Sequence record: MW822011 | Strand: one strand, 5' to 3' | Source of the DNA: Shigella phage TB004 | DNA: 64,000 nt | Shown: positions 1 through 64,000 of the stretch, in pieces | How the letters are laid out: every line of letters starts with the position of its first letter | How positions within the stretch are numbered: position 1 is the stretch's first letter | The notes under the pieces: generated by a model | Database searches by the model: none | The model's input: the letters and a program-made list of their open reading frames with translations, nothing else | Told to the model about the DNA's origin: nothing | Translations under genes and position numbers: made by a program

Positions 1-849
1 TTTCTGCGTAGCGATAACTTTAACTGCTGCTCTCATACCGACAGTTGAAGAACTTATAGTCGCCGTTACATAATTTTCTTTAATACTAAATGCAATATTA
101 GCGATTTCGTCTTCTTCGGTTTCATTCCCAACTCGCATGACAGCATATTCAGAAGAAATGACCTCTGAATTAACAGTATCCACAAGAATATTTATTTCTG
201 CTGTTTTAATTTTTCTTCCATCTACTGATTGGCACGTAACTAACAATTTAGCCATATTGTATTCAGTACGATGAAATAGTGGAATATCAACTGATCCAGA
301 TGTAGAAATATTCCATGTACCTTCAGCTGGTGATTCCTTTTGTCCAAACATGCTTTCAATAGAATAATTCCAAACCGATGTAGAATTATCAGATGAAATA
401 CAACGTAAAGTTACTTTACTATATGGGCTAGTTACTACTAAATTACCTGAAACACCTTTAATTGAATCAATGGCTTGAATTGTTAAAGGATTAGTAACTG
501 ATATTGATCCATTTGAGTTAATAAATTCAACACAGTCGCCAAGTTCGCCTCTTTCAATGATAACTTTAACACCTACAGTAGAAGTATCAATATCGTGCCT
601 AGTGCCAACTTTTACTGGAGTTGCGTACTCTGCAATAGAGTGTTTTTGATAATATCCAGTAGCATGGATAATTTGGCCATCTGCTCCAGTTCCATTTGCT
701 ACTGCCATTTTACGTTGATCGCCAAACGCATTATAAATTGCGTTAAAATCACTATTAATTTTATTACCACCGTCGAATAAGATATCACCAGTAGAAGCGT
801 TACCAATTTCGCCGGTATCAATCAATTTCTTTGGTTCTTGAATGAACAT
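1..849 (-). CDS. 9: baseplate wedge / long-tail-fiber socket protein gp9, 283 codons from the start; 3' end lies beyond the window
   Basis: Minus-strand translation from ATG at 849 reads MFIQEPKKLIDTGEIGNASTGDILFDGG..., recognisable as T4 gp9; TATAAATA late promoter about 25 nt upstream. Confidence 0.85.
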   Translation of the reverse strand, partial: MFIQEPKKLIDTGEIGNASTGDILFDGGNKINSDFNAIYNAFGDQRKMAVANGTGADGQIIHATGYYQKHSIAEYATPVKVGTRHDIDTSTVGVKVIIERGELGDCVEFINSNGSISVTNPLTIQAIDSIKGVSGNLVVTSPYSKVTLRCISSDNSTSVWNYSIESMFGQKESPAEGTWNISTSGSVDIPLFHRTEYNMAKLLVTCQSVDGRKIKTAEINILVDTVNSEVISSEYAVMRVGNETEEDEIANIAFSIKENYVTATISSSTVGMRAAVKVIATQK

Positions 850-873
850 AGCGGTTTCCTTATGAGTTTATAG

Positions 874-881
874 TATTTATA
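874..881 (-). promoter_or_regulatory. T4-type late promoter TATAAATA for gene 9
   Basis: Exact TATAAATA on the minus strand about 25 nt upstream of the gp9 ATG. Confidence 0.6.
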
Positions 882-889
882 AAGAAAAA

Positions 890-907
890 GGGAGCCCATG
901 GGCTCCC
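890..907 (-). terminator. stem-loop between gene 8 and gene 9 (GGGAGCCC-ATGG-GCTCCC)
   Basis: Perfect 7-bp inverted repeat directly downstream of the gp8 stop. Confidence 0.45.
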
Positions 908-912
908 TTAAG

Positions 913-1917
913 TTAAAATGTAAACAGAATATTGATTTCTTCTGTTTGATCCATTGCCATGATAATAGGTGGCCTATTTTCCATATAAATCATTTCGCCC
1001 GAATGCCTCATTAAATCTTCCGGATCATAATAATCCTTTTCAGCTTTAACGTTTGGGTCATTTGGATGAGCTTTAGCTTCAAGAGGATTCGTGATTATTG
1101 ATATTTGCCTAAATCCTTTATTTCCCGGCAGTGCAGCTTCAGGAAAATAAACTGAATCTAAATATGCTTTAAAACGGATAGTATTTGCCTTAACACGGTA
1201 AATTAATCCAAAATCATCTTGTTGCCAAGTGAGGTTATCTTCATACCCCCATCTAGTCGGGTCTTCTTTTAATTCTTCCGGCCAAGGAACCACGATATAT
1301 TCATTCGTACATCTATTTATAGATACATCAGGCGGAATCTCAAAAAGATATTCCCATACATACCCGTCTCCAGGTTCGATTGTTCCTTCCGCGTCTCCTC
1401 GACCTTCAGGAGGAGTCATTGACCTAGCAGAAGGAGTCCATTTTCCACCTAACTTAAGGCATTCATCCTTATTAGTTAAAGACTCAATTGAACACATTCC
1501 TGTGTCAGGAACATCTAAACAGCGATATACTAACCAGCCTGCGCCTGATTCGGTAGCATTGTAAGGAGCTGAGTTACATACTACAATATCGTTAATTCTA
1601 AATGTGTATGGATCCGGATATCTAGTATCTCCCCAATCTCTACGAGGAATAACTGCATCGAGCATAGATGGAAGAACCTTTACAGTTCCCATCATATGAG
1701 TCCACATGTCAGTTACACCTAATACAGAATCGGTGGGATAAGGTGGGGCAAATCCCACCTCATTTTCATTTGATGACCATGGTTCTGATCTTCCAAATGT
1801 GATAAAGATAGTGTTTTTATCCGGACCACTTCCAATTGAATTATAAAAATTCAACATTTTTTCTGTTCTAAATTTTGAAGTAACTATCGCACGATAGATA
1901 ACACTTGAATCATTCAT
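913..1917 (-). CDS. 8: baseplate wedge protein gp8
   Basis: 334-aa ORF; position and size match T4 gene 8 between genes 7 and 9. Confidence 0.8.
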   Translation of the reverse strand: MNDSSVIYRAIVTSKFRTEKMLNFYNSIGSGPDKNTIFITFGRSEPWSSNENEVGFAPPYPTDSVLGVTDMWTHMMGTVKVLPSMLDAVIPRRDWGDTRYPDPYTFRINDIVVCNSAPYNATESGAGWLVYRCLDVPDTGMCSIESLTNKDECLKLGGKWTPSARSMTPPEGRGDAEGTIEPGDGYVWEYLFEIPPDVSINRCTNEYIVVPWPEELKEDPTRWGYEDNLTWQQDDFGLIYRVKANTIRFKAYLDSVYFPEAALPGNKGFRQISIITNPLEAKAHPNDPNVKAEKDYYDPEDLMRHSGEMIYMENRPPIIMAMDQTEEINILFTF

Positions 1918-4900
1918 CTATTTTAACCTGTGTTGGATTTTCAGGGTCTCTTGGATTTCCTATATTATCTTTTAGACGTTTATTAACTAAATCTCTAAAT
2001 TGCGCAAATGTTGTTCCAGATGCATCAAATAAAGGACTCATTAATTTGCGTCGTTCAGATGGCAATTGACCTTGAAATATTGAATTATTATTTTCAGCAT
2101 TATAGTCATCAGGAAGAGGATATTTTACACCAGCCATTGGGCCAGGTTCATAAATTGCTTCGCCTGTTACCGAATCATGCTCAATTTCACCGGTTGGAGT
2201 TAATTTAGCTACTCTATCAGCATATTCAGTAGGCAATCCAGAATCCCATTTGTAGTTTTTGTATTTATTAATTATAGTCTCTGTGTGTTTAAGAGTTAAA
2301 CCAACATTAATAAACATTGTTAAAAGAGTAATTGCTATAAATCCAAATCCTACTGGATGAACAAAACGAATAACGTCAGATTTCCAGCGGGAAGAAGGTA
2401 AATTGGATTTAATTTTCATTACATAATATGATCTACTTCTATTAATATAGTCTATATTATTTTGAAGCAAATCCTTCCCTTTAACCCCGCGAATAATTTC
2501 GCCTTCAAAACTAGGGAGTCTTTCTGCTTTAACTTCTTGACCGGCAATTAATCTTCCCAAAAGATTATGAATAGTTACGGTCCATTGCAATTTACCGTTA
2601 GAATAACTTCTTTCTATATAAGTAACATTACATCTTCCTGTGGCTGTATAAATCGTTTGTCCTACTAAGTCTTCAGTCAAAGAATCAGATTGAACGATTA
2701 TATCATATTCAGTACCAGCCCCAGATTCAATTTCAATTTCAACCTCTTCATTATAAAGAACTTTAAAAAGAAATTTGTATGATGCTTCAATTCCTTTAGT
2801 AGAATAAAAATCATAGCTACGTGATTCAAAAAATCTTGCAACAGCATCACGTTTGTCAGCATTTAAATAAATGTTTCTTTTATATATCTCTGACCACAAA
2901 TATTCCCATGCATGCTCTTCTCGTGGATATTTGTTACGAATTAAATTTCGTAAATTGTTATACTGAGTTCCATATCCATCAGAAAGATATTGAATATATG
3001 CTTCGCAAAATGCTTCAAAATTCGAATCCTGTAACAAATAAGAATCAGGCATCATTGTGCCAATCAACGGTCTTAAATCAGGGTCAGCTAATCCACGCTC
3101 TTCTTCGGGCGACCAAGGAGTTTCATGCTCTTGGTTTTGTAAAAATGCTTTTAAAAATACTTCAGTTGGCTTCCAAATAATTTCGACAGTGTCTCTAACA
3201 CGATAGTTAAAATCATAGTAAGAAATTATTTCACCAGAGGCTTTATAGAAAAGCATCCCAGATGCATATTTTTTAAATCCAGTGAATTTAACATTTGGCA
3301 TTACTATAGTGCAATCGCCATCGTCCCAATATTCATGAACTAATCTATCTGGTGATGTTTCCGGAATATTTTCTATAACTTTAGTGTATTTTAAATCAGC
3401 ATAAACTACTACAACCCTATCAGAGTTGTTTATCCAACAACGTGTGTTAGATTTTTTAGACCAGTTAAAGAATGGTTCAGCGTAGTATTTCATCGGCTGA
3501 GGAGTAAAAGTTTCCCAATCAGACTTTTCATCTGCTATAAATGCCATCATATGATAATGCTTATCAGCTAGCCATTCACGAGGAAATTCATATTTAACGG
3601 CACCGATTAACTGATATTTTGCTGCAGTTTCAGGGTCATTAACAACATTATCACTTAAAAATTTAAAATTACTCGATGATAGAGAAACTAATTTACCATC
3701 AGTTGACATATTCGCATACCCTGGTTGAATACGTCTTCTTTCTTCTTCAGTGTTGCCAAAAACTCTTTTCCATGTTTTTGTGTCATGATTTAAAACATAT
3801 ATTCCTTTATCAGCAGAATCAATTATTTTTGATGTTCTAGGATTAGCATTTAATGTTTCAACTTCACCAATAATAAGAGCAAAAACTTTATCACCGACAG
3901 AATCCATTTTATAGCATACTGCTTTAGGATTTCCGGTTATAGTCATTGTATCAGGTTCAAAAAGTCTTTCCGAATATGTCGGAGATAATGGATCAGAATC
4001 TATAGGTGCATTACTAGTTTTTATGTATCTAACTTTGTCTCTGGCGACAACGTAAATGTAATCATCGGTGCAAGTAATAGCTTCTGCAATACGGTATACA
4101 TTCGCCGGTAAAGTCGCGTAAGTAGCAAAAATTTCTACATCAAATCCTAAATGTAATTGGTCGCCAAGTTTAGCGAATGTTATATCCTGAGAACTAAATC
4201 TGACATCATCAGCTGACCATCTAACATCAGTCGATTTGCGGCCATAGAAAATCTTGTCGTATCCTAGAACGTATGTTGTGTTCGCAGATTGGTAATATAC
4301 TGTCTTAGATAAAGGATATCCTACGCGGTCATTGAAGAGCTTTACAGCTTTCCAAGTTTGTCCTTTATCATTGGATACTTTAACTACAGGTTGATAACGC
4401 TCAAAAAGGTATAAAATCCCTTCTGATTCCATCAAATAAACTCGGTTAATATCCTTACATACTTGCTGAATAGAACCTTGTATTTCATGATACTCATTTT
4501 CACCAATAATAAAATTGCTTATTGATGAAACGTCAACATATGATGGGCTGAACTGAAATGATTCATTCATTAATGCAGCCATTATAGTGTCATTATTAAA
4601 ATTGACATAATCAGAATTATTAAGAGTAAATTTTTCCTGAATGAATTTATTAGCTAATTGCATTTCAATCATGTTTTGAAATGTATAAGCATTTGTAGCA
4701 AAAGTTTCAAACTCTTCGGTATAAATCCAATCAGACTGCTCAAAATCTTGTGCAGCTGTAGCTACTCTAATAACGTATGATGTCAATGGGTCAGCATCAT
4801 CAAAAAAGAAGCTGTTATTTGCAGTATATCCTAAGTTAATCCATCTGTATTGATTACTCGGGAGATTTTCCCCCGAGTTTGTTTTTGTCTCAGCGATTTC

Positions 4901-5008
4901 TACAAAATAGTAGAAATTAGCACCAACGTCATCCCAGCGTACTTGCACCTGATTTGCGGATAACTTGGAAATTCTGAGACTAGTGACTGAAGGTGCTTTT
5001 ACTGTCAT
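1910..5008 (-). CDS. 7: baseplate wedge protein gp7
   Basis: 1032-aa ORF; size and synteny match T4 gp7. Confidence 0.85.
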   Translation of the reverse strand: MTVKAPSVTSLRISKLSANQVQVRWDDVGANFYYFVEIAETKTNSGENLPSNQYRWINLGYTANNSFFFDDADPLTSYVIRVATAAQDFEQSDWIYTEEFETFATNAYTFQNMIEMQLANKFIQEKFTLNNSDYVNFNNDTIMAALMNESFQFSPSYVDVSSISNFIIGENEYHEIQGSIQQVCKDINRVYLMESEGILYLFERYQPVVKVSNDKGQTWKAVKLFNDRVGYPLSKTVYYQSANTTYVLGYDKIFYGRKSTDVRWSADDVRFSSQDITFAKLGDQLHLGFDVEIFATYATLPANVYRIAEAITCTDDYIYVVARDKVRYIKTSNAPIDSDPLSPTYSERLFEPDTMTITGNPKAVCYKMDSVGDKVFALIIGEVETLNANPRTSKIIDSADKGIYVLNHDTKTWKRVFGNTEEERRRIQPGYANMSTDGKLVSLSSSNFKFLSDNVVNDPETAAKYQLIGAVKYEFPREWLADKHYHMMAFIADEKSDWETFTPQPMKYYAEPFFNWSKKSNTRCWINNSDRVVVVYADLKYTKVIENIPETSPDRLVHEYWDDGDCTIVMPNVKFTGFKKYASGMLFYKASGEIISYYDFNYRVRDTVEIIWKPTEVFLKAFLQNQEHETPWSPEEERGLADPDLRPLIGTMMPDSYLLQDSNFEAFCEAYIQYLSDGYGTQYNNLRNLIRNKYPREEHAWEYLWSEIYKRNIYLNADKRDAVARFFESRSYDFYSTKGIEASYKFLFKVLYNEEVEIEIESGAGTEYDIIVQSDSLTEDLVGQTIYTATGRCNVTYIERSYSNGKLQWTVTIHNLLGRLIAGQEVKAERLPSFEGEIIRGVKGKDLLQNNIDYINRSRSYYVMKIKSNLPSSRWKSDVIRFVHPVGFGFIAITLLTMFINVGLTLKHTETIINKYKNYKWDSGLPTEYADRVAKLTPTGEIEHDSVTGEAIYEPGPMAGVKYPLPDDYNAENNNSIFQGQLPSERRKLMSPLFDASGTTFAQFRDLVNKRLKDNIGNPRDPENPTQVKIDE

Positions 5009-6987
5009 TGTGATATAGGCTCCAAATCGATAGTTAAGTATTGTGGACGTAAGTCATTTTCAAATACAATCAGTGAACCATCGCGAGTAAAGATAACATC
5101 ATCGGTTGGGTCAGAATATAATTCAATAGTCTGAACTTCAAATTTTTCAGATGTTAAATTAATTTTAGCGATATTCCAATAAATCACATCAGCTGGGTAA
5201 TTTATTTCACCGATAACATAGTATTTGTCGCGTCCATCAGAATTTGCTAATTTGTTAAAATCGTTGCCTGTATATGGCTGAATGTTTTCATTTTCTGTAA
5301 CATCGCCAGAAGCAAATGGACCAATAATAACTTTACCAATTCCTTTAGAATCTCGGTCTGTTGATACTATGCGAACGTCATATAATACATCTTCTTCTAA
5401 ACCAGTATCAGGATTCACAACCTTTCGTCCAGAATTAAATGAAAACGTATTAGATTCCATAGAACGATCTTTTATTTGATTATTGTATTTAATACCTGCT
5501 TCAGGCGTTTTATAGAAGTTTTGTACTTCACGAACAATTTGAATTGTCGCTGATGAACCAATGATAGAATGATCTGCATCATCTACATATGTCAACATCT
5601 TAGATTTAGCGAAAGATGAGTTAAAAATTTCTACGTCTTCGGTATAATAACGATCAATTTTATCAATTATTTGACCTTCAAGCCACTGTTCGGATTCTTG
5701 CAACTTATTTAAAGCATATGTGACTTTTAAATTAGTCTTAATAAAAAGATAATTAGGAGAAATAATTGATGGCGTAATAGGAGCTAAATTATAGTCTTTG
5801 AGATAATTTTTAATATCTTCGCGTTGTACAGTAGTTAAATACAACCCTGATTTAGGTTTAGCAGCAATAAATGCATAACCAGGTTTAGTAGAATCAGTGA
5901 AAGTCTGAACTGCTTGAATAATAGAACCAAATCTCTCTGAAACGAATGTATCATAGTCAGTCGCAGTTACGCAGCGTTGCTGGGTTTCGCGTTTAATAGT
6001 ACCCAATTCGCGAATACGCTCAATATCTTCTGGATCGCCGCCGCCATCTGCCCCAACAAAATCTGGGTCATCGTTTGGATTTTCATTAATGTTGATGACA
6101 GTTATATTTGTCAATGTATCTGCATATGAAAATCCGACAGCGCCATTCGCATCTGCGCCGTTAGTACTGATGTACTCAATAACAATCGTAGAGTTCTGGG
6201 TAGGTTTAAGACCCCCAATATAATTAGCAGTCAATGCTCCTTCTGCCGCATTAACAGAAATCTCACCTTCACCAAAATAAAACTCAGTATTTCCATCAAT
6301 AGTTTCACGCATGTAGTAAATTGTTGATGTAGAACCAGCATGAACCATTGACTTTCTTGTCCAGTTAATCCATTCTGCTCCATCAACGTATAGTTTAACT
6401 TGGTTTCTATCTATATTTTTGTCATAAATGATAATAGGTGTTAATTTATCATAAATGATTTCAGTTCTTACTATACGTCCCTGGGCCAATTTTAAACGCG
6501 GAAAATATTGGTTATTTTTATCGCGAATAGCAATAACATCTTCGGTAGAGACAAAGTTATAAGGATTAACTGAAGTATCTTTTGCATATGCTAAAAAGCG
6601 AGTACCACGAGGAATAGTAATGTAATTTCTATTCAATGCGTCTGTACAAGTTAGCATAATTTCAGTTTGAGCAGCTGATTTTGAAGTAGGTAAATATCCA
6701 TTATCTTGTGCAGCTTGAACTACTGAACTGCGCAAATTAGCAGTACGCATAAAGCTTTCATATACGGCAGCATTACCAAACTGCTGAATGTATAATGTAT
6801 TATAAGCCAAAAGGTCGCACAGAACGTTTAATCTTGAGCCTTCAAAATCATAATCCAAAAATTCATTTTGGCCATTAAGCCATTCAATGAGGTTTTGTTT
6901 TATTTCAGCAAATGTACCCCCGACGAATATCTCGGGAATAGCATTTGCTGTTCTTGTTAATTGATAATTTACAGGGGTATTTGCCAT
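5005..6987 (-). CDS. 6: baseplate wedge protein gp6
   Basis: 660-aa ORF; size and synteny match T4 gp6. Confidence 0.85.
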   Translation of the reverse strand: MANTPVNYQLTRTANAIPEIFVGGTFAEIKQNLIEWLNGQNEFLDYDFEGSRLNVLCDLLAYNTLYIQQFGNAAVYESFMRTANLRSSVVQAAQDNGYLPTSKSAAQTEIMLTCTDALNRNYITIPRGTRFLAYAKDTSVNPYNFVSTEDVIAIRDKNNQYFPRLKLAQGRIVRTEIIYDKLTPIIIYDKNIDRNQVKLYVDGAEWINWTRKSMVHAGSTSTIYYMRETIDGNTEFYFGEGEISVNAAEGALTANYIGGLKPTQNSTIVIEYISTNGADANGAVGFSYADTLTNITVININENPNDDPDFVGADGGGDPEDIERIRELGTIKRETQQRCVTATDYDTFVSERFGSIIQAVQTFTDSTKPGYAFIAAKPKSGLYLTTVQREDIKNYLKDYNLAPITPSIISPNYLFIKTNLKVTYALNKLQESEQWLEGQIIDKIDRYYTEDVEIFNSSFAKSKMLTYVDDADHSIIGSSATIQIVREVQNFYKTPEAGIKYNNQIKDRSMESNTFSFNSGRKVVNPDTGLEEDVLYDVRIVSTDRDSKGIGKVIIGPFASGDVTENENIQPYTGNDFNKLANSDGRDKYYVIGEINYPADVIYWNIAKINLTSEKFEVQTIELYSDPTDDVIFTRDGSLIVFENDLRPQYLTIDLEPISQ

Positions 6988-6995
6988 TTTAAATC

Positions 6996-7289
6996 CTATT
7001 TAATGAATACTTTAGATGATGCCTGAGCCACAGTATCACCGCATGATATTGGATCAGCCATTTGAACAGCTTTCTTTCCAGTGACATATACCTTAGAAGT
7101 TCTAGGTTGTGTCACTCCGCCATGTGTTTCATATGGCTTTTTAATTTCTGTATGTTCTGTAATTGGATCACCTGCCACGAGAACAGCAATTCCTCCAGTG
7201 AATACTTTACTTTGTGTGGCATTCACAACCGTTGGAGGCCACGCTTCATGGCCAGCAGTAACACACTTATCATAACTTAATCCTGACAT
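6996..7289 (-). CDS. 5.4: PAAR-like spike tip protein gp5.4
   Basis: 97-aa ORF immediately upstream of gene 6, as in T4. Confidence 0.7.
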
Positions 7290-7848
7290 TTATGGCCCTC
7301 TCATACACGTAGCTTCTCAATTTATTAGCCCAACGACTCCAATTTCCAACTATAGTTTTTGTGTAATTTTTAACAAGAGTTTTTCTTATTGGAGCTGGAG
7401 GATTCGTTGGTTCAGTAGTATCAGAAGATGACCTAGAATTACTGCCAGAACCTCCAGATTCACTTTGTTCTTGGTAGTCATATATTAATGTTACTTCGTA
7501 AGTGAATGTCTTCTGGAGGTTTTGAGGAGCTTTCCATAGATATAACTGAGTGTTAGAATCAGTTGGAAGGTCTTCCCATGAAGCAGCGGTTTTAAATTCA
7601 TTATCTAAACGATATTTCAACGCATCATTTCCAAATCCAAATACAGATTCATACGTTCCATATAAACGATTTTCTTCTACTAAAACCCCAGGAGTTTCTT
7701 CGTAACTAGTTATATTTATAGATACTAACGTTTCACCTGTTTCTAATTGAGCGGTAAAGGTGACGTCGATAGAAGAACCTTCCATGGATTCTCCTAAATC
7801 AGCGCTCATTGGAAGTATATTAGCCAATGTCAATCCTCGATCCATCAA
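7270..7848 (-). CDS. hypothetical protein in the gp5.1 position, Ser/Gly-rich linker
   Basis: 192-aa ORF between genes 5 and 5.4; start overlaps the gene 5 end (alternative start at internal Met possible). Confidence 0.5.
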
Positions 7849-9547
7849 TTGTGTATTGTCCAGATGAAATAGAACTCATAGATGCCATTTTTTCTGTCCA
7901 ATCACCACCAACGTCCCAATCAACTGTCCCAGCAACCTTCCAAGAAAGATTTCCATTTACTGTATTAGTCTGATTTCCTTCAACTAAAGTAGTAGCATCC
8001 CCTTTAACTGTAATGTCAGCATTACCTTCAACTACAATAGTAACATTACCTTTGACTAGGATAGTTCCATTACCTTCAACCGTCTTAGTTTCATCGCCAC
8101 GCACAAATATTGTATTGCTTCCATCTATTTGGTGGAGACGATTATCCATGTTGTAATAAATTTCTGATCCACCGACGTTAGTCTTTTTATCACCGGCTAC
8201 CAAAAAATTACCATCAGCATTTGTTATATCATACAAATTATCGACAGTTTTTCTTGTTCTTCTTCCTGATGGTGATACTTCTTCATAAGTTCCTGTCGGA
8301 TGAACTAATCTGTATCGTTCTTGTCCCGGGGTATCATCAAATTCTTGAATATGACCGCTTTCAGTTTCCATTGTATGCACATAAGGATATTCGCCTTTAT
8401 ATGAAGAAACTGGTTCTTTGAATAAAATTCTCGAGTCATTTGGAATAGGAGGGTCAGCAGGGTCAGAAGATTTAGCTACAGTAGCAGCCATTGCTGATAG
8501 AGACCTAGCTGGGGTTTTCACTTCAACACCGTATGATTCCAAATTTCCCGTAAGAATAATCATGGTAACACGGGATGCACGGCCTTTTGTTTGTTGATAC
8601 CACAATGAATCACGACCGGCTTTATATGCTTTTTCCCAATCTCCGGCTAACATAGCTGTTAACATTGTGTTAAATTTAGCTACACCGCCAACGCCCATCT
8701 GAAATGCCATATTTTCTAATGCCATTTGACGAGAACGATTAACTGCTTTCCAAACTGGGCCAACTTTAGAATGTGATTTAATGTCACGTTGCATATCAGC
8801 TAAATCACGTTCAAATAAAGTTACCGCTTCTTCCATTGTAATAGAACCCGGATTTCCGGTAATTTCACGACCAACTTGTTTTGATAAAACTTTATTAATT
8901 TGAGTCATATCACGAACTGGCTGCTTCATGATAAGATGACCAATACCAATTGTCGGATATCCTTCGGTATCCCAATAAACTTTTAGTCTTAATCCTTCAT
9001 CACGGCGAAGCATTTCAGCCATTGACATATTTGGATTATCATCAGTTGGAATCTCTGATAGTGGTCTATCATCGGGATTTATCGCAGTATCTAAATTACT
9101 ATCTTGGATAATATTAGAAGACGAATCATATCCTACTTCACCACCTTGGTTTAATACGTTCGTATCACTACCTAAACGTCGCGGATACTGGCCTGTCGGG
9201 TCTGAAAAACCTTCAAGTCTATTAGGCTTTTCACGTACTATTCCGCCATATGTACCAAGTACAATCCCGTTTGTTTTCCATTTGTCTAAAAAATGACCAT
9301 AAACTCTAGTTCCTTCTACCGGACCAGTAACGGAGCCTCCAATTCCAGACATTGCTGCAGAAGTTATAGGTTGAATAACTGACATCCATGGTAATTTATC
9401 GGTTGGAATACCCATTACGTCGCCTTGCGCTCTTTGAGGTGGATGCAGACCAACTACACGAACACGAACACGACCTAATTTTAATGGGTCCATTCTATCT
9501 TCAACAACACCAACAAACCAATTGAGGTTATTACTTATCATTTCCAT
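7820..9547 (-). CDS. 5: baseplate hub / cell-puncturing protein with lysozyme domain gp5
   Basis: 575-aa ORF MEMISNNLNWFVGVVEDRMDPLKLGRVRVRVVGLHP...; internal lysozyme-like segment (YWDTEGYPTIGIGHL). Confidence 0.9.
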   Translation of the reverse strand: MEMISNNLNWFVGVVEDRMDPLKLGRVRVRVVGLHPPQRAQGDVMGIPTDKLPWMSVIQPITSAAMSGIGGSVTGPVEGTRVYGHFLDKWKTNGIVLGTYGGIVREKPNRLEGFSDPTGQYPRRLGSDTNVLNQGGEVGYDSSSNIIQDSNLDTAINPDDRPLSEIPTDDNPNMSMAEMLRRDEGLRLKVYWDTEGYPTIGIGHLIMKQPVRDMTQINKVLSKQVGREITGNPGSITMEEAVTLFERDLADMQRDIKSHSKVGPVWKAVNRSRQMALENMAFQMGVGGVAKFNTMLTAMLAGDWEKAYKAGRDSLWYQQTKGRASRVTMIILTGNLESYGVEVKTPARSLSAMAATVAKSSDPADPPIPNDSRILFKEPVSSYKGEYPYVHTMETESGHIQEFDDTPGQERYRLVHPTGTYEEVSPSGRRTRKTVDNLYDITNADGNFLVAGDKKTNVGGSEIYYNMDNRLHQIDGSNTIFVRGDETKTVEGNGTILVKGNVTIVVEGNADITVKGDATTLVEGNQTNTVNGNLSWKVAGTVDWDVGGDWTEKMASMSSISSGQYTIDGSRIDIG

Positions 9548-10121
9548 AAGATTTCTCCATTATACGTATAAGGTCGTTCATAAATGAATTGATGTCTGAT
9601 TTTGCTATTATTTTTATTTGACGAAGTTTTTCATTTTCAAGAACAGCAGCTTCATACGTATCGACCGCAGCAAGTGCTCCTTCATATTGAGGATATTTTC
9701 TAGCTTTATCGCCTTTGTCATACCAAACATATGGATTATCATCGTATGATATTAAATTATAGAATTTTTCACCGTTCTCATTCACATGATATACTATTTG
9801 GTCTCCACCTACGTTTTTGTATTTTTGTATAGATGCTTGATAAGCAGCTTCTTGCGAAGTAATCCATCCATAATACGGATCATAATTATCGTTACACATC
9901 AATAAAACCCAATACAACTGCGGATTTCCATATATAGCATTTGCTAATTCTTCCGGTCGTGGTGAACCTTTAATATAATAAGTACGTAAGCGGTATCCCG
10001 CAAGAGCACGTTTGAAATAGTCTTTATAGTTTCTAAAAATATCTGTCATAGGAATAGTCGGCGCGTTTTTATTCACCGTTTTGGCCGCATATTCAATCGG
10101 ATCAAAAAATGTAAAGAGCAT
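9531..10121 (-). CDS. 53: baseplate wedge protein gp53
   Basis: 196-aa ORF upstream of gene 5; size and synteny. Confidence 0.75.
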   Translation of the reverse strand: MLFTFFDPIEYAAKTVNKNAPTIPMTDIFRNYKDYFKRALAGYRLRTYYIKGSPRPEELANAIYGNPQLYWVLLMCNDNYDPYYGWITSQEAAYQASIQKYKNVGGDQIVYHVNENGEKFYNLISYDDNPYVWYDKGDKARKYPQYEGALAAVDTYEAAVLENEKLRQIKIIAKSDINSFMNDLIRIMEKSYGNDK

Positions 10122-10134
10122 GGGCCCTCCTGTT

Positions 10135-10142
10135 TATAAATA
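10135..10142 (+). promoter_or_regulatory. late promoter TATAAATA for gene 4
   Basis: Exact TATAAATA about 27 nt upstream of the gp4 ATG. Confidence 0.55.
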
Positions 10143-10149
10143 TATTATC

Positions 10150-10157
10150 TATTTATA
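10150..10157 (-). promoter_or_regulatory. late promoter TATAAATA for gene 53 (divergent from the gene 4 promoter)
   Basis: Exact TATAAATA on the minus strand upstream of the gp53 ATG. Confidence 0.55.
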
Positions 10158-10168
10158 AGGAGAATCCA

Positions 10169-10621
10169 ATGGCATATTCTGGAAAATGGGTTCCTAAAAA
10201 TATATCAAAATATAGAGGTGACCCTAAAAAAATTATGTATAGATCAAATTGGGAAAAATTCTTTTTTGAATGGTTAGATAAAAATCCAGAAATTATTGCA
10301 TGGGGTAGTGAAACAGCAGTAATTCCTTATTTTTGTAATGCAGAAGGGAAAAAACGTAGATACTTCATGGATATTTGGATGAAAGATTCTTCTGGGCAAG
10401 AATTTTTTATTGAAATAAAACCTAAAAAAGAAACACAACCACCAGTTAAACCGGCACATCTAACAACCGCAGCGAAGAAAAGATTTATGAATGAAATTTA
10501 TACATATTCCGTTAATACTGATAAATGGAAAGCAGCGCAAGCTTTAGCTGAAAAGCGTGGAATAAAATTTAGAATTCTAACAGAAGATGGATTAAGAGCT
10601 CTTGGCTTTAAGGGGGCATAA
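10169..10621 (+). CDS. 4: head completion protein gp4
   Basis: 150-aa ORF; synteny 53/4/2/3/1. Confidence 0.7.
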
Positions 10622-11445
10622 TGGCTATTTTTCAAATAATTAATGAAAGCACTCCCCAAGTTCCAAAGGTTAAGCAATCATTAAACGAAAAGAAATGGAT
10701 TCAGATAGGTCTTGAATACAAAAAGGCCAAAGCAAAAGGAATGACAGGAAAGCAATTTGCTGAAGAAAGAGGAATCAAATATTCTACGTTTACTTCGGCA
10801 ATGTCAAAATATGCTTCAGGAATTAAAACTGCTGAAAAGATTCAAAAGCTTGAATCAAAACCAATGAATAAACTCAATAAGCAAGAAAGACAACTGCTTA
10901 TGATAAATTCATTCAGGCAAACGTTGCGTGATAAAATTCGTAATGAAGGTGCAGCAATTAATAATAAAACCAGAAAGTGGTTTGCTGAAACTATTAAGCA
11001 GGTAAAAGGACATAAAGTTGTTCGCCCGCAGCCGGGACGAATATATGCTTTTGCTTATGATGCTAAACACAAAGAAACTCTTCCTTATTGGGATAAATTT
11101 CCTTTGATAATTTACCTCGGTTTAGGTAAACATAATTTAATGTATGGATTGAACTTGCACTATATTCCACCTAAAGCTCGTCAACAGTTTCTAGAAGAGC
11201 TTTTAAAGCAATATTCAAATACACCTACTATTACTAATAAAACAAAATTAAAAATTGATTGGAGTCAAGTGAAAGGATTTAGGGGTGCAGACCAAATGAT
11301 TAAGGCATATATACCCGGTAATATTATGGGTAGCCTTGTTGAAATCGCCCCGAAAGACTGGGCGAACGTTGTGTTAATGCCACTTCAGCAGTTCGTTTCA
11401 AAAGGAAAACGTTTCTCTGCAAACAAAGTCTGGTCAAATATCTAA
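10621..11445 (+). CDS. 2: DNA end protector protein gp2
   Basis: 274-aa ORF; size and synteny. Confidence 0.7.
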
Positions 11446-11551
11446 TTCTATTATCTTCCATTCTTTTCTATTGTTTGTTCTAATTGGAATTGAATGGAAG
11501 GGACTTAGACCCATTATACCACCAACATTTATAAAGCATTATGAGGAATAT

Positions 11552-12082
11552 ATGTCGCAAGCACTGCAACAAATTTTTAACCAAGCAAATACAACTAACT
11601 TTGTAGTATCAATACCGCATAGTAATACTACATCTGCTTTTACTTTAAATGCTCAGTCAGTTCCTATTCCAGGAATTAGAATACCTGTTACTGATACCGT
11701 GACTGGGCCGTTTGGACTAGGCCGAGCACAGCGTCCAGGAGTTACATTTGAGTACGATCCACTCATCGTGAGATTTATAGTTGATGAAGAGCTTAAGTCG
11801 TGGATAGGAATGTATGAATGGATGCTAGGAACTAGTAACTATCTTACAGGCGAAAATACTGCCCAAAAAACAGGTCCTGAATACATTACTCTTTACATTT
11901 TAGATAATAGTAAAACTGAAATCGTGATGTCAATAAACTTTTATAAGCCTTGGGTTTCTGACCTGTCTGAAGTAGAATTTAGCTACACGGAAGATTCAGA
12001 CCCAGCCTTAGTATGCACAGCAACGATTCCTTATACGTATTTTCAAGTAGAAAAAGATGGTAAAATTATAGCAGAAGTTTAA
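11552..12082 (+). CDS. 3: tail completion / sheath stabiliser gp3
   Basis: 176 aa from internal ATG (MSQALQQIF...); ORF-track start is a TTG-extended artifact. Confidence 0.65.
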   Translation: MSQALQQIFNQANTTNFVVSIPHSNTTSAFTLNAQSVPIPGIRIPVTDTVTGPFGLGRAQRPGVTFEYDPLIVRFIVDEELKSWIGMYEWMLGTSNYLTGENTAQKTGPEYITLYILDNSKTEIVMSINFYKPWVSDLSEVEFSYTEDSDPALVCTATIPYTYFQVEKDGKIIAEV

Positions 12083-12131
12083 TGCTTAAGTTTCATGTGT
12101 TATAATCTTAACTAAATTTGAGGAGAAACAT

Positions 12132-12844
12132 ATGAAACTAATCTTTTTAAGTGGTGTAAAGCGTAGTGGAAAAGATACTACTGCAGATTTTATCATGAAT
12201 AATTATTCTGCAGTTAAATATCAACTTGCTGGTCCTATTAAAGATGCATTGGCTTATGCATGGGGTGTATTTGCAGCAAACACTGACTATCCTTGTTTAA
12301 CTCGTAAAGAGTTTGAAGGAATTGACTATGATCGTGAAACTAATTTAAATCTGACTAAATTAGAAGTAATTACGATTATGGAACAAGCATTTTGCTATCT
12401 TAATAGTAAAAGCCCAATTAAAGGTGTGTTTGTTTTTGATGACGCAGTTAATTTCGTAGCATTTAACAAGATTGCTGACGTTATAAATAATATTGAAGAT
12501 CAATGGTCAGTCCGTCGTCTGATGCAAGCCCTAGGTACGGATTTGATTGTTAATAACTTCGACCGCATGTATTGGGTAAAATTATTTGCTTTAGATTATC
12601 TTGATAAATTTAACTCAGGTTATGATTATTATATCGTTCCTGATACTCGTCAAGATCATGAAATGGATGCGGCTAGGGCGATGGGTGCTACAGTAATTCA
12701 TGTAGTTCGTCCTGGTCAAAAATCCAATGATACTCATATTACAGAAGCTGGATTGCCAATTCGTGATGGCGATTTAGTAATTACAAACGATGGTTCTCTT
12801 GAAGAACTTTTTTCTAAAATTAAAAATACACTAAAGGTACTATA

Positions 12845-12845
<1 letters not shown>
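12132..12845 (+). CDS. 1: deoxynucleoside monophosphate kinase gp1
   Basis: MKLIFLSGVKRSGKDTTADFIM... P-loop; recognisable as T4 dNMP kinase. Confidence 0.85.
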
Positions 12846-13542
<697 letters not shown>

Positions 13543-13549
13543 TTTCACA

Positions 13550-13585
13550 AAGTTATTTACACGGGGTTTTAGTTGTGATACTATT
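13550..13585 (+). promoter_or_regulatory. T4-type early promoter (TTTACA, 17 nt, TACTAT with TGTGA extension)
   Basis: sigma70-like -35/-10 with T4 early consensus GTTTAC...TGnTAtaAT upstream of ipI. Confidence 0.5.
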
Positions 13586-13620
13586 ACCCTATCAAAACAA
13601 ATGAGTGATTGGAGAATAAA

Positions 13621-13893
13621 ATGAAAACATTTAAAGAATTTATCAATGAAGCTACTTTTAACGAAAAAGTAAAAATTAGTAAAGCTGTCAAGACTTTGAT
13701 TGCTGACATCAATTACCTATATGATATTGATTTAACTGACTATGTAACAGTTGGTAACAAACGTAACTTTTTCGTGTTTGACATCTCTGAACTTGACCAG
13801 AATCAAATTAACAACATTGAGCGTTTTGCTAATGATAAGGGTCTTCGTCATGAGTCAGCGGGTTATAAAAAATACGCAATTTATTTAAAATGA
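13621..13893 (+). CDS. ipI: internal protein I-like, N-terminal capsid targeting sequence MKTFKEFINEA
   Basis: ATG with GGAG RBS; N-terminus matches the MKTYQEFIAE-type targeting sequence of T4 internal proteins; position after 57B. Confidence 0.6.
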   Translation: MKTFKEFINEATFNEKVKISKAVKTLIADINYLYDIDLTDYVTVGNKRNFFVFDISELDQNQINNIERFANDKGLRHESAGYKKYAIYLK

Positions 13894-13925
13894 GTTTACT
13901 TTTAAATAGGGTTGTGGTACTATTA
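13893..13925 (+). promoter_or_regulatory. T4-type early promoter
   Basis: GTTTAC ... TACTAT cassette. Confidence 0.45.
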
Positions 13926-13953
13926 TCTCATCAAAATTAATTAGGAAAATAAA

Positions 13954-14262
13954 ATGAAAACATTTAAAGAATTTATCAATGAAGCGGCTGCGCCAAAGAC
14001 ATTCGTTATTAATACTCAGGCGAGTCTTGATGATGAATACGCGGAGGCAATTCTGAAGTCACTTGCTAAGAACGGTGTTGAAGTAATTGCTTCGGACTTT
14101 AAGAAAGGGGCTTCCGAGATGTTTATTTCTATAACTAAAGGATCTAAAGCTAAGATTAAATCATCATTCGGAGTTGCTCGTACCGATCAAATCGACAATC
14201 ATGACTTTAAACAAACTGGTGCTAAACGGCAGAATACAATTGCATCACGCGGAATAAAATAG
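13954..14262 (+). CDS. second internal-protein-like gene with identical targeting sequence (MKTFKEFINEAAAP...) and different cargo
   Basis: 102-aa ORF with the same leader and first 11 codons as ipI. Confidence 0.55.
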   Translation: MKTFKEFINEAAAPKTFVINTQASLDDEYAEAILKSLAKNGVEVIASDFKKGASEMFISITKGSKAKIKSSFGVARTDQIDNHDFKQTGAKRQNTIASRGIK

Positions 14263-14272
14263 TTTATAAAAA

Positions 14273-14306
14273 CAGTTTACTTTTAGATAGGGTAGTGATA
14301 CTATTA
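14273..14306 (+). promoter_or_regulatory. T4-type early promoter, near-identical to the 13550 copy
   Basis: GTTTAC...GTGATACTATTACCCTATCAA. Confidence 0.5.
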
Positions 14307-14332
14307 CCCTATCAACTACAGAGGAGAATAAA

Positions 14333-14518
14333 ATGAAACGTTGTGAATTAATTCGAAATGTTGCTATTGCAATTTCTGCTTCCGCTTTTAGTTTTTCAAT
14401 GTTTGTTGGATTTATATGCGGATTATTAACTACAGCAGAAAATGTGTTTTCACTTGTAGTAGCATTTTTAATTGGTTTAATTGCTATCGTTATGGATAAA
14501 ATTTCTAAAGGTGAATAG
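14333..14518 (+). CDS. small predicted membrane protein (61 aa)
   Basis: ORF with hydrophobic segments behind the same GGAGAATAAAATG leader. Confidence 0.4.
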   Translation: MKRCELIRNVAIAISASAFSFSMFVGFICGLLTTAENVFSLVVAFLIGLIAIVMDKISKGE

Positions 14519-14519
14519 A

Positions 14520-14900
14520 ATGTATAAAGTGTATGCGGATTATCAGGCTAATCCATCTGAAAAGCCAGGTTGTCAAATTGGATGGGCTCATGATACTTTG
14601 CTTGAAGCAGTAGATGCTGCTCAAAAATTGGGATATAAATATGTAGAGATTGTTCAACCGTCAGGAAAAGTTATTACTCTTGAAGAGTTCAATAACATTA
14701 AACCAAACTTTTTACTTTTTGCAGGTGATAATTATTATCCTCGTGGTGGATATGCTGATTTAATCGCGAAAGCCGCCACTGAAGATGAACTCCGTGATAT
14801 TATCAAAGAAAATGAAAACAAACTGATGTATGGTTCTAATCGCTTTGATTGGTGGCAAATTGTAAATGCCCATACTCATACTATTGTTGATGAAGGCTGA
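14520..14900 (+). CDS. hypothetical protein (126 aa)
   Basis: ATG-initiated ORF MYKVYADYQ... Confidence 0.45.
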   Translation: MYKVYADYQANPSEKPGCQIGWAHDTLLEAVDAAQKLGYKYVEIVQPSGKVITLEEFNNIKPNFLLFAGDNYYPRGGYADLIAKAATEDELRDIIKENENKLMYGSNRFDWWQIVNAHTHTIVDEG

Positions 14901-14902
14901 TA

Positions 14903-15190
14903 ATGATTCTTTATGCGAAAGTATCGTCCGTTGAAAATGGATATAAATATGATCAAGATGCGGCTAAAGCCTTGATTGATGATTATGGCATTTTAACATG
15001 TTTTGAAGTTGAAAAGGTTTACATTGACCGTTCATCTTCTCAAGTTAAATTAGTAAAGGAAGACCGTAAATTTAATACAGTAAATTTTGATTTCTTTATT
15101 GAAACAGAAAAAGGTCCTCTTGAATATGATATTTTCAAGAATCCTTTGGGTCTTGAATGCATCGTAAATATGTATTATCATAAATGGTAA
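14903..15190 (+). CDS. hypothetical protein (95 aa)
   Basis: ORF packed against the upstream gene. Confidence 0.45.
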   Translation: MILYAKVSSVENGYKYDQDAAKALIDDYGILTCFEVEKVYIDRSSSQVKLVKEDRKFNTVNFDFFIETEKGPLEYDIFKNPLGLECIVNMYYHKW

Positions 15191-15219
15191 ATATGCTTTA
15201 AGAAATATTTGTTATTATT
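15190..15219 (+). promoter_or_regulatory. candidate middle promoter (MotA-box-like ATGCTTTA, 15 nt, TATTAT) upstream of the tRNA cluster
   Basis: TGCTT motif and -10-like hexamer at appropriate spacing. Confidence 0.35.
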
Positions 15220-15287
15220 AACTCATATCGCACTGATTAATACCCTCTATCATCAAGGGTTCTTGCTTGAGAGCCTTTGTTAATAAT

Positions 15288-15360
15288 TGGGAATTAGCCA
15301 AGTTGGTAAGGCACTGGATTTTGATTCCAGGATGCAAAGGTTCGAGTCCTTTATTCCCAG
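15288..15360 (+). tRNA. tRNA-Gln (anticodon TTG)
   Basis: Hand-folded cloverleaf, GGTTCGAGTCC T-arm; no encoded CCA. Confidence 0.8.
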
Positions 15361-15361
15361 C

Positions 15362-15448
15362 GCGAGAATGGTCAAATTGGTAAAGGCACAGCACTTAAAA
15401 TGCTGCGGAATGATTTCCTTGTGGGTTCGAGTCCCACTTCTCGCACCA
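15362..15448 (+). tRNA. tRNA-Leu (anticodon TAA), long variable arm
   Basis: Acceptor GCGAGAA/TTCTCGC, anticodon loop CTTAAAA, CCA encoded. Confidence 0.8.
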
Positions 15449-15453
15449 AATTT

Positions 15454-15527
<74 letters not shown>

Positions 15528-15537
15528 ATTTAATTTA

Positions 15538-15611
15538 CTCCGTGTAGCTCAGTTTGGTAGAGCGTCTGCTTTGGGAGCAGAATGTCGCAGGTTCAAATCC
15601 TGCCGCGGAGA
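15538..15611 (+). tRNA. tRNA-Pro (anticodon TGG)
   Basis: D-stem GCTC/GAGC, anticodon loop TTTGGGA, GGTTCAAATCC T-arm. Confidence 0.8.
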
Positions 15612-15613
15612 CT

Positions 15614-15703
15614 GGAGGCGTGGCAGAGTGGTTTAATGCACCGGTCTTGAAAACCGGCAGTCGCTCCGGCGACTCATAGGTTCAAATCCTATCGCCTCCG
15701 CCA
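15614..15703 (+). tRNA. tRNA-Ser (anticodon TGA), class II
   Basis: Long variable arm, anticodon loop CTTGAAA, CCA encoded. Confidence 0.8.
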
Positions 15704-15708
15704 GTTTT

Positions 15709-15784
15709 GCTGATTTAGCTCAGTAGGTAGAGCAACTCACTTGTAATGAGAAGGTCGGCGGTTCGATTCCGTCAATCAGCACCA
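15709..15784 (+). tRNA. tRNA-Thr (anticodon TGT)
   Basis: Anticodon loop CTTGTAA, GGTTCGATTCC T-arm, CCA encoded. Confidence 0.8.
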
Positions 15785-15785
15785 A

Positions 15786-15860
15786 GGCCCTGTAGCTGGA
15801 AGGTTCAAGCAAGCGACTCATAATCGCCAGATGGTGGTTCAATTCCACCCAGGGCCACCA
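15786..15860 (+). tRNA. tRNA-Ile/Met-type (anticodon CAT; the T4 homologue is the AUA-reading tRNA-Ile)
   Basis: Acceptor GGCCCTG/CAGGGCC, anticodon loop CTCATAA. Confidence 0.7.
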
Positions 15861-15873
15861 AATTAAGAATTAA

Positions 15874-15960
15874 GGGGAGTTATCCCGTAGAGGTAGCGGT
15901 GTGGACTGTAAATCCATTGTCATTGCGACTCGGGTGGTTCGACTCCATCACTCCCCACCA
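15874..15960 (+). tRNA. tRNA-Tyr (anticodon GTA), class II; not in the T4 set
   Basis: Anticodon loop CTGTAAA, long variable arm resembling E. coli tRNA-Tyr, GGTTCGACTCC T-arm; D-arm atypical. Confidence 0.6.
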
Positions 15961-15964
15961 ATTT

Positions 15965-16038
15965 GGATGTGTAGCTCAGTGGTAGAGCAGTTGACTGTTA
16001 ATCAATTGGTCCATGGTTCGAATCCATGCATGTCCGCC
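15965..16038 (+). tRNA. tRNA-Asn (anticodon GTT); not in the T4 set
   Basis: D-stem GCTC/GAGC, anticodon loop CTGTTAA, T-stem CATGG/CCATG. Confidence 0.7.
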
Positions 16039-16164
16039 AAATTTGTGACAACTGTCACATTAATATCTACTTGACGCGATTATAGGGTTGAACTGATCAC
16101 TCTTCTCTTAATTTCGTGTGAAGACATCTTGATTGTTGGAGTAGGTATTAATGTGAACTAATTA

Positions 16165-16241
16165 CGGGGTGTAACTCAATTGTATAGAGTAGCGGTCCTC
16201 TAAACCGCAGGTTAAAGGTTAGAATCCTTTCACCCTGGCCA
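16165..16241 (+). tRNA. tRNA-Arg (anticodon TCT)
   Basis: Anticodon stem GCGGT/ACCGC, loop CCTCTAA, CCA encoded. Confidence 0.7.
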
Positions 16242-16262
16242 AATTATTGAGAGAATAATATT

Positions 16263-16817
16263 ATGAGAAGTGATGTAGACTGGGACCAAATTAATTTGGC
16301 TATAAAAGCTGGATTAATATACCGTGGTAATTTTGAAATAACACAAGAACTAATTGAAAATGTTGCTTTTCTTAAAATAACAGACAAGAAAAAATTCTTT
16401 TCTATGACTAAAGCCAAACGCTTGTCAATATGGAAAGTATTTTGTAGGACTGCCGCCCTAAATCTTTTGAAATTTAAAGATGAATTTGATATAGAAAAAA
16501 GCTATCGGCAAGCTTTCGTATACATAATGGTAGATACTACAAATCCTAATTATTATAAAATAGGAAGAAGTATAGAACCCGATGTTAGAGTTATAACAGC
16601 AAATACATTTTCACCGTTTAAAAGTTTTAAAATAGTATCATTTAGATATTCCCAGGATGCAGTAGAACTTGAAAAATATATGCACAGCATTTATAATCAG
16701 GACCATATAAATGGCGAATGGTTTTTCTTTCATGACATAAGTTCCATAGTTAAAAAATTAGATACTAAATCTACACAATTTGAAATACCAAATGAGAAGC
16801 CGGGTCGCTACCGGTAA
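16263..16817 (+). CDS. T5orf172/MUG113-like (GIY-YIG superfamily) domain protein, possible homing-endonuclease relative
   Basis: 184-aa ORF with FVYIMVDTTNPNYYKIGRS motif, directly after tRNA-Arg. Confidence 0.5.
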   Translation: MRSDVDWDQINLAIKAGLIYRGNFEITQELIENVAFLKITDKKKFFSMTKAKRLSIWKVFCRTAALNLLKFKDEFDIEKSYRQAFVYIMVDTTNPNYYKIGRSIEPDVRVITANTFSPFKSFKIVSFRYSQDAVELEKYMHSIYNQDHINGEWFFFHDISSIVKKLDTKSTQFEIPNEKPGRYR

Positions 16818-16889
16818 GTCGTCGGACTGATGTTCCCTGCGTAAGGACTGGTCTTAATAAATCTTTACGATTTGTTAATATCCCCTTAC

Positions 16890-17065
16890 ATCACAGCAGA
16901 AACGGCGCACCGAATTATCGATTCGAGGAAATATCTTTGCCGTAAGCCGAGTAGCGTTTTTGACGGAACGTTCGGATATGGTCGAGATATGGCCTTTTAA
17001 AAATATTGAGTAGCGTCAACTACTTAATAACCGGGTTCGAATCCCGGCGTTTCGTACAAACACTT
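16890..17065 (+). ncRNA. candidate small stable RNA with tRNA-like T-arm, in the position of the T4 tRNA-cluster stable RNAs
   Basis: About 350 nt without a credible ORF; CCGGGTTCGAATCCCGG T-arm-like hairpin; terminator follows. Confidence 0.3.
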
Positions 17066-17097
17066 GCCTTAGCAGGTGGAACCCCGACAAGGTATAT

Positions 17098-17127
17098 AGC
17101 CCCTTCCGAAAGGTTGGGGCTTTTTTG
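17098..17127 (+). terminator. rho-independent terminator (AGCCCC...GGGGCT + T6)
   Basis: 6-bp GC stem followed by TTTTTT. Confidence 0.6.
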
Positions 17128-17135
17128 TATAAATA
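17128..17135 (+). promoter_or_regulatory. late promoter TATAAATA
   Basis: Exact TATAAATA 35 nt upstream of the ATG at 17171. Confidence 0.5.
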
Positions 17136-17170
17136 TAGTAAACAATAAACCTACTTTCTAAGGACCATCA

Positions 17171-17551
17171 ATGTATACTTTTAATGAATTTTTAGCCGAA
17201 ACGGAAGTAATCACCGAAGCCGGCGTACGTATGACAAAAGAGAAATGGCAAGCTGCTTACGATGCTATTTCTGGTACAAAAACTAGTACAGAGTTTTTCA
17301 AAAACGTTCAAGCCATGTACGGTATCGACACTTCTAGCCAAAAAGAATATTACAGAGCTTCTAAAGCATTCAAAGATATTGTTAGTGGTGGTGTTTCTGC
17401 TAAATCGGGTTCGCCTAAAGTAAAACCTGCTCCTACCATTCCTAAACCTGCGACCCCTAAAGCAAAACCTGAGCCTAAGCCGGAAGTAAAAGCACCTCCT
17501 AAAGCTCCTGCTCTTAAGTTTGATACTTCTAGCCTGGAAAAAAAAATATAA
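17171..17551 (+). CDS. hypothetical protein with internal-protein-like N-terminus (MYTFNEFLAE) and Pro/Lys-rich tail; ends inside an A9 tract
   Basis: 126-aa ORF; N-terminus resembles the targeting sequence of the ip genes; stop is 2 nt after a run of nine A. Confidence 0.5.
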   Translation: MYTFNEFLAETEVITEAGVRMTKEKWQAAYDAISGTKTSTEFFKNVQAMYGIDTSSQKEYYRASKAFKDIVSGGVSAKSGSPKVKPAPTIPKPATPKAKPEPKPEVKAPPKAPALKFDTSSLEKKI

Positions 17552-17792
17552 ACAACTATCTTCGCTTGTTCGTGATATTGAATCCGATACATCTTCACTC
17601 GTTCGTGAATTCAATAGTCTTCGCAATGGCCAACATATCAACAACCTTGATACCCCAGACCTTTATCGTCTTTATTTGACTATCGAAGGTTTGAAGTATA
17701 CTCAACCACTTCACGATGCGATTAAAGAAAAACTTCGTCAGGCAGGTCGTTTGGCTGCTGACGCTGCTCAGTATGCAAAAACCCGTAAATAA
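17520..17792 (+). CDS. reading frame continuing the upstream gene after the A9 tract (no ATG of its own)
   Basis: Open frame with no in-frame ATG; one fewer A would fuse it to 17171-17551. Confidence 0.35.
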   Translation: MILLAWKKKYKQLSSLVRDIESDTSSLVREFNSLRNGQHINNLDTPDLYRLYLTIEGLKYTQPLHDAIKEKLRQAGRLAADAAQYAKTRK

Positions 17793-17867
17793 TTAAGTTA
17801 CAATCACTTAAGCCCCTTCCTATGGTTGGGGCTTTCGGGCATCTAGGGCAGATAAATTTTTCACAAA

Positions 17868-17900
17868 GTTGTTTACTTCTCCTTGAGGTATGATACTATA
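17868..17900 (+). promoter_or_regulatory. T4-type early promoter
   Basis: GTTTAC ... TATGATACTAT. Confidence 0.5.
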
Positions 17901-17929
17901 GACCTATCAAAACAAATGAGGAAAACATT

Positions 17930-18433
17930 ATGAGTCTTTATACTGAACTGAATAAAAAATCTGAAGAATCGCGTGACGTTGTTTTTAAAAATGTACAAAA
18001 GCGTATTTTGGAAAAGATGTATGATGCTGCATCTAAAGGTGAAAAATCATGCCGCTTTCCGATGAGATGTTCTACAGATTTATGCTCAAATACTATTGAA
18101 TGGTTAGAAAGCGAAGGTCTTACTGTAGAGAAAAACCCGGCGACTTCTATTGACGGTGAATCATATATTAGTATTTCTTGGGATAAACCACAGGTTAATG
18201 AGAAAGACGGTGATTGGGTTGTGGATGTTAAGACTTCTGATGGTGGACGTTCTGTTGAAGTTTCAGCCGTAGTTAAAGGTACACATGGGCAAAATAGCTG
18301 GGGATGTGGTGGTGAAGAAAAAGAAATTGTTCTTAGTGTGATTGCAAGGTCCACTAGCAATAAAATTGCCCAGAGCATCATCTATGCTGCGTGCATTGAA
18401 GCTGGAAAAATTTGCAAAATTAAAAATAAATGA
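17930..18433 (+). CDS. hypothetical protein (167 aa)
   Basis: ATG-initiated ORF behind an early promoter. Confidence 0.45.
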   Translation: MSLYTELNKKSEESRDVVFKNVQKRILEKMYDAASKGEKSCRFPMRCSTDLCSNTIEWLESEGLTVEKNPATSIDGESYISISWDKPQVNEKDGDWVVDVKTSDGGRSVEVSAVVKGTHGQNSWGCGGEEKEIVLSVIARSTSNKIAQSIIYAACIEAGKICKIKNK

Positions 18434-18494
18434 TGTACAAACACCAAGGACGGTGTTACTATAGACCTATCAAATCAAATGAGAGGAAAATAAA

Positions 18495-18722
18495 ATGGCT
18501 AAAGTTAGTATTGATGTCGTTGATTATGAATACACAGAAGAAGTTATTCGCAACCGCCACCCTGAAGTTCGTATCGATTCAGTCCAAGATTCCAAGTTCT
18601 GGACAACTGAGCTTAATCTGAGTGGTTCTTATGAAGCCGTTAAGAAGTTCATGGTTGAAGAATACTGCGAAGGCATGCACCCGGAAGACGCCGAGTTTTA
18701 TGTCAATTTGATTAAAAAATAA
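18495..18722 (+). CDS. hypothetical protein (75 aa)
   Basis: ORF behind a promoter-like cassette at about 18434-18462. Confidence 0.45.
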   Translation: MAKVSIDVVDYEYTEEVIRNRHPEVRIDSVQDSKFWTTELNLSGSYEAVKKFMVEEYCEGMHPEDAEFYVNLIKK

Positions 18723-18792
18723 TTTACAAACTCTTGAGAGCAGAGTATAATGCTCTCATTGGATAATAAACCACCAATTGAAAGGTAATAAT

Positions 18793-19386
18793 ATGAACAC
18801 ACTGAAGAAACTTGTTGAATTCATCCGCACTAAACTGGGTACTGCTATGGCTAAAAATCTGACTGTCGAAGAACAGTATAACGCAGCTGCAGATAAGTTG
18901 ATTACCCAGATCAAAGAACTAAAAATGGCTTCTGTTAAATCTATTAATGAAGAAAAACGTATTCGCGAACTTGTTATTGAAAAGAATAAGCAAGCCGCTT
19001 CTAAGGAACGTGAAATTCGTAAGCTCCTGGCTGAAGGACAAGATGTTACCATGCATGCCAAGCTTGGTCTTCTGTATCGTCGAACTGCCGAACAACTTAA
19101 TACAAAAGCTGACGGGTATGCCGCTATGCGAATTGAAATTGCTCGTAAGGTTGTTGAACTTGACGATGCTCGTCAGAATCTGGCAATCAAACTCGAATAC
19201 ATTCGTGAAACTCGAGCAGCTAATGCCCTTGGTATCTCTACGGCTGATGATGTAATTGAAATCGCTGCACTGACTAAGGTTGATATCGAAGACACTCTGA
19301 CTCGTGTTGAAACGTTCAATGGTAATATTTCTGGGGTTGAAACTACCTCTGCCGATGTTCAGGAATATATTAATTCTCTGAAATAA
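18793..19386 (+). CDS. coiled-coil protein, possibly PspA/IM30-like
   Basis: About 198 aa, heptad-rich, from ATG 18793; terminator hairpin follows. Confidence 0.45.
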
Positions 19387-19390
19387 TGAT

Positions 19391-19407
19391 AAGGGGCTTC
19401 GGCCCTT
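19391..19407 (+). terminator. GGGGCTTCGGCCC-type UUCG hairpin
   Basis: AAGGGGC-TTCG-GCCCTT. Confidence 0.5.
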
Positions 19408-19427
19408 ATTACTTGGAGTAAATAGGA

Positions 19428-20042
19428 ATGAAAATGAAAATGCAAAGTGATTTCAATTCAATGTTTGAAGAGTTCCAAAGACAGGTTGATGTTCCAGACC
19501 AATTACTAAATGCTCTTAAACGTATGGCAGAAGGACGTAATTATTATTGGGGTTCTTCATATGAAACTGATGAAAGTCTTTCTGGAAGATTTTCCAGAGG
19601 TAAAAAGTCTTTAATACGTCCTGGAATACTTATTAACAATATTGAATCAATTCATTTATTGACATGTGATTTTGATGTTGAATTTACTGATTTCATTTCT
19701 CCTGAATGGACAGTTTGTTATTTAAACGACGATTTTGATTATCTCGGTGTTTATAGTTTAAGTGACGCATGGTTTAAACGTAACTTACAAAAGTCAAATT
19801 TATTCTATATTGATACTACAGTAAAATTTCAGGGAAAGAAATATTTCTTTACTCTTATAGTTGATTCTGAAACGAAGCATGAAAATAAACGTATTCTTAG
19901 TAAAAGAAATATCTTGAATATTGTTGATGATCTTTTTGATAAATTAGTGGAAAATCCTAATTTTGAAAGTGATTTATTACTAGAAAAATTTGTTAAGGAA
20001 TGTAGAGAATATGTCAAAGCCATCACTATACCTTCCAAGTAA
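19428..20042 (+). CDS. hypothetical protein (204 aa), C-terminal KFVKECREYVK
   Basis: ATG with GGAG RBS. Confidence 0.5.
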   Translation: MKMKMQSDFNSMFEEFQRQVDVPDQLLNALKRMAEGRNYYWGSSYETDESLSGRFSRGKKSLIRPGILINNIESIHLLTCDFDVEFTDFISPEWTVCYLNDDFDYLGVYSLSDAWFKRNLQKSNLFYIDTTVKFQGKKYFFTLIVDSETKHENKRILSKRNILNIVDDLFDKLVENPNFESDLLLEKFVKECREYVKAITIPSK

Positions 20043-20403
20043 ACCTGTGAAGTATGAACTAAAGCGTCAGCTAATTCCTACTGATGTATTAATAGGTCCT
20101 GTGACAGCTATATCATTTGTAATTCTATTGATTGTTGGAATGGTTATAGACTTTATGACTGATATTGAATCTGGCGTAATATTTTTGTTAGTATTAATTC
20201 TTCCATTAGTAGTTCCATTTTTATTGGTACCTGTAAATTGGGTAGGATATTGGTATCAAGGAAGGCATTATCGTAAACGTGTACGTGAATGGAAAGCTCA
20301 GTGTAAAAAGATTGAAAAGGAACACCGGCTTAAACTCGCTGCGTATGAATTTGACGAAATTATGAAATTTGTTAAGGAATCACGATGCAAAAGCCAAAAC
20401 TAA
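20011..20403 (+). CDS. small two-TM membrane protein, paralog 1
   Basis: Two hydrophobic helices; C-terminal KFVKESRCK. Confidence 0.5.
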   Translation: MSKPSLYLPSKPVKYELKRQLIPTDVLIGPVTAISFVILLIVGMVIDFMTDIESGVIFLLVLILPLVVPFLLVPVNWVGYWYQGRHYRKRVREWKAQCKKIEKEHRLKLAAYEFDEIMKFVKESRCKSQN

Positions 20404-20759
20404 ATAAAGTCAAATATTCGCTTCCTGAGTCATTTTTAATTTTTGCTGTGGCGTTGGCTGCAGCTCTTGCCGGTAGTCTTATTGGATTAATGATTGACTG
20501 TATTATTTTAAACATCCGCAGTAACGTCAGCGGTATAGTAGATATAATAGAAGTTTGGAGTGAACTTCATTATACTATAGCAATTTCATTATTTTCATTC
20601 TTTAGCATCATTTTATATTTTCATTATGATAATTTTAAAATAAATTGGCAAAGAAAAAAGGATTACAAAATACAATTAAAAGAATATAATAACTACATGT
20701 CTTATATTGAAAATGAATCAATGAAAGAGTTTGTGAGTGATTGTAGGAAAATCAAATGA
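20385..20759 (+). CDS. small two-TM membrane protein, paralog 2
   Basis: Two hydrophobic helices; C-terminal EFVSDCRKIK. Confidence 0.5.
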   Translation: MQKPKLNKVKYSLPESFLIFAVALAAALAGSLIGLMIDCIILNIRSNVSGIVDIIEVWSELHYTIAISLFSFFSIILYFHYDNFKINWQRKKDYKIQLKEYNNYMSYIENESMKEFVSDCRKIK

Positions 20760-20874
20760 TTTTAAAAACTCGCTGGTATGATTTAGATGATGGGGACGAT
20801 GGCATTTCAGTCGATAGAGTTGACTGGAGCGGCTGTTCCGAAGATATGAAAATTTGCTGATTAGGGAGTTTAGA

Positions 20875-21239
20875 ATGGGATATCAACCAGTTAAGCCATC
20901 TACTGCAACAGATGATAAATTCGTGTGTATTCGAAACGGCCGCGCTAAATTAACGAACGCTGATTGGTTTACAGGCAAGAATATGCTTCTATGGTATATC
21001 ATTAGTCTTCCTGTGTCATCATTCGTATTTTATTTCTTTGGAAAAAATCCAATGGATAGAATAGGAGATTGGGCTCTTTTTACTCTGCTTGTTAATATTT
21101 TTATAACAGCAATACTATCAGGAATATGGTGCGTGTTCATTGAAATGCCATGGCGGTTACGTAGACAGCAAAAGATTTTTGATGAAAAGAAATATACTCA
21201 AAATTTAAATAATTTTATCACCGAATGCAGGAAATTAAA

Positions 21240-21243
<4 letters not shown>
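20875..21243 (+). CDS. small two-TM membrane protein, paralog 3
   Basis: Two hydrophobic helices; C-terminal NFITECRKLK. Confidence 0.5.
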
Positions 21244-22210
<967 letters not shown>

Positions 22211-22212
22211 AG

Positions 22213-22246
22213 TTGTTTACTTTCTCCTAAAACTGTGATAGTATAT
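22213..22246 (+). promoter_or_regulatory. T4-type early promoter
   Basis: GTTTAC ... TGTGATAGTAT. Confidence 0.5.
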
Positions 22247-22281
22247 TCACAGTTACTAATTAAAATATTTAAAGGAAACAC

Positions 22282-22849
22282 ATGAAAACCTATAAAGAAT
22301 TTATCGCTGGAAAAGGCCAAAGGCATTAATAAAGATGAGTGGACTTACCGAGGAAACGGCTTTGACCCTAAAACAGCCCCTATTGAACGATACTTAGCTA
22401 CAAAAGCTTCCGACTTTAAAGCTTTCGCTTGGGAAGGACTTCGCTGGCGTACCGATCTAAATATTGAAGTTGATGGGCTTAAATTTGGCCATATTCAAGA
22501 TGTTGTTGCTAGTAACTTGGATGCAGCTTTTGTTAAAGCTGACGGTGACCTTCGTCGCTGGAATTTAAAACTATTCTCTAAACAGAAAGGCCCGGTGTTT
22601 GTGCCTAAAGCTGGTAAATGGGTTATTGATAATAAATTAGCTAAGGCTGTCAACTACGCTGGTCTTGAATTCGCCAAGCATAAATCATCATGGAAAGGTC
22701 TTGATGCAATGGCCTTCCGTAAAGAATTTGCTGATGTTATGGCTAAAGGCGGCTTTAAGGCAGAAATAGATACCTCTAAAGGTACGTTTAAAGACGCTAA
22801 TGTTCAGTACGCTTACGCTGTTGCTAATGCAGCCCGTGGTAATTCTTAA
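22282..22849 (+). pseudogene. ipIII: internal protein III-like gene interrupted by a +1 frameshift after codon 13
   Basis: MKTYKEFIAGKGQRH-stop, then an open shifted frame (KGINKDEWTYRGNGFDPKTAPIERYL...) to 22849; removing one C near 22317 restores a single ORF of about 189 aa. Confidence 0.65.
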
Positions 22850-22957
22850 TAAAGCCGAGTTCGAACCCGGTAATAGATAAATATAGAAACAGACAATTCG
22901 CACGCATGAATTGTCCCAAACTTAAAGAATAAAACTATTTACATTTAAAGGAAACAC

Positions 22958-23260
22958 ATGAAAACATATCAAGAATTTATTACTGAAGCGCGAGTGAGTG
23001 CAGGTAAATTAGAAGCCGCTATAAATAAAAAGGCCCATTCATTTCACGATTTGTCCGATAAAGACCGTAAGAAACTTGTAAGCCTTTATATTGACAAAGA
23101 GCGTATTCTCGCTCTTCCTGGCGCTAATGAAGGTAAACAGGCCAAGCCTTTGAATGCTGTCGAAAAGAAAATTGATAACTTTGCTTCTAAATTCGGTATG
23201 TCTATGGATGACCTTCAGCAAGCGGCTATCGAAGCAGCTAAAGTAATTAAAGGTAAATAA
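22958..23260 (+). CDS. ipII: internal protein II-like (100 aa) with MKTYQEFITEA targeting sequence
   Basis: Targeting-sequence N-terminus; size and position between ipIII and denV. Confidence 0.65.
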   Translation: MKTYQEFITEARVSAGKLEAAINKKAHSFHDLSDKDRKKLVSLYIDKERILALPGANEGKQAKPLNAVEKKIDNFASKFGMSMDDLQQAAIEAAKVIKGK

Positions 23261-23261
23261 C

Positions 23262-23294
23262 AGTTTACTTTCTCCTAGAATTGTGATAGTATAT
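23262..23294 (+). promoter_or_regulatory. T4-type early promoter, near-duplicate of the 22213 copy
   Basis: GTTTACTTTCTCCT...TGTGATAGTATATTCA. Confidence 0.5.
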
Positions 23295-23317
23295 TCATAA
23301 TTACTTGGAGGGGTAAA

Positions 23318-23682
23318 ATGACTCGTATTAATTTGACTTTAGTATCTGAACTTGCTGATCAACATTTAATCGCGGAATACCATGAATTGCCGCGTGTTTT
23401 TGATATAATTCGTAAACACGCGGCAAATGGAAAAATGATTATAATCCATGCAAATCAGCTATTAAGTTGAGTCAACAACGACTCGATGAAAAAATTTTAA
23501 TGAAGCCGCATTGGTATAAGTATTACGGCAAAAATATTTACATTCAAATAACATGGGAACAAGCTGGACCTCATGATTCTGTGAGGGATTCCCGCCAACC
23601 TGTAATAAGGTCGAGCCCAAGTGCGGTAATGGGTAAATACAGAAATGGACAATTCATGCGCCACGGAATGGCCCAAATTTAG
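23318..23682 (+). pseudogene. denV: denV (endonuclease V, pyrimidine-dimer glycosylase) with internal deletion and frame change
   Basis: N-terminal 46 aa [17 protein letters not shown]... then stop at 23470; C-terminal remnant SQQRLDEKI..KPHWYKYYGK in another frame. Confidence 0.65.
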
Positions 23683-23692
23683 AGATAACAAA

Positions 23693-24232
23693 ATGAGAAC
23701 ATTTTTAACTGGTCCTTATCTATCCCTGATGAATGCTTTTACACACCATTCTGATGCTAGAGTAGAAGAAATTTGTAAAAATGATTATATCCCACCATTC
23801 GAAGACTTACTCAAACAGTATTGCACACTTCGACTAGATGGTGGACGTCAATCCGGTAAATCAACTGCAGTAACTAATTTTGCCGCTAATTGGTTGTATG
23901 ACGGTGGAACAGTTATTGTTCTTTCTAATACTTCAGCTTATGCTAAAATTTCTGCGGGCCACATTAAAAAAGAGTTTTCTCGTTATTCTAGCGATGATAT
24001 TCGATTCCGCTTATTTACCGATTCTGTCCGTAGTTTTATCGGTAATAAAGGAAGCAAGTTCAGAGGTTTATCGCTTTCGCGGATTTTGTATATAATCGAT
24101 GAGCCTGTTAAATCTCCTGATATGGATAAAATTTACGATATTCATATTGAAACTGTGCACCACTGTTGCAATAGTAAATGCTGCATTGGTGGTATTACTC
24201 GTCCACAGTTTTTCATAATCGGAATGCAATGA
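23693..24232 (+). CDS. small P-loop NTPase
   Basis: Walker A GGRQSGKST, Walker B ILYIIDEP. Confidence 0.5.
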   Translation: MRTFLTGPYLSLMNAFTHHSDARVEEICKNDYIPPFEDLLKQYCTLRLDGGRQSGKSTAVTNFAANWLYDGGTVIVLSNTSAYAKISAGHIKKEFSRYSSDDIRFRLFTDSVRSFIGNKGSKFRGLSLSRILYIIDEPVKSPDMDKIYDIHIETVHHCCNSKCCIGGITRPQFFIIGMQ

Positions 24233-24558
24233 TGACAGACACGCAACTTTTCGAATATCTTTATTTTTCGCCAAAAACTATTAAAAATAAATTGGTGAAT
24301 CATTTTGAAATTTTGGCAAATAACAACGTCTTGAGCGAATTTTATCCTAAGCAATACAAATTACAAAAAGGTGTATTCAAAGGATGCAGAGTTTTGTGCA
24401 CTGCTCCTAATGCAAGATTAATGAATAAAATTCCATATTTTACCATGGAATTTATTGATGGGCCTTTTAAAGGACTAATTACCCAAAGTTTAATGGCATA
24501 TGATTCTGAGCCATTTTTAATTAAAGAGCAATCTTGGATAAATTTATTTTCTAATTGA
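24229..24558 (+). CDS. hypothetical protein (109 aa)
   Basis: ATG-initiated ORF overlapping the upstream stop. Confidence 0.4.
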
Positions 24559-24566
24559 GAGGTTAT

Positions 24567-24929
24567 ATGAAAGCATATCAAATTCTTGAAGGCACGCATA
24601 AAGGTACTATTTATTTTGAAGACGGTATTCAAGCACGAATTATTGTCTCTAAAACTTTTAAAGAGGACTCTTTTGTAGACCCAGAAATTTTCTATGGTTT
24701 GCATGCCCGTGAAATTGAAATTGAAACACAACCTACAGTTAAAATTGAGGGTGGTCAACACCTGAACGTTAACGTTCTGCGTCGTGAAACTCTGGAAGAT
24801 GCAGTTAAGCATCCGGAAAAATATCCACAGCTGACCATCCGTGTATCCGGTTATGCAGTTCGCTTTAACTCTCTGACTCCGGAACAACAGCGCGATGTTA
24901 TCGCTCGTACCTTTACTGAGAGCCTGTAA
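24567..24929 (+). CDS. autonomous glycyl radical cofactor (GrcA/YfiD-like)
   Basis: C-terminal [55 protein letters not shown], essentially the E. coli GrcA glycyl-radical domain. Confidence 0.85.
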
Positions 24930-25150
24930 TGGCAAAGATAATTATTGAAGGTTCTGAAGATGTGTTAAATGCTTTCGCCGAGTGGTTTAGTAATTCAGGC
25001 GAACAGCAATTTAATGAAGCGTGGAATATGGGTGATATTGATGGAATTTATCCTACGACAGAAATTTCTGTTCAAGGATATGGAATTCATGAGCCTATTC
25101 GTTTAGTTGAATATGATTTAGGTACTGGTGAGGAAGTAAAATATGATTGA
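24929..25150 (+). CDS. hypothetical protein (73 aa)
   Basis: ORF in the denV-regB interval. Confidence 0.4.
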   Translation: MAKIIIEGSEDVLNAFAEWFSNSGEQQFNEAWNMGDIDGIYPTTEISVQGYGIHEPIRLVEYDLGTGEEVKYD

Positions 25151-25409
25151 AGATATTAAGGGTTATAAGCCACATACTGAAGAGAAAATCGGTAAAGTGA
25201 ATGCTATTAAAGACGCTGAAGTTCGTTTAGGACTTATCTTTGATGCTTTATACGACGAATTCTGGGAAGTGCTAAATAATTGTGAAGACTATGAATTCGC
25301 GAAGAATTATGCTGAAAGCATCGATCAGTTAACTATTGCTAAAACGAAACTCAAAGAAGCCAGTATGTGGGCTTGTCGTGCTGTGTTCCAACCAGAGGAA
25401 AAATATTAA
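25143..25409 (+). CDS. hypothetical small helical protein (88 aa), syntenic with the T4 vs.3-vs.5 interval
   Basis: ORF; position only. Confidence 0.4.
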
Positions 25410-25687
25410 TGGCTCAATTAAGCGCAGGGTTTGGTTATGAGTATTATACTGCCCCTCGTCGTGTATCTGTTGCTCCTAAGAAAATTCAAAGTCTTGATGA
25501 CTTCCAGGAAGTAGTCCGTAAAGCTTTCCAGGACTATGCGCGTTATCTTAAAGAAGATTCACAGGACTGTCTCGAAGAAGATGAAATTGCTTACTATGAG
25601 CAGCGTCTTGAACAGCTTAAAAACCTACATGAGGTTCGTGCAGAAGTTTCAAAGTCTATGAATAAATTGATTAGATTTAAAGAATAA
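25409..25687 (+). CDS. hypothetical small protein (92 aa)
   Basis: ATG overlapping the upstream stop. Confidence 0.4.
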
Positions 25688-25721
25688 CTGTTTACTTTTC
25701 CTCTTGACTGTGGTATAATTT
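25687..25721 (+). promoter_or_regulatory. T4-type early promoter
   Basis: GTTTAC ... TGTGGTATAAT. Confidence 0.55.
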
Positions 25722-25746
25722 TTCTATCAGTTAAGAGGAGAATAAC

Positions 25747-26208
25747 ATGACTATCAACACAGAAGTTTTTATCCGTCGAAATAAGCTCCGTCGTCACTTT
25801 GAGTCGGAGTTTCGTCAAATTAACAATGAGATTCGTGAGGCATCAAAAGCAGCAGGGGTCTCATCGTTTCATCTAAAATATTCTCAACATCTTCTTGATC
25901 GTGCAATTCAACGGGAGATTGATGAGACATATGTTTTTGAATTATTCCACAAAATAAAAGACCATGTTTTAGAAGTTAATGAATTCCTGAGTATGCCTCC
26001 ACGCCCTGATATTGACGAAGATTTTATTGATGGTGTTGAATATCGTCCTGGGCGTTTAGAAATCACAGATGGAAATCTTTGGCTTGGATTTACAGTTTGT
26101 AAACCTAATGCGAAGTTCAAAGACCCGTCGCTTCAATGCAGGATGGCAATTATCAATAGTCGTCGTTTACCGGGAAAGGCTTCTAAAGCAGTAATTAAAA
26201 CTCAATGA
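25747..26208 (+). CDS. regB: RegB endoribonuclease
   Basis: 153-aa ORF MTINTEVFIRRNKLRRHFESEF...; size and position. Confidence 0.7.
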   Translation: MTINTEVFIRRNKLRRHFESEFRQINNEIREASKAAGVSSFHLKYSQHLLDRAIQREIDETYVFELFHKIKDHVLEVNEFLSMPPRPDIDEDFIDGVEYRPGRLEITDGNLWLGFTVCKPNAKFKDPSLQCRMAIINSRRLPGKASKAVIKTQ

Positions 26209-26215
26209 GGTAAGC

Positions 26216-26761
26216 ATGAGAAAAGCACTACTCGCTGGTCTATTGGCCATTTCAATGATGGCACATAGCTCCGAGCATACTTTCAGTAATGTCCAACTCG
26301 ATAACATGCGTTACGCGTATCAATTCGGGGAACAATTTTCTAAGGATGGAAAATATAAAACACATAAAAATATCCACAAGAGCGGATTAGGTCATATAAT
26401 GGCTGCTATTTTATGGCAAGAAAGCTCCGGCGGAGTTAATTTAAAATCTAAACCAAAGCATCACGCCTATGGAATGTTCCAAAATTATTTGCCGACCATG
26501 CGAGCAAGAGTTAAGGAACTTGGTTATAATATGACCGATGCCGAAATAAAAAGAATGTTGAATAAACGGTCCAATTCAGCTTCCTGGGCGTACATTGAAC
26601 TTTCTTATTGGTTAAATATACATAAGGGCGATATAAGAAAAGCAATATCCTCTTATAATTCGGGATGGAATGTTAAAGCAGGTTCTAAATATGCTTCTGA
26701 AGTCCTAGAAAAGGCTAACTACCTTAAAAATAATAAACTACTGGAAATAGTAAATGACTAA
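26216..26761 (+). CDS. secreted lytic-transglycosylase-like protein
   Basis: Signal peptide plus SLT-like motif AAILWQESSGG...YGMFQ. Confidence 0.55.
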   Translation: MRKALLAGLLAISMMAHSSEHTFSNVQLDNMRYAYQFGEQFSKDGKYKTHKNIHKSGLGHIMAAILWQESSGGVNLKSKPKHHAYGMFQNYLPTMRARVKELGYNMTDAEIKRMLNKRSNSASWAYIELSYWLNIHKGDIRKAISSYNSGWNVKAGSKYASEVLEKANYLKNNKLLEIVND

Positions 26762-27101
26762 AATTTTGGTTTTATGTATAGGATTAATTTCATTTTCTGC
26801 TTCTGCGTCAGCAGATACATCATATACTGAAATTAGAGAATATGTAAACCGTACTGCCGCGGATTATTGTGGGAAAAATAAAGCATGCCAAGCTGAATTT
26901 GCGCAGAAATTAATATATGCATATAAAGACGGAGAAAGAGATAAAACAAGTAGATACAAGAACGATACTTTATTAAAACGATATGCTAAAAAGTGGAATA
27001 CCTTAGAATGTTCAGTTGCGGAGGAGAAAGATAAAGCCGCTTGTCATTCAATGGTTGACCGTTTGGTAGATTCTTATAATCGAGGATTGAGTACTAGATG
27101 A
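26754..27101 (+). CDS. secreted small protein (115 aa)
   Basis: N-terminal signal peptide MTKILVLCIGLISFSASASA. Confidence 0.45.
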   Translation: MTKILVLCIGLISFSASASADTSYTEIREYVNRTAADYCGKNKACQAEFAQKLIYAYKDGERDKTSRYKNDTLLKRYAKKWNTLECSVAEEKDKAACHSMVDRLVDSYNRGLSTR

Positions 27102-27577
27102 TTGTAAAATATATCAAGGGCGATATTGTCGCCCTATTTCTTCAAGGTAATATTATTGCGCACGGGTGCAATTGTTTTCATACTATGGGTTCAGGTGTAG
27201 CGGGTCAATTAGCAAGGGCCTATCCTAAAATTTTAGAAATAGATAAAACCACTACTGAGTACGGTTCTCGCGATAAATTAGGCGATATGTCTATTGTTTT
27301 TAAACATAGTCCTACGGGATTTGGCATATGCTATAACCTGTATACGCAATACGAACCGGGTCCTAATCTTGATTATGGTGCTTTAGTAAACTGCATGATA
27401 GAATTAAATCTACAGGCAGAAACCCTTTTGTTTAAACCAGTAATTTACATTCCACGCATAGGTTGTGGTATTGCTGGCGGCGATTGGGATAAGGTTTCTA
27501 AATTAATCGACATGTTTACTCCTGATATTGATTTAATAGTGGTGGATTATGAAAGCACATTACCCGCATCCGTTTGA
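27098..27577 (+). CDS. macro-domain protein (ADP-ribose binding/processing fold)
   Basis: HGCNCFHTMGSGVAGQL and IPRIGCGIAGG motifs resembling macro-domain glycine loops. Confidence 0.55.
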   Translation: MIVKYIKGDIVALFLQGNIIAHGCNCFHTMGSGVAGQLARAYPKILEIDKTTTEYGSRDKLGDMSIVFKHSPTGFGICYNLYTQYEPGPNLDYGALVNCMIELNLQAETLLFKPVIYIPRIGCGIAGGDWDKVSKLIDMFTPDIDLIVVDYESTLPASV

Positions 27578-27761
27578 CCCTAAAAACAAAGCAGAAATTA
27601 TTCGTCAATGGGAACGCATTTGCCGTACTAAATGCCCAATTAATAGTCCACATGATGTAGATAAAGACTATATTGGAACATTCGTTGAATATACCTTTAT
27701 TGATAAGAAAGGTCGTAAACAGCACGTAGAAGAATATTGCTTAAAGGTTACATGGTTATGA
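27549..27761 (+). CDS. hypothetical protein (70 aa)
   Basis: ORF. Confidence 0.35.
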   Translation: MKAHYPHPFDPKNKAEIIRQWERICRTKCPINSPHDVDKDYIGTFVEYTFIDKKGRKQHVEEYCLKVTWL

Positions 27762-27964
27762 GCCAAACTAGTATTCTTAAAAATGCGCATTGTGAAAAGT
27801 GTAAATGGCCTGTTGTTTTTGCTTTATGCAATGATGAAATGGCTTGTGATTTCGATTATTGGTGCTATTGTTCTAATAAAGGATGCATAAATCATAAAGG
27901 CGAAGGATTTTATTCGGGATTTTATCCTTATCCCGATTTCATTAAAGAAGGTAAACCAAAATGA
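27737..27964 (+). CDS. Cys-rich small protein (75 aa)
   Basis: CEKCKW...CDFDYWCYCSNKGC. Confidence 0.4.
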   Translation: MLKGYMVMSQTSILKNAHCEKCKWPVVFALCNDEMACDFDYWCYCSNKGCINHKGEGFYSGFYPYPDFIKEGKPK

Positions 27965-28130
27965 ATAATTTTGAGTTACAATATGAAGTGTTACGTGAGC
28001 TTGATAATTTAATTGAACTCGCTGTTAATAAAGGTTTTGCCATTGGAATTGGTCAAAAAGATACTGATCATTTAACTATGGAAATATTTAAGCAAAAGCG
28101 AATTATTTTAAAACTTCTGGAAATTAATAT

Positions 28131-28316
28131 ATGAGTCTAAGCATTAGTCAGAAAAGTAGATTATTTGAGCTTATTCATGAACTTCTAGATGAGCATGCAG
28201 AAGCAAACACCTTTTATGATGAATACGGCCCGCTATCTCCCGAACAACAGGAAGAATTTGCTGACCGGTTTGATAAGAAAGAAAACGAATTAATAGCTTA
28301 TGTGAATACGCTTTAA
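28131..28316 (+). CDS. hypothetical small acidic protein (61 aa)
   Basis: ORF. Confidence 0.35.
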   Translation: MSLSISQKSRLFELIHELLDEHAEANTFYDEYGPLSPEQQEEFADRFDKKENELIAYVNTL

Positions 28317-28325
28317 GAAGGTGAT

Positions 28326-28907
28326 ATGGCTAGTTTAATTTTTACTTATGCAGCAATGAATGCTGGAAAATCTGCTTCTCTTTTGACTGCTGCACATAAT
28401 TATAAAGAACGCGGAATGAGTGTATTAGTTCTTAAGCCTGCTATTGATACTCGCGATTCTGTTTGTGAAGTCGTTTCTCGCATTGGAATTAAACAGGAAG
28501 CGAATATTATTACGGATGATATGGATATTTTTGAGTTCTATAAATGGGCTGAAGCACAAAAAGATATTCATTGTGTATTTGTAGATGAAGCCCAGTTTTT
28601 AAAAACTGAACAAGTGCATCAATTAAGTCGAATTGTTGATACATATAATGTTCCTGTTATGGCTTATGGTCTAAGGACTGATTTCGCTGGAAAATTATTT
28701 GAAGGTTCTAAAGAACTTTTGGCGATTGCAGATAAACTTATTGAACTAAAGGCAGTTTGTCATTGCGGTAAAAAAGCGATTATGACGGCTCGATTAATGG
28801 AAGATGGAACACCAGTTAAAGAAGGTAATCAAATCTGTATTGGTGATGAAATTTATGTTTCTTTGTGCAGAAAACATTGGAATGAATTAACTAAAAAGCT
28901 CGGTTAG
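28326..28907 (+). CDS. tk: thymidine kinase
   Basis: 193 aa; P-loop AAMNAGKS; recognisable Tk. Confidence 0.9.
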   Translation: MASLIFTYAAMNAGKSASLLTAAHNYKERGMSVLVLKPAIDTRDSVCEVVSRIGIKQEANIITDDMDIFEFYKWAEAQKDIHCVFVDEAQFLKTEQVHQLSRIVDTYNVPVMAYGLRTDFAGKLFEGSKELLAIADKLIELKAVCHCGKKAIMTARLMEDGTPVKEGNQICIGDEIYVSLCRKHWNELTKKLG

Positions 28908-28916
28908 TGCAAAAGT

Positions 28917-28924
28917 TATAAATA
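28917..28924 (+). promoter_or_regulatory. late promoter TATAAATA
   Basis: Exact TATAAATA 25 nt upstream of the ATG at 28950. Confidence 0.45.
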
Positions 28925-28949
28925 GGTTTATCTAACTAAAGGGGTATAT

Positions 28950-29162
28950 ATGCTACAATTAACTGAAAAGCAACTTCGCAATCTTACTGTTCTTCAATTA
29001 GATGAAATTCGTAGGGAAGTTGGAAATATCATTTCAGCTTTGCGTCGAGAAGTATCACTCAACCAATCTCCGGCAGACTATACTAGATTGCGAAATTTTG
29101 AAAAATACCTTGATAAAGTTAAGGCCGTGCATCGGCATAAAGTAAATACAGGACAAAAATGA
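28950..29162 (+). CDS. hypothetical protein (70 aa, rI.1 position)
   Basis: ORF. Confidence 0.45.
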
Positions 29163-29174
29163 TAGGAGGCCTTT

Positions 29175-29468
29175 ATGGACTTAAAAGCAACGGCATTATT
29201 CGCCATGCTAGGATTGTCATTTGTTTTATCTCCATCGATTGAAGCGAATGTCGATCCTCATTTTGATAAATTTATGGAATCTGGTATTAGGCACGTTTAT
29301 ACACTTTTTGAAAATAAAAGCGTAGAATCGTCTGAACAATTCTATAGTTTTATGAGAACGACCTATAAAAATGACCCGTGCTCTTCTGATTTTGAATGTA
29401 TAGAGCGAGGCGCGGAGATGGCACAATCATACGCTAGAATTATGAACATTAAATTGGAGACTGAATGA
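29175..29468 (+). CDS. rI: lysis inhibition regulator rI-like (97 aa, signal-anchor)
   Basis: Size and position next to tk; N-terminal hydrophobic segment. Confidence 0.65.
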   Translation: MDLKATALFAMLGLSFVLSPSIEANVDPHFDKFMESGIRHVYTLFENKSVESSEQFYSFMRTTYKNDPCSSDFECIERGAEMAQSYARIMNIKLETE

Positions 29469-29851
29469 AATTCAGCGACTTTTCACAAAGTGGAAAACCT
29501 TCAAAGGCAGATGAATACTTAGGTTTATTAATGGCTGCACAAGCTTATTTTCATTCTGCGCATTTTGAAACTAAAAGTTATGCTAGACACAAAGCATACG
29601 ATTTTATTTTTTCCGAGTTGCCAGATTTGATTGATAAATTTGGCGAGCAATATTTGGGGTATTCTGGTAGAAAATACACACCTTCAATTCCAGATGCCAG
29701 TAAACTTCCTACCGACACAATTAAAATGATTGATCGCATATTAGACCAATCTAACAGCATTTACAAAGAAATGCCTCCAGCCATTCAAAGCACGATAGAT
29801 GATATTACTGGAATGTTTTACCAGAGTAAGTATCTTCTTTCCCTCGAATAA
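29465..29851 (+). CDS. hypothetical protein (128 aa)
   Basis: ORF. Confidence 0.45.
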   Translation: MKFSDFSQSGKPSKADEYLGLLMAAQAYFHSAHFETKSYARHKAYDFIFSELPDLIDKFGEQYLGYSGRKYTPSIPDASKLPTDTIKMIDRILDQSNSIYKEMPPAIQSTIDDITGMFYQSKYLLSLE

Positions 29852-29858
29852 CATTAGT

Positions 29859-30008
29859 CTCCTTCGGGAGTCCTTTTTTCATTTTGCCAGTTTACTTTCC
29901 AAAATGAGTATGGTATAATAAAACTATCTTATAGATCGGGAGTCCTTTTTTCATTTTGCCAGTTTACTTTCCAAAATGAGTATGGTATAATAAAACTATC
30001 TTATAGAG
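29859..30008 (+). repeat. tandem direct duplication (2 x 72 bp) of a terminator-hairpin + early-promoter cassette
   Basis: GGGAGTCCTTTTTTCATTTTGCCAGTTTACTTTCCAAAATGAGTATGGTATAATAAAACTATCTTATAG occurs twice in tandem; first copy preceded by CTCCTTCGGGAG hairpin. Confidence 0.8.
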
Positions 30009-30017
30009 GAGAACATC

Positions 30018-30206
30018 ATGAAAATTGAAGCACTTAATCAAGAAGGAAATATCTACGTTATCATTAATGGTGATTTTTTCGTCGACATGGATGAAGTTAC
30101 TAGTGAAGAACTTGTAGAACTTCTTAAGAAACGTTATGATATGTGTGATGAAGCTGCAACTCATATGGCGTGTGCAATATTCTCTCTTTCATATGTGGTG
30201 GAATAA
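30018..30206 (+). CDS. hypothetical small acidic protein (62 aa)
   Basis: ORF behind the duplicated promoter. Confidence 0.4.
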
Positions 30207-30409
30207 TGATTAGTATCGAACAAGCAGATAAAATTAAAGAATTGGTAGCTTTAATTCGCAAAGCAGACGAGGAACTTAGTGACTTTGCTTGGTTTTCGTC
30301 AGGCATTGCAAATAAAGGTGCTGAAGAACTTGAAGCTAAGGTTGATAATGCCGTAGAAGCTTTAGATATGTTTCTTGATGAAATTATCGATCATAATACG
30401 AGAGTTTAA
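30206..30409 (+). CDS. small helical protein, member of a 4-member paralog set
   Basis: [23 protein letters not shown]... Confidence 0.4.
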   Translation: MISIEQADKIKELVALIRKADEELSDFAWFSSGIANKGAEELEAKVDNAVEALDMFLDEIIDHNTRV

Positions 30410-30411
30410 GT

Positions 30412-30606
30412 ATGCTAACACGTGAACAGTTTGAAAAAATCATTAAATTAGCACGTGATGTTGAAATAGATTCATACCAATTGGCAGTTGAGCATTGTGA
30501 AGGATATTCATACGATGGTATAGAAGCGGCTAAAAAGGATTTGGATAAATCCAAAGCTAAGTTAGTTCAATATCTTGAAATGATTAGGTGGAATAATGAA
30601 AACTGA
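30412..30606 (+). CDS. small helical protein, paralog
   Basis: MLTREQFEKIIKLARDVE... Confidence 0.4.
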   Translation: MLTREQFEKIIKLARDVEIDSYQLAVEHCEGYSYDGIEAAKKDLDKSKAKLVQYLEMIRWNNEN

Positions 30607-30769
30607 AAAGCAGATGTTTTTAATGAAGCTAATTGAAGAATATGCTAATGCAGTTTCTGACTATGAGTATTCTTCTCGTGAAAGAGGTACAGCTTTCGCA
30701 AAGGAAGAAATGAAAATCATGGTTGATGCTCACACAAAGCTTCAGAATTTTATTGAAAACGTCATTTAA
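30596..30769 (+). CDS. small helical protein, paralog (57 aa, below ORF-track cutoff)
   Basis: MKTEKQMFLMKLIEEYANAV... read manually. Confidence 0.35.
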   Translation: MKTEKQMFLMKLIEEYANAVSDYEYSSRERGTAFAKEEMKIMVDAHTKLQNFIENVI

Positions 30770-30770
30770 T

Positions 30771-30802
30771 GGTTTACAAGTTGGCAAGGTTATGGTATAG
30801 TA
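30771..30802 (+). promoter_or_regulatory. T4-type early promoter
   Basis: GTTTAC ... TATGGTATAGT. Confidence 0.45.
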
Positions 30803-30933
30803 ATCTTGTCAACTGCCAAGGAGAAGAGAATGAAAATTTTGTTTGTTGTGTATGTGATGATTCAATATAATTACCCAATGTTTACTTATAATCTAGTGAA
30901 CAACATTATTGATATTATTCAAAGGAGTATGTA

Positions 30934-31119
30934 ATGACAAGTGAGCAGGCTTTTAAATTAAGAGAATTAATTGAGATGTATAGTAAAGCTGTTCATACAT
31001 CAACAGTTATTGATGAATCAGCTTTCTCTGGATATGCTAACAAGATTAAATACAAAACTCTTATGGAAGAAGCTAAAGTAAATCTTGATTCTTATATTGA
31101 AACTTTAACTGGTGAATAA
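30934..31119 (+). CDS. small helical protein, paralog
   Basis: MTSEQAFKLRELIEMYSKAV... Confidence 0.4.
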   Translation: MTSEQAFKLRELIEMYSKAVHTSTVIDESAFSGYANKIKYKTLMEEAKVNLDSYIETLTGE

Positions 31120-31120
31120 C

Positions 31121-31387
31121 ATGAGCTTTCCTAAATTAGAAGTAGGCGATTTAGTTTTAACAAAATTATGGAATGGTGTTCAATCAGTAGAAATCTGCCA
31201 ATATCGTGGAGCAACAGGTAATTTGATGTACACGATTTATAATCCAGAAATTTTGTTAGAGTGTCATTTGGAACGCTTTATAAAAGACACCGATAGTATG
31301 CCTTATAGTGTATCAATTGTACGTAAATCTGATACAAAGGAATATTCTAAAATTTTAGAACAAATTCGTGCCAATAAAAAGGATTAA
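31121..31387 (+). CDS. hypothetical protein (88 aa)
   Basis: ATG-initiated ORF. Confidence 0.4.
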   Translation: MSFPKLEVGDLVLTKLWNGVQSVEICQYRGATGNLMYTIYNPEILLECHLERFIKDTDSMPYSVSIVRKSDTKEYSKILEQIRANKKD

Positions 31388-31388
31388 T

Positions 31389-31922
31389 ATGAAACGATTA
31401 GTATTAGAAGTTAGTCCGCTTTTTGGTGAATTGGCTATAGAAAAAGTAAATAACATGTATCGTTTGACGCAAGAAGACGATATGCTATATTTTACGCCTA
31501 GTGAAATCATTCATTTAACCCAAATTGAATATCCTTATACTGATAAAATAGTAAGCATCAATGATGAGCACAAAATTCATTTTTATTCTTCATGCCCAGG
31601 ATTTAATATTAAAAGTGAGTCAATGTGTTTATCAGTTATCCATTGGGATAGTTTTATAGATAAGATTAAATATTTTTATTATTCTAATGAAAGAAAACAT
31701 AGTTTAAAATGGCTCAAAAATTGCAATGCTATTATTACTAACGCTTGCAATCAGAATGATGAAACTCTTTTAAATGTATCAAAATGTTATGAAGAAGGAG
31801 ATGTCTTAACTATTCGTCAAATTGACGATTTTCGATCACATATTGTCACATTTACCAAAGACGAAGCTATTGCGCTAAAGACTTATCTTGATTCTGTCAT
31901 TCCAACTATGATTTCAAAGTGA
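31389..31922 (+). CDS. hypothetical protein (177 aa), tandem paralog A
   Basis: C-terminus ...EAIALKTYLDSVIPTMISK. Confidence 0.45.
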   Translation: MKRLVLEVSPLFGELAIEKVNNMYRLTQEDDMLYFTPSEIIHLTQIEYPYTDKIVSINDEHKIHFYSSCPGFNIKSESMCLSVIHWDSFIDKIKYFYYSNERKHSLKWLKNCNAIITNACNQNDETLLNVSKCYEEGDVLTIRQIDDFRSHIVTFTKDEAIALKTYLDSVIPTMISK

Positions 31923-31928
31923 GGAAAT

Positions 31929-32450
31929 ATGTTTATTTCAAGTGAAAGTGGTTTAATTCGTGTTGAATTTAAAAATGACATCTTCCTTATTCAAGGAGAT
32001 GATATTATTAAAATGAGTTATGATGAAATCAAGAAAATTTGTCATGCTCTTGAAAGTCATGGAAAAGTAAATGCTACTATCAATATAGGTGATTTATGGG
32101 TGACACTTTATGAAGTATCCGAAGGATTTAACATTGAAGATGAAAACAACATCTTAGCTATTGATAAAAGAAGTGATTTGTTTGATGTATTAAAAGTTTA
32201 TGAACAGTCAAACGGTGGAAGAAAAGCTGTATTGATTTATCAAAAACCACATTCATGTGGAACTGCTTCAATCATTTCAAATATTGAAGATGAAACTGAT
32301 ACTTATATGTGTGTTTTAAAAGCTGGTGGTGACCATCATCCAGATTTTATTTCTATTCGTCAAAACAATGGAGAAATTTCATTATCAAAATCAGAAGCTG
32401 AAGCTATGATTAAGTATTTAACAACTGTTACACCTTCAATGAAAGGATAA
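31929..32450 (+). CDS. hypothetical protein (173 aa), tandem paralog B
   Basis: C-terminus ...EAEAMIKYLTTVTPSMKG. Confidence 0.45.
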   Translation: MFISSESGLIRVEFKNDIFLIQGDDIIKMSYDEIKKICHALESHGKVNATINIGDLWVTLYEVSEGFNIEDENNILAIDKRSDLFDVLKVYEQSNGGRKAVLIYQKPHSCGTASIISNIEDETDTYMCVLKAGGDHHPDFISIRQNNGEISLSKSEAEAMIKYLTTVTPSMKG

Positions 32451-32452
32451 TT

Positions 32453-32914
32453 ATGATTATTAATGAAAGCTCTTGGCACTATAAATTATTCAAAATGTTT
32501 AATGATGAATGGAAACGACCTAAGACATTGTGCGCGTATTTTTGGTCTATTGTCATTCCTACATTCTTCGCTTCTTTTTTCGGATGTACTATACTCGCAG
32601 GTCTAACTATCATCTGCGCAGAAATCATGCAGAAATGGCTTATTTTTGGTAGTTTATGGACTCTTATTCCATCAGCATTTATACTTGCTATTTTGCTTGT
32701 TTTACTTATTATTGGTTCATTTGTTATTCCTGCACAACTGCGTGAAAAATATAAAGATTATAAATGGAAAAAGGATTATGCTTTACATGTAGAAAATATT
32801 GATAGGGCGTATAAAGGTTTACCTCCTATTCAACCCAAGAAATCTATTATCGTCGAATTTTTAAAAACGCGTAAAGCTAAAGTATGTCCTGTTATTGAAT
32901 ATAAGGTTGAATAA
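32453..32914 (+). CDS. predicted membrane protein (153 aa)
   Basis: Several hydrophobic helices. Confidence 0.45.
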   Translation: MIINESSWHYKLFKMFNDEWKRPKTLCAYFWSIVIPTFFASFFGCTILAGLTIICAEIMQKWLIFGSLWTLIPSAFILAILLVLLIIGSFVIPAQLREKYKDYKWKKDYALHVENIDRAYKGLPPIQPKKSIIVEFLKTRKAKVCPVIEYKVE

Positions 32915-33924
32915 TGAAAACTGTAGTTAAGTCTTATTTTGGTAGTCATCTTTATGGAACTTCTACTCCAGAATCTGATGTAGATTTTAAAGAAATCTTT
33001 GTTCCTCCTGCTCGTGATATTCTTATTGGAAATGTTAAAGAGCATATGAGCAAAAACACTAACAACACATCATCTAAAAATACTAAAGATGATATTGACC
33101 ATGAACTATACAGTCTTAAGTATTTCTTTAAATTAGCAGAAGATGGTGAAACCGTAGCATTGGATATGCTCCACACTCCACCTGAACTGGTAGTTAAATC
33201 TGATTTGCCTGATGTATGGAAGTTTATTCAAGACAATCGTTCTCGTTTTTATACGACTAACATGAAATCCTATTTAGGATATGTCCGCAAGCAAGCTTCT
33301 AAATATGGTGTTAAGGGTTCTCGTTTGGCCGCATTGCGTGATGTATTGAAAGTAGTTAATCAAATCCCCGATCAGTGGGTTGATTACCGAGAAGACGGTT
33401 CCATTAAGCAGCGCCGCACTAAAGTTGAAGATATTAAGCATCGTCTTCCAGAAAACGAGTTCTGTGAATGGGTGTTTCATAATCATGAGAAAACAGGCCC
33501 GCAAACGTTCTACACTGTGTTGGGTCGTAAATATCAGACAACACTTTCTCTTATTGAGCTTAAGCAGTCTTTGAATAAACTTGATGCCGAATACGGTGAA
33601 CGTGCTCGTAAGGCTGAAGCGAATGAGGGCATTGACTGGAAAGCTCTGAGTCATGCTTGTCGTGGTGGACTCCAATTGTTGGAAATTTACAAAACTGGTG
33701 ACTTGGTCTATCCACTTCAAGATGCTCCATTTATTCTCGACGTGAAGCTGGGTAAGCATCCATTTAAAACTGTTCAAGAGTTTTTGGAAGATGTGGTCGA
33801 TCAAGTAGAAGCAGCATCCATTGAAGCTTCTAAGAACGGTATGCAGCAAAAAGTAGACATGGGTTTCTGGGATGACTTCCTTGAGAGGGTTTATCTTGAA
33901 AACCATCGAAGTTATTATAAATGA
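32914..33924 (+). CDS. predicted polymerase-beta-superfamily nucleotidyltransferase (336 aa)
   Basis: N-terminal GSHLYGTSTPESDVDF (G-S-x9-D-x-D) and downstream acidic VALDML, the minimal NTase signature. Confidence 0.55.
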   Translation: MKTVVKSYFGSHLYGTSTPESDVDFKEIFVPPARDILIGNVKEHMSKNTNNTSSKNTKDDIDHELYSLKYFFKLAEDGETVALDMLHTPPELVVKSDLPDVWKFIQDNRSRFYTTNMKSYLGYVRKQASKYGVKGSRLAALRDVLKVVNQIPDQWVDYREDGSIKQRRTKVEDIKHRLPENEFCEWVFHNHEKTGPQTFYTVLGRKYQTTLSLIELKQSLNKLDAEYGERARKAEANEGIDWKALSHACRGGLQLLEIYKTGDLVYPLQDAPFILDVKLGKHPFKTVQEFLEDVVDQVEAASIEASKNGMQQKVDMGFWDDFLERVYLENHRSYYK

Positions 33925-33926
33925 TA

Positions 33927-33951
33927 GGGAGCCTTCGGGCTCCCTTTTTTT
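33927..33951 (+). terminator. rho-independent terminator (GGGAGCC-TTCG-GGCTCCC + T7)
   Basis: 7-bp GC-rich stem, UUCG loop, T-run. Confidence 0.65.
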
Positions 33952-34005
33952 ATTTCTTATGGTACTATACAACTATCAACTACTGATACAGATTTGGAGA
34001 ATAAA

Positions 34006-34974
34006 ATGAAAACTGTAACTATCAATAAGGGTATCTACTTCGGTAAAGAAATCTCTGGAACTTTTGAGCTCTTAGGCGAATGGTTCCCAGATAATGCTCC
34101 GGTAGATGCACAAGGAGATGGTAAAGTTTTTGTTGAAATTGACGGTAAACGTCGCGGTGTTTGGGTTTACAAATCAGATATTTCATATGATGGTGTAAAA
34201 GTTGAAGAAGTTAAAGAATCGTATGAAGATATGAAAATCCGCATTAATAAAAGATTTAATGTTATGGGAATGATGACGAATGGTATTATTAACGGAAATA
34301 TTCGTTCATTAATTATCTCTGGCGCAGCAGGTATTGGTAAAACGTATTCTTTAGATAAAGCTTTAAATAAAGCAAATGATAATGAATACATTGAATATAA
34401 AAGCATTAATGGTAAAATCTCTGGTATTGGTCTTTATGAGCAGCTTTGGAATAATCGTGAAGAGAATTCTGTCCTTTTGATTGATGATGTGGATGTTTTC
34501 TCTGATATGGACATTCTTAATCTTCTAAAAGCTGCTCTGGACACTGGAGAGACCCGTAAAGTCTGCTGGAGCACTGCATCTTCTTACTTAGAAGAAAAAG
34601 GCATTGACCGTGAGTTTGAATTTAAAGGAACGATTGTTTTTATCACAAACGTTGACATTGACCGCGAATTAGACCGTGGTACTAAACTTGCCCCACACTT
34701 ACAAGCATTAGTGTCCCGCTCGGTTTATTTGGATTTGGGTGTTCACACTAATGAAGAAATTATGGTCAGGGTTGAAGATGTTATTCTTTCAACTGACATG
34801 ATGCAAAAGCGCGGTCTTTCTGATGAAGAAACTTATAAAGCATTATCATGGATGAAAGTTAATGTTAATCGTTTACGTAATGTTTCACTGCGTACTGCAC
34901 TTTATCTTGCTGACTTTATTATGACCGACAAAAACCATTGGGAAGAAATTGCTGAAACGGTATTATTAAAATGA
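34006..34974 (+). CDS. P-loop ATPase (322 aa)
   Basis: Walker A SGAAGIGKT, Walker B VLLIDDVD; same GGAGAATAAAATG leader as the ip cassettes. Confidence 0.55.
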   Translation: MKTVTINKGIYFGKEISGTFELLGEWFPDNAPVDAQGDGKVFVEIDGKRRGVWVYKSDISYDGVKVEEVKESYEDMKIRINKRFNVMGMMTNGIINGNIRSLIISGAAGIGKTYSLDKALNKANDNEYIEYKSINGKISGIGLYEQLWNNREENSVLLIDDVDVFSDMDILNLLKAALDTGETRKVCWSTASSYLEEKGIDREFEFKGTIVFITNVDIDRELDRGTKLAPHLQALVSRSVYLDLGVHTNEEIMVRVEDVILSTDMMQKRGLSDEETYKALSWMKVNVNRLRNVSLRTALYLADFIMTDKNHWEEIAETVLLK

Positions 34975-35690
34975 AAAAATATTTTACTATCTATAAAACT
35001 GAAATATTAAATTTAAAGACAGGTATTAAGAAATACTATTATGGTCGACATATAACTAATAACATCAATGATTCGTATGTTGGTAGTGGAAATTATATAG
35101 AACGTGTAAAAGTGTCAAATAACCACATATTATCAAAAACGGTTTTAGAAGTTTTTGATAATTATGATAAAATGGTACAAGCTGAAATATTATATATCAT
35201 GGCAGGTAAATTGAAATATGGAAAAAACTGTGTTAACCTGTCATACGGGGGTGAAGGAGGAAAGGTTGCAGATGAAACTAGGATAAAATGCAAAAAGCAT
35301 TCTATAAATTTATGGAAAAATCCTAATCATATACAGCATATGAAGAAAAAGATGAAAGAGGTCACATCCACGCCGGAAGCTAAATTAAACACTTCAATAA
35401 AAACTTCGCAACGATATAAGGACCCAGTTTTTGTTAGAAAAGTTAGTAATATTATTAAAAAGAAACTAAGCAATCCTGTAGTAAAAGAAAAGCATATTAA
35501 TGGAATTAAAGCTGCAAAGCGTTCTCATTTAACTATATGGCAGTATGAAGATGAATTATTCGAGCTTTGGAAAGAAACTAAATATGGATGGAGAAAATTT
35601 ACAAAGGAAGCTATAAAACACGGGTATCCAAATGAACCGTATCGTAGTATGGTATCAACTTTTCAGAAAAGACATTTAGAAGAATCCTAA
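34971..35690 (+). CDS. GIY-YIG-type (Seg-like) homing endonuclease candidate
   Basis: N-terminal TIYKTEILNLKTGIKKYYYGRH...YVGSGNY resembling the GIY...YIG motif; basic C-terminal region. Confidence 0.55.
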   Translation: MKKYFTIYKTEILNLKTGIKKYYYGRHITNNINDSYVGSGNYIERVKVSNNHILSKTVLEVFDNYDKMVQAEILYIMAGKLKYGKNCVNLSYGGEGGKVADETRIKCKKHSINLWKNPNHIQHMKKKMKEVTSTPEAKLNTSIKTSQRYKDPVFVRKVSNIIKKKLSNPVVKEKHINGIKAAKRSHLTIWQYEDELFELWKETKYGWRKFTKEAIKHGYPNEPYRSMVSTFQKRHLEES

Positions 35691-35769
35691 GACAAAAAGG
35701 CAGTTCAGAAATAGATTATATGGACTGCCATCAAAAAGATGACTAGAATTAAACTGGTAAACGGAGGTA

Positions 35770-36075
35770 GTGATGTTATACTCAAAGGCTCGTGAAATTT
35801 ACGAAACTAAGATTAAAGAAGCTGTATTTCAGTTCGCAACGACAATGCGATGGACAAATGATTGGGAGTATTCAAAAAATCATAAGAAGCCCATGGTGAC
35901 AAGAAAGGCTCATATGTTAGTGTTAATAGACCGTGAGCAGATTAAAGCCCGAGAAGCCCTCCAGAATCATAAAAAGGCTGCCTTTGAATGGTTTATGGAT
36001 AACACTGCTCCTAAGACTAAGAAAGCAGTGAGCGCATGGTTCAGTGGAAAAAATTGTGAAAGAAGTTTCTTTTAG
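35770..36075 (+). CDS. hypothetical protein (101 aa)
   Basis: ORF. Confidence 0.4.
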   Translation: MMLYSKAREIYETKIKEAVFQFATTMRWTNDWEYSKNHKKPMVTRKAHMLVLIDREQIKAREALQNHKKAAFEWFMDNTAPKTKKAVSAWFSGKNCERSFF

Positions 36076-36110
36076 TGGTTTACAAGACTGTTCCTCTGTG
36101 GTACTATACA
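36076..36110 (+). promoter_or_regulatory. T4-type early promoter with conserved leader GGTACTATACAACTATCAACTAC
   Basis: GTTTAC ... TGTGGTACTAT; leader shared with copies near 33958 and 62436. Confidence 0.5.
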
Positions 36111-36135
36111 ACTATCAACTACGGAGGAACAGAAA

Positions 36136-36663
36136 ATGAACGCTAAAGATATTTTCAACTTGGTAAATTACAACGATGGTAAATTTAAATCTGAAGCACA
36201 AAGCAAGTTCTTTAACGACATCTCAATCGGAGGTGAAATCACTGTTGATGGAGGACAAATTTACAAATCCCGTTGGAATTGGATCGTTATTATTGATGAG
36301 ATTGGTATTGTAGAAATTTACAAAAATACGAATAAAAATCGTACATTACACTGGTCTCGTGATACTAACGAACAGTACAAAAAGAATAAAGCATCTAAAT
36401 TATCTCGTGTAACTCAAGAAGATATTGAGTTCATCAAGAAAGATATTTTAATGTATGATAACTTAATTGCTGAAGAGCAAGCTGTTATTGATAAATTTGA
36501 TGAGATTAAAGCTTCTCGTGAAATTCCTGATTTTATGAAAGAATCAGTAAATGAACGATACACTCTCATTTCAGAGCGTATTGAAACTTACAAAAAGCAA
36601 AGAGCTGAACGCCAAAATACTCTTCGGAAGTTTGAAGAACGGTTAAAGACGGTACTCGCATAA
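36136..36663 (+). CDS. hypothetical protein (175 aa)
   Basis: ATG-initiated ORF. Confidence 0.45.
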   Translation: MNAKDIFNLVNYNDGKFKSEAQSKFFNDISIGGEITVDGGQIYKSRWNWIVIIDEIGIVEIYKNTNKNRTLHWSRDTNEQYKKNKASKLSRVTQEDIEFIKKDILMYDNLIAEEQAVIDKFDEIKASREIPDFMKESVNERYTLISERIETYKKQRAERQNTLRKFEERLKTVLA

Positions 36664-36718
36664 CCGCTTTATACCAAGGATGGTATAATGGTTCTAAGCC
36701 CTTTTAATTGAGATTATT

Positions 36719-37126
36719 ATGAAACAGTTGATAATTAAAAGATTGAATTTATTGATATGTTGTTTATGTGTAGTAGTTGCATACGGTTATTACGCAATTA
36801 ATGATTATATGCATTATAAAGATTATGATGTTACTGTAGTTAATACCATTACAGGAACACAAGGAAAAGGGTCTAGTTTATCGTTTATTGCCGTATATGA
36901 ACTCAAAGACGGTTATAGATTTAGTGAATATATTTCCCCAGAGATGTATTCTTCAATAGAAAAAGGTGATAATATTACTGTAAGTTTACGTCCTTTCGAC
37001 GTAAAACAGACACTGTTTGATAATATTGTTTGGTTCTTTGGAATGGTATTAGTTCAATCTGTGCGTGGTGCTTATGTAGTCTGTTCAATCATATTCTGTG
37101 TATTTAGCAAAATTGAAATTGAGTGA
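36719..37126 (+). CDS. predicted membrane protein (135 aa)
   Basis: N- and C-terminal hydrophobic helices. Confidence 0.45.
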   Translation: MKQLIIKRLNLLICCLCVVVAYGYYAINDYMHYKDYDVTVVNTITGTQGKGSSLSFIAVYELKDGYRFSEYISPEMYSSIEKGDNITVSLRPFDVKQTLFDNIVWFFGMVLVQSVRGAYVVCSIIFCVFSKIEIE

Positions 37127-37133
37127 GGAAAAT

Positions 37134-38024
37134 ATGTCAGTAGTAATTAATAATGTCAATGCAGTAATTAAATCTTTAGTTAATAAAAAAATGATGAATG
37201 AATGGACTGTATTTCGCAGTGCAGAGCCAGATAAATTTTTTCATAGATTTAACCCAACTTTGGATTTGAATGTTATCGACAAAGATGTTCATGCAGAAAT
37301 TTTAGATAAGTTTAAAGTTGATATTGGATTTGGATTAGAAAAACATCTACAGCGAACAAATGGGTCTGGAATGAGTTTATCTAATCGCATTATGAAAGCC
37401 CTTAATAAAATTGGAGCGTTGTCTCGTATTAATGCGAGTGAAATTCTTCGTAATTATAATAAAGGATATGACCTTTATGGTCGACTAATGCCAAAATTAT
37501 CATTCGATCAAATGATTGCGGATTTGTGGGAAAATCAACGACGATTATTAGCATTGGGCGCTCGATTAGCTAAAGGTCTAGATAAACAAATGATTTTTAA
37601 GACCAATAACACAGAAGACCTTAAATGCTTTAAATTTAGTATTCGTGGAGATGATTATTACATCAGAGCTCACTCTACAGATTATGTTAATATGGGGCAT
37701 CATCTCTGTTTAGCTTTTGAAGTTTTAAAAGAAGCTGGAACATTAGAATATTCATCTGGTGCAAAATGCCCTATTGGTTCAAGTTGTATTTTAATTTATC
37801 GCCCGAATGAATCCAGTTCAACTACATTGCCTACAAAACCTGTACCAGTTCGTAGTAACGAAAAACATTCTGAACAAATTGATTATTTTAATAAACAGAT
37901 TGAAGAGCTGAATATTTCTATTCAACAATATGATGATGAAATTTTCAGACTATCTGGATTGAGTAGTAAAGCTAAATCTGAGCGTGAAAAGTTAATTAAA
38001 ATTGTTGATTTACTTAAATCTTAA
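37134..38024 (+). CDS. coiled-coil-tailed protein, paralog 1 of 4 (296 aa)
   Basis: Internal ALGARLAKGLD motif and C-terminal heptad-rich tail. Confidence 0.5.
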   Translation: MSVVINNVNAVIKSLVNKKMMNEWTVFRSAEPDKFFHRFNPTLDLNVIDKDVHAEILDKFKVDIGFGLEKHLQRTNGSGMSLSNRIMKALNKIGALSRINASEILRNYNKGYDLYGRLMPKLSFDQMIADLWENQRRLLALGARLAKGLDKQMIFKTNNTEDLKCFKFSIRGDDYYIRAHSTDYVNMGHHLCLAFEVLKEAGTLEYSSGAKCPIGSSCILIYRPNESSSTTLPTKPVPVRSNEKHSEQIDYFNKQIEELNISIQQYDDEIFRLSGLSSKAKSEREKLIKIVDLLKS

Positions 38025-38032
38025 GGAACACC

Positions 38033-39061
38033 ATGAAAACTCGTTCTCAAATTGAAGATATGGTTCGTAATGCCAGCTATACTCGTGATGTTATGACATT
38101 TTTATGTGAAAATAATTTAGACCCTGATAAAGTTAATCGTGTTATTCATCACTTTAAGTATACGAATAGCAGTGAATGGATGCGTAATTTTAGTAAAGCG
38201 GGGTATATTACACAAATGACTGCTCGTGAGCAGCTCACCGATTTCTGTAAAACTATTGATTATAAAAATCCTCTATTTGTTCAAGGCGTTGGTCAAAGTA
38301 AGGTCGATTTATCATCTGGATTTTTCAATCCAAATCATTATCGTATTGAATGGAGATTTATTGCTCTGTTCCGTAGACAATTAAAGCAAATTTTATCAAC
38401 TGCGAGTCGATTAAAAGGTTCTGATATTAACTTAAAGAATCTGAAATTTGATGGTTATACTCTTCAGATGGAAGTAAGACCATTAAAAGAAAATAATAGA
38501 ACTGCACGAATTAGCTTTAAACCTAACACAAAAAATTCTCTTTCAATTTGCGAGTGCCTTAAATCGCAGTTGACAGAAGCATTTAAGTATATGGACGTTG
38601 TTGCCGCTGTTCAGTCTAAGATTTTACCTCGTTTTGAGCGATTTAAATTAGACACAACAACATATGAACTTGATATGATCGTTTCATTTAAATACGATTT
38701 TTTGAGAAAGGACGAAGTCCCACAAGAGAAAAAGCAAGAAGTACAAGATAACTTAAATTTAAATTTATCCAATTACTCATCAAACGATCCTAAATTTTGG
38801 ATGTATAGGTCAAGCAATATAGATGCATGTAAACTTAATAAAGTGAGTTTTCTTCCTACTGAAAATTCAAATTTTAAACCTGTAGAAAAATGGCACGCTG
38901 ACGCGATTGAGAAGTCTCTTAAGGCAGTAGATGATGAACTCGTTAAAGCGACCAATGAAGTGCTAGAAGCTGAAAAGGTGTTAGAACAAGCTCAGTCAAG
39001 GGTTCAAAATCTGACAAAGCAACGTTCTAAACTGAACAATGCACTAAATGCACTGAACTAG
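38033..39061 (+). CDS. coiled-coil-tailed protein, paralog 2 of 4 (342 aa)
   Basis: Internal STASRLKGSD motif and C-terminal coiled coil. Confidence 0.5.
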   Translation: MKTRSQIEDMVRNASYTRDVMTFLCENNLDPDKVNRVIHHFKYTNSSEWMRNFSKAGYITQMTAREQLTDFCKTIDYKNPLFVQGVGQSKVDLSSGFFNPNHYRIEWRFIALFRRQLKQILSTASRLKGSDINLKNLKFDGYTLQMEVRPLKENNRTARISFKPNTKNSLSICECLKSQLTEAFKYMDVVAAVQSKILPRFERFKLDTTTYELDMIVSFKYDFLRKDEVPQEKKQEVQDNLNLNLSNYSSNDPKFWMYRSSNIDACKLNKVSFLPTENSNFKPVEKWHADAIEKSLKAVDDELVKATNEVLEAEKVLEQAQSRVQNLTKQRSKLNNALNALN

Positions 39062-39090
39062 TTTACTTTGCCACAAGGATGTGGTATAAT
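39061..39090 (+). promoter_or_regulatory. T4-type early promoter
   Basis: GTTTAC ... TGTGGTATAAT. Confidence 0.5.
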
Positions 39091-39118
39091 GTTCTTACTT
39101 TCTACTGAGGAGATTAAT

Positions 39119-40120
39119 ATGACTCGTAACGAATATATCAAATCATTCAATAGTGTTATTGATGATAAAGCTATACCGATGTTTGGTCAAAATAGCGTTA
39201 TTTCTATTATCAATCAATGGCTCAATAGTGTTGATGCAGGTATTGTTTCTTCTACTAAATTTATTCATGAAATTCGTAAAATTTCTAGTCGTGTAGATAA
39301 AGATGTTATCAAGAAAACCTTTAAAGAGTCTCGTCTTCTTTCATATTTGGTTAATCGTGATATTCTTGGTAATTTTGGGAAAGAAATTAAACGAACCAAA
39401 GATGTAGTAGGATATAATTGGTTCGGTGATGTTAATTCTTATCATCTTAATAATAAAGAAGACCCTGAGAATATTTTTACTCGTCGTTGGATTAGTAATT
39501 TCAGACTTTTCAAAGGACAGATTCTAAAATCAGCTTCTAAATTATGTTATGGCGATTATCGTCAAATTCATCCCTTAGCTGATGATATGATTATCATAAA
39601 AGAATATGAACTTGATAAAAATAAAGTATCTATTTTTGTGAATTATGGATTTTTTACACCAGAAACTAACCAAAAGAACATTAATAAATTTTTCTCAATT
39701 GCTAGCACTATAACTCGTCAATTAGAAACCGCATTACTTTGTATGGAAACAGTAGAAAATATTCATACGTATCCTTTTAAGAATATATGCGGTTGGGAAG
39801 GATATAAAATTGTAGTTAGTCTTCGTGAAGTGAAATGTGCGTACTCACCGACTGATAAAGAAATTTACCAACAAAAATGTGATGAAATTGTGAATACTCC
39901 TAAAGAAGAAATTACACTTGAGGAACTAATGGATAATCTTGATGATTCGCCTGAACCTGTAGAAATTCGTCCAGAAGTTATTGCACTAGAAAAGGCTTAT
40001 AAAGAAGTTCTAGAAATTTCTAATAAAGCGCAGAAAGAATATGAGCAGGCTAAAAGGATTTGGGAAGAATCTGTTAATCGCCTGGATCGTCTTGAACAAG
40101 CTTTACAGTTAATTAAGTAA
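39119..40120 (+). CDS. coiled-coil-tailed protein, paralog 3 of 4 (333 aa)
   Basis: Internal SASKLCYGD motif and C-terminal coiled coil. Confidence 0.5.
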   Translation: MTRNEYIKSFNSVIDDKAIPMFGQNSVISIINQWLNSVDAGIVSSTKFIHEIRKISSRVDKDVIKKTFKESRLLSYLVNRDILGNFGKEIKRTKDVVGYNWFGDVNSYHLNNKEDPENIFTRRWISNFRLFKGQILKSASKLCYGDYRQIHPLADDMIIIKEYELDKNKVSIFVNYGFFTPETNQKNINKFFSIASTITRQLETALLCMETVENIHTYPFKNICGWEGYKIVVSLREVKCAYSPTDKEIYQQKCDEIVNTPKEEITLEELMDNLDDSPEPVEIRPEVIALEKAYKEVLEISNKAQKEYEQAKRIWEESVNRLDRLEQALQLIK

Positions 40121-40172
40121 TTTAAAGCCAAGGATGGCTCGGAGTATAAATCATTAACCAAGTGAGAAGAAC

Positions 40173-41102
40173 ATGAAAACTCGTAAACATTATATTGATT
40201 ATTTTGACAGTCTTATTACTAAACACCGCAATTATCAGATCGGACACAGAGCAGTAATCAATAATATTCTTCGTGATTTCCTTCAATATGTTGGCCAGGA
40301 AAATCATATCTGTAAAGATACTCAAAACGCTTATTCTCATTCGTTAGGTAATTTGCTCGAATGGTTTAAACGTTCTCGTTTATTATCTTCTACTGTGGCT
40401 CGCGATAACATTAAAAACTTTATGAAGCCAAGCTTCATTAAAACTACGACATCTATAACCGATTTGGTTGAATTTACTATTGTTAACGATGTTAAAAAGA
40501 CCCATTTGGCTGATTGGTTATCTACCATTCCTGAAACTAAATTTGCTGATAAATTTGCTTGTCAATTCAATACCCAAGTGAATATGCTTTTTAAGCATGC
40601 TCGCAAACTATTTACCGCGGGCGATGACCGTACAAATACAGTTCATGTTAAGGATTGGGTTATTGCTGATGAAGTAACACACAAGCCAGGTGGTTCATCA
40701 GTGTTAATTAATATCCAGGTTCCTTATTATTACTCACGTAATCTCGGCACCATGACAGCTAAAGAAATTAATAAGCACAACAAAACTATTCGTTCGTTGT
40801 CTTATAAACTTCGCATGATGTTAAAAATTATGGACGTAGTGGAAATGTATGACGAAATCGAAGATAATGGTTCAATGTTATACAGTTCACGCATTCTAAT
40901 CAAACTGAAGAACCTTAATGCATATAAGACAGTTGTAAAAGAGCCTAAAGTAGAAAAGGTTGATAACCTGAGCGAAGAACGTGAATATCTCAATGCTCGC
41001 TTAATTGAAGTTGAAGCTCAGATTGCCGAACACACTAAATTGTTAAAAGCTCTTAATGCAAAAGCAAATGGTTTACGTAATGCTATTGAGGTATTGAAAT
41101 GA
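40173..41102 (+). CDS. coiled-coil-tailed protein, paralog 4 of 4 (309 aa)
   Basis: Internal HARKLFTAGDD motif and C-terminal coiled coil. Confidence 0.5.
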   Translation: MKTRKHYIDYFDSLITKHRNYQIGHRAVINNILRDFLQYVGQENHICKDTQNAYSHSLGNLLEWFKRSRLLSSTVARDNIKNFMKPSFIKTTTSITDLVEFTIVNDVKKTHLADWLSTIPETKFADKFACQFNTQVNMLFKHARKLFTAGDDRTNTVHVKDWVIADEVTHKPGGSSVLINIQVPYYYSRNLGTMTAKEINKHNKTIRSLSYKLRMMLKIMDVVEMYDEIEDNGSMLYSSRILIKLKNLNAYKTVVKEPKVEKVDNLSEEREYLNARLIEVEAQIAEHTKLLKALNAKANGLRNAIEVLK

Positions 41103-41416
41103 AAAAGCGTCTATTAGAAGATATTGCAGCTTCAAGTAATTCCAGTCTAATTAAAATTATTATGGCTGGTGAAGAAGACGATCTGGAAATGCGTGGAAAG
41201 ATTCATGGTTGTGACGATTTAGATTTTAAACCTCCAGCTTGGGATGCCATTATGGCTATGGTTGAACGCCGCGAAAGGGCTTCTAAAAACGTTCCTAATT
41301 GTCCTGAATGCGGTACTGAACAGGTTCAATTGGTCCATTGGCAGACTAGTATTCTTCGTTATAAATGTCGTCATTGCAAACACCGATTTGAGAGAGAAGA
41401 AAATGTCCAAGCGTAA
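41099..41416 (+). CDS. small zinc-ribbon protein (105 aa)
   Basis: C-terminal CPECG...CRHCKH. Confidence 0.45.
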
Positions 41417-41654
41417 AGAATATATGAAGACTGCTGAAATGGCAGTCCGCGAATTAGCAATAGCTTATTATTATGAACATGGTAAATTTCCTGATAGATA
41501 CAGCGTGCTTAAATCTGCTTTAACTCGTTCATATAAAAATATGCTATCGGAAGTAAGTGATATTATATACAAACATAAAGAACAAACGGGCCAAAGTCTT
41601 GATTACGACGAGACTTTTAAACAAGTACTAGGAATTAAGGAATATTATGTTTAA
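41402..41654 (+). CDS. hypothetical protein (about 84 aa)
   Basis: ATG within the longer ORF-track frame. Confidence 0.4.
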
Positions 41655-41910
41655 AGTATATGGTTATGATAGCAACATCCATAAATGTGTGTATTGCGAT
41701 AATGCAAAACGTCTTTTGACTGTGAAGAAACAGCCGTTTGAATTTATCAATATTATGCCGGAAAAAGGTGTTTTTGATGATGAGAAAATCGCTGAGCTTC
41801 TGACGAAACTAGGTCGTGATACTCAAATTGGTTTGACAATGCCACAAGTATTTGCTCCTGATGGAAGTCATATTGGTGGATTTGACCAATTGCGGGAATA
41901 CTTTAAATGA
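41647..41910 (+). CDS. nrdC: glutaredoxin/thioredoxin NrdC
   Basis: 87 aa, CVYC active site. Confidence 0.8.
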
Positions 41911-42122
41911 TGCTCGAAGGAACTGATTATATCCATGACTACCGCGGAAGCGCGGTATATGTAGGTGATGAGGTTGCAGTTTATTACGGGTATGGAACTT
42001 TGATGACAGCAAAGGTTATTCAAATTAAAAATAATCGTGCTAAACTCGAAGTTTACTATTCTAATGGTGAAAAGTCTATTTCTAAATGGAAATACGGCGA
42101 TTGTATGGTCAAACTGGGATAA
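41907..42122 (+). CDS. hypothetical protein (71 aa)
   Basis: ORF. Confidence 0.4.
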   Translation: MMLEGTDYIHDYRGSAVYVGDEVAVYYGYGTLMTAKVIQIKNNRAKLEVYYSNGEKSISKWKYGDCMVKLG

Positions 42123-42399
42123 ATATGATTTACGATATTAGTGTATCAAGAACTCCGTCAATGGTTACTATTCCTGCTGAAGAATTAGATCGTCTTCAGA
42201 AAATTGAAGAACTTCTTTGGGAAATTGAATCTGATTTGCCATCAGGACTAGAATCCTGGATTGATTATGAAGAACTTAATAAGCTTCGGGGTTAAACCTT
42301 GGTGGGCGGCTAGATGGGAAACAGTAGAGCCAGAGCCGGAAGAACCGGTTTACACTGATGAAGAAACAGTATATAATGAACCTACAATAAATGACATAA

Positions 42400-42864
42400 T
42401 TGATATGGAGATGGGACATGATTACAGTAGATAAGTGGTTTAGAATTAATCGTGCTGATAAAGGGCTGTGTAATTATTGGCCGGAACTTAGTGCAGGTAC
42501 TGTCTTTAAAGTTCGTGAACTTGCAAAAGAATGTGAAGATGATATAGAACCTGATACTGGAATTATTGAAATTGAACTTTCTGACGGAAAGATTATTAAC
42601 ATCTACGATAAACCAATTACATATTGGTGCTTGTGGAATACTGAATCAGTAGAAAACGGCGAAATTGAAGAAGTCGTAGAACGAGTTGATCAAGCTCTTC
42701 ATAAACCTAAAGCTGGATTTCAAGGTGAACGCATTTCATATGCATTAGCTAAATTAGCTGCACAAGAAAATAACGATGGCTATGAAGGAAATTTGATGCA
42801 AGCTGCAGCAGAATATATTGAATGGCTTGAAACTCAAATTTCTTTTTCTGAACGAGCATTTTAA
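42400..42864 (+). CDS. hypothetical acidic protein (154 aa)
   Basis: ORF upstream of gene 49. Confidence 0.45.
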   Translation: MIWRWDMITVDKWFRINRADKGLCNYWPELSAGTVFKVRELAKECEDDIEPDTGIIEIELSDGKIINIYDKPITYWCLWNTESVENGEIEEVVERVDQALHKPKAGFQGERISYALAKLAAQENNDGYEGNLMQAAAEYIEWLETQISFSERAF

Positions 42865-42912
42865 TACTTGAAAATAATAAATACCCTTATCTATTTAAGG
42901 TAAGGGTTTATT

Positions 42913-43386
42913 ATGTTATTGACTGGCAAATTATACAAAGAAGAAAAACAGAAATTTTATGATGCACAAAACGGTAAATGCTTAATTTGCCAACGAGAAC
43001 TAAATCCTGATGTTCAAGCTAATCACCTTGACCATGACCATGAATTAAATGGACCAAAAGCAGGAAAGGTACGTGGGTTGCTATGTAATCTCTGCAATGC
43101 TGCAGAAGGTCAAATGAAACATAAATTTAATCGTTCTGGCTTAAAGGGACAAGGTGTTGATTATCTTGAATGGTTAGAAAATTTACTTACTTATTTAAAA
43201 TCCGATTACACCCAAAATAATATTCACCCTAACTTTGTTGGAGATAAATCAAAGGAATTTTCTCGTTTAGGAAAAGAGGAAATGATGGCTGAGATGCTTC
43301 AAAGAGGATTTGAATATAATGAATTTGACACTAAAACACAATTAATAGCTTCATTTAAGAAGCAGCTTAGAAAGAGTTTAAAATGA
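42913..43386 (+). CDS. 49: recombination endonuclease VII (gp49)
   Basis: 157 aa with CLICQ...H-D-H-E...CNLCN zinc motif. Confidence 0.85.
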   Translation: MLLTGKLYKEEKQKFYDAQNGKCLICQRELNPDVQANHLDHDHELNGPKAGKVRGLLCNLCNAAEGQMKHKFNRSGLKGQGVDYLEWLENLLTYLKSDYTQNNIHPNFVGDKSKEFSRLGKEEMMAEMLQRGFEYNEFDTKTQLIASFKKQLRKSLK

Positions 43387-45200
43387 CAATTGAAAAAGAA
43401 ATTGAAGGATTGATTCATAAAACTAATAAAGACCTTTTAAACGAGAATGCTAATAAAGATTCTCGTGTTTTTCCAACTCAACGGGACCTTATGGCTGGTA
43501 TTGTGTCTAAGCACATTGCCAAAAATATGGTCCCGTCTTTTATTATGAAAGCACATGAAAGCGGAATCATTCACGTGCATGATATTGATTATTCTCCTGC
43601 TCTTCCGTTTACTAATTGCTGTTTAGTAGATTTAAAAGGAATGCTTGAAAACGGATTTAAATTAGGCAATGCACAGATTGAAACTCCTAAATCAATCGGT
43701 GTTGCTACTGCAATTATGGCACAAATTACTGCACAGGTTGCTTCCCATCAATACGGCGGAACGACTTTTGCGAATGTAGACAAAGTACTTTCTCCTTATG
43801 TTAAACGCACCTATGCAAAACATATTGAAGATGCAGAAAAATGGCAAATCGCTGATGCGTTGAATTATGCCCAATCTAAAACAGAAAAAGACGTATACGA
43901 TGCGTTCCAAGCTTATGAATATGAAGTAAATACTCTCTTTAGTTCAAACGGACAAACTCCTTTTGTAACAATTACATTTGGTACGGGAACTGACTGGACT
44001 GAACGAATGATTCAGAAAGCAATTCTGAAAAATCGCATTAAAGGTCTTGGCCGCGACGGGATAACTCCTATTTTCCCTAAACTTGTTATGTTTGTTGAAG
44101 AAGGTGTTAATCTTTATAAAGACGATCCGAACTATGATATTAAGCAGCTTGCTCTAGAGTGTGCAAGCAAAAGAATGTATCCTGATATTATTTCAGCTAA
44201 GAACAATAAAGCTATCACCGGTTCATCTATTCCTGTTTCTCCAATGGGTTGCCGTAGTTTCTTGAGCGTATGGAAAGATTCGACTGGTAATGAAATTCTT
44301 GATGGACGTAATAATCTTGGCGTTGTAACACTGAATCTTCCTCGTATTGCATTAGATTCTTATATTGGAACACAGTTCAATGAACAGAAATTTGCCGAAT
44401 TGTTCAATGAACGAATGGATTTGTGTTTTGAAGCATTGATGTGTAGAATTAGTTCATTAAAAGGAGTTAAATCTACTGTTGCTCCTATTCTTTACCAAGA
44501 AGGTGCATTCGGGGTTCGTCTTAAACCCGATGATGATATAATTGAGTTATTTAAAAACGGTAGAAGTTCAGTATCCCTAGGATACATTGGTATTCACGAA
44601 TTGAATATTCTTGTCGGTCGTGATATTGGTCAGGAAATTTTAACTAAAATGAATGCACATCTTAAGCAGTGGACTGAAAGAACTGGTTTTGCTTTTAGCT
44701 TGTATTCTACACCTGCTGAAAACCTGTGTTATCGCTTCTGTAAACTCGATACCGAAAAATATGGAAGTGTAAAGGATGTTACTGATAAAGGCTGGTACAC
44801 TAACAGTTTCCATGTTTCAGTAGAAGAAAATATCACTCCGTTTGAAAAGATTTCTCGCGAAGCGCCATATCATTTCATTGCGACAGGTGGTCACATTTCT
44901 TATGTTGAACTTCCTGATATGAAAAATAACCTAAAGGGTCTTGAGGCTGTATGGGATTATGCTGCACAACATTTAGATTATTTTGGTGTTAATATGCCAG
45001 TAGATAAATGTTTTACATGTGGAAGTACCCATGAAATGACTCCTACTGAAAACGGATTTGTTTGTTCTATTTGTGGAGAAACTGATCCTAAAAAGATGAA
45101 CACAATAAGAAGAACATGCGGATATTTGGGAAACCCGAACGAACGCGGATTTAATCTTGGTAAAAATAAAGAAATCATGCATAGGGTTAAACACCAATGA
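43383..45200 (+). CDS. nrdD: anaerobic ribonucleoside-triphosphate reductase NrdD (uninterrupted)
   Basis: 605-aa continuous ORF ending in glycyl-radical motif RRTCGYLGNP and Cys cluster. Confidence 0.9.
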   Translation: MTIEKEIEGLIHKTNKDLLNENANKDSRVFPTQRDLMAGIVSKHIAKNMVPSFIMKAHESGIIHVHDIDYSPALPFTNCCLVDLKGMLENGFKLGNAQIETPKSIGVATAIMAQITAQVASHQYGGTTFANVDKVLSPYVKRTYAKHIEDAEKWQIADALNYAQSKTEKDVYDAFQAYEYEVNTLFSSNGQTPFVTITFGTGTDWTERMIQKAILKNRIKGLGRDGITPIFPKLVMFVEEGVNLYKDDPNYDIKQLALECASKRMYPDIISAKNNKAITGSSIPVSPMGCRSFLSVWKDSTGNEILDGRNNLGVVTLNLPRIALDSYIGTQFNEQKFAELFNERMDLCFEALMCRISSLKGVKSTVAPILYQEGAFGVRLKPDDDIIELFKNGRSSVSLGYIGIHELNILVGRDIGQEILTKMNAHLKQWTERTGFAFSLYSTPAENLCYRFCKLDTEKYGSVKDVTDKGWYTNSFHVSVEENITPFEKISREAPYHFIATGGHISYVELPDMKNNLKGLEAVWDYAAQHLDYFGVNMPVDKCFTCGSTHEMTPTENGFVCSICGETDPKKMNTIRRTCGYLGNPNERGFNLGKNKEIMHRVKHQ

Positions 45201-46036
45201 ATTACGATAGATTTTATCCCTGTGATTTTGTGAATGATAAATTAACTTTAATATTTGAAGAAAATAATGATTTATTATTGTCATATGTTGATTTGATAAT
45301 AAAAAATTATAATAATCCTAAAATAAAGGGGAAAACGGAAGCACATCACGTGCTTCCCAAATCTATATTTCCTGAATATAAAACAGATAAATGGAATATT
45401 GTTAATTTGTCATATTATGACCATGCATTGGCTCATTACTATTTAGCTAAAACAAGTAATAGTAAAATGTGTTATGCCTTTCATAGAATGATAAACTCGA
45501 ATACTGATAGATTTAATACTGATGAATTGGATGAAATTTTTAAATTGTATTCCAAAGAAAGGGAATTATTTCACCGCTCTATGTCAAAATTATCGAAAAA
45601 TATATGGAAAGATGACGATTTTAGAAAAAGACATAGCGAACTAACTAAGTTAGCAATGCAAAAACCTGAAGTTAGAAATAAAACTTTATTAAATTTGTCA
45701 AATGCAATGAAAACTGATAAAGTTAGAAATAAAATTTCAAGGCTAACTAAGTTAGCAATGCAAAAACCTGAAGTAAAAGAAAAACATAGAAATTCATTAA
45801 AGCTGGCGTATGCAAATCCTGAGGTTATGAAAAGGAAACATCAGCGTCTTCGAGAAAAATATACTCTTAATTTATTTGGCGCATATAAAGATGGTGTTCT
45901 TTTAAAAACATTTAATTATATACCAGACGCAGCAAAATATTTTAATATTTCTAGCAAAGGAAATATTTTAAAATGTTTAAATGGCGAACGTAAAAGTGTT
46001 GAAGGCTATAATTGGAAATATATAAATGAATTATGA
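45197..46036 (+). CDS. HNH homing endonuclease (Mob-like) between nrdD and nrdG
   Basis: HNH motif EAHHVLPKS...NIVNLSYYDHALAH; N-terminal 14 codons mimic nrdG; C-terminal DNA-binding module. Confidence 0.7.
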   Translation: MNYDRFYPCDFVNDKLTLIFEENNDLLLSYVDLIIKNYNNPKIKGKTEAHHVLPKSIFPEYKTDKWNIVNLSYYDHALAHYYLAKTSNSKMCYAFHRMINSNTDRFNTDELDEIFKLYSKERELFHRSMSKLSKNIWKDDDFRKRHSELTKLAMQKPEVRNKTLLNLSNAMKTDKVRNKISRLTKLAMQKPEVKEKHRNSLKLAYANPEVMKRKHQRLREKYTLNLFGAYKDGVLLKTFNYIPDAAKYFNISSKGNILKCLNGERKSVEGYNWKYINEL

Positions 46037-46496
46037 CAGAATATATCCGTGTTGCTTTGTTAATGGTCCTGGGTGCCGAACTGTTCTTTTCGTTACGGGG
46101 TGTTTGCATAAATGTGAAGGATGTTATAATAAATCAACATGGAATGCTAGAAATGGCGTTCCATTCACTGGTGAAACACTGGAACAATTAATTGAATGTT
46201 TGAATAATGATTATATAGAAGGATTAACTATAACTGGAGGAGACCCTCTCTATCCTGATAACCGAGATGTTATTCATTGCATCGTTCAAACAGTAAAAAA
46301 TCTTTATCCCAATAAAAGCATTTGGTTGTGGACAGGATACAAGTTTGAAGATATTAAACAACTAGAAATGCTTAAATATGTTGATGTTATTATTGATGGG
46401 AAGTATGAGAAAAATCTTCCGACCAAAAAGCTGTGGCGAGGTTCAGATAATCAGCGACTTTGGTCAAATACCGATGGGGTGTGGAAACATGATTAA
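46026..46496 (+). CDS. nrdG: anaerobic RNR activating protein NrdG (radical SAM)
   Basis: Cys motifs CRTVLFVTGCLHKCEGC. Confidence 0.85.
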   Translation: MNYDRIYPCCFVNGPGCRTVLFVTGCLHKCEGCYNKSTWNARNGVPFTGETLEQLIECLNNDYIEGLTITGGDPLYPDNRDVIHCIVQTVKNLYPNKSIWLWTGYKFEDIKQLEMLKYVDVIIDGKYEKNLPTKKLWRGSDNQRLWSNTDGVWKHD

Positions 46497-46610
46497 ATTG
46501 AATTATATTATGGACACTATAAATGATATGATTTTTCATTTTGGTCCAGAATTTTATTCGCAGTATAGTTTAGTACTTATCAATGCTTGGTTAATCAATT
46601 AAGGGTAAAT

Positions 46611-46826
46611 ATGTATAAATTTCGTAAAGGTTTAGCTGATTTTCTTACAACCGTAACGTTCTTTTTGTTTATGGCAGTTGGTGCTATTTTTCTTATTCCT
46701 TTTATTGCTATATTTTTCGTGATTAGCTTAATTTCTCCAGAAAAAGGCTTATCTTCTAGCGAATTCAATGAGCGTCTGGATAAAATTACTAACAAGCTGA
46801 ATTCTGTTCTTGATAAAAAGGCTTAA
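46611..46826 (+). CDS. small membrane protein (71 aa)
   Basis: MYKFRKGLADFLTTVTFFLFMAVGAIFLIPFIAIFFVISLI... Confidence 0.4.
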   Translation: MYKFRKGLADFLTTVTFFLFMAVGAIFLIPFIAIFFVISLISPEKGLSSSEFNERLDKITNKLNSVLDKKA

Positions 46827-46828
46827 TT

Positions 46829-47140
46829 ATGATTAGTTTTGAGCAGTATGTGGTAGAGAGTTGGAAAGGTTTTGATATGTTCGGTAATGACTATTATTTC
46901 TATGAATGTAGTCTAAATCCTAGTTTTTGGGCTGGACGTGAACGAGAACTCGAAGAAATTAATAACCGTGCTGAATTGTTAGGTGAATTACCTACGGTTT
47001 ATTTTACCTTTGATGCATCTGGATTTGTTATCCAGGTTTATTTTCCTGAAGAAAATTCTGGCGATGATTCTGTTAACCCGCCATACTGGGCTTATCAAGG
47101 AATTATTTCTCGTGGAACAAAACTCGAACTTAAAGAATAA
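46829..47140 (+). CDS. hypothetical protein (103 aa)
   Basis: ATG-initiated ORF. Confidence 0.45.
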   Translation: MISFEQYVVESWKGFDMFGNDYYFYECSLNPSFWAGRERELEEINNRAELLGELPTVYFTFDASGFVIQVYFPEENSGDDSVNPPYWAYQGIISRGTKLELKE

Positions 47141-47141
47141 G

Positions 47142-47435
47142 ATTGAAGTCTATGGAATTCCAGATGAAGTAGGTCGTTGTCCTGGATGTCAATCAGTTAC
47201 AAAACTTCTAAAGGAGCTCAATGCTCCTTTTACTTTCTATAAAGTTCTTACAAATAATGGTAAGATTGAGTATGATCGTCCACTGATTGTATCTCTTGCT
47301 AAACGAGCTGGATTCACATCTCTTAACATTCGTTATCCAGTCATTTTCATCAATGATTCTAGACAAAAGAACATTAAACACTTCAAAGAAACTCTCATTT
47401 CACTTGGATATGATAGAGATATCATAGAAGACTAA
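47142..47435 (+). CDS. glutaredoxin-like NrdH-type protein; start codon uncertain
   Basis: KIEVYGIPDEVGRCPGCQ thioredoxin-fold motif; no in-frame ATG at the conserved N-terminus. Confidence 0.45.
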   Translation: MEVYGIPDEVGRCPGCQSVTKLLKELNAPFTFYKVLTNNGKIEYDRPLIVSLAKRAGFTSLNIRYPVIFINDSRQKNIKHFKETLISLGYDRDIIED

Positions 47436-47438
47436 GAC

Positions 47439-47453
47439 AGGCCCTCTGGGCCT
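47439..47453 (+). terminator. hairpin AGGCCC-TCT-GGGCCT followed by T-rich run
   Basis: 6-bp GC stem after the stop. Confidence 0.45.
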
Positions 47454-47531
47454 TTCTTTCTCACATTCTGTATATTACCATTCTAAGCTATCGTTCCCTT
47501 CTTATCATTCCCTAAAATAATTTTCACAAAG

Positions 47532-47565
47532 TTGTTTACAAGAAGTTCAAACTATGGTATTATTG
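47532..47565 (+). promoter_or_regulatory. T4-type early promoter
   Basis: GTTTAC ... TATGGTATTAT. Confidence 0.5.
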
Positions 47566-47762
47566 ACATATGAATTGCCTTTGAGGATTTGATATGGTTG
47601 ATAAAGAGATTAAAAGGGACCAGTATTATCGTGTTAACGGACATATTGTTATTGTTACAGCAGTAGATGATCTAGATGTTCATTATACTGTACTTAAATG
47701 GAACAAACACATGATTTGTGACCGTGCTGTATTTAGTTCAGTTGCTAAGGAAATTAAACTCC

Positions 47763-48056
47763 ATGGGTAAAACGTATCGTCGTAAAGATTTAAAAGTACG
47801 TGATTATGACTATTTCGGAAAGCGTAAAGCTCCTGATGGTGTAAGTCATAAAGATATGGTTGAAAACATTTTTCGCTCAGATAAATGGCGTAGAATGAAA
47901 GGCATTGATTCAGAAGTTAAAGATGAGCTAAACCGTCAATTGCGTAGTGAAGTAAGAAAGTTGAAAAAATCAGTTTACATTGACGATGATTTTGATTACA
48001 ATACTTCTCAACGAGTTGCTAAGCGTAAATCAAACGAGTGCTATCGTTACAGCTGA
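47763..48056 (+). CDS. hypothetical basic protein (97 aa)
   Basis: MGKTYRRKDLKVRDYDYFGKRK... Confidence 0.4.
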   Translation: MGKTYRRKDLKVRDYDYFGKRKAPDGVSHKDMVENIFRSDKWRRMKGIDSEVKDELNRQLRSEVRKLKKSVYIDDDFDYNTSQRVAKRKSNECYRYS

Positions 48057-48195
48057 GGAAAATATGAATATCAAACGAATGCTTTTTAAACAAGGATTAT
48101 ACACTTTAAATGTTGCTCCAAAAGGCGATACGACCAAGTGGTCAGTAAATGACTGGATTAAATTCATTGATGAAAACGGTAACTGGAAAATTTAA

Positions 48196-48396
48196 ATGAA
48201 TCCTGAATCTAAATTATCACAACGAATTGCTGAAGAACGTGCCAAATTTTTCCAGAACATGAAACACAATGGTATTGAGGATGAAGTTTTTCTAAATTGG
48301 TTCTGGAATAATAAGTATGCAGCATGTGAAGGAGCTTTGTCATTGTCAGTCGCAATGATGTACGAAGGCTGGAAAGGTGCCAAACGGTTTAGCTAA
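48196..48396 (+). CDS. hypothetical protein (66 aa)
   Basis: ORF followed by terminator. Confidence 0.4.
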   Translation: MNPESKLSQRIAEERAKFFQNMKHNGIEDEVFLNWFWNNKYAACEGALSLSVAMMYEGWKGAKRFS

Positions 48397-48416
48397 GGGC
48401 TTCGGCCCTTTTTTGG
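48394..48416 (+). terminator. rho-independent terminator (AAGGGC-TTCG-GCCCTT + T-run)
   Basis: UUCG hairpin plus TTTTTT. Confidence 0.65.
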
Positions 48417-48449
48417 ATAATAAAATTTTAACGTAATTGAGGATAATGT

Positions 48450-48776
48450 ATGACTATTCAAATTAAAAACGCCATCAATTCTTACGCATATGATAAAGTA
48501 GTTTCTTTGCTAGAAAAAGGCGATATTGTAACTCCTCAAATTTTGGATAAATGGGAAAAAGAGCTTCATCAGACGATGAAACAGAATGATCAGAAAATTG
48601 GGCGCAATACTGTCCGTGAATTGTTGGTTCAATATATCTTGTCAGAATTTGATGTTAAAGCTTTTGGTGTAGAATCTAAAGCTTATCAAAAGCGTGAAAT
48701 TTCTGATAAAACTATTCGTCGTATGAAAAATCAACGCAAGAAAAAATTTGCTGATCTGAAAATTACTAAGGCATAA
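48450..48776 (+). CDS. hypothetical protein (108 aa)
   Basis: ORF. Confidence 0.45.
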   Translation: MTIQIKNAINSYAYDKVVSLLEKGDIVTPQILDKWEKELHQTMKQNDQKIGRNTVRELLVQYILSEFDVKAFGVESKAYQKREISDKTIRRMKNQRKKKFADLKITKA

Positions 48777-48778
48777 TT

Positions 48779-48994
48779 ATGAACGAAGCTCTTATTAACG
48801 ATTTGCGTCTTGCTGGATATGAAGTAAATACAAACGGCATTGGTTTAACTCAAATTGAAGGAAATGGATTCATCCTTGAGTATGAATTTAGCCAATGGTG
48901 GTTATACGCTAATTACGGCGAATTGATTGAATACGTTGACCAATTTGATTCACTAGATGCAGCTCTTGAAGCGGCTAAGTTGATGAATGCATGA
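48779..48994 (+). CDS. hypothetical protein (71 aa)
   Basis: ORF. Confidence 0.4.
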   Translation: MNEALINDLRLAGYEVNTNGIGLTQIEGNGFILEYEFSQWWLYANYGELIEYVDQFDSLDAALEAAKLMNA

Positions 48995-49260
48995 AATTTA
49001 TTAATATTTCTATTACTATTGAAAATTATGGAATTTTCTATGTTGACCAATATATGAAAATTTCATTTTTCCCAAATAAGACTGGTGTTGGATATTGGGA
49101 AAGCCATGTTTCTGAATTAAATGAAAGCGAATATGTTAGCACACATGAAAAGTTTTTAGACTTTTTATATCATGCTGATTTAACTAGTCATTACATAGAT
49201 ATTCATGAATTTAAAAAGATGATGGAGAAAGTGTTCCAAGCATACTGTTTACTTAGATAA
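48991..49260 (+). CDS. hypothetical protein (89 aa)
   Basis: ORF. Confidence 0.4.
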   Translation: MKFINISITIENYGIFYVDQYMKISFFPNKTGVGYWESHVSELNESEYVSTHEKFLDFLYHADLTSHYIDIHEFKKMMEKVFQAYCLLR

Positions 49261-49332
49261 CTGATATCCTCTATGCTTTAAGATAGATCTTCAAATATTA
49301 TGATATAATAGATCTATGAATTGAGCTAAGAG

Positions 49333-49896
49333 GTGAAAATGTCAGAAACTAAGCCTAAATATAATTACGTAAACAATAAAGAGCTTTTACAAGCTATTAT
49401 TGATTGGAAAACAGAATTAGCAAATAATAAAGACCCAAATAAAGTAGTTCGTCAGAATGATACTATCGGATTAGCCATTATGCTTATTGCAGAAGGCTTA
49501 TCTAAACGTTTCAACTTTTCAGGATACACCCAATCTTGGAAACAAGAAATGATTGCAGATGGTATAGAAGCTTCTATTAAGGGGCTTCATAATTTTGATG
49601 AAACGAAATATAAAAACCCACATGCATATATAACTCAAGCTTGTTTTAATGCATTCGTCCAACGTATTAAAAAAGAACGTAAGGAAGTTGCAAAGAAATA
49701 TAGTTACTTCGTTCACAATGTCTATGACAGTCGTGACGACGATATGGTTGCGTTAGTAGATGAAACTTTTATTCAAGACATCTACGATAAAATGACGCAT
49801 TACGAAGAATCAACCTATAGAACACCAGGGGCTGAAAAGAAAAGTGTTGTAGACGATTCTCCTAGTTTGGATTTTTTATATGAGGCTAACGATTAA
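49333..49896 (+). CDS. 55: late-transcription sigma factor gp55
   Basis: 187 aa; size and position, [24 protein letters not shown]... Confidence 0.8.
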
Positions 49897-50098
49897 CCTC
49901 TCCGGATTCTTGGAAGAAATACCTGAAGTTGAAGCTATTCCCTATTTACTTAAAATGTATCTCAGGGAAGTTTTAGCTCTTGACATTGATATTGATCCAG
50001 AAAATCCGTATGATACCGCTTTTAAATCTAATGGTGTAGAATTAAACTATCGGTATCATTTAACAGATGATGATTTTTATTTTATATTAGAGAAATAA
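49880..50098 (+). CDS. hypothetical protein (72 aa)
   Basis: ORF overlapping the gene 55 end. Confidence 0.35.
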
Positions 50099-50099
50099 T

Positions 50100-50417
50100 A
50101 TGACTGATAAACCCGAAATTAATGATGAAGTGGAAAAGCTTATTTCTTCTATTGAAGAAAAGAACCGTCTTGAAGCAGAAAGAAAAGCAAATAAGTTATT
50201 GTCTAAAAACAAACGCGAACTGAACCGTCTTTATAAACACGCTCAGATTGCAGCTGAAAACAATAATTTTGCTCAATACGAATATGCTATCAAGAAAAGT
50301 CGGGATATTCTAAAACAGCCATATAACGATGAACTTATTAGTATTCTTTGGAAGACTACTAGATCGCAGATTGAGGATATGATTGATGCTTACACACGTA
50401 AAATTCAAGCGTCTTAA
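50100..50417 (+). CDS. hypothetical protein (105 aa)
   Basis: ORF. Confidence 0.4.
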   Translation: MTDKPEINDEVEKLISSIEEKNRLEAERKANKLLSKNKRELNRLYKHAQIAAENNNFAQYEYAIKKSRDILKQPYNDELISILWKTTRSQIEDMIDAYTRKIQAS

Positions 50418-50589
50418 AATTAATGCAGGATTTACTGAATCTTTGAATGGTCATCTTTGCGTGAAAATTTCTGAAAAAGAATACCATGATAGTTCAATCA
50501 AAGAAGTTAATCCTCCTATTGTAAGAGCAGACCCTAATATGAAAGTGTGGGTTGATTCTTATCAAGTCAAAAAATGGTGGCAACTGTGA
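50383..50589 (+). CDS. hypothetical protein (68 aa)
   Basis: ORF. Confidence 0.3.
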   Translation: MMLTHVKFKRLKINAGFTESLNGHLCVKISEKEYHDSSIKEVNPPIVRADPNMKVWVDSYQVKKWWQL

Positions 50590-50765
50590 AAGATGAACGC
50601 CAGACTTGTGAAATAGATTATAATAAAATTCGTTCCTCTAAAGTAGAAATGATGAGACGCTTTAAAGAGGCTCATGATAAAGCTAAAGCAGAAGGAACTA
50701 TAACATATAAACCCATTAAATTTAGAAGCTCTAATGAGCCTCTGTATGGTGTATTATGTGGATAG
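50574..50765 (+). CDS. hypothetical protein (63 aa)
   Basis: ORF followed by hairpin AGGAGC-TTCG-GCTCCT. Confidence 0.3.
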   Translation: MVATVKDERQTCEIDYNKIRSSKVEMMRRFKEAHDKAKAEGTITYKPIKFRSSNEPLYGVLCG

Positions 50766-50814
50766 GAGCTTCGGCTCCTATATTGCTTTATAAATTTTTG
50801 GTAAAATAATTAAA

Positions 50815-51609
50815 ATGAATTATTTAAATATATATAATTTACTGATAGAAAAAGGACTAAACAGAGGCAATGATAAAAGTCTTTTGACATACTATACTGA
50901 AACTCATCATATAATTCCTAGATGTATGGGTGGTACAGATGATAAAACTAATTTAGTTCTTTTGACACCAGAAGAACATTTTACCGCGCATTTATTATTA
51001 TTTAAAATTTATAGACTTCCTAAATTGGCTTTAGCTATTCGTATGATGTGTTATAGTTCTGACGGAACAAGACTAAATAATAAAATGTATGGATGGATTA
51101 AAACAGCTGTATCTTCCTCAATATCGGAAGGCATGAAAGAGTTCTGGAAAGATGATGATAATAAAAAATACATGTCTAACGCTAGACGAAATGCTGGAAA
51201 ACCAATTTATCAATATGATTTAAATGGAAATTTTATTCGCAAATATAGATGTATTACAGATGCTGCAGAAGATATGTCATATAGCTGTTCAAGTTCAATT
51301 AAACAATGTGTAGATGGGAAAAGGAAAACCGCTGGAGGATTTCAATGGAAATATTATTATTCTGATAACATAGGAAAGCCCTCTAGGATGTCTAATGCAA
51401 CTAAACAAAAAATGTCTAAATCTAAACGTGGGATAACTCAGAAAAGAAATGTGCCAGTATTTCAATATGATACTACTGGAAAATTATTACGAGTATTTCC
51501 TAAAATTAAAGACGCAGCTGTATCCGTTAAAGGATGCATGTCTAATATTAAAAAGTGCATATCTGGAAAAAGCAAAATTGCTTATGGATATGTTTGGGCC
51601 TATTCGTAG
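50815..51609 (+). CDS. HNH homing endonuclease (Mob-like) with two tandem C-terminal DNA-binding repeats
   Basis: HNH motif ETHHIIPRCMGG...NLVLLTPEEH; two repeats of P(I/V)xQYD..G...DAA...IKxC..GK...GxxW. Confidence 0.7.
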   Translation: MNYLNIYNLLIEKGLNRGNDKSLLTYYTETHHIIPRCMGGTDDKTNLVLLTPEEHFTAHLLLFKIYRLPKLALAIRMMCYSSDGTRLNNKMYGWIKTAVSSSISEGMKEFWKDDDNKKYMSNARRNAGKPIYQYDLNGNFIRKYRCITDAAEDMSYSCSSSIKQCVDGKRKTAGGFQWKYYYSDNIGKPSRMSNATKQKMSKSKRGITQKRNVPVFQYDTTGKLLRVFPKIKDAAVSVKGCMSNIKKCISGKSKIAYGYVWAYS

Positions 51610-51667
51610 TGTTTTATAGAAAATAAAATATTATTTACATGATTTATTGAATGAAAAGAGGAAAACT

Positions 51668-52870
51668 ATGCGTATTTGCATTTTTATGGCTCGGGGTCTT
51701 GAAGGTTGCGGTGTAACTAAATTTTCTCTTGAGCAACGTGATTGGTTCATTAAAAATGGCCATGAAGTAACTCTGGTTTATGCTAAAGATAAATCATTTA
51801 CTCGTACAAGTTCTCATGACCACAAATCATTTTCAATTCCAGTTATTTTAGCTAAAGAATACGATAAAGCACTTAAACTGATTAATGATTGTGATATTCT
51901 AATTATTAATTCTGTTCCTGCTAATTCCGTTCAAGAAGCTACGATTAATAACTATAAAAAACTTTTAGATAATATTAAACCTTCTATTCGTGTTGTAGTT
52001 TATCAGCATGATCATTCTGTTCTTTCTTTGCGTCGAAATTCGGGATTAGAAGAAACTGTTCGTCGAGCTGATGTTATTTTTAGCCATTCTGATAATGGTG
52101 ATTTTAATAAAGTTCTGATGAAAGAGTGGTATCCAGAAACTGTTTCTCTGTTTGATGATATTGAAGAAGCACCGACAGTATATAACTTTCAGCCTCCTAT
52201 GGATATTGCGAAGGTTCGGTCAACTTATTGGAAAGATGTTTCTGAAATTAACATGAATATCAACCGTTGGATTGGTCGTACTACTACATGGAAAGGATTT
52301 TATCAGATGTTTGATTTTCACGAAAAACATCTTAAACCTGCTGGTAGATCCACTGTAATGGAAGGTCTTGAACGTTCCCCTGCTTTTATTGCAATTAAGG
52401 AAAAAGGTATTCCGTATGAATATTACGGTAATCGTGAGATTGATAAAATGAATCTCACGCCGAATCAACCGGCACAAATCCTAGATTGTTATATTAATAG
52501 CGAAATGCTTGAACGAATGAGTAAATCTGGCTTTGGATATCAGTTGAGTAAACTTAACCAGAAATACTTACAACGCTCACTCGAATATACTCATCTTGAA
52601 TTAGGCGCTTGTGGTACAATTCCTGTTTTCTGGAAATCTACTGGCGAAAATTTAAAATTCCGTGTTGATAATACTCCTTTGACCTCGCATGATAGCGGTA
52701 TCATTTGGTTTGATGAAAATGACATGGAATCAACATTTGAACGTATTAAAGAATTGTCATCTGACCGAGCTCTTTATGACCGTGAGCGAGAAAAAGCGTA
52801 TGAATTTTTGTATCAGCATCAAGATTCAAGCTTCTGCTTTAAAGAACAGTTTGACATTATTACAAAATAA
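51668..52870 (+). CDS. a-gt: DNA alpha-glucosyltransferase
   Basis: 400 aa from MRICIFMARGLEGCGVTKF...; position between 55 and 47. Confidence 0.8.
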   Translation: MRICIFMARGLEGCGVTKFSLEQRDWFIKNGHEVTLVYAKDKSFTRTSSHDHKSFSIPVILAKEYDKALKLINDCDILIINSVPANSVQEATINNYKKLLDNIKPSIRVVVYQHDHSVLSLRRNSGLEETVRRADVIFSHSDNGDFNKVLMKEWYPETVSLFDDIEEAPTVYNFQPPMDIAKVRSTYWKDVSEINMNINRWIGRTTTWKGFYQMFDFHEKHLKPAGRSTVMEGLERSPAFIAIKEKGIPYEYYGNREIDKMNLTPNQPAQILDCYINSEMLERMSKSGFGYQLSKLNQKYLQRSLEYTHLELGACGTIPVFWKSTGENLKFRVDNTPLTSHDSGIIWFDENDMESTFERIKELSSDRALYDREREKAYEFLYQHQDSSFCFKEQFDIITK

Positions 52871-52885
52871 AGGGCTTCGGCCCTT
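52869..52885 (+). terminator. AAGGGC-TTCG-GCCCTT hairpin
   Basis: UUCG hairpin at the a-gt stop. Confidence 0.5.
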
Positions 52886-53046
52886 TAGCTTTATACGGAG
52901 TTTGATATAATGATATTTCTTGGATATGTGATACTTTTTCTAGCGTTTTATTTGTTCACTAGAGCATGTTGGATTGGGTTCTTTAGCACTCCAGATGGAT
53001 TTATTTCAATAATTTTATTTTGCATTTCAATGACGGTTCTTGATAT

Positions 53047-54066
53047 ATGAAAATTTTAAATTTAGGTGATTGGCATTTAGGTGTTAAAGCCGATGATGAG
53101 TGGATTCGCGGTATTCAAATTGATGGAATTAAACAAGCAATAGAATATTCTAAGAAAAATGGAATTACTACCTGGATTCAATACGGTGATATTTTTGATG
53201 TGCGAAAAGCGATCACGCATAAAACTATGGAGTTTGCCCGTGAAATAGTTCAAATGCTTGATGGTGCTGGAATCACATTACATACTATTGTAGGAAATCA
53301 CGATCTCCACTATAAAAATGTAATGCATCCAAATGCTTCTACTGAGCTTTTGGCTAAATATCCTAATGTTAAAGTATATGATAAGCCTACTACAGTAGAT
53401 TTTGACGGATGTTTGATTGATTTAATTCCTTGGATGTGTGAAGAAAATACTGGTGAAATTCTTGAACACATCAAAACTTCATCTGCTTCTTTTTGTGTTG
53501 GTCACTGGGAACTGAATGGATTTTATTTTTATAAAGGAATGAAATCTCACGGTCTTGAACCTGATTTCCTTAAGACTTATAAAGAGGTGTGGTCTGGTCA
53601 CTTCCATACTATCTCTGAGGCTGCTAACGTCAGATATATTGGGACACCATGGACACTAACTGCAGGTGACGAGAATGACCCTCGCGGGTTCTGGATGTTT
53701 GATACAGAAACAGAACGAATGGAATTTATTCCAAACAACACTACCTGGCATCGTCGAATTCAATATCCGTTTAAGGGAAAAATTGACTATAAAGATTTTA
53801 CAAATCTATCAGTACGTGTTATAGTAACTGAGGTAGACAAAAATCTGACGAAGTTCGAATCTGAACTAGAAAAAGTTGTGCATTCATTACGAGTTGTGTC
53901 AAAGATTGATAACTCTGTCGAGTCAGATGATAGTGAAGAAGTTGAAGTTCAATCTCTTCAGACGTTGATGGAAGAATACATTAATGCAATTCCAGACATC
54001 ACTGATTCTGACCGTGAAGCACTTATTCAATATGCAAATCAGTTATATGTAGAGGCAACACAATGA
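53047..54066 (+). CDS. 47: recombination nuclease subunit gp47 (Mre11/SbcD-like)
   Basis: 339 aa, phosphoesterase motifs (LGDWHLG, GNHD). Confidence 0.85.
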   Translation: MKILNLGDWHLGVKADDEWIRGIQIDGIKQAIEYSKKNGITTWIQYGDIFDVRKAITHKTMEFAREIVQMLDGAGITLHTIVGNHDLHYKNVMHPNASTELLAKYPNVKVYDKPTTVDFDGCLIDLIPWMCEENTGEILEHIKTSSASFCVGHWELNGFYFYKGMKSHGLEPDFLKTYKEVWSGHFHTISEAANVRYIGTPWTLTAGDENDPRGFWMFDTETERMEFIPNNTTWHRRIQYPFKGKIDYKDFTNLSVRVIVTEVDKNLTKFESELEKVVHSLRVVSKIDNSVESDDSEEVEVQSLQTLMEEYINAIPDITDSDREALIQYANQLYVEATQ

Positions 54067-54326
54067 CTTTTGATGAATTTAAAAATGTTATGATGAGTCA
54101 GCATTTTGAATGCGAAGTAAAAGATGATATTGGGCATAAAGAAATTATTGAATATTGGTTTGAACCGCTAGAAGTTGAAGATAATTGTATTAAAAAGGTC
54201 ACGGTCTGCACTGACTGGGCTGTATCTTTTAACTTCAACATTTTAGATAATGACACACCTAAATCATTACAAGATATGGCTGTATCTTGTATTAAGGATG
54301 CATACTGTGAAGTTTTCGACATTTGA
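54063..54326 (+). CDS. hypothetical protein (87 aa)
   Basis: ORF between 47 and 46. Confidence 0.4.
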   Translation: MTFDEFKNVMMSQHFECEVKDDIGHKEIIEYWFEPLEVEDNCIKKVTVCTDWAVSFNFNILDNDTPKSLQDMAVSCIKDAYCEVFDI

Positions 54327-54513
54327 CATTAATGATGAATTCATAGCAAATATTGATTACACCGAAGAAGATTCTAGATATGTTGGAATAATTTATATCA
54401 CATCAAAAGCAGCACAAGGTGTTGTTTGCATGGCTGAATTTGATGAATACTTTTTAGATTATGATGATATGATAGAATGGTCTAAAAGATACATTAAAAG
54501 GAATCTTTTGTGA
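54250..54513 (+). CDS. hypothetical protein (87 aa)
   Basis: ORF overlapping its neighbours. Confidence 0.35.
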   Translation: MTHLNHYKIWLYLVLRMHTVKFSTFDINDEFIANIDYTEEDSRYVGIIYITSKAAQGVVCMAEFDEYFLDYDDMIEWSKRYIKRNLL

Positions 54514-56192
54514 AGAATTTTAAACTAAACCGAGTTAGGTATCAAAATATAATGTCAGTAGGTGGAAATCCTATTGACATTCAATTAGATAAGGTTCAAA
54601 AAACTCTTATTACTGGACGAAATGGCGGTGGTAAGTCTACTATGTTAGAAGCCATCACGTTTGGGCTTTTCGGCAAGCCATTCCGTGATGTAAAGAAAGG
54701 TCAATTAATAAACAGCACAAATAAGAAAGAACTTTTAGTTGAATTGTGGATGGAATATGATGAGAAAAAGTACTATATCAAAAGAGGACAAAAACCAAAC
54801 GTTTTCGAAATCACCGTTAACGGTACACGTCTTAATGAATCTGCCAGCAGTAAAGATTTCCAAGCAGAATTTGAACAGCTTATCGGAATGTCATATGCCA
54901 GTTTCAAACAGATCGTCGTACTCGGCACGGCTGGATATACCCCTTTCATGGGCCTATCCACTCCTGCAAGAAGAAAACTCGTCGAAGACCTGCTCGAAGT
55001 AGGAACATTAGCTGAAATGGATAAGCTTAATAAAGCACTAATACGTGAATTAAATTCACAAAACCAAGTGCTTGATGTTAAAAAAGATAGTATTATCCAA
55101 CAAATTAAAATATATAATGATAACGTTGAACGCCAGAAAAAATTAACTGGTGATAACCTTACTCGTCTGCAGAATATGTATGATGATTTGGCGAAAGAAG
55201 CTAGAACGTTAAAATCGGAAATAGAAGAAGCTAATGAAAGATTAGTTAATATTGTTTTAGATGAAGACCCGACTGATGCATTTAATAAAATCGGTCAAGA
55301 AGCATTTTTAATTAAATCAAAAATTGATTCGTATAATAAAGTCATTAATATGTATCACGAAGGTGGATTATGTCCAACCTGTTTGTCACAATTAAGTTCC
55401 GGTGATAAAGTTGTTTCTAAAATTAAAGATAAAGTTTCTGAATGCACGCATTCGTTTGAACAGCTTTCAACACATCGTGATAATTTAAAAGTTCTTGTTG
55501 ATGAATACCGAGATAATATTAAAACCCAGCAGACGTTGGCGAATGATATTCGCAATAAAAAGCAATCTCTAATCACGACGGTAGATAAAGCTAAAAAGGT
55601 TAAAGCGGCTATAGAAAAAGCATCATCTGAGTTTATTGACCATGCTGATGAAATAGCACTGCTTCAAGAAGAACTTGATAAAATTGTTAAGACAAAAACT
55701 AATTTAGTAATGGAAAAATACCATAGAGGAATTTTGACTGATATGCTCAAAGATTCTGGTATTAAAGGTGCTATTATTAAAAAGTACATTCCATTATTTA
55801 ATAAGCAGATTAACCATTATCTTAAAATAATGGAAGCGGATTATGTGTTTACATTAGATGAAGAATTTAATGAGACAATTAAATCCCGTGGTCGTGAAGA
55901 TTTTAGTTATGCTTCATTTAGTGAAGGTGAAAAAGCACGAATCGATATTGCCCTTTTATTTACTTGGCGTGATATTGCTTCTATCGTATCTGGTGTTAGT
56001 ATTAGTACATTAATTCTTGATGAAGTGTTTGATGGGTCATTTGATGCCGAAGGTATTAAAGGCGTAGCTAATATTATAAATTCAATGAAAAATACTAATG
56101 TTTTTATAATTTCGCATAAAGACCATGACCCGCAAGAATATGGTCAGCATCTTCAAATGAAGAAAGTTGGTCGATTTACTGTAATGGTTTAA
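54510..56192 (+). CDS. 46: recombination ATPase subunit gp46 (Rad50/SbcC-like)
   Basis: 560 aa, Walker A GRNGGGKST, long coiled-coil, C-terminal signature region. Confidence 0.85.
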   Translation: MKNFKLNRVRYQNIMSVGGNPIDIQLDKVQKTLITGRNGGGKSTMLEAITFGLFGKPFRDVKKGQLINSTNKKELLVELWMEYDEKKYYIKRGQKPNVFEITVNGTRLNESASSKDFQAEFEQLIGMSYASFKQIVVLGTAGYTPFMGLSTPARRKLVEDLLEVGTLAEMDKLNKALIRELNSQNQVLDVKKDSIIQQIKIYNDNVERQKKLTGDNLTRLQNMYDDLAKEARTLKSEIEEANERLVNIVLDEDPTDAFNKIGQEAFLIKSKIDSYNKVINMYHEGGLCPTCLSQLSSGDKVVSKIKDKVSECTHSFEQLSTHRDNLKVLVDEYRDNIKTQQTLANDIRNKKQSLITTVDKAKKVKAAIEKASSEFIDHADEIALLQEELDKIVKTKTNLVMEKYHRGILTDMLKDSGIKGAIIKKYIPLFNKQINHYLKIMEADYVFTLDEEFNETIKSRGREDFSYASFSEGEKARIDIALLFTWRDIASIVSGVSISTLILDEVFDGSFDAEGIKGVANIINSMKNTNVFIISHKDHDPQEYGQHLQMKKVGRFTVMV

Positions 56193-56202
56193 TTTATAAG
56201 AG

Positions 56203-56230
56203 ATTATGCTTTAATTTATTAGAGTATAAT
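56203..56230 (+). promoter_or_regulatory. candidate middle promoter (MotA box ATGCTTTA + TATAAT)
   Basis: TGCTT motif about 13 nt upstream of TATAAT, before 45.2-rpbA-45. Confidence 0.4.
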
Positions 56231-56247
56231 CTCTATGGAGGAAAAAC

Positions 56248-56436
56248 ATGGAATATTCAACTGGACAGCATCTATTAACTATTCCTGAAATAAAACGATA
56301 TATTCTGAGAAATAATTTTTCTAATGAAGAGCATATAGTTACTGAATCTATGCTTAAGAATGCATTTAAATCAGAATATACGAAAATAATGTCCAACAGA
56401 AATGAAGCTTGGACTGTTACTGATTATTATGACTAA
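56248..56436 (+). CDS. small protein (62 aa, 45.2 position)
   Basis: ORF. Confidence 0.45.
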   Translation: MEYSTGQHLLTIPEIKRYILRNNFSNEEHIVTESMLKNAFKSEYTKIMSNRNEAWTVTDYYD

Positions 56437-56445
56437 AGGTGTATT

Positions 56446-56835
56446 ATGACTAAAATTACCGTGAATTATACTGTTGATGTAAAAGATATTCAGCCAAAAC
56501 ACGTGCGTTCTGAATCAAATCCGCAAAACCAAAATAAAATTCGTCGAGCATGGGTTTTGTCTCTTTCTGATAACGCGATGGAAGTTATTCAGAATAAAAT
56601 TAAATCTGCACCTGCTCGTCATGCGTATTATGAAGCTATCGATCGTGAAGTAAGTAATAAATGGATTGAATTAATGCGCAAACATACGACAGAATCTTTA
56701 AATGCTGGTGCTAAATTTATTATGACTTCATGTGGTGAACGCCTTGAAGATGATTATTGCGGCAATGCAGATGAACGTCTGATTGTTGCTGCTCAAATTG
56801 TTGCCGAAACAATCGCAACTGATTTTAATCGTTAA
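56446..56835 (+). CDS. rpbA: RNA polymerase-binding protein RpbA
   Basis: 129-aa ORF immediately upstream of gene 45. Confidence 0.6.
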
Positions 56836-56890
56836 TTGCTTTATTAAATTAGTTATAAAATTAAATCTCATTTGAATTGAAGGAAATTAC

Positions 56891-57577
56891 ATGAAACTGT
56901 CTAAAGATACACTGAATATTTTGAAAAATTTCGCTACTATTAACTCTGGTATTATGCTTAAATCTGGTCAATTTATTATGACTCGCGCGGTTAATGGTAC
57001 AACTTATGCGGAAGCAAATATTTCTGACACTATTGATTTTGATGTAGCAATTTACGATTTGAACGGTTTTCTCGGTATTCTGTCTCTAGTTAATGATGAT
57101 GCAGAAATTTCCCAGTCAGAAGATGGTAATATTAAAATTGCTGATGCTCGTTCAACAATTTTTTGGCCAGCAGCCGATCCAAGTACAGTAGTTGCTCCTA
57201 ATAAACCAATTCCATTCCCGGTAGCATCTGTTGTTACTGAAATTAAAGCTGAAGACCTTCAACAGCTATTGCGTGTATCTCGCGGTCTGCAGATTGATAC
57301 AATTGCTATCACAGTAAAAGAAGGTAAAATCGTAATTAACGGTTTTAATAAAGTAGAAGATTCTGCTTTAACCCGTGTTAAATATTCTTTGACTCTTGGT
57401 GATTATGATGGTGAAAATACATTTAATTTCATTATCAATATGGCAAATATGAAAATGCAACCAGGAAATTATAAACTTCTGCTCTGGGCAAAAGGTAAAC
57501 AAGGTGCTGCTAAATTTGAAGGTGAACACGCGAATTATGTAGTAGCTCTTGAAGCTGATTCTACCCACGATTTTTAA
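56891..57577 (+). CDS. 45: sliding clamp gp45
   Basis: 228 aa MKLSKDTLNILKNFATINSGIMLKSGQFIM..., recognisable as T4 gp45. Confidence 0.9.
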   Translation: MKLSKDTLNILKNFATINSGIMLKSGQFIMTRAVNGTTYAEANISDTIDFDVAIYDLNGFLGILSLVNDDAEISQSEDGNIKIADARSTIFWPAADPSTVVAPNKPIPFPVASVVTEIKAEDLQQLLRVSRGLQIDTIAITVKEGKIVINGFNKVEDSALTRVKYSLTLGDYDGENTFNFIINMANMKMQPGNYKLLLWAKGKQGAAKFEGEHANYVVALEADSTHDF

Positions 57578-57581
57578 TAGA

Positions 57582-57595
57582 GGGCTTCGGCCCTT
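57582..57595 (+). terminator. GGGCTTCGGCCC hairpin
   Basis: UUCG hairpin after gene 45. Confidence 0.5.
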
Positions 57596-57628
57596 TATAA
57601 TTTACACTAAAACTTGAATGAGGAAATT

Positions 57629-58588
57629 ATGATTACTGTAAATGAAAAAGAACACATTCTTGAACAGAAATATCGTCCATCTACTATCGATGAATGTATT
57701 CTTCCCGCCTTTGATAAAGAAACCTTTAAATCTATTACAAGTAAAGGTAAGATTCCACATATTATTCTTCATTCTCCTTCTCCAGGAACAGGTAAAACAA
57801 CCGTAGCAAAAGCATTGTGTCATGATGTAAATGCTGATATGATGTTTGTGAATGGGTCAGATTGTAAAATTGATTTCGTTCGCGGTCCTTTGACTAATTT
57901 TGCTAGTGCAGCTTCATTTGATGGTCGTCAAAAAGTAATCGTTATTGATGAATTTGACCGTTCAGGGTTAGCAGAGTCTCAGCGACATCTTCGTTCCTTT
58001 ATGGAAGCTTATAGTTCAAACTGTAGTATTATTATTACTGCTAACAATATTGATGGTATTATTAAACCGCTTCAGTCACGCTGCCGAGTTATTACGTTCG
58101 GTCAACCGACCGATGAAGATAAAATTGAAATGATGAAGCAGATGATTCGTCGATTGACTGAAATCTGTAAGCATGAAGGAATTGCTATAGCTGATATGAA
58201 AGTTGTAGCAGCTTTAGTTAAAAAGAATTTTCCTGATTTTCGTAAAACTATTGGCGAGCTCGATAGTTATTCATCTAAAGGTGTTTTGGATGCTGGTATT
58301 TTATCACTGGTTACTAACGATCGTGGTGCTATTGATGATGTTCTTGAGTCTCTCAAAAATAAAGATGTTAAACAGCTCAGAGCTTTAGCGCCAAAATATG
58401 CAGCTGATTATTCGTGGTTCGTAGGTAAACTTGCCGAAGAAATCTATACACGCGTAACTCCGCAAAGTATTATTCGTATGTATGAAATTGTTGGTGAAAA
58501 TAACCAGTATCATGGAATTGCAGCTAATACGGAATTACATTTAGCATATCTTTTCATTCAATTGGCATGCGAAATGCAGTGGAAGTGA
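57629..58588 (+). CDS. 44: clamp loader large subunit gp44 (AAA+)
   Basis: Walker [11 protein letters not shown]; about 319 aa. Confidence 0.9.
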
Positions 58589-58589
58589 T

Positions 58590-59153
58590 ATGAGCTTATT
58601 TGAAGATGATATTCAATTAAACGAGCATCAAGTTGCTTGGTATTCAAAAGATTGGACAGCTGTCCAATCTGCTGCTGATTCTTTTAAAGAAAAAGCTGAA
58701 AATGAGTTTTTTGAAATAATTGGAGCTATTAATAATAAAACTAAATGCTCTATTGCTCAAAAAGATTATTCAAAATACATGGTTGAGAATGCATTATCAC
58801 AATTTCCTGAATGCATGCCAGCTGTATATGCTATGAATTTAATTGGATCAGGTTTAAGCGATGAAGCCCATTTTAATTATCTGATGGCTGCTGTTCCTCG
58901 GGGTAAAAGATATGGTAAATGGGCAAAACTGGTTGAAGATTCTACCGAAGTATTGATTATTAAGTTACTTGCTAAGCGGTATCAAGTTAATACAAATGAT
59001 GCAATTAACTATAAATCAATTCTTACTAAAAATGGAAAACTTCCTTTAGTATTAAAAGAACTAAAAGGTTTAGTCACGGATGATTTTTTGAAAGAAGTGA
59101 CTAAGAACGTAAAAGAACAGAAACAACTCAAAAAACTAGCATTGGAATGGTAA
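58590..59153 (+). CDS. 62: clamp loader small subunit gp62
   Basis: 187 aa; synteny 44-62-regA-43. Confidence 0.8.
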
Positions 59154-59154
59154 A

Positions 59155-59523
59155 ATGATTGAAATTACTCTTAAAAAACCTGAAGATTTTCTGAAAGTAA
59201 AAGAAACCTTGACTCGTATGGGAATTGCTAATAATAAAGATAAAGTTCTGTATCAGTCCTGCCACATTCTTCAGAAAAAAGGACTATACTATATCGTTCA
59301 TTTTAAAGAAATGCTTCGTATGGATGGCCGTCAGGTTGAAATGACAGAAGAAGATGAAGTTCGTCGTGATTCGATTGCATGGCTGTTAGAAGATTGGGGG
59401 CTGATTGAAATCGTTCCTGGTCAAAGAACTTTTATGAAAGATTTAACTAATAACTTCCGAGTTATTTCTTTTAAGCAAAAACATGAATGGAAACTCGTTC
59501 CTAAATATACGATTGGTAATTAA
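59155..59523 (+). CDS. regA: translational repressor RegA
   Basis: 122 aa; synteny. Confidence 0.8.
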   Translation: MIEITLKKPEDFLKVKETLTRMGIANNKDKVLYQSCHILQKKGLYYIVHFKEMLRMDGRQVEMTEEDEVRRDSIAWLLEDWGLIEIVPGQRTFMKDLTNNFRVISFKQKHEWKLVPKYTIGN

Positions 59524-59525
59524 GC

Positions 59526-59543
59526 AAGGGGCTTCGGCCCCTT
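59526..59543 (+). terminator. AAGGGGC-TTCG-GCCCCTT hairpin
   Basis: UUCG hairpin between regA and 43. Confidence 0.5.
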
Positions 59544-59601
59544 ATTTGGAGTATAATATATCAAGAGCCTAATAACTCGGGCTATAAACTAAGGAATATC
59601 T

Positions 59602-62298
59602 ATGAAAGAATTTTATATCTCTATCGAAACAGTCGGAAATAACATTGTTGAACGTTATATTGATGAAAATGGAAAGGAACGTACTCGTGAAGTAGAATAT
59701 CTTCCGACTATGTTTAGACACTGTAAGGAAGAATCAAAATACAAAGACATTTACGGTAAAAACTGTGCTCCTCAAAAATTTCCATCAATGAAAGATGCAC
59801 GAGATTGGATGAAACGAATGGAAGACATCGGTCTCGAAGCTCTCGGTATGAACGATTTTAAACTCGCTTATATCAGTGATACATATGGTTCAGAAATTGT
59901 TTATGACCGAAAATTTGTTCGTGTAGCTAACTGTGACATTGAGGTTACTGGCGATAAATTTCCTGACCCAATGAAAGCAGAATATGAAATTGATGCTATC
60001 ACTCATTATGATTCAATTGACGACCGTTTTTACGTCTTTGATTTGTTGAATTCAATGTACGGTTCAGTATCAAAATGGGATGCAAAGTTAGCTGCTAAGC
60101 TTGACTGTGAAGGTGGTGATGAAGTTCCTCAAGAAATTCTTGACCGAGTAATTTATATGCCATTCGATAATGAGCGTGATATGCTCATGGAATATATTAA
60201 TCTCTGGGAACAGAAACGACCGGCTATTTTTACCGGTTGGAATATTGAGGGATTTGACGTTCCGTATATCATGAATCGTGTTAAAATGGTTCTGGGCGAA
60301 CGCAGTATGAAACGCTTCTCCCCAATCGGTCGAGTAAAATCTAAATTAATTCAAAATATGTACGGTAGCAAAGAAATTTATTCTATTGATGGCGTATCTA
60401 TTCTTGATTATTTAGATTTGTATAAGAAATTCGCATTTACTAATTTGCCGTCATTTTCTTTGGAATCAGTTGCTCAGCACGAAACCAAAAAAGGTAAATT
60501 GCCGTACGATGGTCCTATTAATAAACTTCGTGAGACTAATCATCAACGATACATTAGTTATAACATCATTGACGTAGAATCAGTTCAAGCAATTGATAAA
60601 ATTCGTGGGTTTATCGATCTAGTTTTAAGTATGTCTTATTATGCTAAAATGCCTTTTTCTGGTGTAATGAGTCCTATTAAAACTTGGGATGCTATTATTT
60701 TTAACTCACTGAAAGGTGAACACAAGGTTATTCCTCAACAAGGTTCGCACGTTAAACAAAGTTTTCCAGGTGCATTTGTATTTGAACCTAAAGCGATTGC
60801 TCGTCGATACATTATGAGTTTTGACTTGACGTCTCTGTATCCTAGCATTATTCGTCAGGTTAACATTAGTCCTGAGACTATTCGCGGGCAGTTTAAAGTT
60901 CATCCAATTCATGAATATATCGCAGGAACAGCTCCTAAGCCAAGTGATGAATATTCTTGCTCTCCGAATGGATGGATGTATGATAAGCACCAAGAAGGTA
61001 TCATTCCAAAGGAAATCGCTAAAGTATTTTTCCAGCGTAAAGATTGGAAAAAGAAAATGTTCGCTGAAGAAATGAATGCCGAAGCTATTAAAAAGATTAT
61101 TATGAAAGGTGCAGGGTCTTGTTCAACTAAACCAGAAGTTGAACGATATGTTAAGTTCAATGATGATTTCTTAAATGAACTATCAAATTACACTGAATCT
61201 GTTCTTAATAGTCTGATCGAAGAATGTGAAAAAGCAGCTACACTTGCTAACACAAATCAGCTGAACCGTAAAATTCTTATTAACAGTCTTTATGGTGCTC
61301 TTGGTAACATTCATTTCCGTTACTATGATTTGCGAAATGCTACTGCTATCACAATTTTTGGTCAAGTTGGTATTCAGTGGATTGCTCGTAAAATTAATGA
61401 ATATCTGAATAAAGTATGTGGAACTGATGGTGAAGATTTCATCGCAGCAGGTGATACTGATTCGGTATATGTTTGTGTAGATAAAGTAATTGAAAAAGTA
61501 GGTCTTGACCGCTTTAAAGAACAAAATGATTTAGTTGAATTCATGAATCAGTTTGGTAAGAAAAAGATGGAACCTATGATTGATGTTGCATATCGTGAGT
61601 TATGTGATTATATGAATAACCGCGAGCATCTAATGCATATGGACCGTGAAGCTATTTCTTGTCCTCCACTTGGTTCAAAGGGCGTTGGTGGATTTTGGAA
61701 AGCGAAAAAACGCTATGCTCTGAACGTTTATGATATGGAAGATAAGCGATTTGCTGAACCACATCTAAAAATCATGGGTATGGAAACTCAACAGAGTTCA
61801 ACACCAAAAGCAGTACAAGAAGCTCTCGAAGAAAGTATTCGTCGCATTCTTCAGGAAGGCGAAGAGTCTGTCCAAGAATACTATAAGAACTTTGAGAAAG
61901 AATATCGTCAACTTGACTATAAAGTTATTGCTGAAGTAAAAACCGCGAACGATATAGCGAAATATGATGATAAAGGTTGGCCAGGATTTAAATGTCCGTT
62001 CCATATTCGTGGTGTGCTAACTTATCGTCGAGCTGTTAGCGGTTTAGGTGTAGCTCCAATTTTGGATGGAAATAAGGTAATGGTTCTTCCATTACGTGAA
62101 GGAAATCCATTTGGTGACAAGTGCATTGCTTGGCCATCAGGCACAGAACTTCCAAAAGAAATTCGTTCTGACGTACTATCTTGGATTGACTACTCAACTT
62201 TGTTCCAAAAATCGTTTGTTAAACCGCTTGCGGGCATGTGTGAATCAGCAGGTATGGACTATGAGGAAAAAGCTTCGTTAGACTTCCTGTTTGGCTGA
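59602..62298 (+). CDS. 43: DNA polymerase gp43 (family B)
   Basis: 898 aa with exonuclease and polymerase motifs (YGDTDS); recognisable T4 gp43. Confidence 0.95.
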   Translation: MKEFYISIETVGNNIVERYIDENGKERTREVEYLPTMFRHCKEESKYKDIYGKNCAPQKFPSMKDARDWMKRMEDIGLEALGMNDFKLAYISDTYGSEIVYDRKFVRVANCDIEVTGDKFPDPMKAEYEIDAITHYDSIDDRFYVFDLLNSMYGSVSKWDAKLAAKLDCEGGDEVPQEILDRVIYMPFDNERDMLMEYINLWEQKRPAIFTGWNIEGFDVPYIMNRVKMVLGERSMKRFSPIGRVKSKLIQNMYGSKEIYSIDGVSILDYLDLYKKFAFTNLPSFSLESVAQHETKKGKLPYDGPINKLRETNHQRYISYNIIDVESVQAIDKIRGFIDLVLSMSYYAKMPFSGVMSPIKTWDAIIFNSLKGEHKVIPQQGSHVKQSFPGAFVFEPKAIARRYIMSFDLTSLYPSIIRQVNISPETIRGQFKVHPIHEYIAGTAPKPSDEYSCSPNGWMYDKHQEGIIPKEIAKVFFQRKDWKKKMFAEEMNAEAIKKIIMKGAGSCSTKPEVERYVKFNDDFLNELSNYTESVLNSLIEECEKAATLANTNQLNRKILINSLYGALGNIHFRYYDLRNATAITIFGQVGIQWIARKINEYLNKVCGTDGEDFIAAGDTDSVYVCVDKVIEKVGLDRFKEQNDLVEFMNQFGKKKMEPMIDVAYRELCDYMNNREHLMHMDREAISCPPLGSKGVGGFWKAKKRYALNVYDMEDKRFAEPHLKIMGMETQQSSTPKAVQEALEESIRRILQEGEESVQEYYKNFEKEYRQLDYKVIAEVKTANDIAKYDDKGWPGFKCPFHIRGVLTYRRAVSGLGVAPILDGNKVMVLPLREGNPFGDKCIAWPSGTELPKEIRSDVLSWIDYSTLFQKSFVKPLAGMCESAGMDYEEKASLDFLFG

Positions 62299-62310
62299 TA
62301 GAATAAATCT

Positions 62311-62332
62311 AGGGACCTCCGGGTCCCTTTTT
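62311..62332 (+). terminator. rho-independent terminator (AGGGACC-TCC-GGGTCCCT + T-run)
   Basis: GC stem plus TTTTT after gene 43. Confidence 0.6.
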
Positions 62333-62413
62333 CATACAAGTAATATAAATCTATACTTAGGAAAAATAGATGATTCTGGACCTCTGGAATTCATTAAAAA
62401 TTTTTTCACAAAA

Positions 62414-62447
62414 CTGTTTACATCTCTGTTCTTCCGTGGTACTATAC
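62414..62447 (+). promoter_or_regulatory. T4-type early promoter with conserved leader GGTACTATACAACTATCAACT
   Basis: GTTTAC ... CGTGGTACTAT. Confidence 0.5.
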
Positions 62448-62479
62448 AACTATCAACTGATACGGATTTGGAGAATGAA

Positions 62480-62860
62480 ATGAAAATCGCTATTTTGGTT
62501 ATTGCATTGGGTCTTACTGGTTGTGTAGCTCAAGGACCAGTAGTAAATCAATCTGATGTAGGAAAAATTGTAAACTGTTCAAGCAAATTTTATAATCCTA
62601 ACGTCAAGTGTTATAAAGAAGCTCCAAAACAGACAGTAGAACAGATGCAGGCAAATTTTGACGAAGCGATTCGTCCAGATGAATCTGCTCAAGCATATCG
62701 TAATTCAGATGTAATTACACGCGAAGAAAAAATTGAAAACTACTGCGCTGAGCTTTGGGCTAATTGGGCTAATAATTACCAATGGCGTACTGGTAAAAAT
62801 GCTCCGATGGAGTATGTAGTGAATTCTTATAATTCATGTGTAAAAAATTTGACTAAGTGA
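62480..62860 (+). CDS. predicted lipoprotein (126 aa) upstream of imm
   Basis: Signal peptide with lipobox LTGC (MKIAILVIALGLTGC). Confidence 0.5.
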   Translation: MKIAILVIALGLTGCVAQGPVVNQSDVGKIVNCSSKFYNPNVKCYKEAPKQTVEQMQANFDEAIRPDESAQAYRNSDVITREEKIENYCAELWANWANNYQWRTGKNAPMEYVVNSYNSCVKNLTK

Positions 62861-62867
62861 GGAAAAC

Positions 62868-63119
62868 ATGGAAACTTTAGTAGCAGGTTCAATTTTTATG
62901 GTTTTAGTTTCAGGTGTGTTGGCTATTATTATATACATGCTTCCGTGGTTCATCGCCTTGATGCGTGGGTCAAAATCGACAGTAGGAATCTTTTTCACAT
63001 CTTTACTGTTTAACTGGTCAATCATTGGTTGGTTTATTACTTTTATTTGGTCAATTGCAGGTGAAACTAAAAAATCTGTACAGCAAAATCAAGTAATTAT
63101 CATCAGAGAGAAGGAATGA
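62868..63119 (+). CDS. imm: superinfection immunity membrane protein Imm
   Basis: 83-aa two-TM protein between 43 and 42. Confidence 0.65.
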   Translation: METLVAGSIFMVLVSGVLAIIIYMLPWFIALMRGSKSTVGIFFTSLLFNWSIIGWFITFIWSIAGETKKSVQQNQVIIIREKE

Positions 63120-63267
63120 AAAGCAAAATTTTAGCAGTATTGCTTTTAATCTTGATGATTATAATAAGTATATACTATAGCGTAGCAGTTCCTTGTATGA
63201 TTCCAACCCTTATTATAGGGTGGAGTTTATTACTGTTACAAGTTAAATATGAATGCATCAATTGAGG
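63118..63267 (+). CDS. small hydrophobic protein (49 aa)
   Basis: MKSKILAVLLLILMIIISIYYSVAVPCMIPTLIIGWSLLLLQVKYECIN read manually. Confidence 0.3.
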
Positions 63268-63271
63268 TTTA

Positions 63272-64000
63272 AATGATTAACGATTATATGACAGTTGAAG
63301 AAATCCGTCTTGATTTGGGTCTTGCATTAAAGGAAAAAGATTTCGTAATTGATAAAACCGGGGTTAAAACTATTGAAATTATTGGTGCATCATTTGTAGC
63401 AGATGAACCTTTTATTTTTGGCGCTCTTAATGATGAATACATTCAGCGTGAACTTGAATGGTATAAGTCTCAAAGTTTGTTTGTTAAAGATATTCCAGGT
63501 GAAACACCAAAGATTTGGCAGCAGGTAGCATCTTCTAAAGGTGAAATTAACTCGAATTATGGTTGGGCCATCTGGTCAGAAGATAACTATGCCCAATATG
63601 ATATGTGTTTAGCTGAACTTGGTCAAAATCCTGATTCTCGCCGCGGTATCATGATTTATACTCGTCCATCCATGCAGTTTGACTACAATAAAGATGGTAT
63701 GTCAGATTTCATGTGTACGAATACAGTACAGTATCTGATTCGTGATAAGAAAGTCAATGCAGTGGTTAGCATGAGAAGCAATGATTGCTGGGCAGGCTAT
63801 CGTAATGATTATGCATGGCAAAAATACGTACTAGATAAATTAGTATCTGATTTGAATGCAGGCGACCCATCGCGGCAATATAAAGCAGGTTCTATTATAT
63901 GGAACGTTGGAAGTCTTCATGTGTACGAAAAACAGTTTTATTTAGTTGACCATTGGTGGAACACTGGTGAAACTCATATTGCTAAAAAGGATTATACTGG
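63272..64000 (+). CDS. 42: dCMP hydroxymethylase gp42, about 243 codons from the start; 3' end beyond window
   Basis: MINDYMTVEEIRLDLGLALKEKDFVIDKTGVKTIEIIGASF..., recognisable as T4 gp42. Confidence 0.9.

Follow-up and report, generated by a model that had tools for sequence, protein, structure and literature searches.

The DNA between gene 57B and tRNA.4 in the 64-kb stretch of phage DNA analyzed here (the window) is internal protein (IP) locus 1 of a Tequatrovirus, and it contains two already named genes, ip9 and ip7. The best explanation of the evidence as a whole, held with high confidence, is that these genes stand behind promoter-leader-tag cassettes that act both as expression signals and as recombination patches and that their products are cargo loaded into the head and injected. 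Variable IP loci with repeated promoter cassettes are already known and have been described since 1994; the wider spread of the Ip9 domain beyond T4-like phages is the sole modest addition.

The window was assigned to Tequatrovirus on the basis of identity and synteny. Positions 13000 to 15200 shared 97.8% identity with Salmonella phage Lv5cm and 97.6% with Escherichia phage HMD-9, and this segment was matched by 889 phage records. Gene order was as in T4 (2, 3, 1, 57A, 57B, the IP genes, tRNA.4, tRNA.3, tRNA.2, and then the tRNA cluster) and was also the same at this locus in RB32 and UFV-AREG1 (Table 1). The slot between 57B and tRNA.4, which ip9 and ip7 occupy, is one of two canonical IP loci, the other extending from e to denV. 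RB15 and RB32 carry the same genes in the same order and position with the same flanking repeat, at protein identities of 92 to 100% (Ip9, 92 to 94% to the proteins of both phages; Ip7, 100% to RB32 Ip7 and also to the RB15 protein). The gene at the left boundary is labeled 57B or RNA ligase in the T4, RB32, and UFV-AREG1 records; it codes for Acb1, an anti-CBASS nuclease, and together with the ip genes it can therefore be viewed as a small counter-defense cluster. At the right boundary, tRNA.4 is annotated in the same three phages, with the note “predicted membrane protein” in UFV-AREG1. Farther downstream, about 20 nt past tRNA-Arg, begins an ORF of 184 aa (16263 to 16817) that has a MUG113/T5orf172 (GIY-YIG-related) domain. 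In the corresponding T4 cluster, the homing endonuclease gene segB separates tRNA-Ile from tRNA-Arg. The window phage has 10 tRNAs (Met, Tyr, and Asn extra; Ile absent), compared to 8 in T4.

Table 1. Features of the two IP loci and of Ip9-domain genes in other phages. Positions are those of the window unless preceded by a locus handle (L006 to L009).
Feature	Position	Strand	Details
Gene 57B (anti-CBASS Acb1)	13087..13542	+	Pfam PF23474 Acb1, E = 2.6e-60; conserved left boundary of variable IP locus
Cassette 1	13543..13620	+	-35 TTTACA 13556-13561; TG 13576-13577; -10 TACTAT 13579-13584; SD GGAG 13611-13614
ip9 (90 aa)	13621..13893	+	CTS MKTFKEFINE 13621-13650; predicted gp21 cut after Glu10; short linker; ~72-aa alpha/beta domain
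Cassette 2	13894..13953	+	-35 GTTTAC 13894-13899; TG and -10 TACTAT 13918-13923; SD GGAA 13944-13947
ip7 (102 aa)	13954..14262	+	CTS 13954-13983; beta-alpha-beta-beta core; conserved basic C-terminal tail; phrog_2667, E = 2e-41
Cassette 3	14263..14332	+	-35 GTTTAC 14275-14280; -10 TACTAT 14299-14304; SD GGAG 14323-14326
tRNA.4 (61 aa)	14333..14518	+	Hydrophobic; no CTS; phrog_1692, E = 6e-35; conserved right boundary of locus
Second IP locus, same phage	22215..23305	+	ipIII disrupted (start 22282); ipII intact 22958-23260, CTS MKTYQEFITE
Tag-less stand-alone Ip9-domain genes (72-74 aa)	L006:3004-3222, L007:2992-3216		Kagunavirus UTEC10, Seuratvirus SHIN8
Ip9 domain in large proteins	L008:994-3261, L009:193-3567		Beside primase genes; Kuttervirus maane, phage LHE287

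The sequence-only reading had placed nearly the same promoter and leader before the genes starting at 13621, 13954, and 14333, with the tag missing from the third, and both points were borne out. Three copies were found, confined to the locus, with a mean column identity of 78% when the three upstream regions were aligned together; tRNA.4 shares the promoter, Shine-Dalgarno (SD) site, and ATGAAA with the ip genes, not the tag. Each cassette spans about 75 bp and follows the promoter pattern GTTTAC, ~17 to 18 nt, TGnTACTAT, and then an SD/ATGAAA leader, with leaders ending in GGAGAATAAAATGAAA or GGAAAATAAAATGAAA. The -35 element (G/A)TTTAC was located at 13555, 13894, and 14275, and the TG-extended -10 element TACTAT was located at 13579, 13918, and 14299. 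A 34-nt promoter core is present three times (13572, 13911, and 14292; later copies 74 to 79% identical to the first), a 49-nt block is common to copies 2 and 3 (84%), and a 42-nt block that takes in the SD, ATG, and initial ten codons has 98% identity when 13611 to 13652 is compared with 13944 to 13985 (third copy, 69%). The 21-nt core GTGRTACTATTAYCYYATCAA, searched with up to 3 mismatches, had three matches in the window, every one at IP locus 1, compared to 0.02 expected by chance; three matches were reached in 0 of 100 shuffles. A generic sigma-70 scan flagged cassette 1 only (extended -10), with cassettes 2 and 3 recognized by eye as the T4 early pattern (8/12 versus the E. coli consensus). 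The T4 late-promoter consensus TATAAATA was not found within IP locus 1, so the supply of Ip proteins to proheads would rest on early transcripts or read-through. No MotA box was found inside the locus, and a scan for intrinsic terminators found none.

The -10 element is enclosed by an inverted repeat in two of the three cassettes. Predicted hairpins were found in cassette 1 (13563 to 13590; -11.5 kcal/mol, z = -3.8) and cassette 3 (14286 to 14313; 12 bp, -16.4 to -16.8 kcal/mol, z = -2.9 to -6.8), and no stable hairpin was found in cassette 2 (fold, -1.9 kcal/mol). When 50 distinct cassettes gathered from the loci compared here were folded individually, 39 gave a fold at the -10 element of -5 kcal/mol or below, with a mean z of -4 versus shuffles. 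The stems vary in sequence and register (GATGAGGTA/TACCTCATC, GATAGGGTA/TACCCTATC, and GGTCTATAG/CTATAGACC), and because cassette types use different registers, a fixed-register covariation test on the 50 cassettes did not rise above shuffles (65.6% versus 64.5% of cells paired). Judged on the per-sequence folding, the hairpin is a likely but not proven feature of the cassette. An RNA started at the promoter of the cassette itself would not include the 5' arm, so the hairpin would be possible only in read-through RNA or in the DNA itself.

Both ip ORFs open with MKTFKEFINEA, as had been claimed from the sequence alone, together with a match to the T4 capsid targeting sequence (CTS) and complete divergence thereafter; the comparisons agreed on each count. 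The BLASTP alignment of Ip9 and Ip7 covers residues 1 to 11 only, and the homology of the two genes at the DNA level ends at about the predicted cleavage site (the codon after it). The tag was aligned with those of T4 IPII and IPIII (MKTYQEFIAEA), IPII in the window (MKTYQEFITEA), T4 IPI (MKTFKEFTSTTTPVSTITE|A), and RB15 Ip5 and Ip8. Residues F4, F7, I8, and E10, followed by Ala, are those set by experimental CTS rules, in which targeting depends on positions 4 (aromatic) and 7 and gp21 processing depends on positions 8 and 10 (Glu) (Mullaney and Black 1996, as summarized in PMC9026906); that summary also gives the 10 residues alone as sufficient for loading foreign proteins in T4. In AlphaFold models of both Ip9 and Ip7, the tag is a separate N-terminal helix, and its key residues are kept over 18 unrelated cargo families in many lineages, with unrelated residues right after it.

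Packaging, cleavage, and injection of Ip7 and Ip9 are modeled on experiments with T4 proteins. The tag would steer the precursor into the prohead scaffolding core, and the gp21 prohead protease (gene 21 lies outside the window) would cut after Glu10 (I-N-E|A); the mature proteins (~9.3 and 9.9 kDa) would then be retained in the head and injected along with the DNA. A literature search for virion proteomics or N-terminal processing of Ip7 and Ip9 returned nothing. That either or both are mainly ordinary early cytoplasmic proteins, with the tag a vestige carried with the shared leader, is very improbable. The early-type promoters without a late consensus nearby would fit such a role, as would the tag-less Ip9-domain genes that stand alone in early/replication regions of Kagunavirus and Seuratvirus; however, the retention of the key tag residues on 18 unrelated cargo families, the ability of the 10 residues to load foreign proteins in T4, and the end of ip9/ip7 homology at the cleavage site all argue for head loading.

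The modularity of the locus was examined in 40 loci, comprising 36 retrieved from viral contigs with 57B as bait and those of T4, RB32, RB15, and UFV-AREG1. These loci contained 65 tag-bearing ORFs, which fell into 18 mutually unrelated cargo families after removal of the first 12 residues. Most were located in the 57B-tRNA.4 slot, with 0 to 4 units per locus: ipI-ip9-ip7-ip8 in UFV-AREG1, ip5-ip9-ip7-ip8 in RB15, ip5-ip9-ip7 in RB32, ipI alone in T4, and ip9-ip7 in both HMD-9 and the window. Relative to RB15, the window is without the upstream ip5/ipI unit and without the downstream ip8 unit; it is a two-unit subset of the four-unit array of RB15 and UFV-AREG1. Positions 13527 to 14315 are collinear with RB15 324 to 1102 (94%), and the match picks up again at RB15 1374 to 1448; this jump places the junction left by loss of the ip8 unit within 14292 to 14315 (the -10/hairpin core). 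The junction for the loss of the upstream unit lies in about 13543 to 13570, so that both junctions relative to RB15 and UFV-AREG1 fall within the repeat. The suggestion that the cassette is swappable was therefore supported by the 18 cargo families, by the two-of-four-unit subset, and by the position of both deletion junctions inside the repeat.

Exchange was also evident within cassettes. Cassette halves are reassorted, such that the promoter of T4 tRNA.4 is that of RB32 ip9, and identical halves are attached to different genes in T4, RB32, RB15, UFV-AREG1, and the window. Convergence of T4 early promoters and ribosome sites on one consensus, with no shared descent or recombination, could in principle produce similar upstream regions, since early promoters of the T4 type abound (30 GTTTAC sites on the + strand of the window). 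This explanation is extremely improbable: the 21-nt core is restricted to IP locus 1 within the 64 kb, the likeness spans the spacer, hairpin arms, and leader and also 30 coding nucleotides in two copies, and identical halves recur on different genes in the five phages just named. The tag codons of ip9 in the window are of the ip7 type (41 of 42 nt identical), whereas ip9 of RB15, RB32, and UFV-AREG1 encodes MKTYQEFI(S/N)EA (MKTYQEFISEA in RB15-type ip9), which indicates conversion between adjacent cassettes. The ip9 leader also differs: AAAACAAATGAGTGATTGGAGAATAAA (13594 to 13652) is unlike the ip9 leader of RB15, RB32, and UFV-AREG1 and in part resembles the RB15 ip8 leader. Together, the odd leader and the ip7-type tag codons point to fine-scale mosaicism inside the cassette. 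In the favored explanation, the cassette has one role as the source of expression signals and another as the source of short homology patches at which phage recombination deletes, inserts, or exchanges entire tag-plus-cargo units. Gene identity, repeat architecture, modularity, and recombination junctions were observed directly in the window and the loci compared with it.

In the second IP locus of this phage, a promoter and leader-CTS blocks are likewise duplicated. A 43-nt promoter block precedes ipIII and denV (91%), and a 43-nt leader-tag block is present at ipIII and ipII (91%). A further 53-nt block (75%) follows ipIII and recurs after the denV remnant (repeats within 22215 to 23305 and 22847 to 23655). 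ORF ipIII (22282 to 22849) looks like a fresh pseudogene in which an 11-bp stretch after MKTYKEFIA is gone; the missing 11 bp are TGAAGCTTCTG in phage vB_VIPECOOM01 and CGAAGCTTCTG in T4T. The loss takes out the codons of the cleavage site and causes a frameshift, with a stop after 15 codons and the remainder intact in the +1 frame. The disruption could be a real loss of Ip3 anti-GmrSD function or an assembly error. The adjacent denV (endonuclease V; 23318 to 23682) is cut to 50 aa, and its C-terminal end, …RLDEKILMKPHWYKYYGKNIY, is in another frame from about 23467, which indicates an internal deletion or rearrangement.

The two cargos of locus 1 differ in distribution. The Ip9 model (pLDDT 89) consists of the tag helix (residues 4 to 14) followed by an alpha-beta-beta-alpha-beta-beta domain (residues ~19 to 90). 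This domain was ~50% identical to tag-less 72-aa stand-alone proteins of Kagunavirus and ~44% identical to a tag-less 74-aa Seuratvirus protein, and it was also found at or near the C terminus of phrog_3867 proteins of 755 and 1,124 aa in Kuttervirus maane and phage LHE287. The tag and linker of Ip9 end where the tag-less homologues begin, and the tag-less occurrence of the domain in other genera suggests that the tag was added to a preexisting module. Labels of “internal head protein” on siphovirus copies of the domain look like annotation transfer. It is tentatively proposed that Ip9 is a widespread ~72-aa phage accessory domain that was captured by T4-like phages and fused to the tag, giving a preloaded injected effector. 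If this were true, its target would be a defense or a host function that very different phages all encounter, and not a nuclease with specificity for glucosyl-hmC-DNA; the negative GmrSD screens would be explained, and the finding would show where to look.

An exhaustive HMMER search placed Ip7 in T4-like phages only, with 3 clusters out of 1.84 billion representatives and no gain of distant relatives. Its AF2 model has a pLDDT of 64. The tail at residues 76 to 102 (14179 to 14259; …HDFKQTGAKRQNTIASRGIK) is nearly invariant in homologues yet predicted to be disordered, a combination that would fit a binding motif better than a spacer. The “ip7 protein” of Escherichia phage OLB35 (P0017; 77 aa) is an apparent chimera: its N-terminal part corresponds to the Ip7 core, and its last 35 residues correspond to the end of Ip9; the ORF is annotated without a tag.

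A counterdefense role of IPs is the standard working hypothesis of the field and is not new. In T4, each of Ip1, Ip2, and Ip3 blocks a separate type IV restriction enzyme of the GmrSD family, and they do not cross-protect (PMC12373910), in line with the type IV protection by T4 IPI noted in the sequence-only reading. By analogy, Ip7 and Ip9 may be premade inhibitors of host defenses against modified DNA. Tests of ip4 to ip10 against GmrSD variants gave no reproducible inhibition, and an ip7/CLS_011 signal could not be repeated (Silas et al. 2025, PMC12373910). In BLASTP comparisons, neither mature protein matched IPI*, IPII, or IPIII below an E value of 0.7. Pfam scans of Ip9, Ip7, and tRNA.4 gave sub-threshold noise only, PDB sequence searches with Ip9 and Ip7 found no solved-structure relative, and fold matches of both were generic, with no hint of function. 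A physical role for packaged Ip7 and Ip9, as basic counter-ions or organizers of packed DNA or as ejection aids with no inhibition of defenses, is unlikely. Mature Ip7 is basic (pI 9.65, with a Lys/Arg-rich tail predicted to be disordered), as is IPII in the window (pI 9.66), and neither the ip4 to ip10 screens nor the folds speak for inhibition; mature Ip9, however, is near neutral (pI 8.2), each of the three T4 IPs proved to inhibit a specific nuclease, the Ip9 domain functions in phages that lack such a head-loading system, and 0 to 4 units drawn from 18 unrelated cargo families are more in keeping with an arms race than with a structural requirement.

One of the systems most similar to this locus is T4 IPI/IPI*, the GmrSD-CT596 inhibitor, a small packaged and injected protein encoded in the same slot with the same type of promoter, probable stem-loop, and leader. 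Its first seven residues (MKTFKEF) are identical to those of the window tag; it differs in having a 19-residue propeptide cut after ITE and a mature protein unrelated in sequence to Ip7 and Ip9. T4 IPII and IPIII (inhibitors of GmrSD-ECOR21 and GmrSD-ECOR17, respectively) carry the 10-residue CTS MKTYQEFIAE|A, which shares 8 of 11 residues with the window tag when the following Ala is counted, and their locus has the same duplicated promoter and leader-tag design as locus 1 of the window; they occupy the other locus, with promoter variant GTGATAGTATATTC and cargos unrelated to Ip7 and Ip9. The PeSL (promoter-early stem-loop) cassettes of RB49/phi1-type phages likewise repeat a promoter and stem-loop between small accessory genes and were proposed to drive modular shuffling via homologous recombination (Arbiol et al. 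2010, PMC2839356). According to the same study, the T-even IP elements are analogues, not homologues, of PeSL; the IP elements differ in having T4 early promoters, AT-richer stems, and a repeat that continues into coding sequence (the tag). Repoila et al. (1994), as cited in PMC2839356, described PeSL-like elements at both highly variable IP loci, with T4 early promoters and AT-rich stem-loops that may explain IP shuffling. T-even IPs have also been described as diverse defense proteins with only the CTS in common (Rao and Black 2010, PMC3012670).

The locus is a textbook case in which a large virulent phage exchanges the accessory proteins that it injects by means of a short head-loading tag and a repeated promoter block, and the same CTS tag underlies the engineering of T4 for protein delivery. 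The window adds no new principle; it gives a clean two-cassette example and a fresh tag exchange between neighboring cassettes. Among the IPs, only Ip1, Ip2, and Ip3 have known targets, all of them GmrSD-family type IV nucleases, and the hint of a life of the Ip9 cargo outside T4-like phages could guide the search for its target.

Follow-up and report, generated by a model that had tools for sequence, protein, structure and literature searches.

Do the repeated promoter and leader cassettes of Shigella phage TB004 mark the places where accessory genes have been exchanged? The question was raised by a 64,000-nucleotide stretch of its DNA (sequence record MW822011), referred to here as the window. 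It belongs to a Tequatrovirus, a T4-like coliphage, shows about 95% identity to 236Ecol005PP, RB14 and T4, and spans gp8 to imm, collinear with T4 and in the reverse complement orientation of the T4 map. Both the promoters and the idea of a mobile promoter cassette have already been published for T4 and close relatives. We consider it very probable that the TB004 repeats are early promoters between which recombination occasionally takes place.

Predicted early promoters of the window

Between positions 13555 and 62482, 15 full T4-type early promoters (GTTTAC, 17 nt, TGn, TAnnAT) are found on the + strand. The strict pattern [GA]TT[TG]AC, 13-15 nt, TGnTAnnAT gives 13 matches on this strand, and a weight matrix built from them adds the copies at 18457 and 30796 (copies are named here by the start of the -10); neither search finds a match on the - strand of the window. 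A 16th copy, at 33963, keeps the TGn, the -10 and the leader and has lost the -35, so the initial annotation, which had counted at least 15 copies, is borne out. The -35 is exactly GTTTAC in 13 of the 16 copies, being ATTTAC at 13579, ATGTAC at 18457 and deleted at 33963, while TGn followed by TA..AT is present in all 16; 14 copies have a spacer of 17 nt, and the copy at 17894 has one of 16 nt. The -10 hexamer is TA[CG]TAT in 10 copies and TATAAT, TATTAT or TATAGT in 6, CTATCAA occupies the start site in 10, and a start codon lies 25-37 nt downstream of each site, the exception being copy 1 of a tandem duplication. A/T-rich stretches of the AAAATAATTTTCACAAA type precede the -35 at 13579, 17894, 47558 and 62440; elsewhere the space of the UP element is mostly taken by the 3' end of the preceding gene. 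GTTTAC-N14-20-TASTAT alone has 7 matches for 0.17 expected. Since scans with the plain sigma-70 consensus stay close to chance (80, 102 and 57 matches for 75, 88 and 46 expected), the excess is limited to the extended T4-type motif.

This architecture is that of the T4 early promoters, whose consensus combines GTTTAC at -36 to -31, TGn and the -10 (PMC1524935, PMC2988021). The likeness extends to the 17-nt spacer, the TGn with TAnnAT, the A/T-rich upstream stretch of some copies and the direction, which is that of the early genes, and most copies lie at T4-orthologous positions (regB, nrdC.4, nrdC.8, nrdC.10, mobD.2, mobD.5, 55.6, imm.1, ipIII and trna.4). At 10 sites, near-identical orthologous promoters occupy the same gene junctions in T4, RB14, PST and other relatives, orthologous sites being present in T4 and six other relatives. 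TB004 differs from T4 in the mobD.5 promoter, which is duplicated in tandem (72 nt) and has a swapped core, in the nrdC.10 promoter, which is without its -35, and in the cassettes that precede accessory ORFs absent from T4 (17930-18433, and those similar to internal-protein (ip) genes at 13621 and 13954). As judged from the sequence, the repeats are in all likelihood strong, sigma-70-dependent early promoters of a T4-like phage with short leaders, and promoter activity may be expected in TB004 itself (Table 1).

Table 1. Predicted early-promoter cassettes of the TB004 window, with observations in relatives
Feature	Position	Strand	-10 start	Basis	Observations
Early promoter ATTTAC-17-TGATACTAT, leader and ATG of 90-aa internal-protein-like ORF	13555..13623	+	13579	Motif, breakpoints	First codons MKTFKEFINEA are the shared capsid-targeting sequence; breakpoints vs T4, RB14, PST, Shfl2 and FriedrichMiescher at 13641, just 3' of it
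Early promoter, leader and ATG of second internal-protein-like ORF (102 aa)	13894..13956	+	13918	Motif, breakpoints 13911 and 13979	Start region of the ORF 98% identical to 13611 copy over 42 nt
Early promoter and leader of trna.4 homologue	14275..14335	+	14299	Motif, breakpoints 14265 and 14292	Two alleles of upstream half among relatives; downstream half constant
Stem-loop GCCCC..GGGGC (17812-17832), early promoter, leader, ATG of 167-aa accessory ORF	17812..17932	+	17894		Breakpoints 17854, 17879, 17910, 17933
Promoter with weak -35 ATGTAC, -10 and leader as at 17894, then ATG of Frd.3 paralogue	18433..18497	+	18457		Breakpoints 18424 and 18480
Early promoter TGTGATAGTAT and leader of ipIII	22215..22285	+	22239	Repeat comparison, relatives	Insertions of 281-757 nt on either side in relatives
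Early promoter upstream of denV remnant	23263..23320	+	23287	91% identity to 22215 over 43 nt	
regB early promoter	25690..25749	+	25714	Same as T4 up to start codon	No adjacent breakpoint
Two perfect 72-nt tandem copies of half terminator and promoter, then mobD.5 start	29864..30020	+	29914, 29986		One copy only of the 72-nt repeat in the best-matching database records, among the matches listed
Early promoter of mobD.2 homologue (TATAGT)	30772..30832	+	30796	Conserved in all relatives compared	
Terminator hairpin GGGAGCC-TTCG-GGCTCCC with T run, truncated cassette (TGG TACTAT, leader), nrdC.10 start	33926..34008	+	33963		About 35 nt with UP element and -35 deleted vs all seven relatives
nrdC.8 early promoter and leader, TGGTACTATACAACTATCAACT sub-family	36078..36138	+	36102	Motif, relatives	
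nrdC.4 early promoter (TGG TATAAT)	39061..39121	+	39085	Motif, relatives	Conserved
Terminator-like hairpin (47439-47453), then early promoter and leader of 55.6 homologue	47439..47596	+	47558		
Terminator hairpin 3' of gene 43 (62311-62328), then imm.1 early promoter and leader	62311..62482	+	62440		Leader, Shine-Dalgarno and ATG 94% identical to nrdC.10 copy; 237-nt ORF inserted in Shfl2 and FriedrichMiescher

Shared leaders and traces of exchange

The copies resemble each other beyond the positions of the consensus. The initial annotation had described three near-identical sub-families that include the leader, with coordinates that prove to be off by 0-3 nt. All three are confirmed as exact, with shared stretches of 18-43 nt: GGTACTATACAACTATCAACT at 33961, 36100 and 62438 (none expected by chance), TACTATAGACCTATCAAA at 17894 and 18457, and GTTTACTTTCTCCTA..A..TGTGATAGTATATTCA at 22215 and 23263. 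Over the first 24 nt downstream of the -10, similarity rises above the 99.9% quantile of random window pairs in 10 of 105 cassette pairs, for 0.1 expected. Conservation over some 100 bp, including the Shine-Dalgarno sequence and the ATG, is seen within sub-families only, examples being the 60-nt family D1, the 43 nt at 91% identity and the leader of about 50 nt common to 33963 and 62440. T4 has copies of the TGGTACTATACAACTATCAACT type upstream of imm.1, nrdC.8, nrdC.10, e.8, frd.3, motA and ndd.6. Part of the likeness, such as the CTATCAA start site and the GGAG Shine-Dalgarno, may reflect functional constraint and not common descent.

Comparison of the window with seven relatives, in which differences of at least 25 nt were counted, places junctions of replacements and insertions inside cassettes and reveals cores exchanged between distant loci. 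In its spacer and -10, the mobD.5 cassette equals T4 soc/mrh.2 at 20 of 20 nt, against 10 of 20 for the orthologous mobD.5 of T4 and PST. The imm.1 leader of RB14 is a leader of the e.8 type, and the imm.1 spacer of 236Ecol is that of nrdC.8. In FriedrichMiescher the nrdC.10 cassette is interrupted at CTATCAA by an inserted ORF, and in Shfl2 the same cassette contains an internal tandem duplication.

At the ip loci, the capsid-targeting sequence MKT(F/Y)(K/Q)EFI..E follows a conserved leader (gene starts at 13621, 13954, 22283 and 22958), and the gene bodies downstream of it differ among relatives. The same pair of cassette halves encloses different ip genes, the junctions lying in the TGn/-10 and directly behind the targeting sequence. 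The ip loci of T-even phages are polymorphic, according to Repoila 1994 as cited in PMC4122927 and PMC2839356, and the exchange of ip genes between promoter/leader and N-terminal targeting sequence is similar there and at 13555-14335 and 22215-22990 here. TB004 differs in its two ip-like ORFs of 90 and 102 aa, which are shared with 236Ecol005PP and BF15 and not with T4, RB14 or PST, and in its ipIII, which has lost 11 nt immediately behind the targeting sequence.

In the model that we favour, the cassette would be a unit of about 60-70 nt comprising an A/T-rich stretch (in some copies), GTTTAC, the 17-nt spacer, the TGn-extended -10, a start-site region, frequently CTATCAA, the leader of 25-37 nt, the Shine-Dalgarno and the start codon. 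Host RNA polymerase would read the cassettes immediately after infection, giving rise to short early transcription units. The copies would constitute paralogous repeat families scattered over the genome and, because T4-type recombination needs only short homology, could at times recombine among themselves or with their counterparts in co-infecting relatives. The outcome might be the replacement of a gene between or beside cassettes, the insertion of ORF-plus-cassette modules, the patch conversion of one cassette by another, or small tandem duplications and deletions. We infer the direction and mechanism of each exchange, as we would any special mobility beyond ordinary homologous recombination. 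A stronger proposal, for and against which we find the balance even, is that ectopic gene conversion frequently affects Tequatrovirus early-promoter cassettes, across tens of kb, and shuffles cores and leaders between loci in the way that neighbouring genes are shuffled; the soc/mrh.2-type core in mobD.5, the 72-nt tandem duplication and the nrdC.10 deletion of about 35 nt would be three recent products.

Cassettes and variable genes

The 56 structural differences comprise 23 that touch a cassette, 14 located at sites of homing endonucleases or introns and 19 without either feature, and 15 have both ends in a cassette. The statement that cassettes flank most accessory ORFs is therefore overstated. 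Breakpoints occur at 10 of the 15 cassette junctions and at 31 of the 87 others (one-sided p=0.025, from seven non-independent relatives); when the three ip-locus cassettes are left out, the figures are 7 of 12 and 31 of 87, and the enrichment is not significant (p=0.12). Independently of the mechanism, selection for intact genes also favours breakpoints at gene junctions. The idea that cassettes mark exchanged cargo is partly supported, by the junctions inside cassettes and the cores exchanged between loci; the enrichment is modest and most differences are located elsewhere; the association of variable genes with cassettes, for which a comparison with relatives had been proposed, is seen in the full set and weakens without the ip loci. 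Invariance of the loci across relatives, named beforehand as evidence to the contrary, applies to five cassettes, 25714 (regB), 30796, 36102, 39085 and 47558, which have no adjacent breakpoint in the seven relatives.

These counts can also be read as the work of homing endonucleases and illegitimate recombination, with the cassettes as bystanders in plastic regions, an account that we regard as unlikely, although it is the best of the alternatives. It draws on the 14 differences at seg, mob or intron sites (the segB slot, the seg-like ORF 34971-35690, the I-TevII site 43918, the mobC-like ORF 45197-46036, mobB 50815-51609 and the insertion at 53050), on the 19 with neither feature and on the loss of significance outside the ip loci. 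However, the junctions at ip, e.8, ipIII, nrdC.10 and imm.1 fall inside cassettes, with cassette homology on both sides, and no endonuclease gene adjoins these events.

The likeness to mobile promoter/stem-loop cassettes suggested in the initial annotation is apt, as it corresponds to the PeSL model (Arbiol 2010, PMC2839356; Comeau 2014, PMC4122927), developed on the phage pairs RB49/phi1, PST/T4 and nt-1/KVP40 and already published for the T4/PST pair (PMC4122927). PeSLs and TB004 cassettes have in common the early promoter, Shine-Dalgarno, ATG and sometimes a stem-loop, as well as the location in plastic regions and at the junctions of indels and replacements; the PST/T4 consensus TTTACW-N17-TAYWAT fits the TB004 copies, and the 'degraded' half-elements described for that pair resemble the copy at 33963 (PMC4122927). 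In contrast to the PeSL model, an upstream stem-loop is present at only 5 of the 15 loci (17812, 29854/29926, 33926, 47439 and 62311). At the 10 loci without one, two thirds of the total, the preceding stop codon abuts the -35, 24-37 nt before the -10, and cassettes are associated with variable genes less closely than the model would predict. In its strict form, in which dedicated mobile elements would excise genes as mini-circles, re-insert them and be the main driver of accessory turnover, the PeSL hypothesis appears to us doubtful for TB004, slightly more so than the endonuclease account. Mini-circles between neighbouring PeSLs have been detected by inverse PCR in RB49 and phi1 (PMC2839356), PeSLs lie beside indels in PST/T4 (PMC4122927), and here several single ORFs stand between two cassettes (13621-13893, 13954-14262 and 17930-18433), while relatives have single ORFs inserted at cassettes. 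Yet, besides the scarcity of stem-loops, differences with both ends in a cassette are outnumbered by those at endonuclease or intron sites and at neither feature, the enrichment depends on the ip loci, and no recombinase or specific site is known or indicated by our analysis. Lambdoid morons and integron cassettes, the analogy drawn in PMC2839356, likewise carry a single accessory gene together with its own expression signals; in TB004 neither an integrase nor an attC-type site takes part, and the proposed vehicle is a repeated promoter acted upon by general homologous recombination.

An explanation by functional constraint, in which the likeness would follow from promoter, start-site and ribosome-binding needs, with no exchange and with breakpoints merely at gene junctions, is improbable. 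The consensus of T4 early promoters does extend beyond the -35 and -10 (PMC2988021), CTATCAA recurs at the start sites and the five stable cassettes are orthologous in all relatives. But the promoters at 25714 and 39085 have quite different spacers and leaders, and therefore long exact matches are not needed for function; moreover, variants swap loci across phages (mobD.5 and soc/mrh.2, imm.1 and e.8, imm.1 and nrdC.8), and the upstream half of the trna.4 cassette is swapped against a constant downstream half. Chance matches to an AT-rich promoter consensus, the objection foreseen in the initial annotation, are refuted by the counts for practical purposes, for although a plain sigma-70 scan does not rise above shuffled expectation, the extended motif shows its 13-15 to 0 strand bias, leaders are shared above chance, exact 18-21-mers recur with none expected, and every site stands at a gene start.

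Implications for Tequatrovirus genomes

Occasional recombination between early-promoter cassettes, the reading we prefer, adds little in itself to what is known: T4 early promoters are textbook matter, and the recombination-linker idea, with both PeSLs and ip polymorphism, has been published for T4/PST. The useful part is calibration. Cassettes and variable genes do appear to be associated, modestly and for the most part through the internal-protein loci, and homing endonucleases together with unmarked junctions explain more of the differences than cassettes do. As a predictor of exchanged cargo, the cassettes can be expected to find about 40% of the events and to flag several junctions that never vary. 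If the proposal of ectopic conversion is true, the at least 1,200 sequenced Tequatrovirus genomes would make it possible, for the first time, to test the PeSL hypothesis quantitatively and with phylogeny taken into account; so far it has been based on three phage pairs.

Early-promoter cassettes and their shared leaders

T4 positions 76998 to 25497, read as the reverse complement, are collinear with the window, and megablast searches with 13000-37000 and 37000-61900 matched more than 1,100 T4-like phage records, Escherichia phages 236Ecol005PP, 132, UFV-AREG1 and RB14 being the best (about 95-96% identity). Given the gene order from gp4 to imm (see table), the cassettes, each a promoter with its leader and named here by the start of its -10, extend across the large block of early and middle genes in a Tequatrovirus. 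The strict pattern [GA]TT[TG]AC, 13-15 nt, TGnTAnnAT occurs 13 times on the + strand of the window and never on the - strand. A weight matrix trained on these 13 matches adds copies 18457 and 30796, with the - strand still at zero, and copy 33963, which keeps the extended -10 and leader without a -35, is the sixteenth. Recurrence of at least 15 copies, as claimed in the initial annotation, is thus borne out, and so are its three near-identical sub-families: an exact 21-mer is shared by three copies, an exact 18-mer by two, and the pair located at positions 22215 and 23263 is 91% identical across 43 nt.

These matches are not explained by chance resemblance to an AT-rich consensus. GTTTAC-N14-20-TASTAT alone is observed 7 times against 0.17 expected, whereas counts from a plain TTGACA/TATAAT (σ70) scan of the window do not rise above shuffled expectation; the signal is the extended T4-type motif, not AT-richness. 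As their counts are near that expectation, the generic σ70 and terminator scans are uninformative for promoters, and only hairpins were taken from them. Nor are the leaders unrelated: when the 24 nt that follow each -10 are compared, similarity exceeds the 99.9% quantile set by random pairs of segments in 10 of 105 cassette pairs, against 0.1 expected, and sharing therefore extends past the promoter consensus. CTATCA(A) stands at a fixed distance, 4 nt after the -10 hexamer and near the expected transcription start, in 10 of 16 cassettes. A leader of 25-37 nt is followed by an ORF at all copies but the first of a tandem duplication, which runs into the second. At ten loci the preceding gene ends, stop codon included, only 24-37 nt ahead of the -10, and its coding sequence thus runs into the upstream portion of the promoter. 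Rfam found no RNA families in the leaders, its sole matches being ten tRNAs, against eight tRNA genes in T4.

By sequence, the motif corresponds to the published T4 early-promoter consensus, with GTTTAC at -36 to -31 (PMC1524935); these promoters have been termed 'uber' UP/-35/TGn/-10 promoters, with additional consensus regions (PMC2988021). Near-identical orthologues of ten copies (regB, nrdC.4, nrdC.8, mobD.2, 55.6, imm.1, ipIII, trna.4, nrdC.10 and mobD.5) occupy the same gene junctions in seven relatives (T4, RB14, PST, BF15, 236Ecol005PP, Shfl2 and FriedrichMiescher). Since NC_000866 and AF158101, the T4 records, annotate no promoters except in a single note on Pe133295, orthology was set by sequence. 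In a scan of T4, the sub-family TGGTACTATACAACTATCAACT(AC)TGATAC.. came out as a dispersed repeat, with copies upstream of imm.1, nrdC.8, nrdC.10, e.8, frd.3, motA and ndd.6, and the T4 frd.3 and nrdC.10 promoters, 91 kb apart, are identical across more than 50 nt. The cassettes are T4-type early promoter and leader units in paralogous families which, from established knowledge, would fire with the host σ70 RNA polymerase immediately after infection.

Coordinates of features in the window
Feature	Position	Strand	Remark
gp8, gp7, gp6, gp5	1-10121	-	
gp4, 2, 3, 1, 57A, 57B, ip locus, tRNAs, e, ipIII/ipII, vs, regB	from 10169	+	
tk, rI, mobD region, nrdC.11 to nrdC, 49, nrdD, nrdG, 55, a-gt	after regB	+	
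47, 46, 45, 44, 62, regA, 43, imm.1, imm	after a-gt	+	43 at 59602-62298
Exact 21-mer	33961, 36100, 62438		
Exact 18-mer	17894, 18457		
CTATCA(A), examples	13589, 14309, 17904, 33973, 36112, 62450		
ip-locus junctions at TGn/-10	13911, 14292		
ip-locus junctions after capsid-targeting sequence	13641, 13979		
tRNA genes	15288-16241		Gln, Leu, Gly, Pro, Ser, Thr, Met/Ile-CAU, Tyr, Asn, Arg
184-aa ORF after tRNA cluster	16263-16817		T5orf172/MUG113 domains; segB in this slot in T4
Accessory module	17100-18800		about 1.7 kb
Frd.3 paralogue	18495-18722		75 aa
ipIII stretch with 11-nt deletion	22283-22330		remainder to 22849
denV remnant	23318-23700		endonuclease V
mobD.5 tandem duplication	29864-30007		
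nrdC.10 promoter deletion	33945-33962		copy 33963
seg-like ORF	34971-35690		between nrdC.10 and nrdC.9
I-TevII site	43918		nrdD
mobC-like ORF	45197-46036		between nrdD and nrdG
51-nt tandem repeats	45641-45788		inside mobC-like ORF
260-nt ORF	48991-49260		absent from T4, PST
Gene 55 middle promoter	49266-49310		MotA box
mobB	50815-51609		
Insertion	53050		
Hairpins upstream of cassettes	17812-17832, 33926-33945, 47439-47453, 62311-62328		also a half-hairpin per 72-nt unit
GGGCTTCGGCCC-type hairpins	19389-19414, 48388-48414, 52867-52892, 57573-57602, 59520-59546		UUCG loop

Exchange and rearrangement inside cassettes

Comparison with the relatives places junctions and conversion tracts inside the cassettes. 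In the case of the ip (internal protein) locus, T4, RB14, PST, Shfl2 and FriedrichMiescher have different ip genes between the same cassette pieces, with junctions in the TGn/-10 and just after the shared capsid-targeting sequence. Across relatives, one downstream half of the trna.4 cassette is joined to two alternative upstream halves. The spacer and -10 of mobD.5 in the window (AAAATGAGTATGGTATAATA) are identical to those of the T4 soc/mrh.2 cassette, whereas GTTTGAGCTGTGGTACTATA stands at this place in the T4 and PST orthologues, the swapped tract being bordered by shared GTTTACTTTCC and AGAGGAG. The imm.1 leader of RB14 is of the e.8 type, and the imm.1 spacer of 236Ecol005PP is that of nrdC.8. 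In FriedrichMiescher a 66-codon ORF interrupts the nrdC.10 cassette at CTATCAA, while the imm.1 cassette bears a 237-nt ORF insertion in both Shfl2 and FriedrichMiescher; the two ORFs inserted in FriedrichMiescher are unrelated, which rules out one and the same gene. An 'ACT' indel swapped between the nrdC.10 and imm.1 leaders (window versus T4) was set aside as evidence of conversion, since independent slippage events in the ACTACT repeat could produce it more than once.

Smaller rearrangements are also seen. Upstream of mobD.5, a perfect 72-nt tandem duplication, whose unit comprises half a terminator hairpin and a complete early promoter, leaves two identical promoters 72 nt apart, with GGAG microhomology at the junction; among the matches listed, the best records cover one copy only (188 nt of the 259-nt query). 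The nrdC.10 promoter has lost about 35 nt relative to all seven relatives, a deletion confined to the window that removes the UP element, the -35 and most of the spacer, so that TGG TACTAT, possibly still a weak extended -10 promoter, comes immediately after the terminator. The nrdC.10 cassette of Shfl2 carries an internal duplication.

Cassettes and variable gene junctions

Structural differences of at least 25 nt were collected from collinear alignments of the window to the seven relatives, made with sensitive gap filling, yielding 56 distinct differences and 76 unique breakpoints, 24 of the latter in cassettes. Both ends fall in a cassette for 15 differences and one end for 8; a further 14 map to sites of homing endonucleases or introns (the segB and mobD slots, the seg-like and mobC-like ORFs, the I-TevII site, mobB and the insertion at 53050), and 19 at neither. 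Gene junctions are variable in 10 of 15 cases with a cassette against 31 of 87 without (odds ratio 3.6, one-sided Fisher p=0.025), and equal-sized intervals give a similar result (p between 0.01 and 0.07). Leaving out the three cassettes of the ip locus lowers the figure to 7 of 12 (p=0.12), and with the ip-locus, ipIII and denV cassettes all omitted, 5 of 10 (p=0.29). The enrichment is suggestive rather than strong, because the relatives are non-independent and selection for intact genes favours surviving breakpoints at gene junctions. That cassettes mark exchanged accessory genes, as proposed in the initial annotation, is borne out only in part: the excess of variable junctions in this T-even comparison is modest, 23 of 56 differences touch a cassette and 33 lie elsewhere, and copies 25714, 30796, 36102, 39085 and 47558 have no adjacent breakpoint in any of the seven relatives.

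Several genes beside cassettes are accessory or have disrupted reading frames. Relative to 236Ecol005PP and Shfl2, ipIII has an 11-nt deletion directly after the capsid-targeting sequence; its frame ends after 15 codons and the remainder is open in another frame, indicating either a pseudogene or an assembly error. In denV, agreement with T4 DenV covers about the first 40 codons, after which an internal deletion of about 180 nt with a frameshift leaves a 50-codon ORF, the C-terminal residues being in another frame. The accessory module, complete in only 43 of more than 1,200 phage records matching the surrounding region, comprises ORFs of 126, 90 and 167 aa, in which Pfam found no domains, and a Frd.3 paralogue (59% identity to T4 Frd.3; PF05798, E=1e-37). 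Remote from the frd locus, this paralogue lies within the e.8/e.6 region and is preceded by a promoter cassette of its own. Most accessory ORFs adjoining cassettes likewise returned no Pfam domains.

The homing-endonuclease content of the window differs from that of T4. The mobC-like ORF shows weak NUMOD matches and three tandem repeats, 79-90% identical; mobB is absent from six of the seven relatives; and nrdD is intronless, with the I-TevII intron present in T4, PST and 236Ecol005PP. A second repeat family, the GGGCTTCGGCCC-type hairpins at gene ends, presumably represents intrinsic terminators or RNA-stabilising hairpins. Upstream of gene 55, a MotA-box middle promoter (ATGCTTTAAG then TGATATAAT) lies 11 nt past the right-hand breakpoint of the 260-nt ORF, an arrangement hinting that junctions may be marked by middle promoters as well.

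Relation to promoter-early stem-loop cassettes

The initial reading of these repeats is in substance the hypothesis of promoter-early stem-loop cassettes (PeSLs). PeSLs were described from RB49 and phi1 by Arbiol et al. (2010), who also detected mini-circles between adjacent copies (PMC2839356). An explicit extension to PST and T4 came from Comeau, Arbiol and Krisch (2014), with a consensus TTTACW-N17-TAYWAT and 'degraded' half-elements, and they tied the idea to the polymorphism at the ip locus (Repoila 1994) (PMC4122927); PST is among the seven relatives used here. For T4-group phages, then, the concept is not a new one: the repeats are confirmed, and the interpretation, already published, is partly supported. 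The likeness to mobile cassettes holds for promoter units with junctions inside them, but hairpin scans place a stem-loop upstream at five loci only, so that the full PeSL anatomy fits one third of the copies.

No dedicated mechanism of mobility is needed to account for these observations. Cassette repeats of 40-90 nt would offer a substrate for the efficient homologous recombination of the phage, which may act between loci and between co-infecting phages, with gene replacement, module insertion, patch conversion, duplication and deletion as its probable outcomes.

Follow-up and report, generated by a model that had tools for sequence, protein, structure and literature searches.

The open reading frame (ORF) at 16263-16817 of the window, i.e. 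the whole 64,000-nucleotide stretch of Shigella phage TB004 analysed here (sequence record MW822011), is probably a free-standing homing-endonuclease gene from the T5orf172 branch of the GIY-YIG superfamily, specialised, to judge from its sequence and context, on the tRNA-gene arrays of phages. The invariance of its catalytic-type residues, its carriage by only 2-3% of related phages and the mosaic boundaries found there argue, to different degrees, against the alternatives weighed below. The kind of gene is already known, from the homology with T5p067 and BF23 trn 2.8 and from existing homing-endonuclease annotations; less well documented is a T5orf172 gene in T-even-type phages that occupies a fixed place after tRNA-Arg(UCU) and has a distinct N-terminal domain.

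The ORF interrupts an array of tRNA and stable RNA genes

The window comes from a T4-type phage, whose nearest relatives are Tequatrovirus and Mosigvirus isolates. ARAGORN predicted ten tRNA genes at 15288-16241 (plus strand, as for all the features described here), in agreement with the Rfam tRNA matches. Nine of them (Gln, Leu, Gly, Pro, Ser, Thr, Met, Tyr and Asn; 15288-16039) are followed by a spacer of 125 nt (16040-16164), which contains no segB in alignments, and by the final gene of the array, an unusual variant of tRNA-Arg(TCT) at 16165-16241. Indeed, the T4 segB sequence did not match anywhere in the window. Within the spacer, at around 16155, homology to the ORF-less phage SHBML-50-1 stops, marking the left edge of a variable cassette.

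The first-pass annotation had placed a gene for a 184-aa protein after tRNA-Arg, and this is indeed the arrangement: the ORF has its ATG 21 nt downstream of tRNA-Arg(TCT) and ends with a TAA stop codon. The 21-nt leader (16242-16262) is conserved in ORF-carrying phages and includes a Shine-Dalgarno-like GAGAG (16249-16253) 9 nt upstream of the ATG. Downstream, alignment to the T4 annotation identified homologues of the stable RNA genes rnaD (species 2 RNA; 16792-16911, 87.6% identity) and rnaC (species 1 RNA; 16918-17056, 99.3% identity), neither of which has a matching Rfam family. The ORF exactly fills the gap between tRNA-Arg and rnaD, and its 3' 26 nt, stop codon included, are rnaD sequence, so that approximately its last nine codons (NEKPGRYR and the stop) come from the rnaD 5' end. 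Since it lies between tRNA-Arg and rnaD, with its 3' end within the latter, the ORF interrupts the tRNA/stable-RNA array, as had been proposed from its position. At the T4 locus, tRNA-Arg and rnaD are 1 nt apart, and segB is located on the other side of tRNA-Arg.

A promoter-like element, read from the sequence, occurs 5' of the array, upstream of tRNA-Gln (15194-15218; MotA-box-like TGCTTTA at 15194-15200, 12 nt, and TATTAT at 15213-15218), and is the likely source of the transcript carrying the ORF. At the opposite end, an imperfect G+C hairpin followed by a T run (17098-17127) is conserved in relatives, was missed by a simple terminator scanner, and is likely the end of the tRNA/ORF/stable-RNA transcript, because transcription in T4 stops after the species I RNA (PMC2330249). 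The MotA-box-like promoter and the hairpin with its T run after rnaC thus suggest a single precursor transcript. A hairpin masking the ribosome-binding site or start codon, as proposed for segB, was sought for the ORF and none was significant (z = -1.6).

Several other features of the region deserve mention. A strong sigma-70-like site lies inside the ORF, at 16669-16697 (TTGAAA, 17 nt, TATAAT; 11/12 positions), ca. 95 nt upstream of rnaD; judged by its sequence, it could provide rnaD and rnaC with their own promoter in carriers, and the region has no more sites of this type than expected by chance. The spacer at 16040-16164 contains the palindrome GTGACAACTGTCAC and is common to SHBML-50-1, where tRNA-His comes next. 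The tRNA-Tyr at 15874-15960 was not reported by the general tRNA model of Rfam at E<=1, its best Rfam match being a sub-threshold one to tRNA-Sec (34 bits), and its equivalent in SHBML-50-1 is annotated as a pseudo-tRNA. Phage tRNA-Tyr is the target of the Septu defence (PMC13096335).

The protein combines a T5orf172 domain with a helical N-terminal domain

Residues 85-103 of the 184-aa protein, FVYIMVDTTNPNYYKIGRS, had been noticed for their resemblance to the T5orf172 (MUG113) core, and the profile searches bear this out. Over residues 85-155, both Pfam models score above their cut-offs, MUG113 (PF13455) with E=4.5e-9 and 37.2 bits for a cut-off of 22.3, and T5orf172 (PF10544) with E=4e-6 and 27.7 bits for a cut-off of 20. 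The same two families make up the precomputed Pfam annotation of each of the 12 close homologues. Assignment to the wider GIY-YIG superfamily fared less uniformly: it is backed by the invariance of the catalytic-type Tyr, Arg and Glu residues, whereas the GIY-YIG model itself (PF01541) stays below its cut-off (13 bits vs 22.6, E=0.13). The protein matches PHROG 5032 (phrog_5032, of unknown function) over its full length (residues 1-176, E=1.6e-59), and the weaker PHROG matches are to families named endonuclease or homing endonuclease. An NCBIfam search retrieved no match.

An AlphaFold2 model built from 13 sequences (pLDDT 90.7, pTM 0.85) predicts two domains. The N-terminal one (16263-16502, around 80 aa) would consist of four helices (residues 7-15, 28-37, 42-47 and 50-73; pLDDT 89-95), and the C-terminal one, which comprises the T5orf172/MUG113 domain (16512-16772, residues about 84-170), would have a strand-strand-helix-strand-helix arrangement. 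We presume that the latter is the nuclease domain and the former a DNA-recognition module. No Pfam family reaches its threshold over the N-terminal 82 residues, and these lack zinc-finger cysteines, the protein having a single cysteine; the domain is conserved in full-length homologues. Foldseek aligned the model to proteins from T5-like phages and from phage 44RR2.8t with a TM of about 0.7 over 161-175 columns, and found no significant match in the PDB, where there was no sequence match either. In all, the predicted fold points in the right direction, with moderate strength.

In a set of 20 homologues whose identity goes down to 20%, no variation occurs at Tyr87, Lys99, Gly101, Arg109, Pro118, Glu137 or Glu152-Trp153; Tyr98, the second tyrosine of the motif, is not conserved in the wider family. 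By position and spacing, judged by eye, Tyr87, Arg109 and Glu137 would occupy the places that the first Tyr, the Arg and the Glu have in GIY-YIG enzymes. For the comparison with I-TevI we used the numbering Tyr6, Tyr17 and Arg27, which gives, by eye, 11 residues for Tyr87-Tyr98 as in I-TevI, and 11 for Tyr98-Arg109 as against 10. This correspondence rests on motif spacing, since hhalign produced no meaningful alignment between the family alignment and the I-TevI catalytic domain. The T5orf172 protein Odn from phage ICP1 cuts DNA in vitro, and needs for this a Glu that aligns with the catalytic Glu of I-TevI and whose mutation inactivates the protein (PMC8263062).

Comparison with homologues yielded dN/dS values of 0.10-0.13 across the whole gene and of 0.06-0.13 for the N-terminal domain (with VR7, with ESh27, and between ESh27 and KpV477); both domains showed similarly low values wherever a pair had diverged enough to be measured, the pair with LF82-9 having too few differences to be informative. 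Values of ca. 0.1 indicate that the ORF encodes a working protein under purifying selection, rather than being a chance ORF.

The similarity of the short proteins P0016 (68 aa), P0020 (55 aa) and BFVD A0A173G9Y8 (phage UFV-AREG1, 68 aa) to the family is confined to its N-terminal 53-67 residues. Frameshifts or decay may account for them, as may sequencing errors in earlier versions of the records; in the current record of UFV-AREG1 all 184 aa are encoded. Matches in PADLOC, to PDC-S57 and to the C-terminus of PD-Lambda-1, stem only from the T5orf172 domain that the proteins have in common.

The gene is rare and its slot exists in several states

Presence or absence of the ORF at this site in related phages had been suggested as a check, and the contrast is wide. 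In tblastn searches of 50,697 phage records, 339 yielded a homologue of any degree; we found 15 records with homologues of more than 90% amino acid identity, and three others at 78%. The adjoining rnaD/rnaC segment was present in 733 records, so that the approximately 18 carriers of the ORF amount to about 2-3%; moreover, the ORF is missing from relatives whose tRNA genes and flanks are 96-98% identical to those of the window. A search of IMG/VR, limited to a narrow alignment, retrieved three loci, all of which duplicate known phages.

The carriers include four genera, among which the ORF is 91-99% identical in amino acids: Tequatrovirus (UFV-AREG1, teqskov and 236Ecol005PP), Mosigvirus (LF82-9), Gaprivervirus (VR7 and VR26) and Dhakavirus (ESCO10). 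For instance, the block of VR7 that spans tRNA-Arg, the ORF, rnaD and rnaC shows 93% DNA identity to the window, versus 80% for the nearest alignable flank; conserved RNA genes contribute partly to this excess of identity across genera.

The slot between tRNA-Arg and rnaD exists in at least four states. It is empty in T4; it contains an unrelated ORF of 114-116 aa in 426 records; it contains the 184-aa T5orf172 ORF in the window and the other carriers; and it contains both ORFs in tandem in ESh27. The unrelated ORF (MKGNVYLVVHDL...; e.g. at 2629-2979 in locus L002, 2439-2783 in L003, 3042-3386 in L009 and 1834-2178 in L017) has no Pfam match. It likewise ends at the rnaD boundary, and may be another mobile cassette. 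The patchy carriage, the alternative occupants of the slot and the location of the T5 and BF23 homologues between tRNA genes (see below) agree with the initial view of the place as a landing site for selfish nuclease genes.

A change of haplotype coincides with the ORF/rnaD junction

We compared the window segment by segment with other carriers from Tequatrovirus and Mosigvirus. The spacer is 95-97% identical between them, and tRNA-Arg, the leader and the ORF are 98-100% identical. From rnaD rightwards, identity to these carriers is ca. 90%, versus 98-100% to moskry and S143_2, two Mosigvirus phages that lack the ORF. In the alignment, the switch from the ORF-carrying to the Mosigvirus (moskry-like) haplotype falls within a few bases of 16792-16799, the ORF/rnaD junction, and the genome reads as a mosaic across 16792. 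This agrees with the description of T5orf172 and other nuclease genes as those that "occupy boundaries of genetic exchange" (PMC10448857). The interval 16792-17700 has no match, or matches only at about 90%, in the Tequatrovirus-type carriers that share the tRNA genes and the ORF, and an ORF of 126 aa at 17171-17551 is part of this Mosigvirus-like segment.

Short repeats occur around the gene. The ORF start (16263-16270) and the rnaD start (16792-16799) share the 8-nt ATGAGAAG; ATACCA (within 16785-16791) is common to the end of the ORF and the 3' end of T4 tRNA-Arg; and 14 nt from the end of the ORF, ATACCAAATGAGAA, are identical to the T4 junction, formed by the tRNA-Arg 3' end, one A and the rnaD 5' end. 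These sequences may be footprints of the original insertion, and are too short for proof. A Pro codon within the shared ATACCA region is conserved in homologues.

The gene is linked to tRNA genes and to an unusual tRNA-Arg

We inspected by hand about a dozen genomic contexts of homologues. The gene is located 15-21 nt downstream of tRNA-Arg(TCT) in all the T4-like carriers inspected except ESh27, where it is preceded by tRNA-Met. The homologues linked to tRNA-Arg(TCT) include those from the four genera of E. coli phages, from Klebsiella phage KpV477 (58% identity) and from Serratia phages PS2 and Muldoon (55-57%). In T5, BF23, RN29 and 44RR2.8t the neighbours on both sides are tRNA genes. The identity of the downstream RNA gene varies, as does the length of the overlap: the window ORF extends 26 nt into rnaD, and the KpV477 homologue, also after tRNA-Arg, 10 nt into tRNA-Thr; T5p067 and BF23 trn 2.8 start 21 nt after tRNA-Cys and extend 24 nt into tRNA-Asn; BF23 trn 2.12.1 reaches 10 nt into tRNA-Lys; the RN29 homologue, 39 nt into tRNA-Arg; and ORF121c of Aeromonas phage 44RR2.8t, after tRNA-Tyr, 27 nt into tRNA-Lys. 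Conservation does not extend to the C-terminal tails that these RNA genes encode, and the functional protein probably stops at the RNA-gene junction. A distant homologue from a Vibrio phage has no tRNA gene nearby, which limits the association to this subfamily rather than to the whole domain family.

The tRNA-Arg(TCT) that accompanies the ORF in four phage genera, with 97-100% identity, is itself a variant. The window gene has the T-loop TTAGAAT and the D-loop AATTGTATA, from which it appears that U19:A56 replaces G19:C56, a near-universal pair of the tRNA elbow. The same variant is found in VR7, S143_2 and moskry, and the loops are canonical in T4, SHBML-50-1 and KpV477. Likewise, its T-arm, GGTTAGAATCC, differs from the core GGTTCRANTCC of the SegB site (PMC2330249), and for this reason the window tRNA-Arg gene might resist SegB-type cutting.

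Comparison with other nuclease genes of phages

Among the closest counterparts are 172-aa ORFs of the T5-type tRNA gene region, T5p067 in T5 and trn 2.8 and trn 2.12.1 in BF23; T5p067 is presumably the 172-aa ORF behind the name T5orf172. T5p067 and trn 2.8 are homologous to the window ORF over their full length and are built from the same two domains; BLASTP aligned T5p067 to residues 14-170 with 29% identity (E=7e-15). Like the window ORF, these homologues are wedged between tRNA genes. They differ in their low identity (24-32%), in belonging to Demerecviridae and in having other neighbouring tRNAs. The relationship has left traces in annotations: the VR7 record notes a similarity of its copy to BF23 'ORF172c', and the names given to some T5-like homologues are 'putative homing endonuclease' and 'GIY-YIG nuclease family protein'. 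In the literature examined we found no biochemical characterisation of the T5p067/BF23 homologues. BF23 ORF trn 2.1, considered as a second homologue, did not align and was ruled out.

The tRNA region of T5 and BF23 also contains F-TflI, F-TflII and F-TflIV, the last one annotated as hegA in the BF23 record. Similarly to the window ORF, these are homing-type nuclease genes located between tRNA genes, and there is a proposal that processing of the precursor controls their expression; unlike it, they encode HNH nicking endonucleases with no homology to the window protein.

In Seg proteins the GIY-YIG domain is N-terminal, whereas the presumed nuclease domain of the window ORF is C-terminal. There is no detectable sequence similarity between the window ORF and T4 SegB (BLASTP E=0.57). 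SegB is the GIY-YIG homing endonuclease of the T4 tRNA cluster; it recognises the T-psi-C motif of tRNAs, and cuts tRNA-gene DNA at a site that contains GGTTCRANTCC (PMC2330249). In crosses, segB attains nearly 100% inheritance and carries along neighbouring tRNA genes; it has been proposed that the protein is kept scarce, because maturation of tRNA-Arg cuts the segB message at its stop codon (PMC2330249). Both segB and the window ORF are free-standing genes of the same tRNA operon that adjoin tRNA-Arg and are missing in relatives, although segB is on the 5' side of tRNA-Arg and the window ORF on its 3' side.

T5orf172 genes, in general, are treated as homing endonuclease genes, are enriched in T5-like phages and lie at recombination boundaries; T4 itself has none (PMC10448857). 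The ICP1-type T5orf172 genes and Odn (Gp88) share the Pfam domain with the window ORF, and the former also mark boundaries of exchange (PMC10448857), as the ORF/rnaD junction does here. Nevertheless, the ICP1-type genes are near terminase, ribonucleotide reductase or capsid genes, and the window ORF is among tRNA genes. ICP1-type T5orf172 proteins mostly have CapR/DUF723/DUF4397 zinc-finger or RepA_N DNA-binding modules (PMC10448857); the window protein has instead an unrelated helical N-terminal domain of 80 aa, without the CapR/DUF723/DUF4397 zinc-finger module.

A model for the mobility of the gene, and its alternatives

We infer DNA cleavage, a target site, homing and expression control for the window ORF, and envisage them as follows. 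The ORF would be transcribed within a single tRNA/stable-RNA precursor. In a cell that is also infected by an ORF-less relative, the N-terminal helical domain of its product would recognise a site within the tRNA-Arg/rnaD region of that relative, which the C-terminal T5orf172 domain, with Tyr87, Arg109 and Glu137, would cut; the recipient would acquire the ORF, and often the neighbouring tRNA-Arg as well, when the cut is repaired by recombination with the carrier genome. Processing of the rnaD 5' end may in turn sever the ORF message and keep the nuclease scarce, since the ORF stop codon lies inside rnaD and precursor processing should therefore cut the message. Against a homing nuclease stand the N-terminal domain, which has neither a recognisable DNA-binding fold nor the usual T5orf172 zinc fingers, and the lack of family-wide conservation of the second motif tyrosine (Tyr98). 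Additionally, strong purifying selection and a long-standing linkage to tRNA-Arg that holds down to 55% identity would also fit a gene that is useful to the phage.

Such a useful gene, in the form of a domesticated T5orf172 nuclease, is an unlikely alternative. The enzyme would help the phage by cutting the DNA of competitor phages, satellites or the host, or by driving rearrangement or amplification of tRNA genes, with homing being secondary or absent. The low dN/dS, about 0.1 for each domain when measurable, and the persistence of the tRNA-Arg(TCT) linkage to 55% identity speak for it, and there are precedents for both roles, since Odn is a T5orf172 nuclease deployed against a satellite (PMC8263062) and SegB amplifies tRNA and anti-defence genes (PMC13096335). 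However, the gene is carried by about 2-3% of the related phages and is therefore dispensable, its near-identical copies in four genera together with a breakpoint at its edge are the signature of a mobile gene, and the protein shows no specificity domain resembling those for satellites or replication origins.

It is improbable that the product is a non-catalytic DNA-binding or regulatory protein, be it a nuclease fold reused as a repressor, like CapR, or a 'T5 Orf172 DNA-binding domain' as originally annotated. UniProt-derived names in the fold search do say 'DNA-binding', CapR, a satellite protein, is a domesticated relative, and the second motif tyrosine (Tyr98) is not conserved; nonetheless, Tyr87, Arg109 and Glu137, which are needed for GIY-YIG/Odn catalysis, are invariant across the family, and a patchy, mobile distribution is not expected of a regulator.

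We consider it decidedly improbable that this is a stable accessory gene of vertical inheritance, made patchy by repeated deletion and with no nuclease-driven mobility. T4-like tRNA regions are certainly plastic, and the tRNA sets differ between the loci compared. Nevertheless, between phages that share only about 90% identity in their right flanks the ORF is 98-99% identical, the right flank of the window is 98-100% identical to that of ORF-less phages, and the gene shows 91-94% identity across genera in which the adjacent genes show about 80%. Finally, a protein directed at RNA, which would process, repair or cleave tRNAs or their precursor, would explain the constant place of the family among tRNA genes and is very improbable.

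Significance

A homing endonuclease thus being the probable nature of the gene, a wider reading can be advanced, which we regard as speculative and rather doubtful. The ORF would represent a lineage of homing nucleases with a previously undescribed helical DNA-recognition domain, which would target junctions between adjacent tRNA or stable RNA genes, have their expression gated by the processing of the tRNA precursor, given a stop codon that is always within the following RNA gene, and shuttle tRNA genes between genera, in this case the unusual tRNA-Arg(UCU) with its U19:A56 pair.

If the ORF encodes an active homing nuclease, T-even-type phages would have, besides SegB, a second family of nucleases that moves genes into and out of the tRNA clusters, and biochemistry would gain a T5orf172 enzyme as small as 184 aa whose recognition domain is new; in other respects, the ORF is a routine selfish gene in a phage. 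Because it travels with tRNA-Arg(UCU), the ORF could spread tRNA variants between phage genera. SegB amplifies tRNA genes, and thereby overcomes a bacterial defence that cuts tRNAs (PMC13096335). Should the wider reading be true, tRNA-gene exchange would have in this lineage a second driver, independent of SegB, with relevance for the escape of phages from tRNA-cutting defences.

Follow-up and report, generated by a model that had tools for sequence, protein, structure and literature searches.

The window analysed here (64,000 nucleotides of Shigella phage TB004, sequence record MW822011) comes from a T4-like phage (Tequatrovirus), and alignment identifies the interval at the distal end of its tRNA cluster as the phage's own copies of two stable RNA genes already known from T4, rnaD and rnaC, which are divergent only in part. 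Taking the account as a whole, we consider it very probable that both RNAs end a tRNA transcription unit closed by a terminator, and that rnaC is a tRNA-derived mimic which would be matured by the host and may act by its shape.

Organization of the locus and identity with the T4 genes

The annotated T4 record NC_000866, in which rnaD (71053-71171), rnaC (70908-71046) and tRNA-Arg (71173-71247) lie on the minus strand, served as reference. Pairwise alignment of rnaC was ungapped, with 138 of 139 positions identical and a single substitution, U to C at window position 16984. The rnaD genes aligned end to end and collinearly at about 90% identity, with three indels and a divergent central hairpin; as in T4, where the gene measures 119 nt, rnaD lies immediately 5' of rnaC, and conserved termini enclose a divergent centre. 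Its 5' 60 nt and 3' 25 nt are near-identical to those of T4 rnaD (species 2 RNA, T4s002) and the spacer to rnaC is the same, while the 3' end reads CACCG in the window and is an encoded CACCA in T4. The rnaC of T4 (species 1 RNA, T4s001) has the same length and is likewise the final RNA gene of its tRNA unit, followed by a trailer hairpin and a terminator, although the trailer 3' of rnaC is 9 nt shorter in the window.

Ten tRNA genes on the + strand (Gln, Leu, Gly, Pro, Ser, Thr, Met, Tyr, Asn and Arg, at 15288-16241) were detected by ARAGORN and Rfam, and the order tRNA cluster, rnaD, rnaC, hairpin and terminator is shared with T4, rnaC lying, like its T4 counterpart, at the distal cluster end between rnaD and the terminator. 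The two phages differ in the 5' neighbour of rnaD, which is tRNA-Arg directly in T4 and a 184-aa ORF with a MUG113/T5orf172 domain in the window. This ORF, located between tRNA-Arg and rnaD, appeared without counterpart in the alignment with T4, and its identification with trna.2 of phage T2L was ruled out, as the two share no similarity. The end of the ORF overlaps the start of rnaD by 26 nt, and the ORF stop codon (16815-16817) falls in the 3' side of the stem of the 5' hairpin of rnaD; the stable-RNA region begins within the upstream ORF, at 16792, and not at 16818. Moreover, the tRNA-Arg of the window differs in sequence from that of T4, and the ATACCA found directly 5' of rnaD corresponds to the final six bases of a T4-type tRNA-Arg, which has the look of a replacement scar. 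Inside the 184-aa ORF, about 95 nt 5' of rnaD, there is also a sigma-70-type match (TTGAAA-17-TATAAT, 11/12, at 16669-16697), which is a match to the consensus only.

The first-pass annotation of this DNA had proposed, from its letters, that the interval is the counterpart of the two T4 stable RNAs, and the alignments with the annotated T4 genes bear this out: the region can be aligned throughout both genes and, as described below, rnaC is clearly structured, with a significantly stable fold and compensatory changes in its helices. The divergence suggested as a possibility turned out to affect the central hairpin of rnaD and not rnaC, and a location next to tRNA-Arg holds for T4 but no longer for the window, because the 184-aa ORF is inserted between tRNA-Arg and rnaD. 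The T-arm-like CCGGG-TTCGAAT-CCCGG is indeed present, at 17031-17047 rather than 17029-17045. It had also been correctly recognized that the interval lacks a credible ORF, as no ORF other than TTG-started ones of 34-51 aa lies between the end of the 184-aa ORF and the ATG at 17171.

The region is contained in about 820 phage records, some of which label it rnaC/rnaD (RB27, RB7, RB5, T2L and Aplg8). In T2L, RB1 and RB3 both RNA genes are present 3' of a differently composed tRNA cluster (PMC2330249; also the T2L record). Rfam 15 holds no family for rnaC or rnaD, and only tRNAs reach the gathering score in the searched region. The sequence of rnaC was reportedly first determined in the 1970s.

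Table 1. Features of the rnaD-rnaC locus of phage TB004 (positions of the window)
Feature	Position	Strand	Evidence or remark
184-aa ORF, MUG113/T5orf172 (GIY-YIG-related) domain	16263..16817	+	Pfam PF13455 4.5e-09, PF10544 4e-06; phrog_5032 1.6e-59
rnaD (species 2 RNA homologue), 120 nt	16792..16911	+	End-to-end alignment with T4 rnaD
GAAUUA spacer between rnaD and rnaC, 6 nt	16912..16917	+	Common with T4
rnaC (species 1 RNA homologue), 139 nt, cloverleaf-like tRNA mimic	16918..17056	+	T4 alignment, MFE, covariance model
Acceptor-like stem, 7 bp, CGAUUCG/CGUUUCG	16919..16925 with 17048-17054	+	Covariation
Long composite arm, ~70 nt	16926..16996	+	RNAalifold consensus, pair counts
Long arm P2	16926-28/16994-96	+	
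Long arm P2b	16931-34/16987-90	+	
Long arm P3	16940-44/16977-81	+	
Long arm lower H1	16947-50/16972-74	+	
Long arm H1	16955-59/16966-70	+	
H1 loop UUGACG, kissing partner	16960..16965	+	Complementary to 17014-17019
Hairpin H2: 10-bp stem 17004-13/17020-29, 6-nt loop CGUCAA 17014-17019	17004..17029	+	
T-arm CCGGG-UUCGAAU-CCCGG	17031..17047	+	Stem covaries CCGGG/CCCGG, CCUGG/CCAGG, CUUGG/CCAAG
Trailer hairpin CACUUGC-CUUA-GCAGGUG	17061..17078	+	Between rnaC and terminator; conserved in T4, T2L
Intrinsic terminator, hairpin 17098-17121 + U6 tail	17098..17127	+	-16 kcal/mol, z = -3.4, GAAA tetraloop
TATAAATA, T4 late-promoter-type motif	17128..17135	+	36 nt 5' of ATG 17171

Structure and covariation of rnaC

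The structure of rnaC was derived from an alignment (A3) of 22 distinct homologues representing at least eight groups of T4-like phages, seven of them named genera. RNAalifold gave the consensus fold; a helix between two loops, spotted by eye, was added as a pseudoknot, and pairs were then counted. In this fold rnaC is cloverleaf-like, with four arms that meet at one junction (Table 1). As a single sequence, the rnaC of the window has a minimum free energy of -50.2 kcal/mol (z = -4.56), and its nested fold is that of the consensus.

Compensatory changes support the structure. In total 28 of the 46 pairs changed on both sides, and 98.1% of the 1012 cells hold standard pairs, compared with 35-44% after the 3' partners were shifted by 1-3 columns; in none of 500 shuffles was the pairing, the count of covarying pairs or the covariation score as high as observed. 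The acceptor-like stem (A3 columns 8-14/140-146) shows an A-U to G-C change that divides the sequences into 10 and 12, and its two central U.U mismatches are replaced by U-A and C-G in phiR1-RT, where the stem is fully Watson-Crick (CAGUCCG/CGGACUG). The T-arm, whose stem corresponds to columns 123-127/135-139, stacks directly on it to form a 12-bp minihelix; this stack, the G53-C61 pair and a T-loop that fits UUCRANY are features of tRNAs, and both helices covary. The T-arm 17-mer CCGGGTTCGAATCCCGG finds its sole match in the 64 kb at this place even when three mismatches are allowed (0.02 expected). In the long composite arm, both sides changed in 4/4, 5/8 and 5/5 pairs of helices 3, 4 and 5, respectively, and the stem of hairpin H2 carries compensatory changes at eight of its ten pairs.

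The terminal loops of H1 and H2 are complementary over 6 bp, and this loop-loop (kissing) helix is fully paired in all 22 sequences. It covaries as well: an A-U pair becomes G-C in the four sequences of the Klebsiella-phage group (UUGGCG/CGCCAA), and a C-G pair becomes U-A in phiR1-RT and L013 (UUGAUG/CAUCAA), so that the compensatory changes concern two different pairs, each limited to one sequence group. The kissing pairing could in principle take place between molecules instead of within one. The only long unpaired stretch of rnaC is the low-complexity UUUUAAAAAU.

A covariance model built from A3 (R1) gave one match to rnaC in the window, at the rnaC locus, with 177 bits, and matches of 128-165 bits in phages outside its training set. 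Its only other window match with a low E-value was tRNA-Asn (21 bits, E 0.0014), which aligned from end to end apart from a deletion of the long arm. The length of rnaC remains steady (152-155 nt including flanks) despite heavy change of sequence in the long arm, and rnaC is 99% identical between T4 and the window, amid neighbouring DNA that is about 90% identical or unrelated.

Comparison of rnaC with tRNAs and other RNA classes

rnaC shares with tRNAs (RF00005, especially class II) a 7-bp acceptor-like stem that continues into a 5-bp T-stem, a UUCGAAU T-loop, the meeting of four arms at one junction and the location inside tRNA operons. Unlike a tRNA, it has neither a D-arm of tRNA size nor a 7-nt anticodon loop, its loops are paired with each other, it is 139 nt long and, in T4-type phages, it does not encode CCA. 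ARAGORN made no call in the rnaC interval and no Rfam family matched it at the gathering score, the best weak match being tRNA-Sec (16963-17055, 17 bits against a cut-off of 47 bits, E 3.6). Since there is no free anticodon and, in T4-type phages, no encoded CCA, rnaC is not a decoding tRNA.

It could nevertheless be argued that the T-arm belongs to a real, unusually long tRNA gene of about 94 nt, class-II-like, a reading to which we give almost no credence. ARAGORN does call the 3' 94 nt tRNA-Lys(ttt) in G2133 (978-1071 of sequence L004), as its record annotates, the corresponding part is labelled a 95-nt tRNA-Met in PG7 and tRNA-OTHER in G9062, the weak tRNA-Sec match covers this part of the window, and an internal ACGGAAC is able to pair with GUUUCGU in T4-type rnaC. 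That internal acceptor is, however, broken in phiR1-RT and contains A.C in the EcS1/Moon type, and it is the terminal stem that covaries instead; the supposed anticodon loop CUUUUAA reads CUUACAA, CUUUGAA or CUUCAUA in other genera; ARAGORN and Rfam, at its gathering threshold, call no tRNA at rnaC in the window; CCA is not encoded in T4-type sequences; and mature T4 rnaC is annotated with 139 nt, not 94. The same interval has been read as protein-coding in many GenBank records, which carry "hypothetical protein" CDS calls over it, and the + strand does hold ORFs of 42 and 51 aa with TTG starts; but indels of 1-2 nt among homologues (alignment columns 70 and 89-90) break any reading frame, the substitutions in rnaC compensate for RNA helices, against coding, and the T4 record lists the products as small stable RNAs, RNAC being visible on Northern blots (PMC9697503), so that the chance of small proteins being encoded here is negligible in our view. 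Both the long-tRNA and the small-ORF readings can be considered effectively excluded.

A mimic of tRNA-Lys or decoy for the anticodon nuclease PrrC, suggested by the likeness of the loop CUUUUAA to that of tRNA-Lys(UUU), was rejected, as the loop is not conserved and the internal acceptor is broken in phiR1-RT. Neither ARAGORN nor Rfam (E <= 10) detected a tmRNA, and tmRNA, Y-RNA and any other Rfam family were discarded, with no match at the gathering score and just noise at E <= 10. Conceptually, the tRNA-like domain of tmRNA and YrlA resemble rnaC as stable, non-decoding RNAs that join an acceptor/T-arm module to another body. They share no match in sequence or structure with rnaC, which lacks a tag ORF and a G.U alanine identity pair and, in contrast to YrlA, has no Ro-binding helix made by the RNA ends. 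T4 DNA packaging is not known to need an RNA. The prohead pRNA of phi29 is comparable to rnaC in having two mutually complementary loops that covary between related phages, while differing in sequence and fold; a further likeness is that rnaC is classed as late in T4 (PMC9697503).

Features of rnaD

rnaD is predicted to consist of a 5' hairpin, GCCGG-GUCGCUA-CCGGU (16799-16815), and a long irregular hairpin that differs from phage to phage in its distal part (minimum free energy -34.4 kcal/mol, z = -2.0). Fourteen distinct homologues, all from Tequatrovirus-like loci, are near-invariant over the 5' ~60 nt and the 3' ~25 nt, and their centre holds one of three unrelated hairpin modules, namely the window type, the T4 type and the T2L/L012 type. 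The consensus of the 5' hairpin is RCCGG-GUCGCUA-CCGGY, with A-U, G-C or G.U as closing pair. The basal helices never vary, and the fold therefore stays a prediction. The L012 sequence combines an rnaC identical to that of the window with another rnaD centre, suggesting modular exchange. Overall, rnaD may be described as a less constrained companion RNA made of a 5' hairpin and a long hairpin with an exchangeable tip.

The 3' end of rnaD (GGCGCACC-A/G, followed by AAUUA) takes the place that the 3' end of a tRNA has 5' of rnaC in other genera, and hints that rnaD might derive from a degenerate tRNA. Its origin as a diverged duplicate of rnaC was rejected, as the rnaC covariance model gave no match on rnaD. 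A hammerhead suggested by CUGAUG...GAAAC was also dismissed: the core reads CUGAUGU (CUGAUGG in T4), the conserved A is missing, and Rfam reports no hammerhead at E <= 10.

Terminator, trailer and downstream motif

Between rnaC and the end of the unit lies a conserved trailer hairpin, possibly a processing site. The unit of tRNAs and stable RNAs is closed by an intrinsic terminator, a G+C-rich hairpin, AGCCCCUUCC-GAAA-GGUUGGGGCU, directly followed by U6, and none of 200 shuffles folded as well; in phages G2133 and NBG2 the corresponding site carries a terminator annotation. The strong terminator claimed by the first-pass annotation at this position thus exists, but it is weaker than that of T4 because two U.U mismatches replace a perfect 10-bp stem, and on account of these internal mismatches a strict consensus scanner does not call it.

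Immediately downstream, and outside the RNA genes, TATAAATA precedes an ORF of 126 aa (phrog_2280) that starts at ATG 17171. The window contains 13 copies of this motif where 11 are expected, which is not above chance, and therefore only the location 36 nt 5' of the ATG argues for a late promoter. It was not found at the corresponding place in T4 or T2L.

Distribution of rnaC among T4-like phages

A megablast search with the region against 50,697 phage records gave 766 matching records, nearly all of T4-like phages, those matched infecting Escherichia, Shigella, Yersinia, Salmonella, Enterobacter and Citrobacter. Beyond Tequatrovirus-like phages, distant blastn searches showed that only the rnaC part is conserved, and not rnaD. 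There rnaC is located within tRNA clusters: between tRNA-Phe and tRNA-Trp in Kagamiyamavirus EcS1, between tRNA-Met and tRNA-Gly in Moonvirus Moon, between tRNA-Trp and tRNA-Gly in Karamvirus PG7 and fGh-Ecl01, and directly 5' of tRNA-Trp in Winklervirus Virsaitis27 and Tegunavirus phiR1-RT. In these six phages only a few nucleotides separate rnaC from the flanking tRNAs inside the cluster. Klebsiella phages (Marfavirus F48 and kv_tblp5) also carry rnaC. Conserved short spacers flank rnaC (...CCA-(A)AUUA-rnaC-NCAA...), (A)AUUA parting the CCA of the upstream tRNA from rnaC in the other genera. At the 3' side, the Klebsiella-phage group has a true UCCA, and the NCAA of the remaining phages looks like a decayed CCA.

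A degenerate rnaC pattern recovered 24 environmental loci (14 in IMG/VR and 10 in metagenomes), mostly near-identical to known phages. The rnaC pattern had no match in 185,579 bacterial and archaeal species genomes, and blastn gave none in 5,426 complete E. coli genomes; on these two results a host or prophage origin was ruled out. The phages screened with the R1 model were closer to T4 than the T4-like phages of Vibrio, Aeromonas, Acinetobacter and cyanobacteria. Within the searches made, rnaC is phage-specific and moves with phage tRNA clusters. The family is absent from Rfam and was seen here only in T4-like phages of Enterobacterales.

Maturation and possible roles

A 12-bp stack of acceptor and T-stem is a minimal substrate of RNase P, and a UUCGAAU loop with a G-C closing pair is a substrate of TrmA and TruB. 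As the acceptor/T minihelix is of the kind recognised by RNase P and by T-loop enzymes, rnaC is probably excised and stabilised by the tRNA machinery of the host, which would cut it from a polycistronic precursor. The annotated 5' end of T4 rnaC (U1), however, lies 1 nt upstream of the place expected for a canonical RNase P cut, before C2. In the fold of rnaC, the position of the D-arm holds the composite arm of ~70 nt and that of the anticodon arm the 10-bp hairpin, and the pairing of their terminal loops over 6 bp leaves no free anticodon. With the loops occupied by each other, and with the fold and not a single-stranded sequence being conserved, we infer an action of rnaC in trans that depends on its shape. 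It might serve as a decoy or scaffold for a tRNA-binding protein of host or phage, a suggestion that we make with low confidence; we know of no protein partner of rnaC.

T4 deletions of the tRNA region are viable, and the region is dispensable in laboratory hosts; rnaC might likewise be dispensable there but bring an advantage in certain natural hosts. Publications up to 2025, reviews among them, describe the roles of rnaC and rnaD as unknown (PMC3014915, PMC9697503, PMC12685909), and our literature searches for a reported function of either RNA found only statements to this effect. A dual-omics study classed T4 RNAC and RNAD as late and used a Northern blot with an RNAC probe as validation, on which RNAC accumulated as a stable transcript (PMC9697503). 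The only hint of a function is a single SNP within rnaD that evolved convergently in every line when a T4-like phage was adapted to a semi-permissive E. coli (PMC12685909).

Other explanations for the persistence of these RNAs have to be weighed against a function of rnaC in trans. Both might be non-functional relics, pseudo-tRNAs or by-products of processing that are stable merely through their structure, in keeping with the absence of an assigned function in the literature, with the dispensability of the region in laboratory hosts and with the free exchange of the central part of rnaD between phages. Yet the length and all the helices of rnaC, including the tertiary loop-loop pairing, were kept through many compensatory changes in at least eight phage groups, rnaC is 99% identical between T4 and the window amid DNA that is less similar or unrelated, and the rnaD SNP recurred in every adapted line (PMC12685909), all of which makes relics an unlikely explanation. 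Somewhat less improbable, though still not favoured by us, is a role in cis, in which the two modules would aid RNase P, RNase E or RNase III on the tRNA precursor or guard its 3' end. Such a role would be consistent with the constant location of rnaC within or at the end of tRNA operons, with its conserved short spacers (AAUUA 5' and NCAA 3') and with its being the last structured element before the terminator in T4-type phages. In other genera, however, rnaC is internal, between two tRNAs with their own processing signals; a spacer would need neither a covarying tertiary kissing helix nor a constant length of 139 nt; and in T4 the excised RNA accumulates as a stable species (PMC9697503). Regulation of host or phage mRNAs by base pairing of rnaC or rnaD, evoked by the loose label "small regulatory RNAs" that the literature applies to both (PMC9697503), seems quite improbable, considering that the conserved loops of rnaC pair with each other and that the sole long unpaired stretch is of low complexity.

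Going beyond an action of rnaC through its shape, we tentatively raise the possibility, which we rate as doubtful, that rnaC founds an undescribed class of phage tRNA-derived RNAs whose loops either lock a tRNA-shaped decoy or build a pRNA-like oligomer. As a decoy, rnaC would titrate a host factor that binds tRNA, such as a defence nuclease directed at tRNAs or a modifying enzyme. As an oligomer, its loops would pair between molecules, hand in hand, as those of phi29 pRNA do.

Significance

The presence of the two RNAs in this phage is a rediscovery, as rnaD and rnaC are already annotated in T4, T2L and several RB phages. New are the covariation-supported structure and the family definition of rnaC, for which there is no Rfam family, together with a list of mis-annotations in public records. 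In most of the about 820 related records the region is unannotated or carries a spurious "hypothetical protein" or a false 94-nt tRNA-Lys, tRNA-Met or tRNA-OTHER, and the practical use of our results lies in the annotation of T4-like phage records. Both RNAs belong to the T4 gene products without assigned function. The fold of rnaC, and the conservation of rnaC alone in the tRNA clusters of distant genera, provide concrete mutations and a family model with which its function can be tested and, should rnaC prove to belong to a class of decoys or oligomers, this would give a first functional handle on it.

Gene arrangement around the small RNA genes

The central hairpin of rnaD, the species 2 RNA homologue, occurs in three unrelated versions, with the flanks of this gene and rnaC, the species 1 RNA homologue, remaining identical (comparison of the homologous phage locus L012, the window and T2L, L036 1690-1805). 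Since L012 combines an rnaC identical to that of the window with a T2L-type rnaD centre, sequence comparison indicates that modules have been swapped within a small RNA gene.

Features of the window around rnaD and rnaC
Feature	Window position	Description
tRNA genes	15288-16241	Gln, Leu, Gly, Pro, Ser, Thr, Met, Tyr, Asn, Arg
tRNA-Arg	16165-16241	sequence differs from T4-type tRNA-Arg
184-aa ORF	16263-16817	MUG113/T5orf172 (GIY-YIG-related) domain; phrog_5032
Sigma-70-type promoter match	16669-16697	TTGAAA-17 nt-TATAAT; 11/12, near-consensus
ATACCA	16786-16791	directly 5' of rnaD; final six bases of T4-type tRNA-Arg gene
Trailer hairpin, 7-bp	17061-17078	CACUUGC-CUUA-GCAGGUG; between rnaC 3' end and terminator

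In the window, tRNA-Arg and rnaD are separated by an inserted ORF of 184 aa, whose 3' end overlaps rnaD across 26 nt. This ORF has no counterpart in T4 and no relationship to T2L trna.2, and is common to only about 15 phage records at coverage of at least 80%. The ORF may represent a mobile element gene of the homing-endonuclease kind, analogous to segB. The hexamer preceding rnaD, situated 550 nt 3' of the window's own tRNA-Arg, looks like a recombination scar, judging from its match to the T4-type gene end. The tRNA set itself mixes T4-type and T2L-type genes, lacks segB and a tRNA-Ile at the T4 position, and includes a tRNA-Tyr barely above the Rfam cut-off (30.2 versus 29 bits).

The sigma-70-type match lies within the 184-aa ORF, approximately 95 nt upstream of rnaD, and this predicted promoter could be one that rnaD-rnaC have to themselves in the arrangement of the window. 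Downstream of rnaC, the trailer hairpin is conserved in both T4 and T2L, where it is followed by 9 nt (TGCCGCAAC) that the window lacks.

Annotation and 3' ends of rnaC homologues

In public records, the 3' 94 nt of rnaC are annotated as tRNA-Lys(ttt) in G2133 (L004 978-1071) and as tRNA-OTHER in G9062 (NC_054920), and its 3' part as tRNA-Met in PG7 (L006 1258-1352), while in many other records 'hypothetical protein' CDSs are placed across rnaC and rnaD; all these calls appear to be mis-annotations. In the homologue of Erwinia phage Virsaitis27 (L008 ~1195-1352), the T-loop is aberrant (GGUGC-AUCCC): it is shorter by one base and lacks UUCGA. Either degeneration of this copy or an error in sequencing could account for the difference. 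In the Klebsiella-phage group (L005, L010, L011, L032, L033), the acceptor-like stem of rnaC is followed by U-CCA-A, a properly encoded CCA end; the corresponding bases are U-ACA-A in T4-type phages and U-UCA-A in phiR1-RT. With such an encoded end, the RNAs of the Klebsiella-phage group might be substrates of CCA-dependent enzymes.
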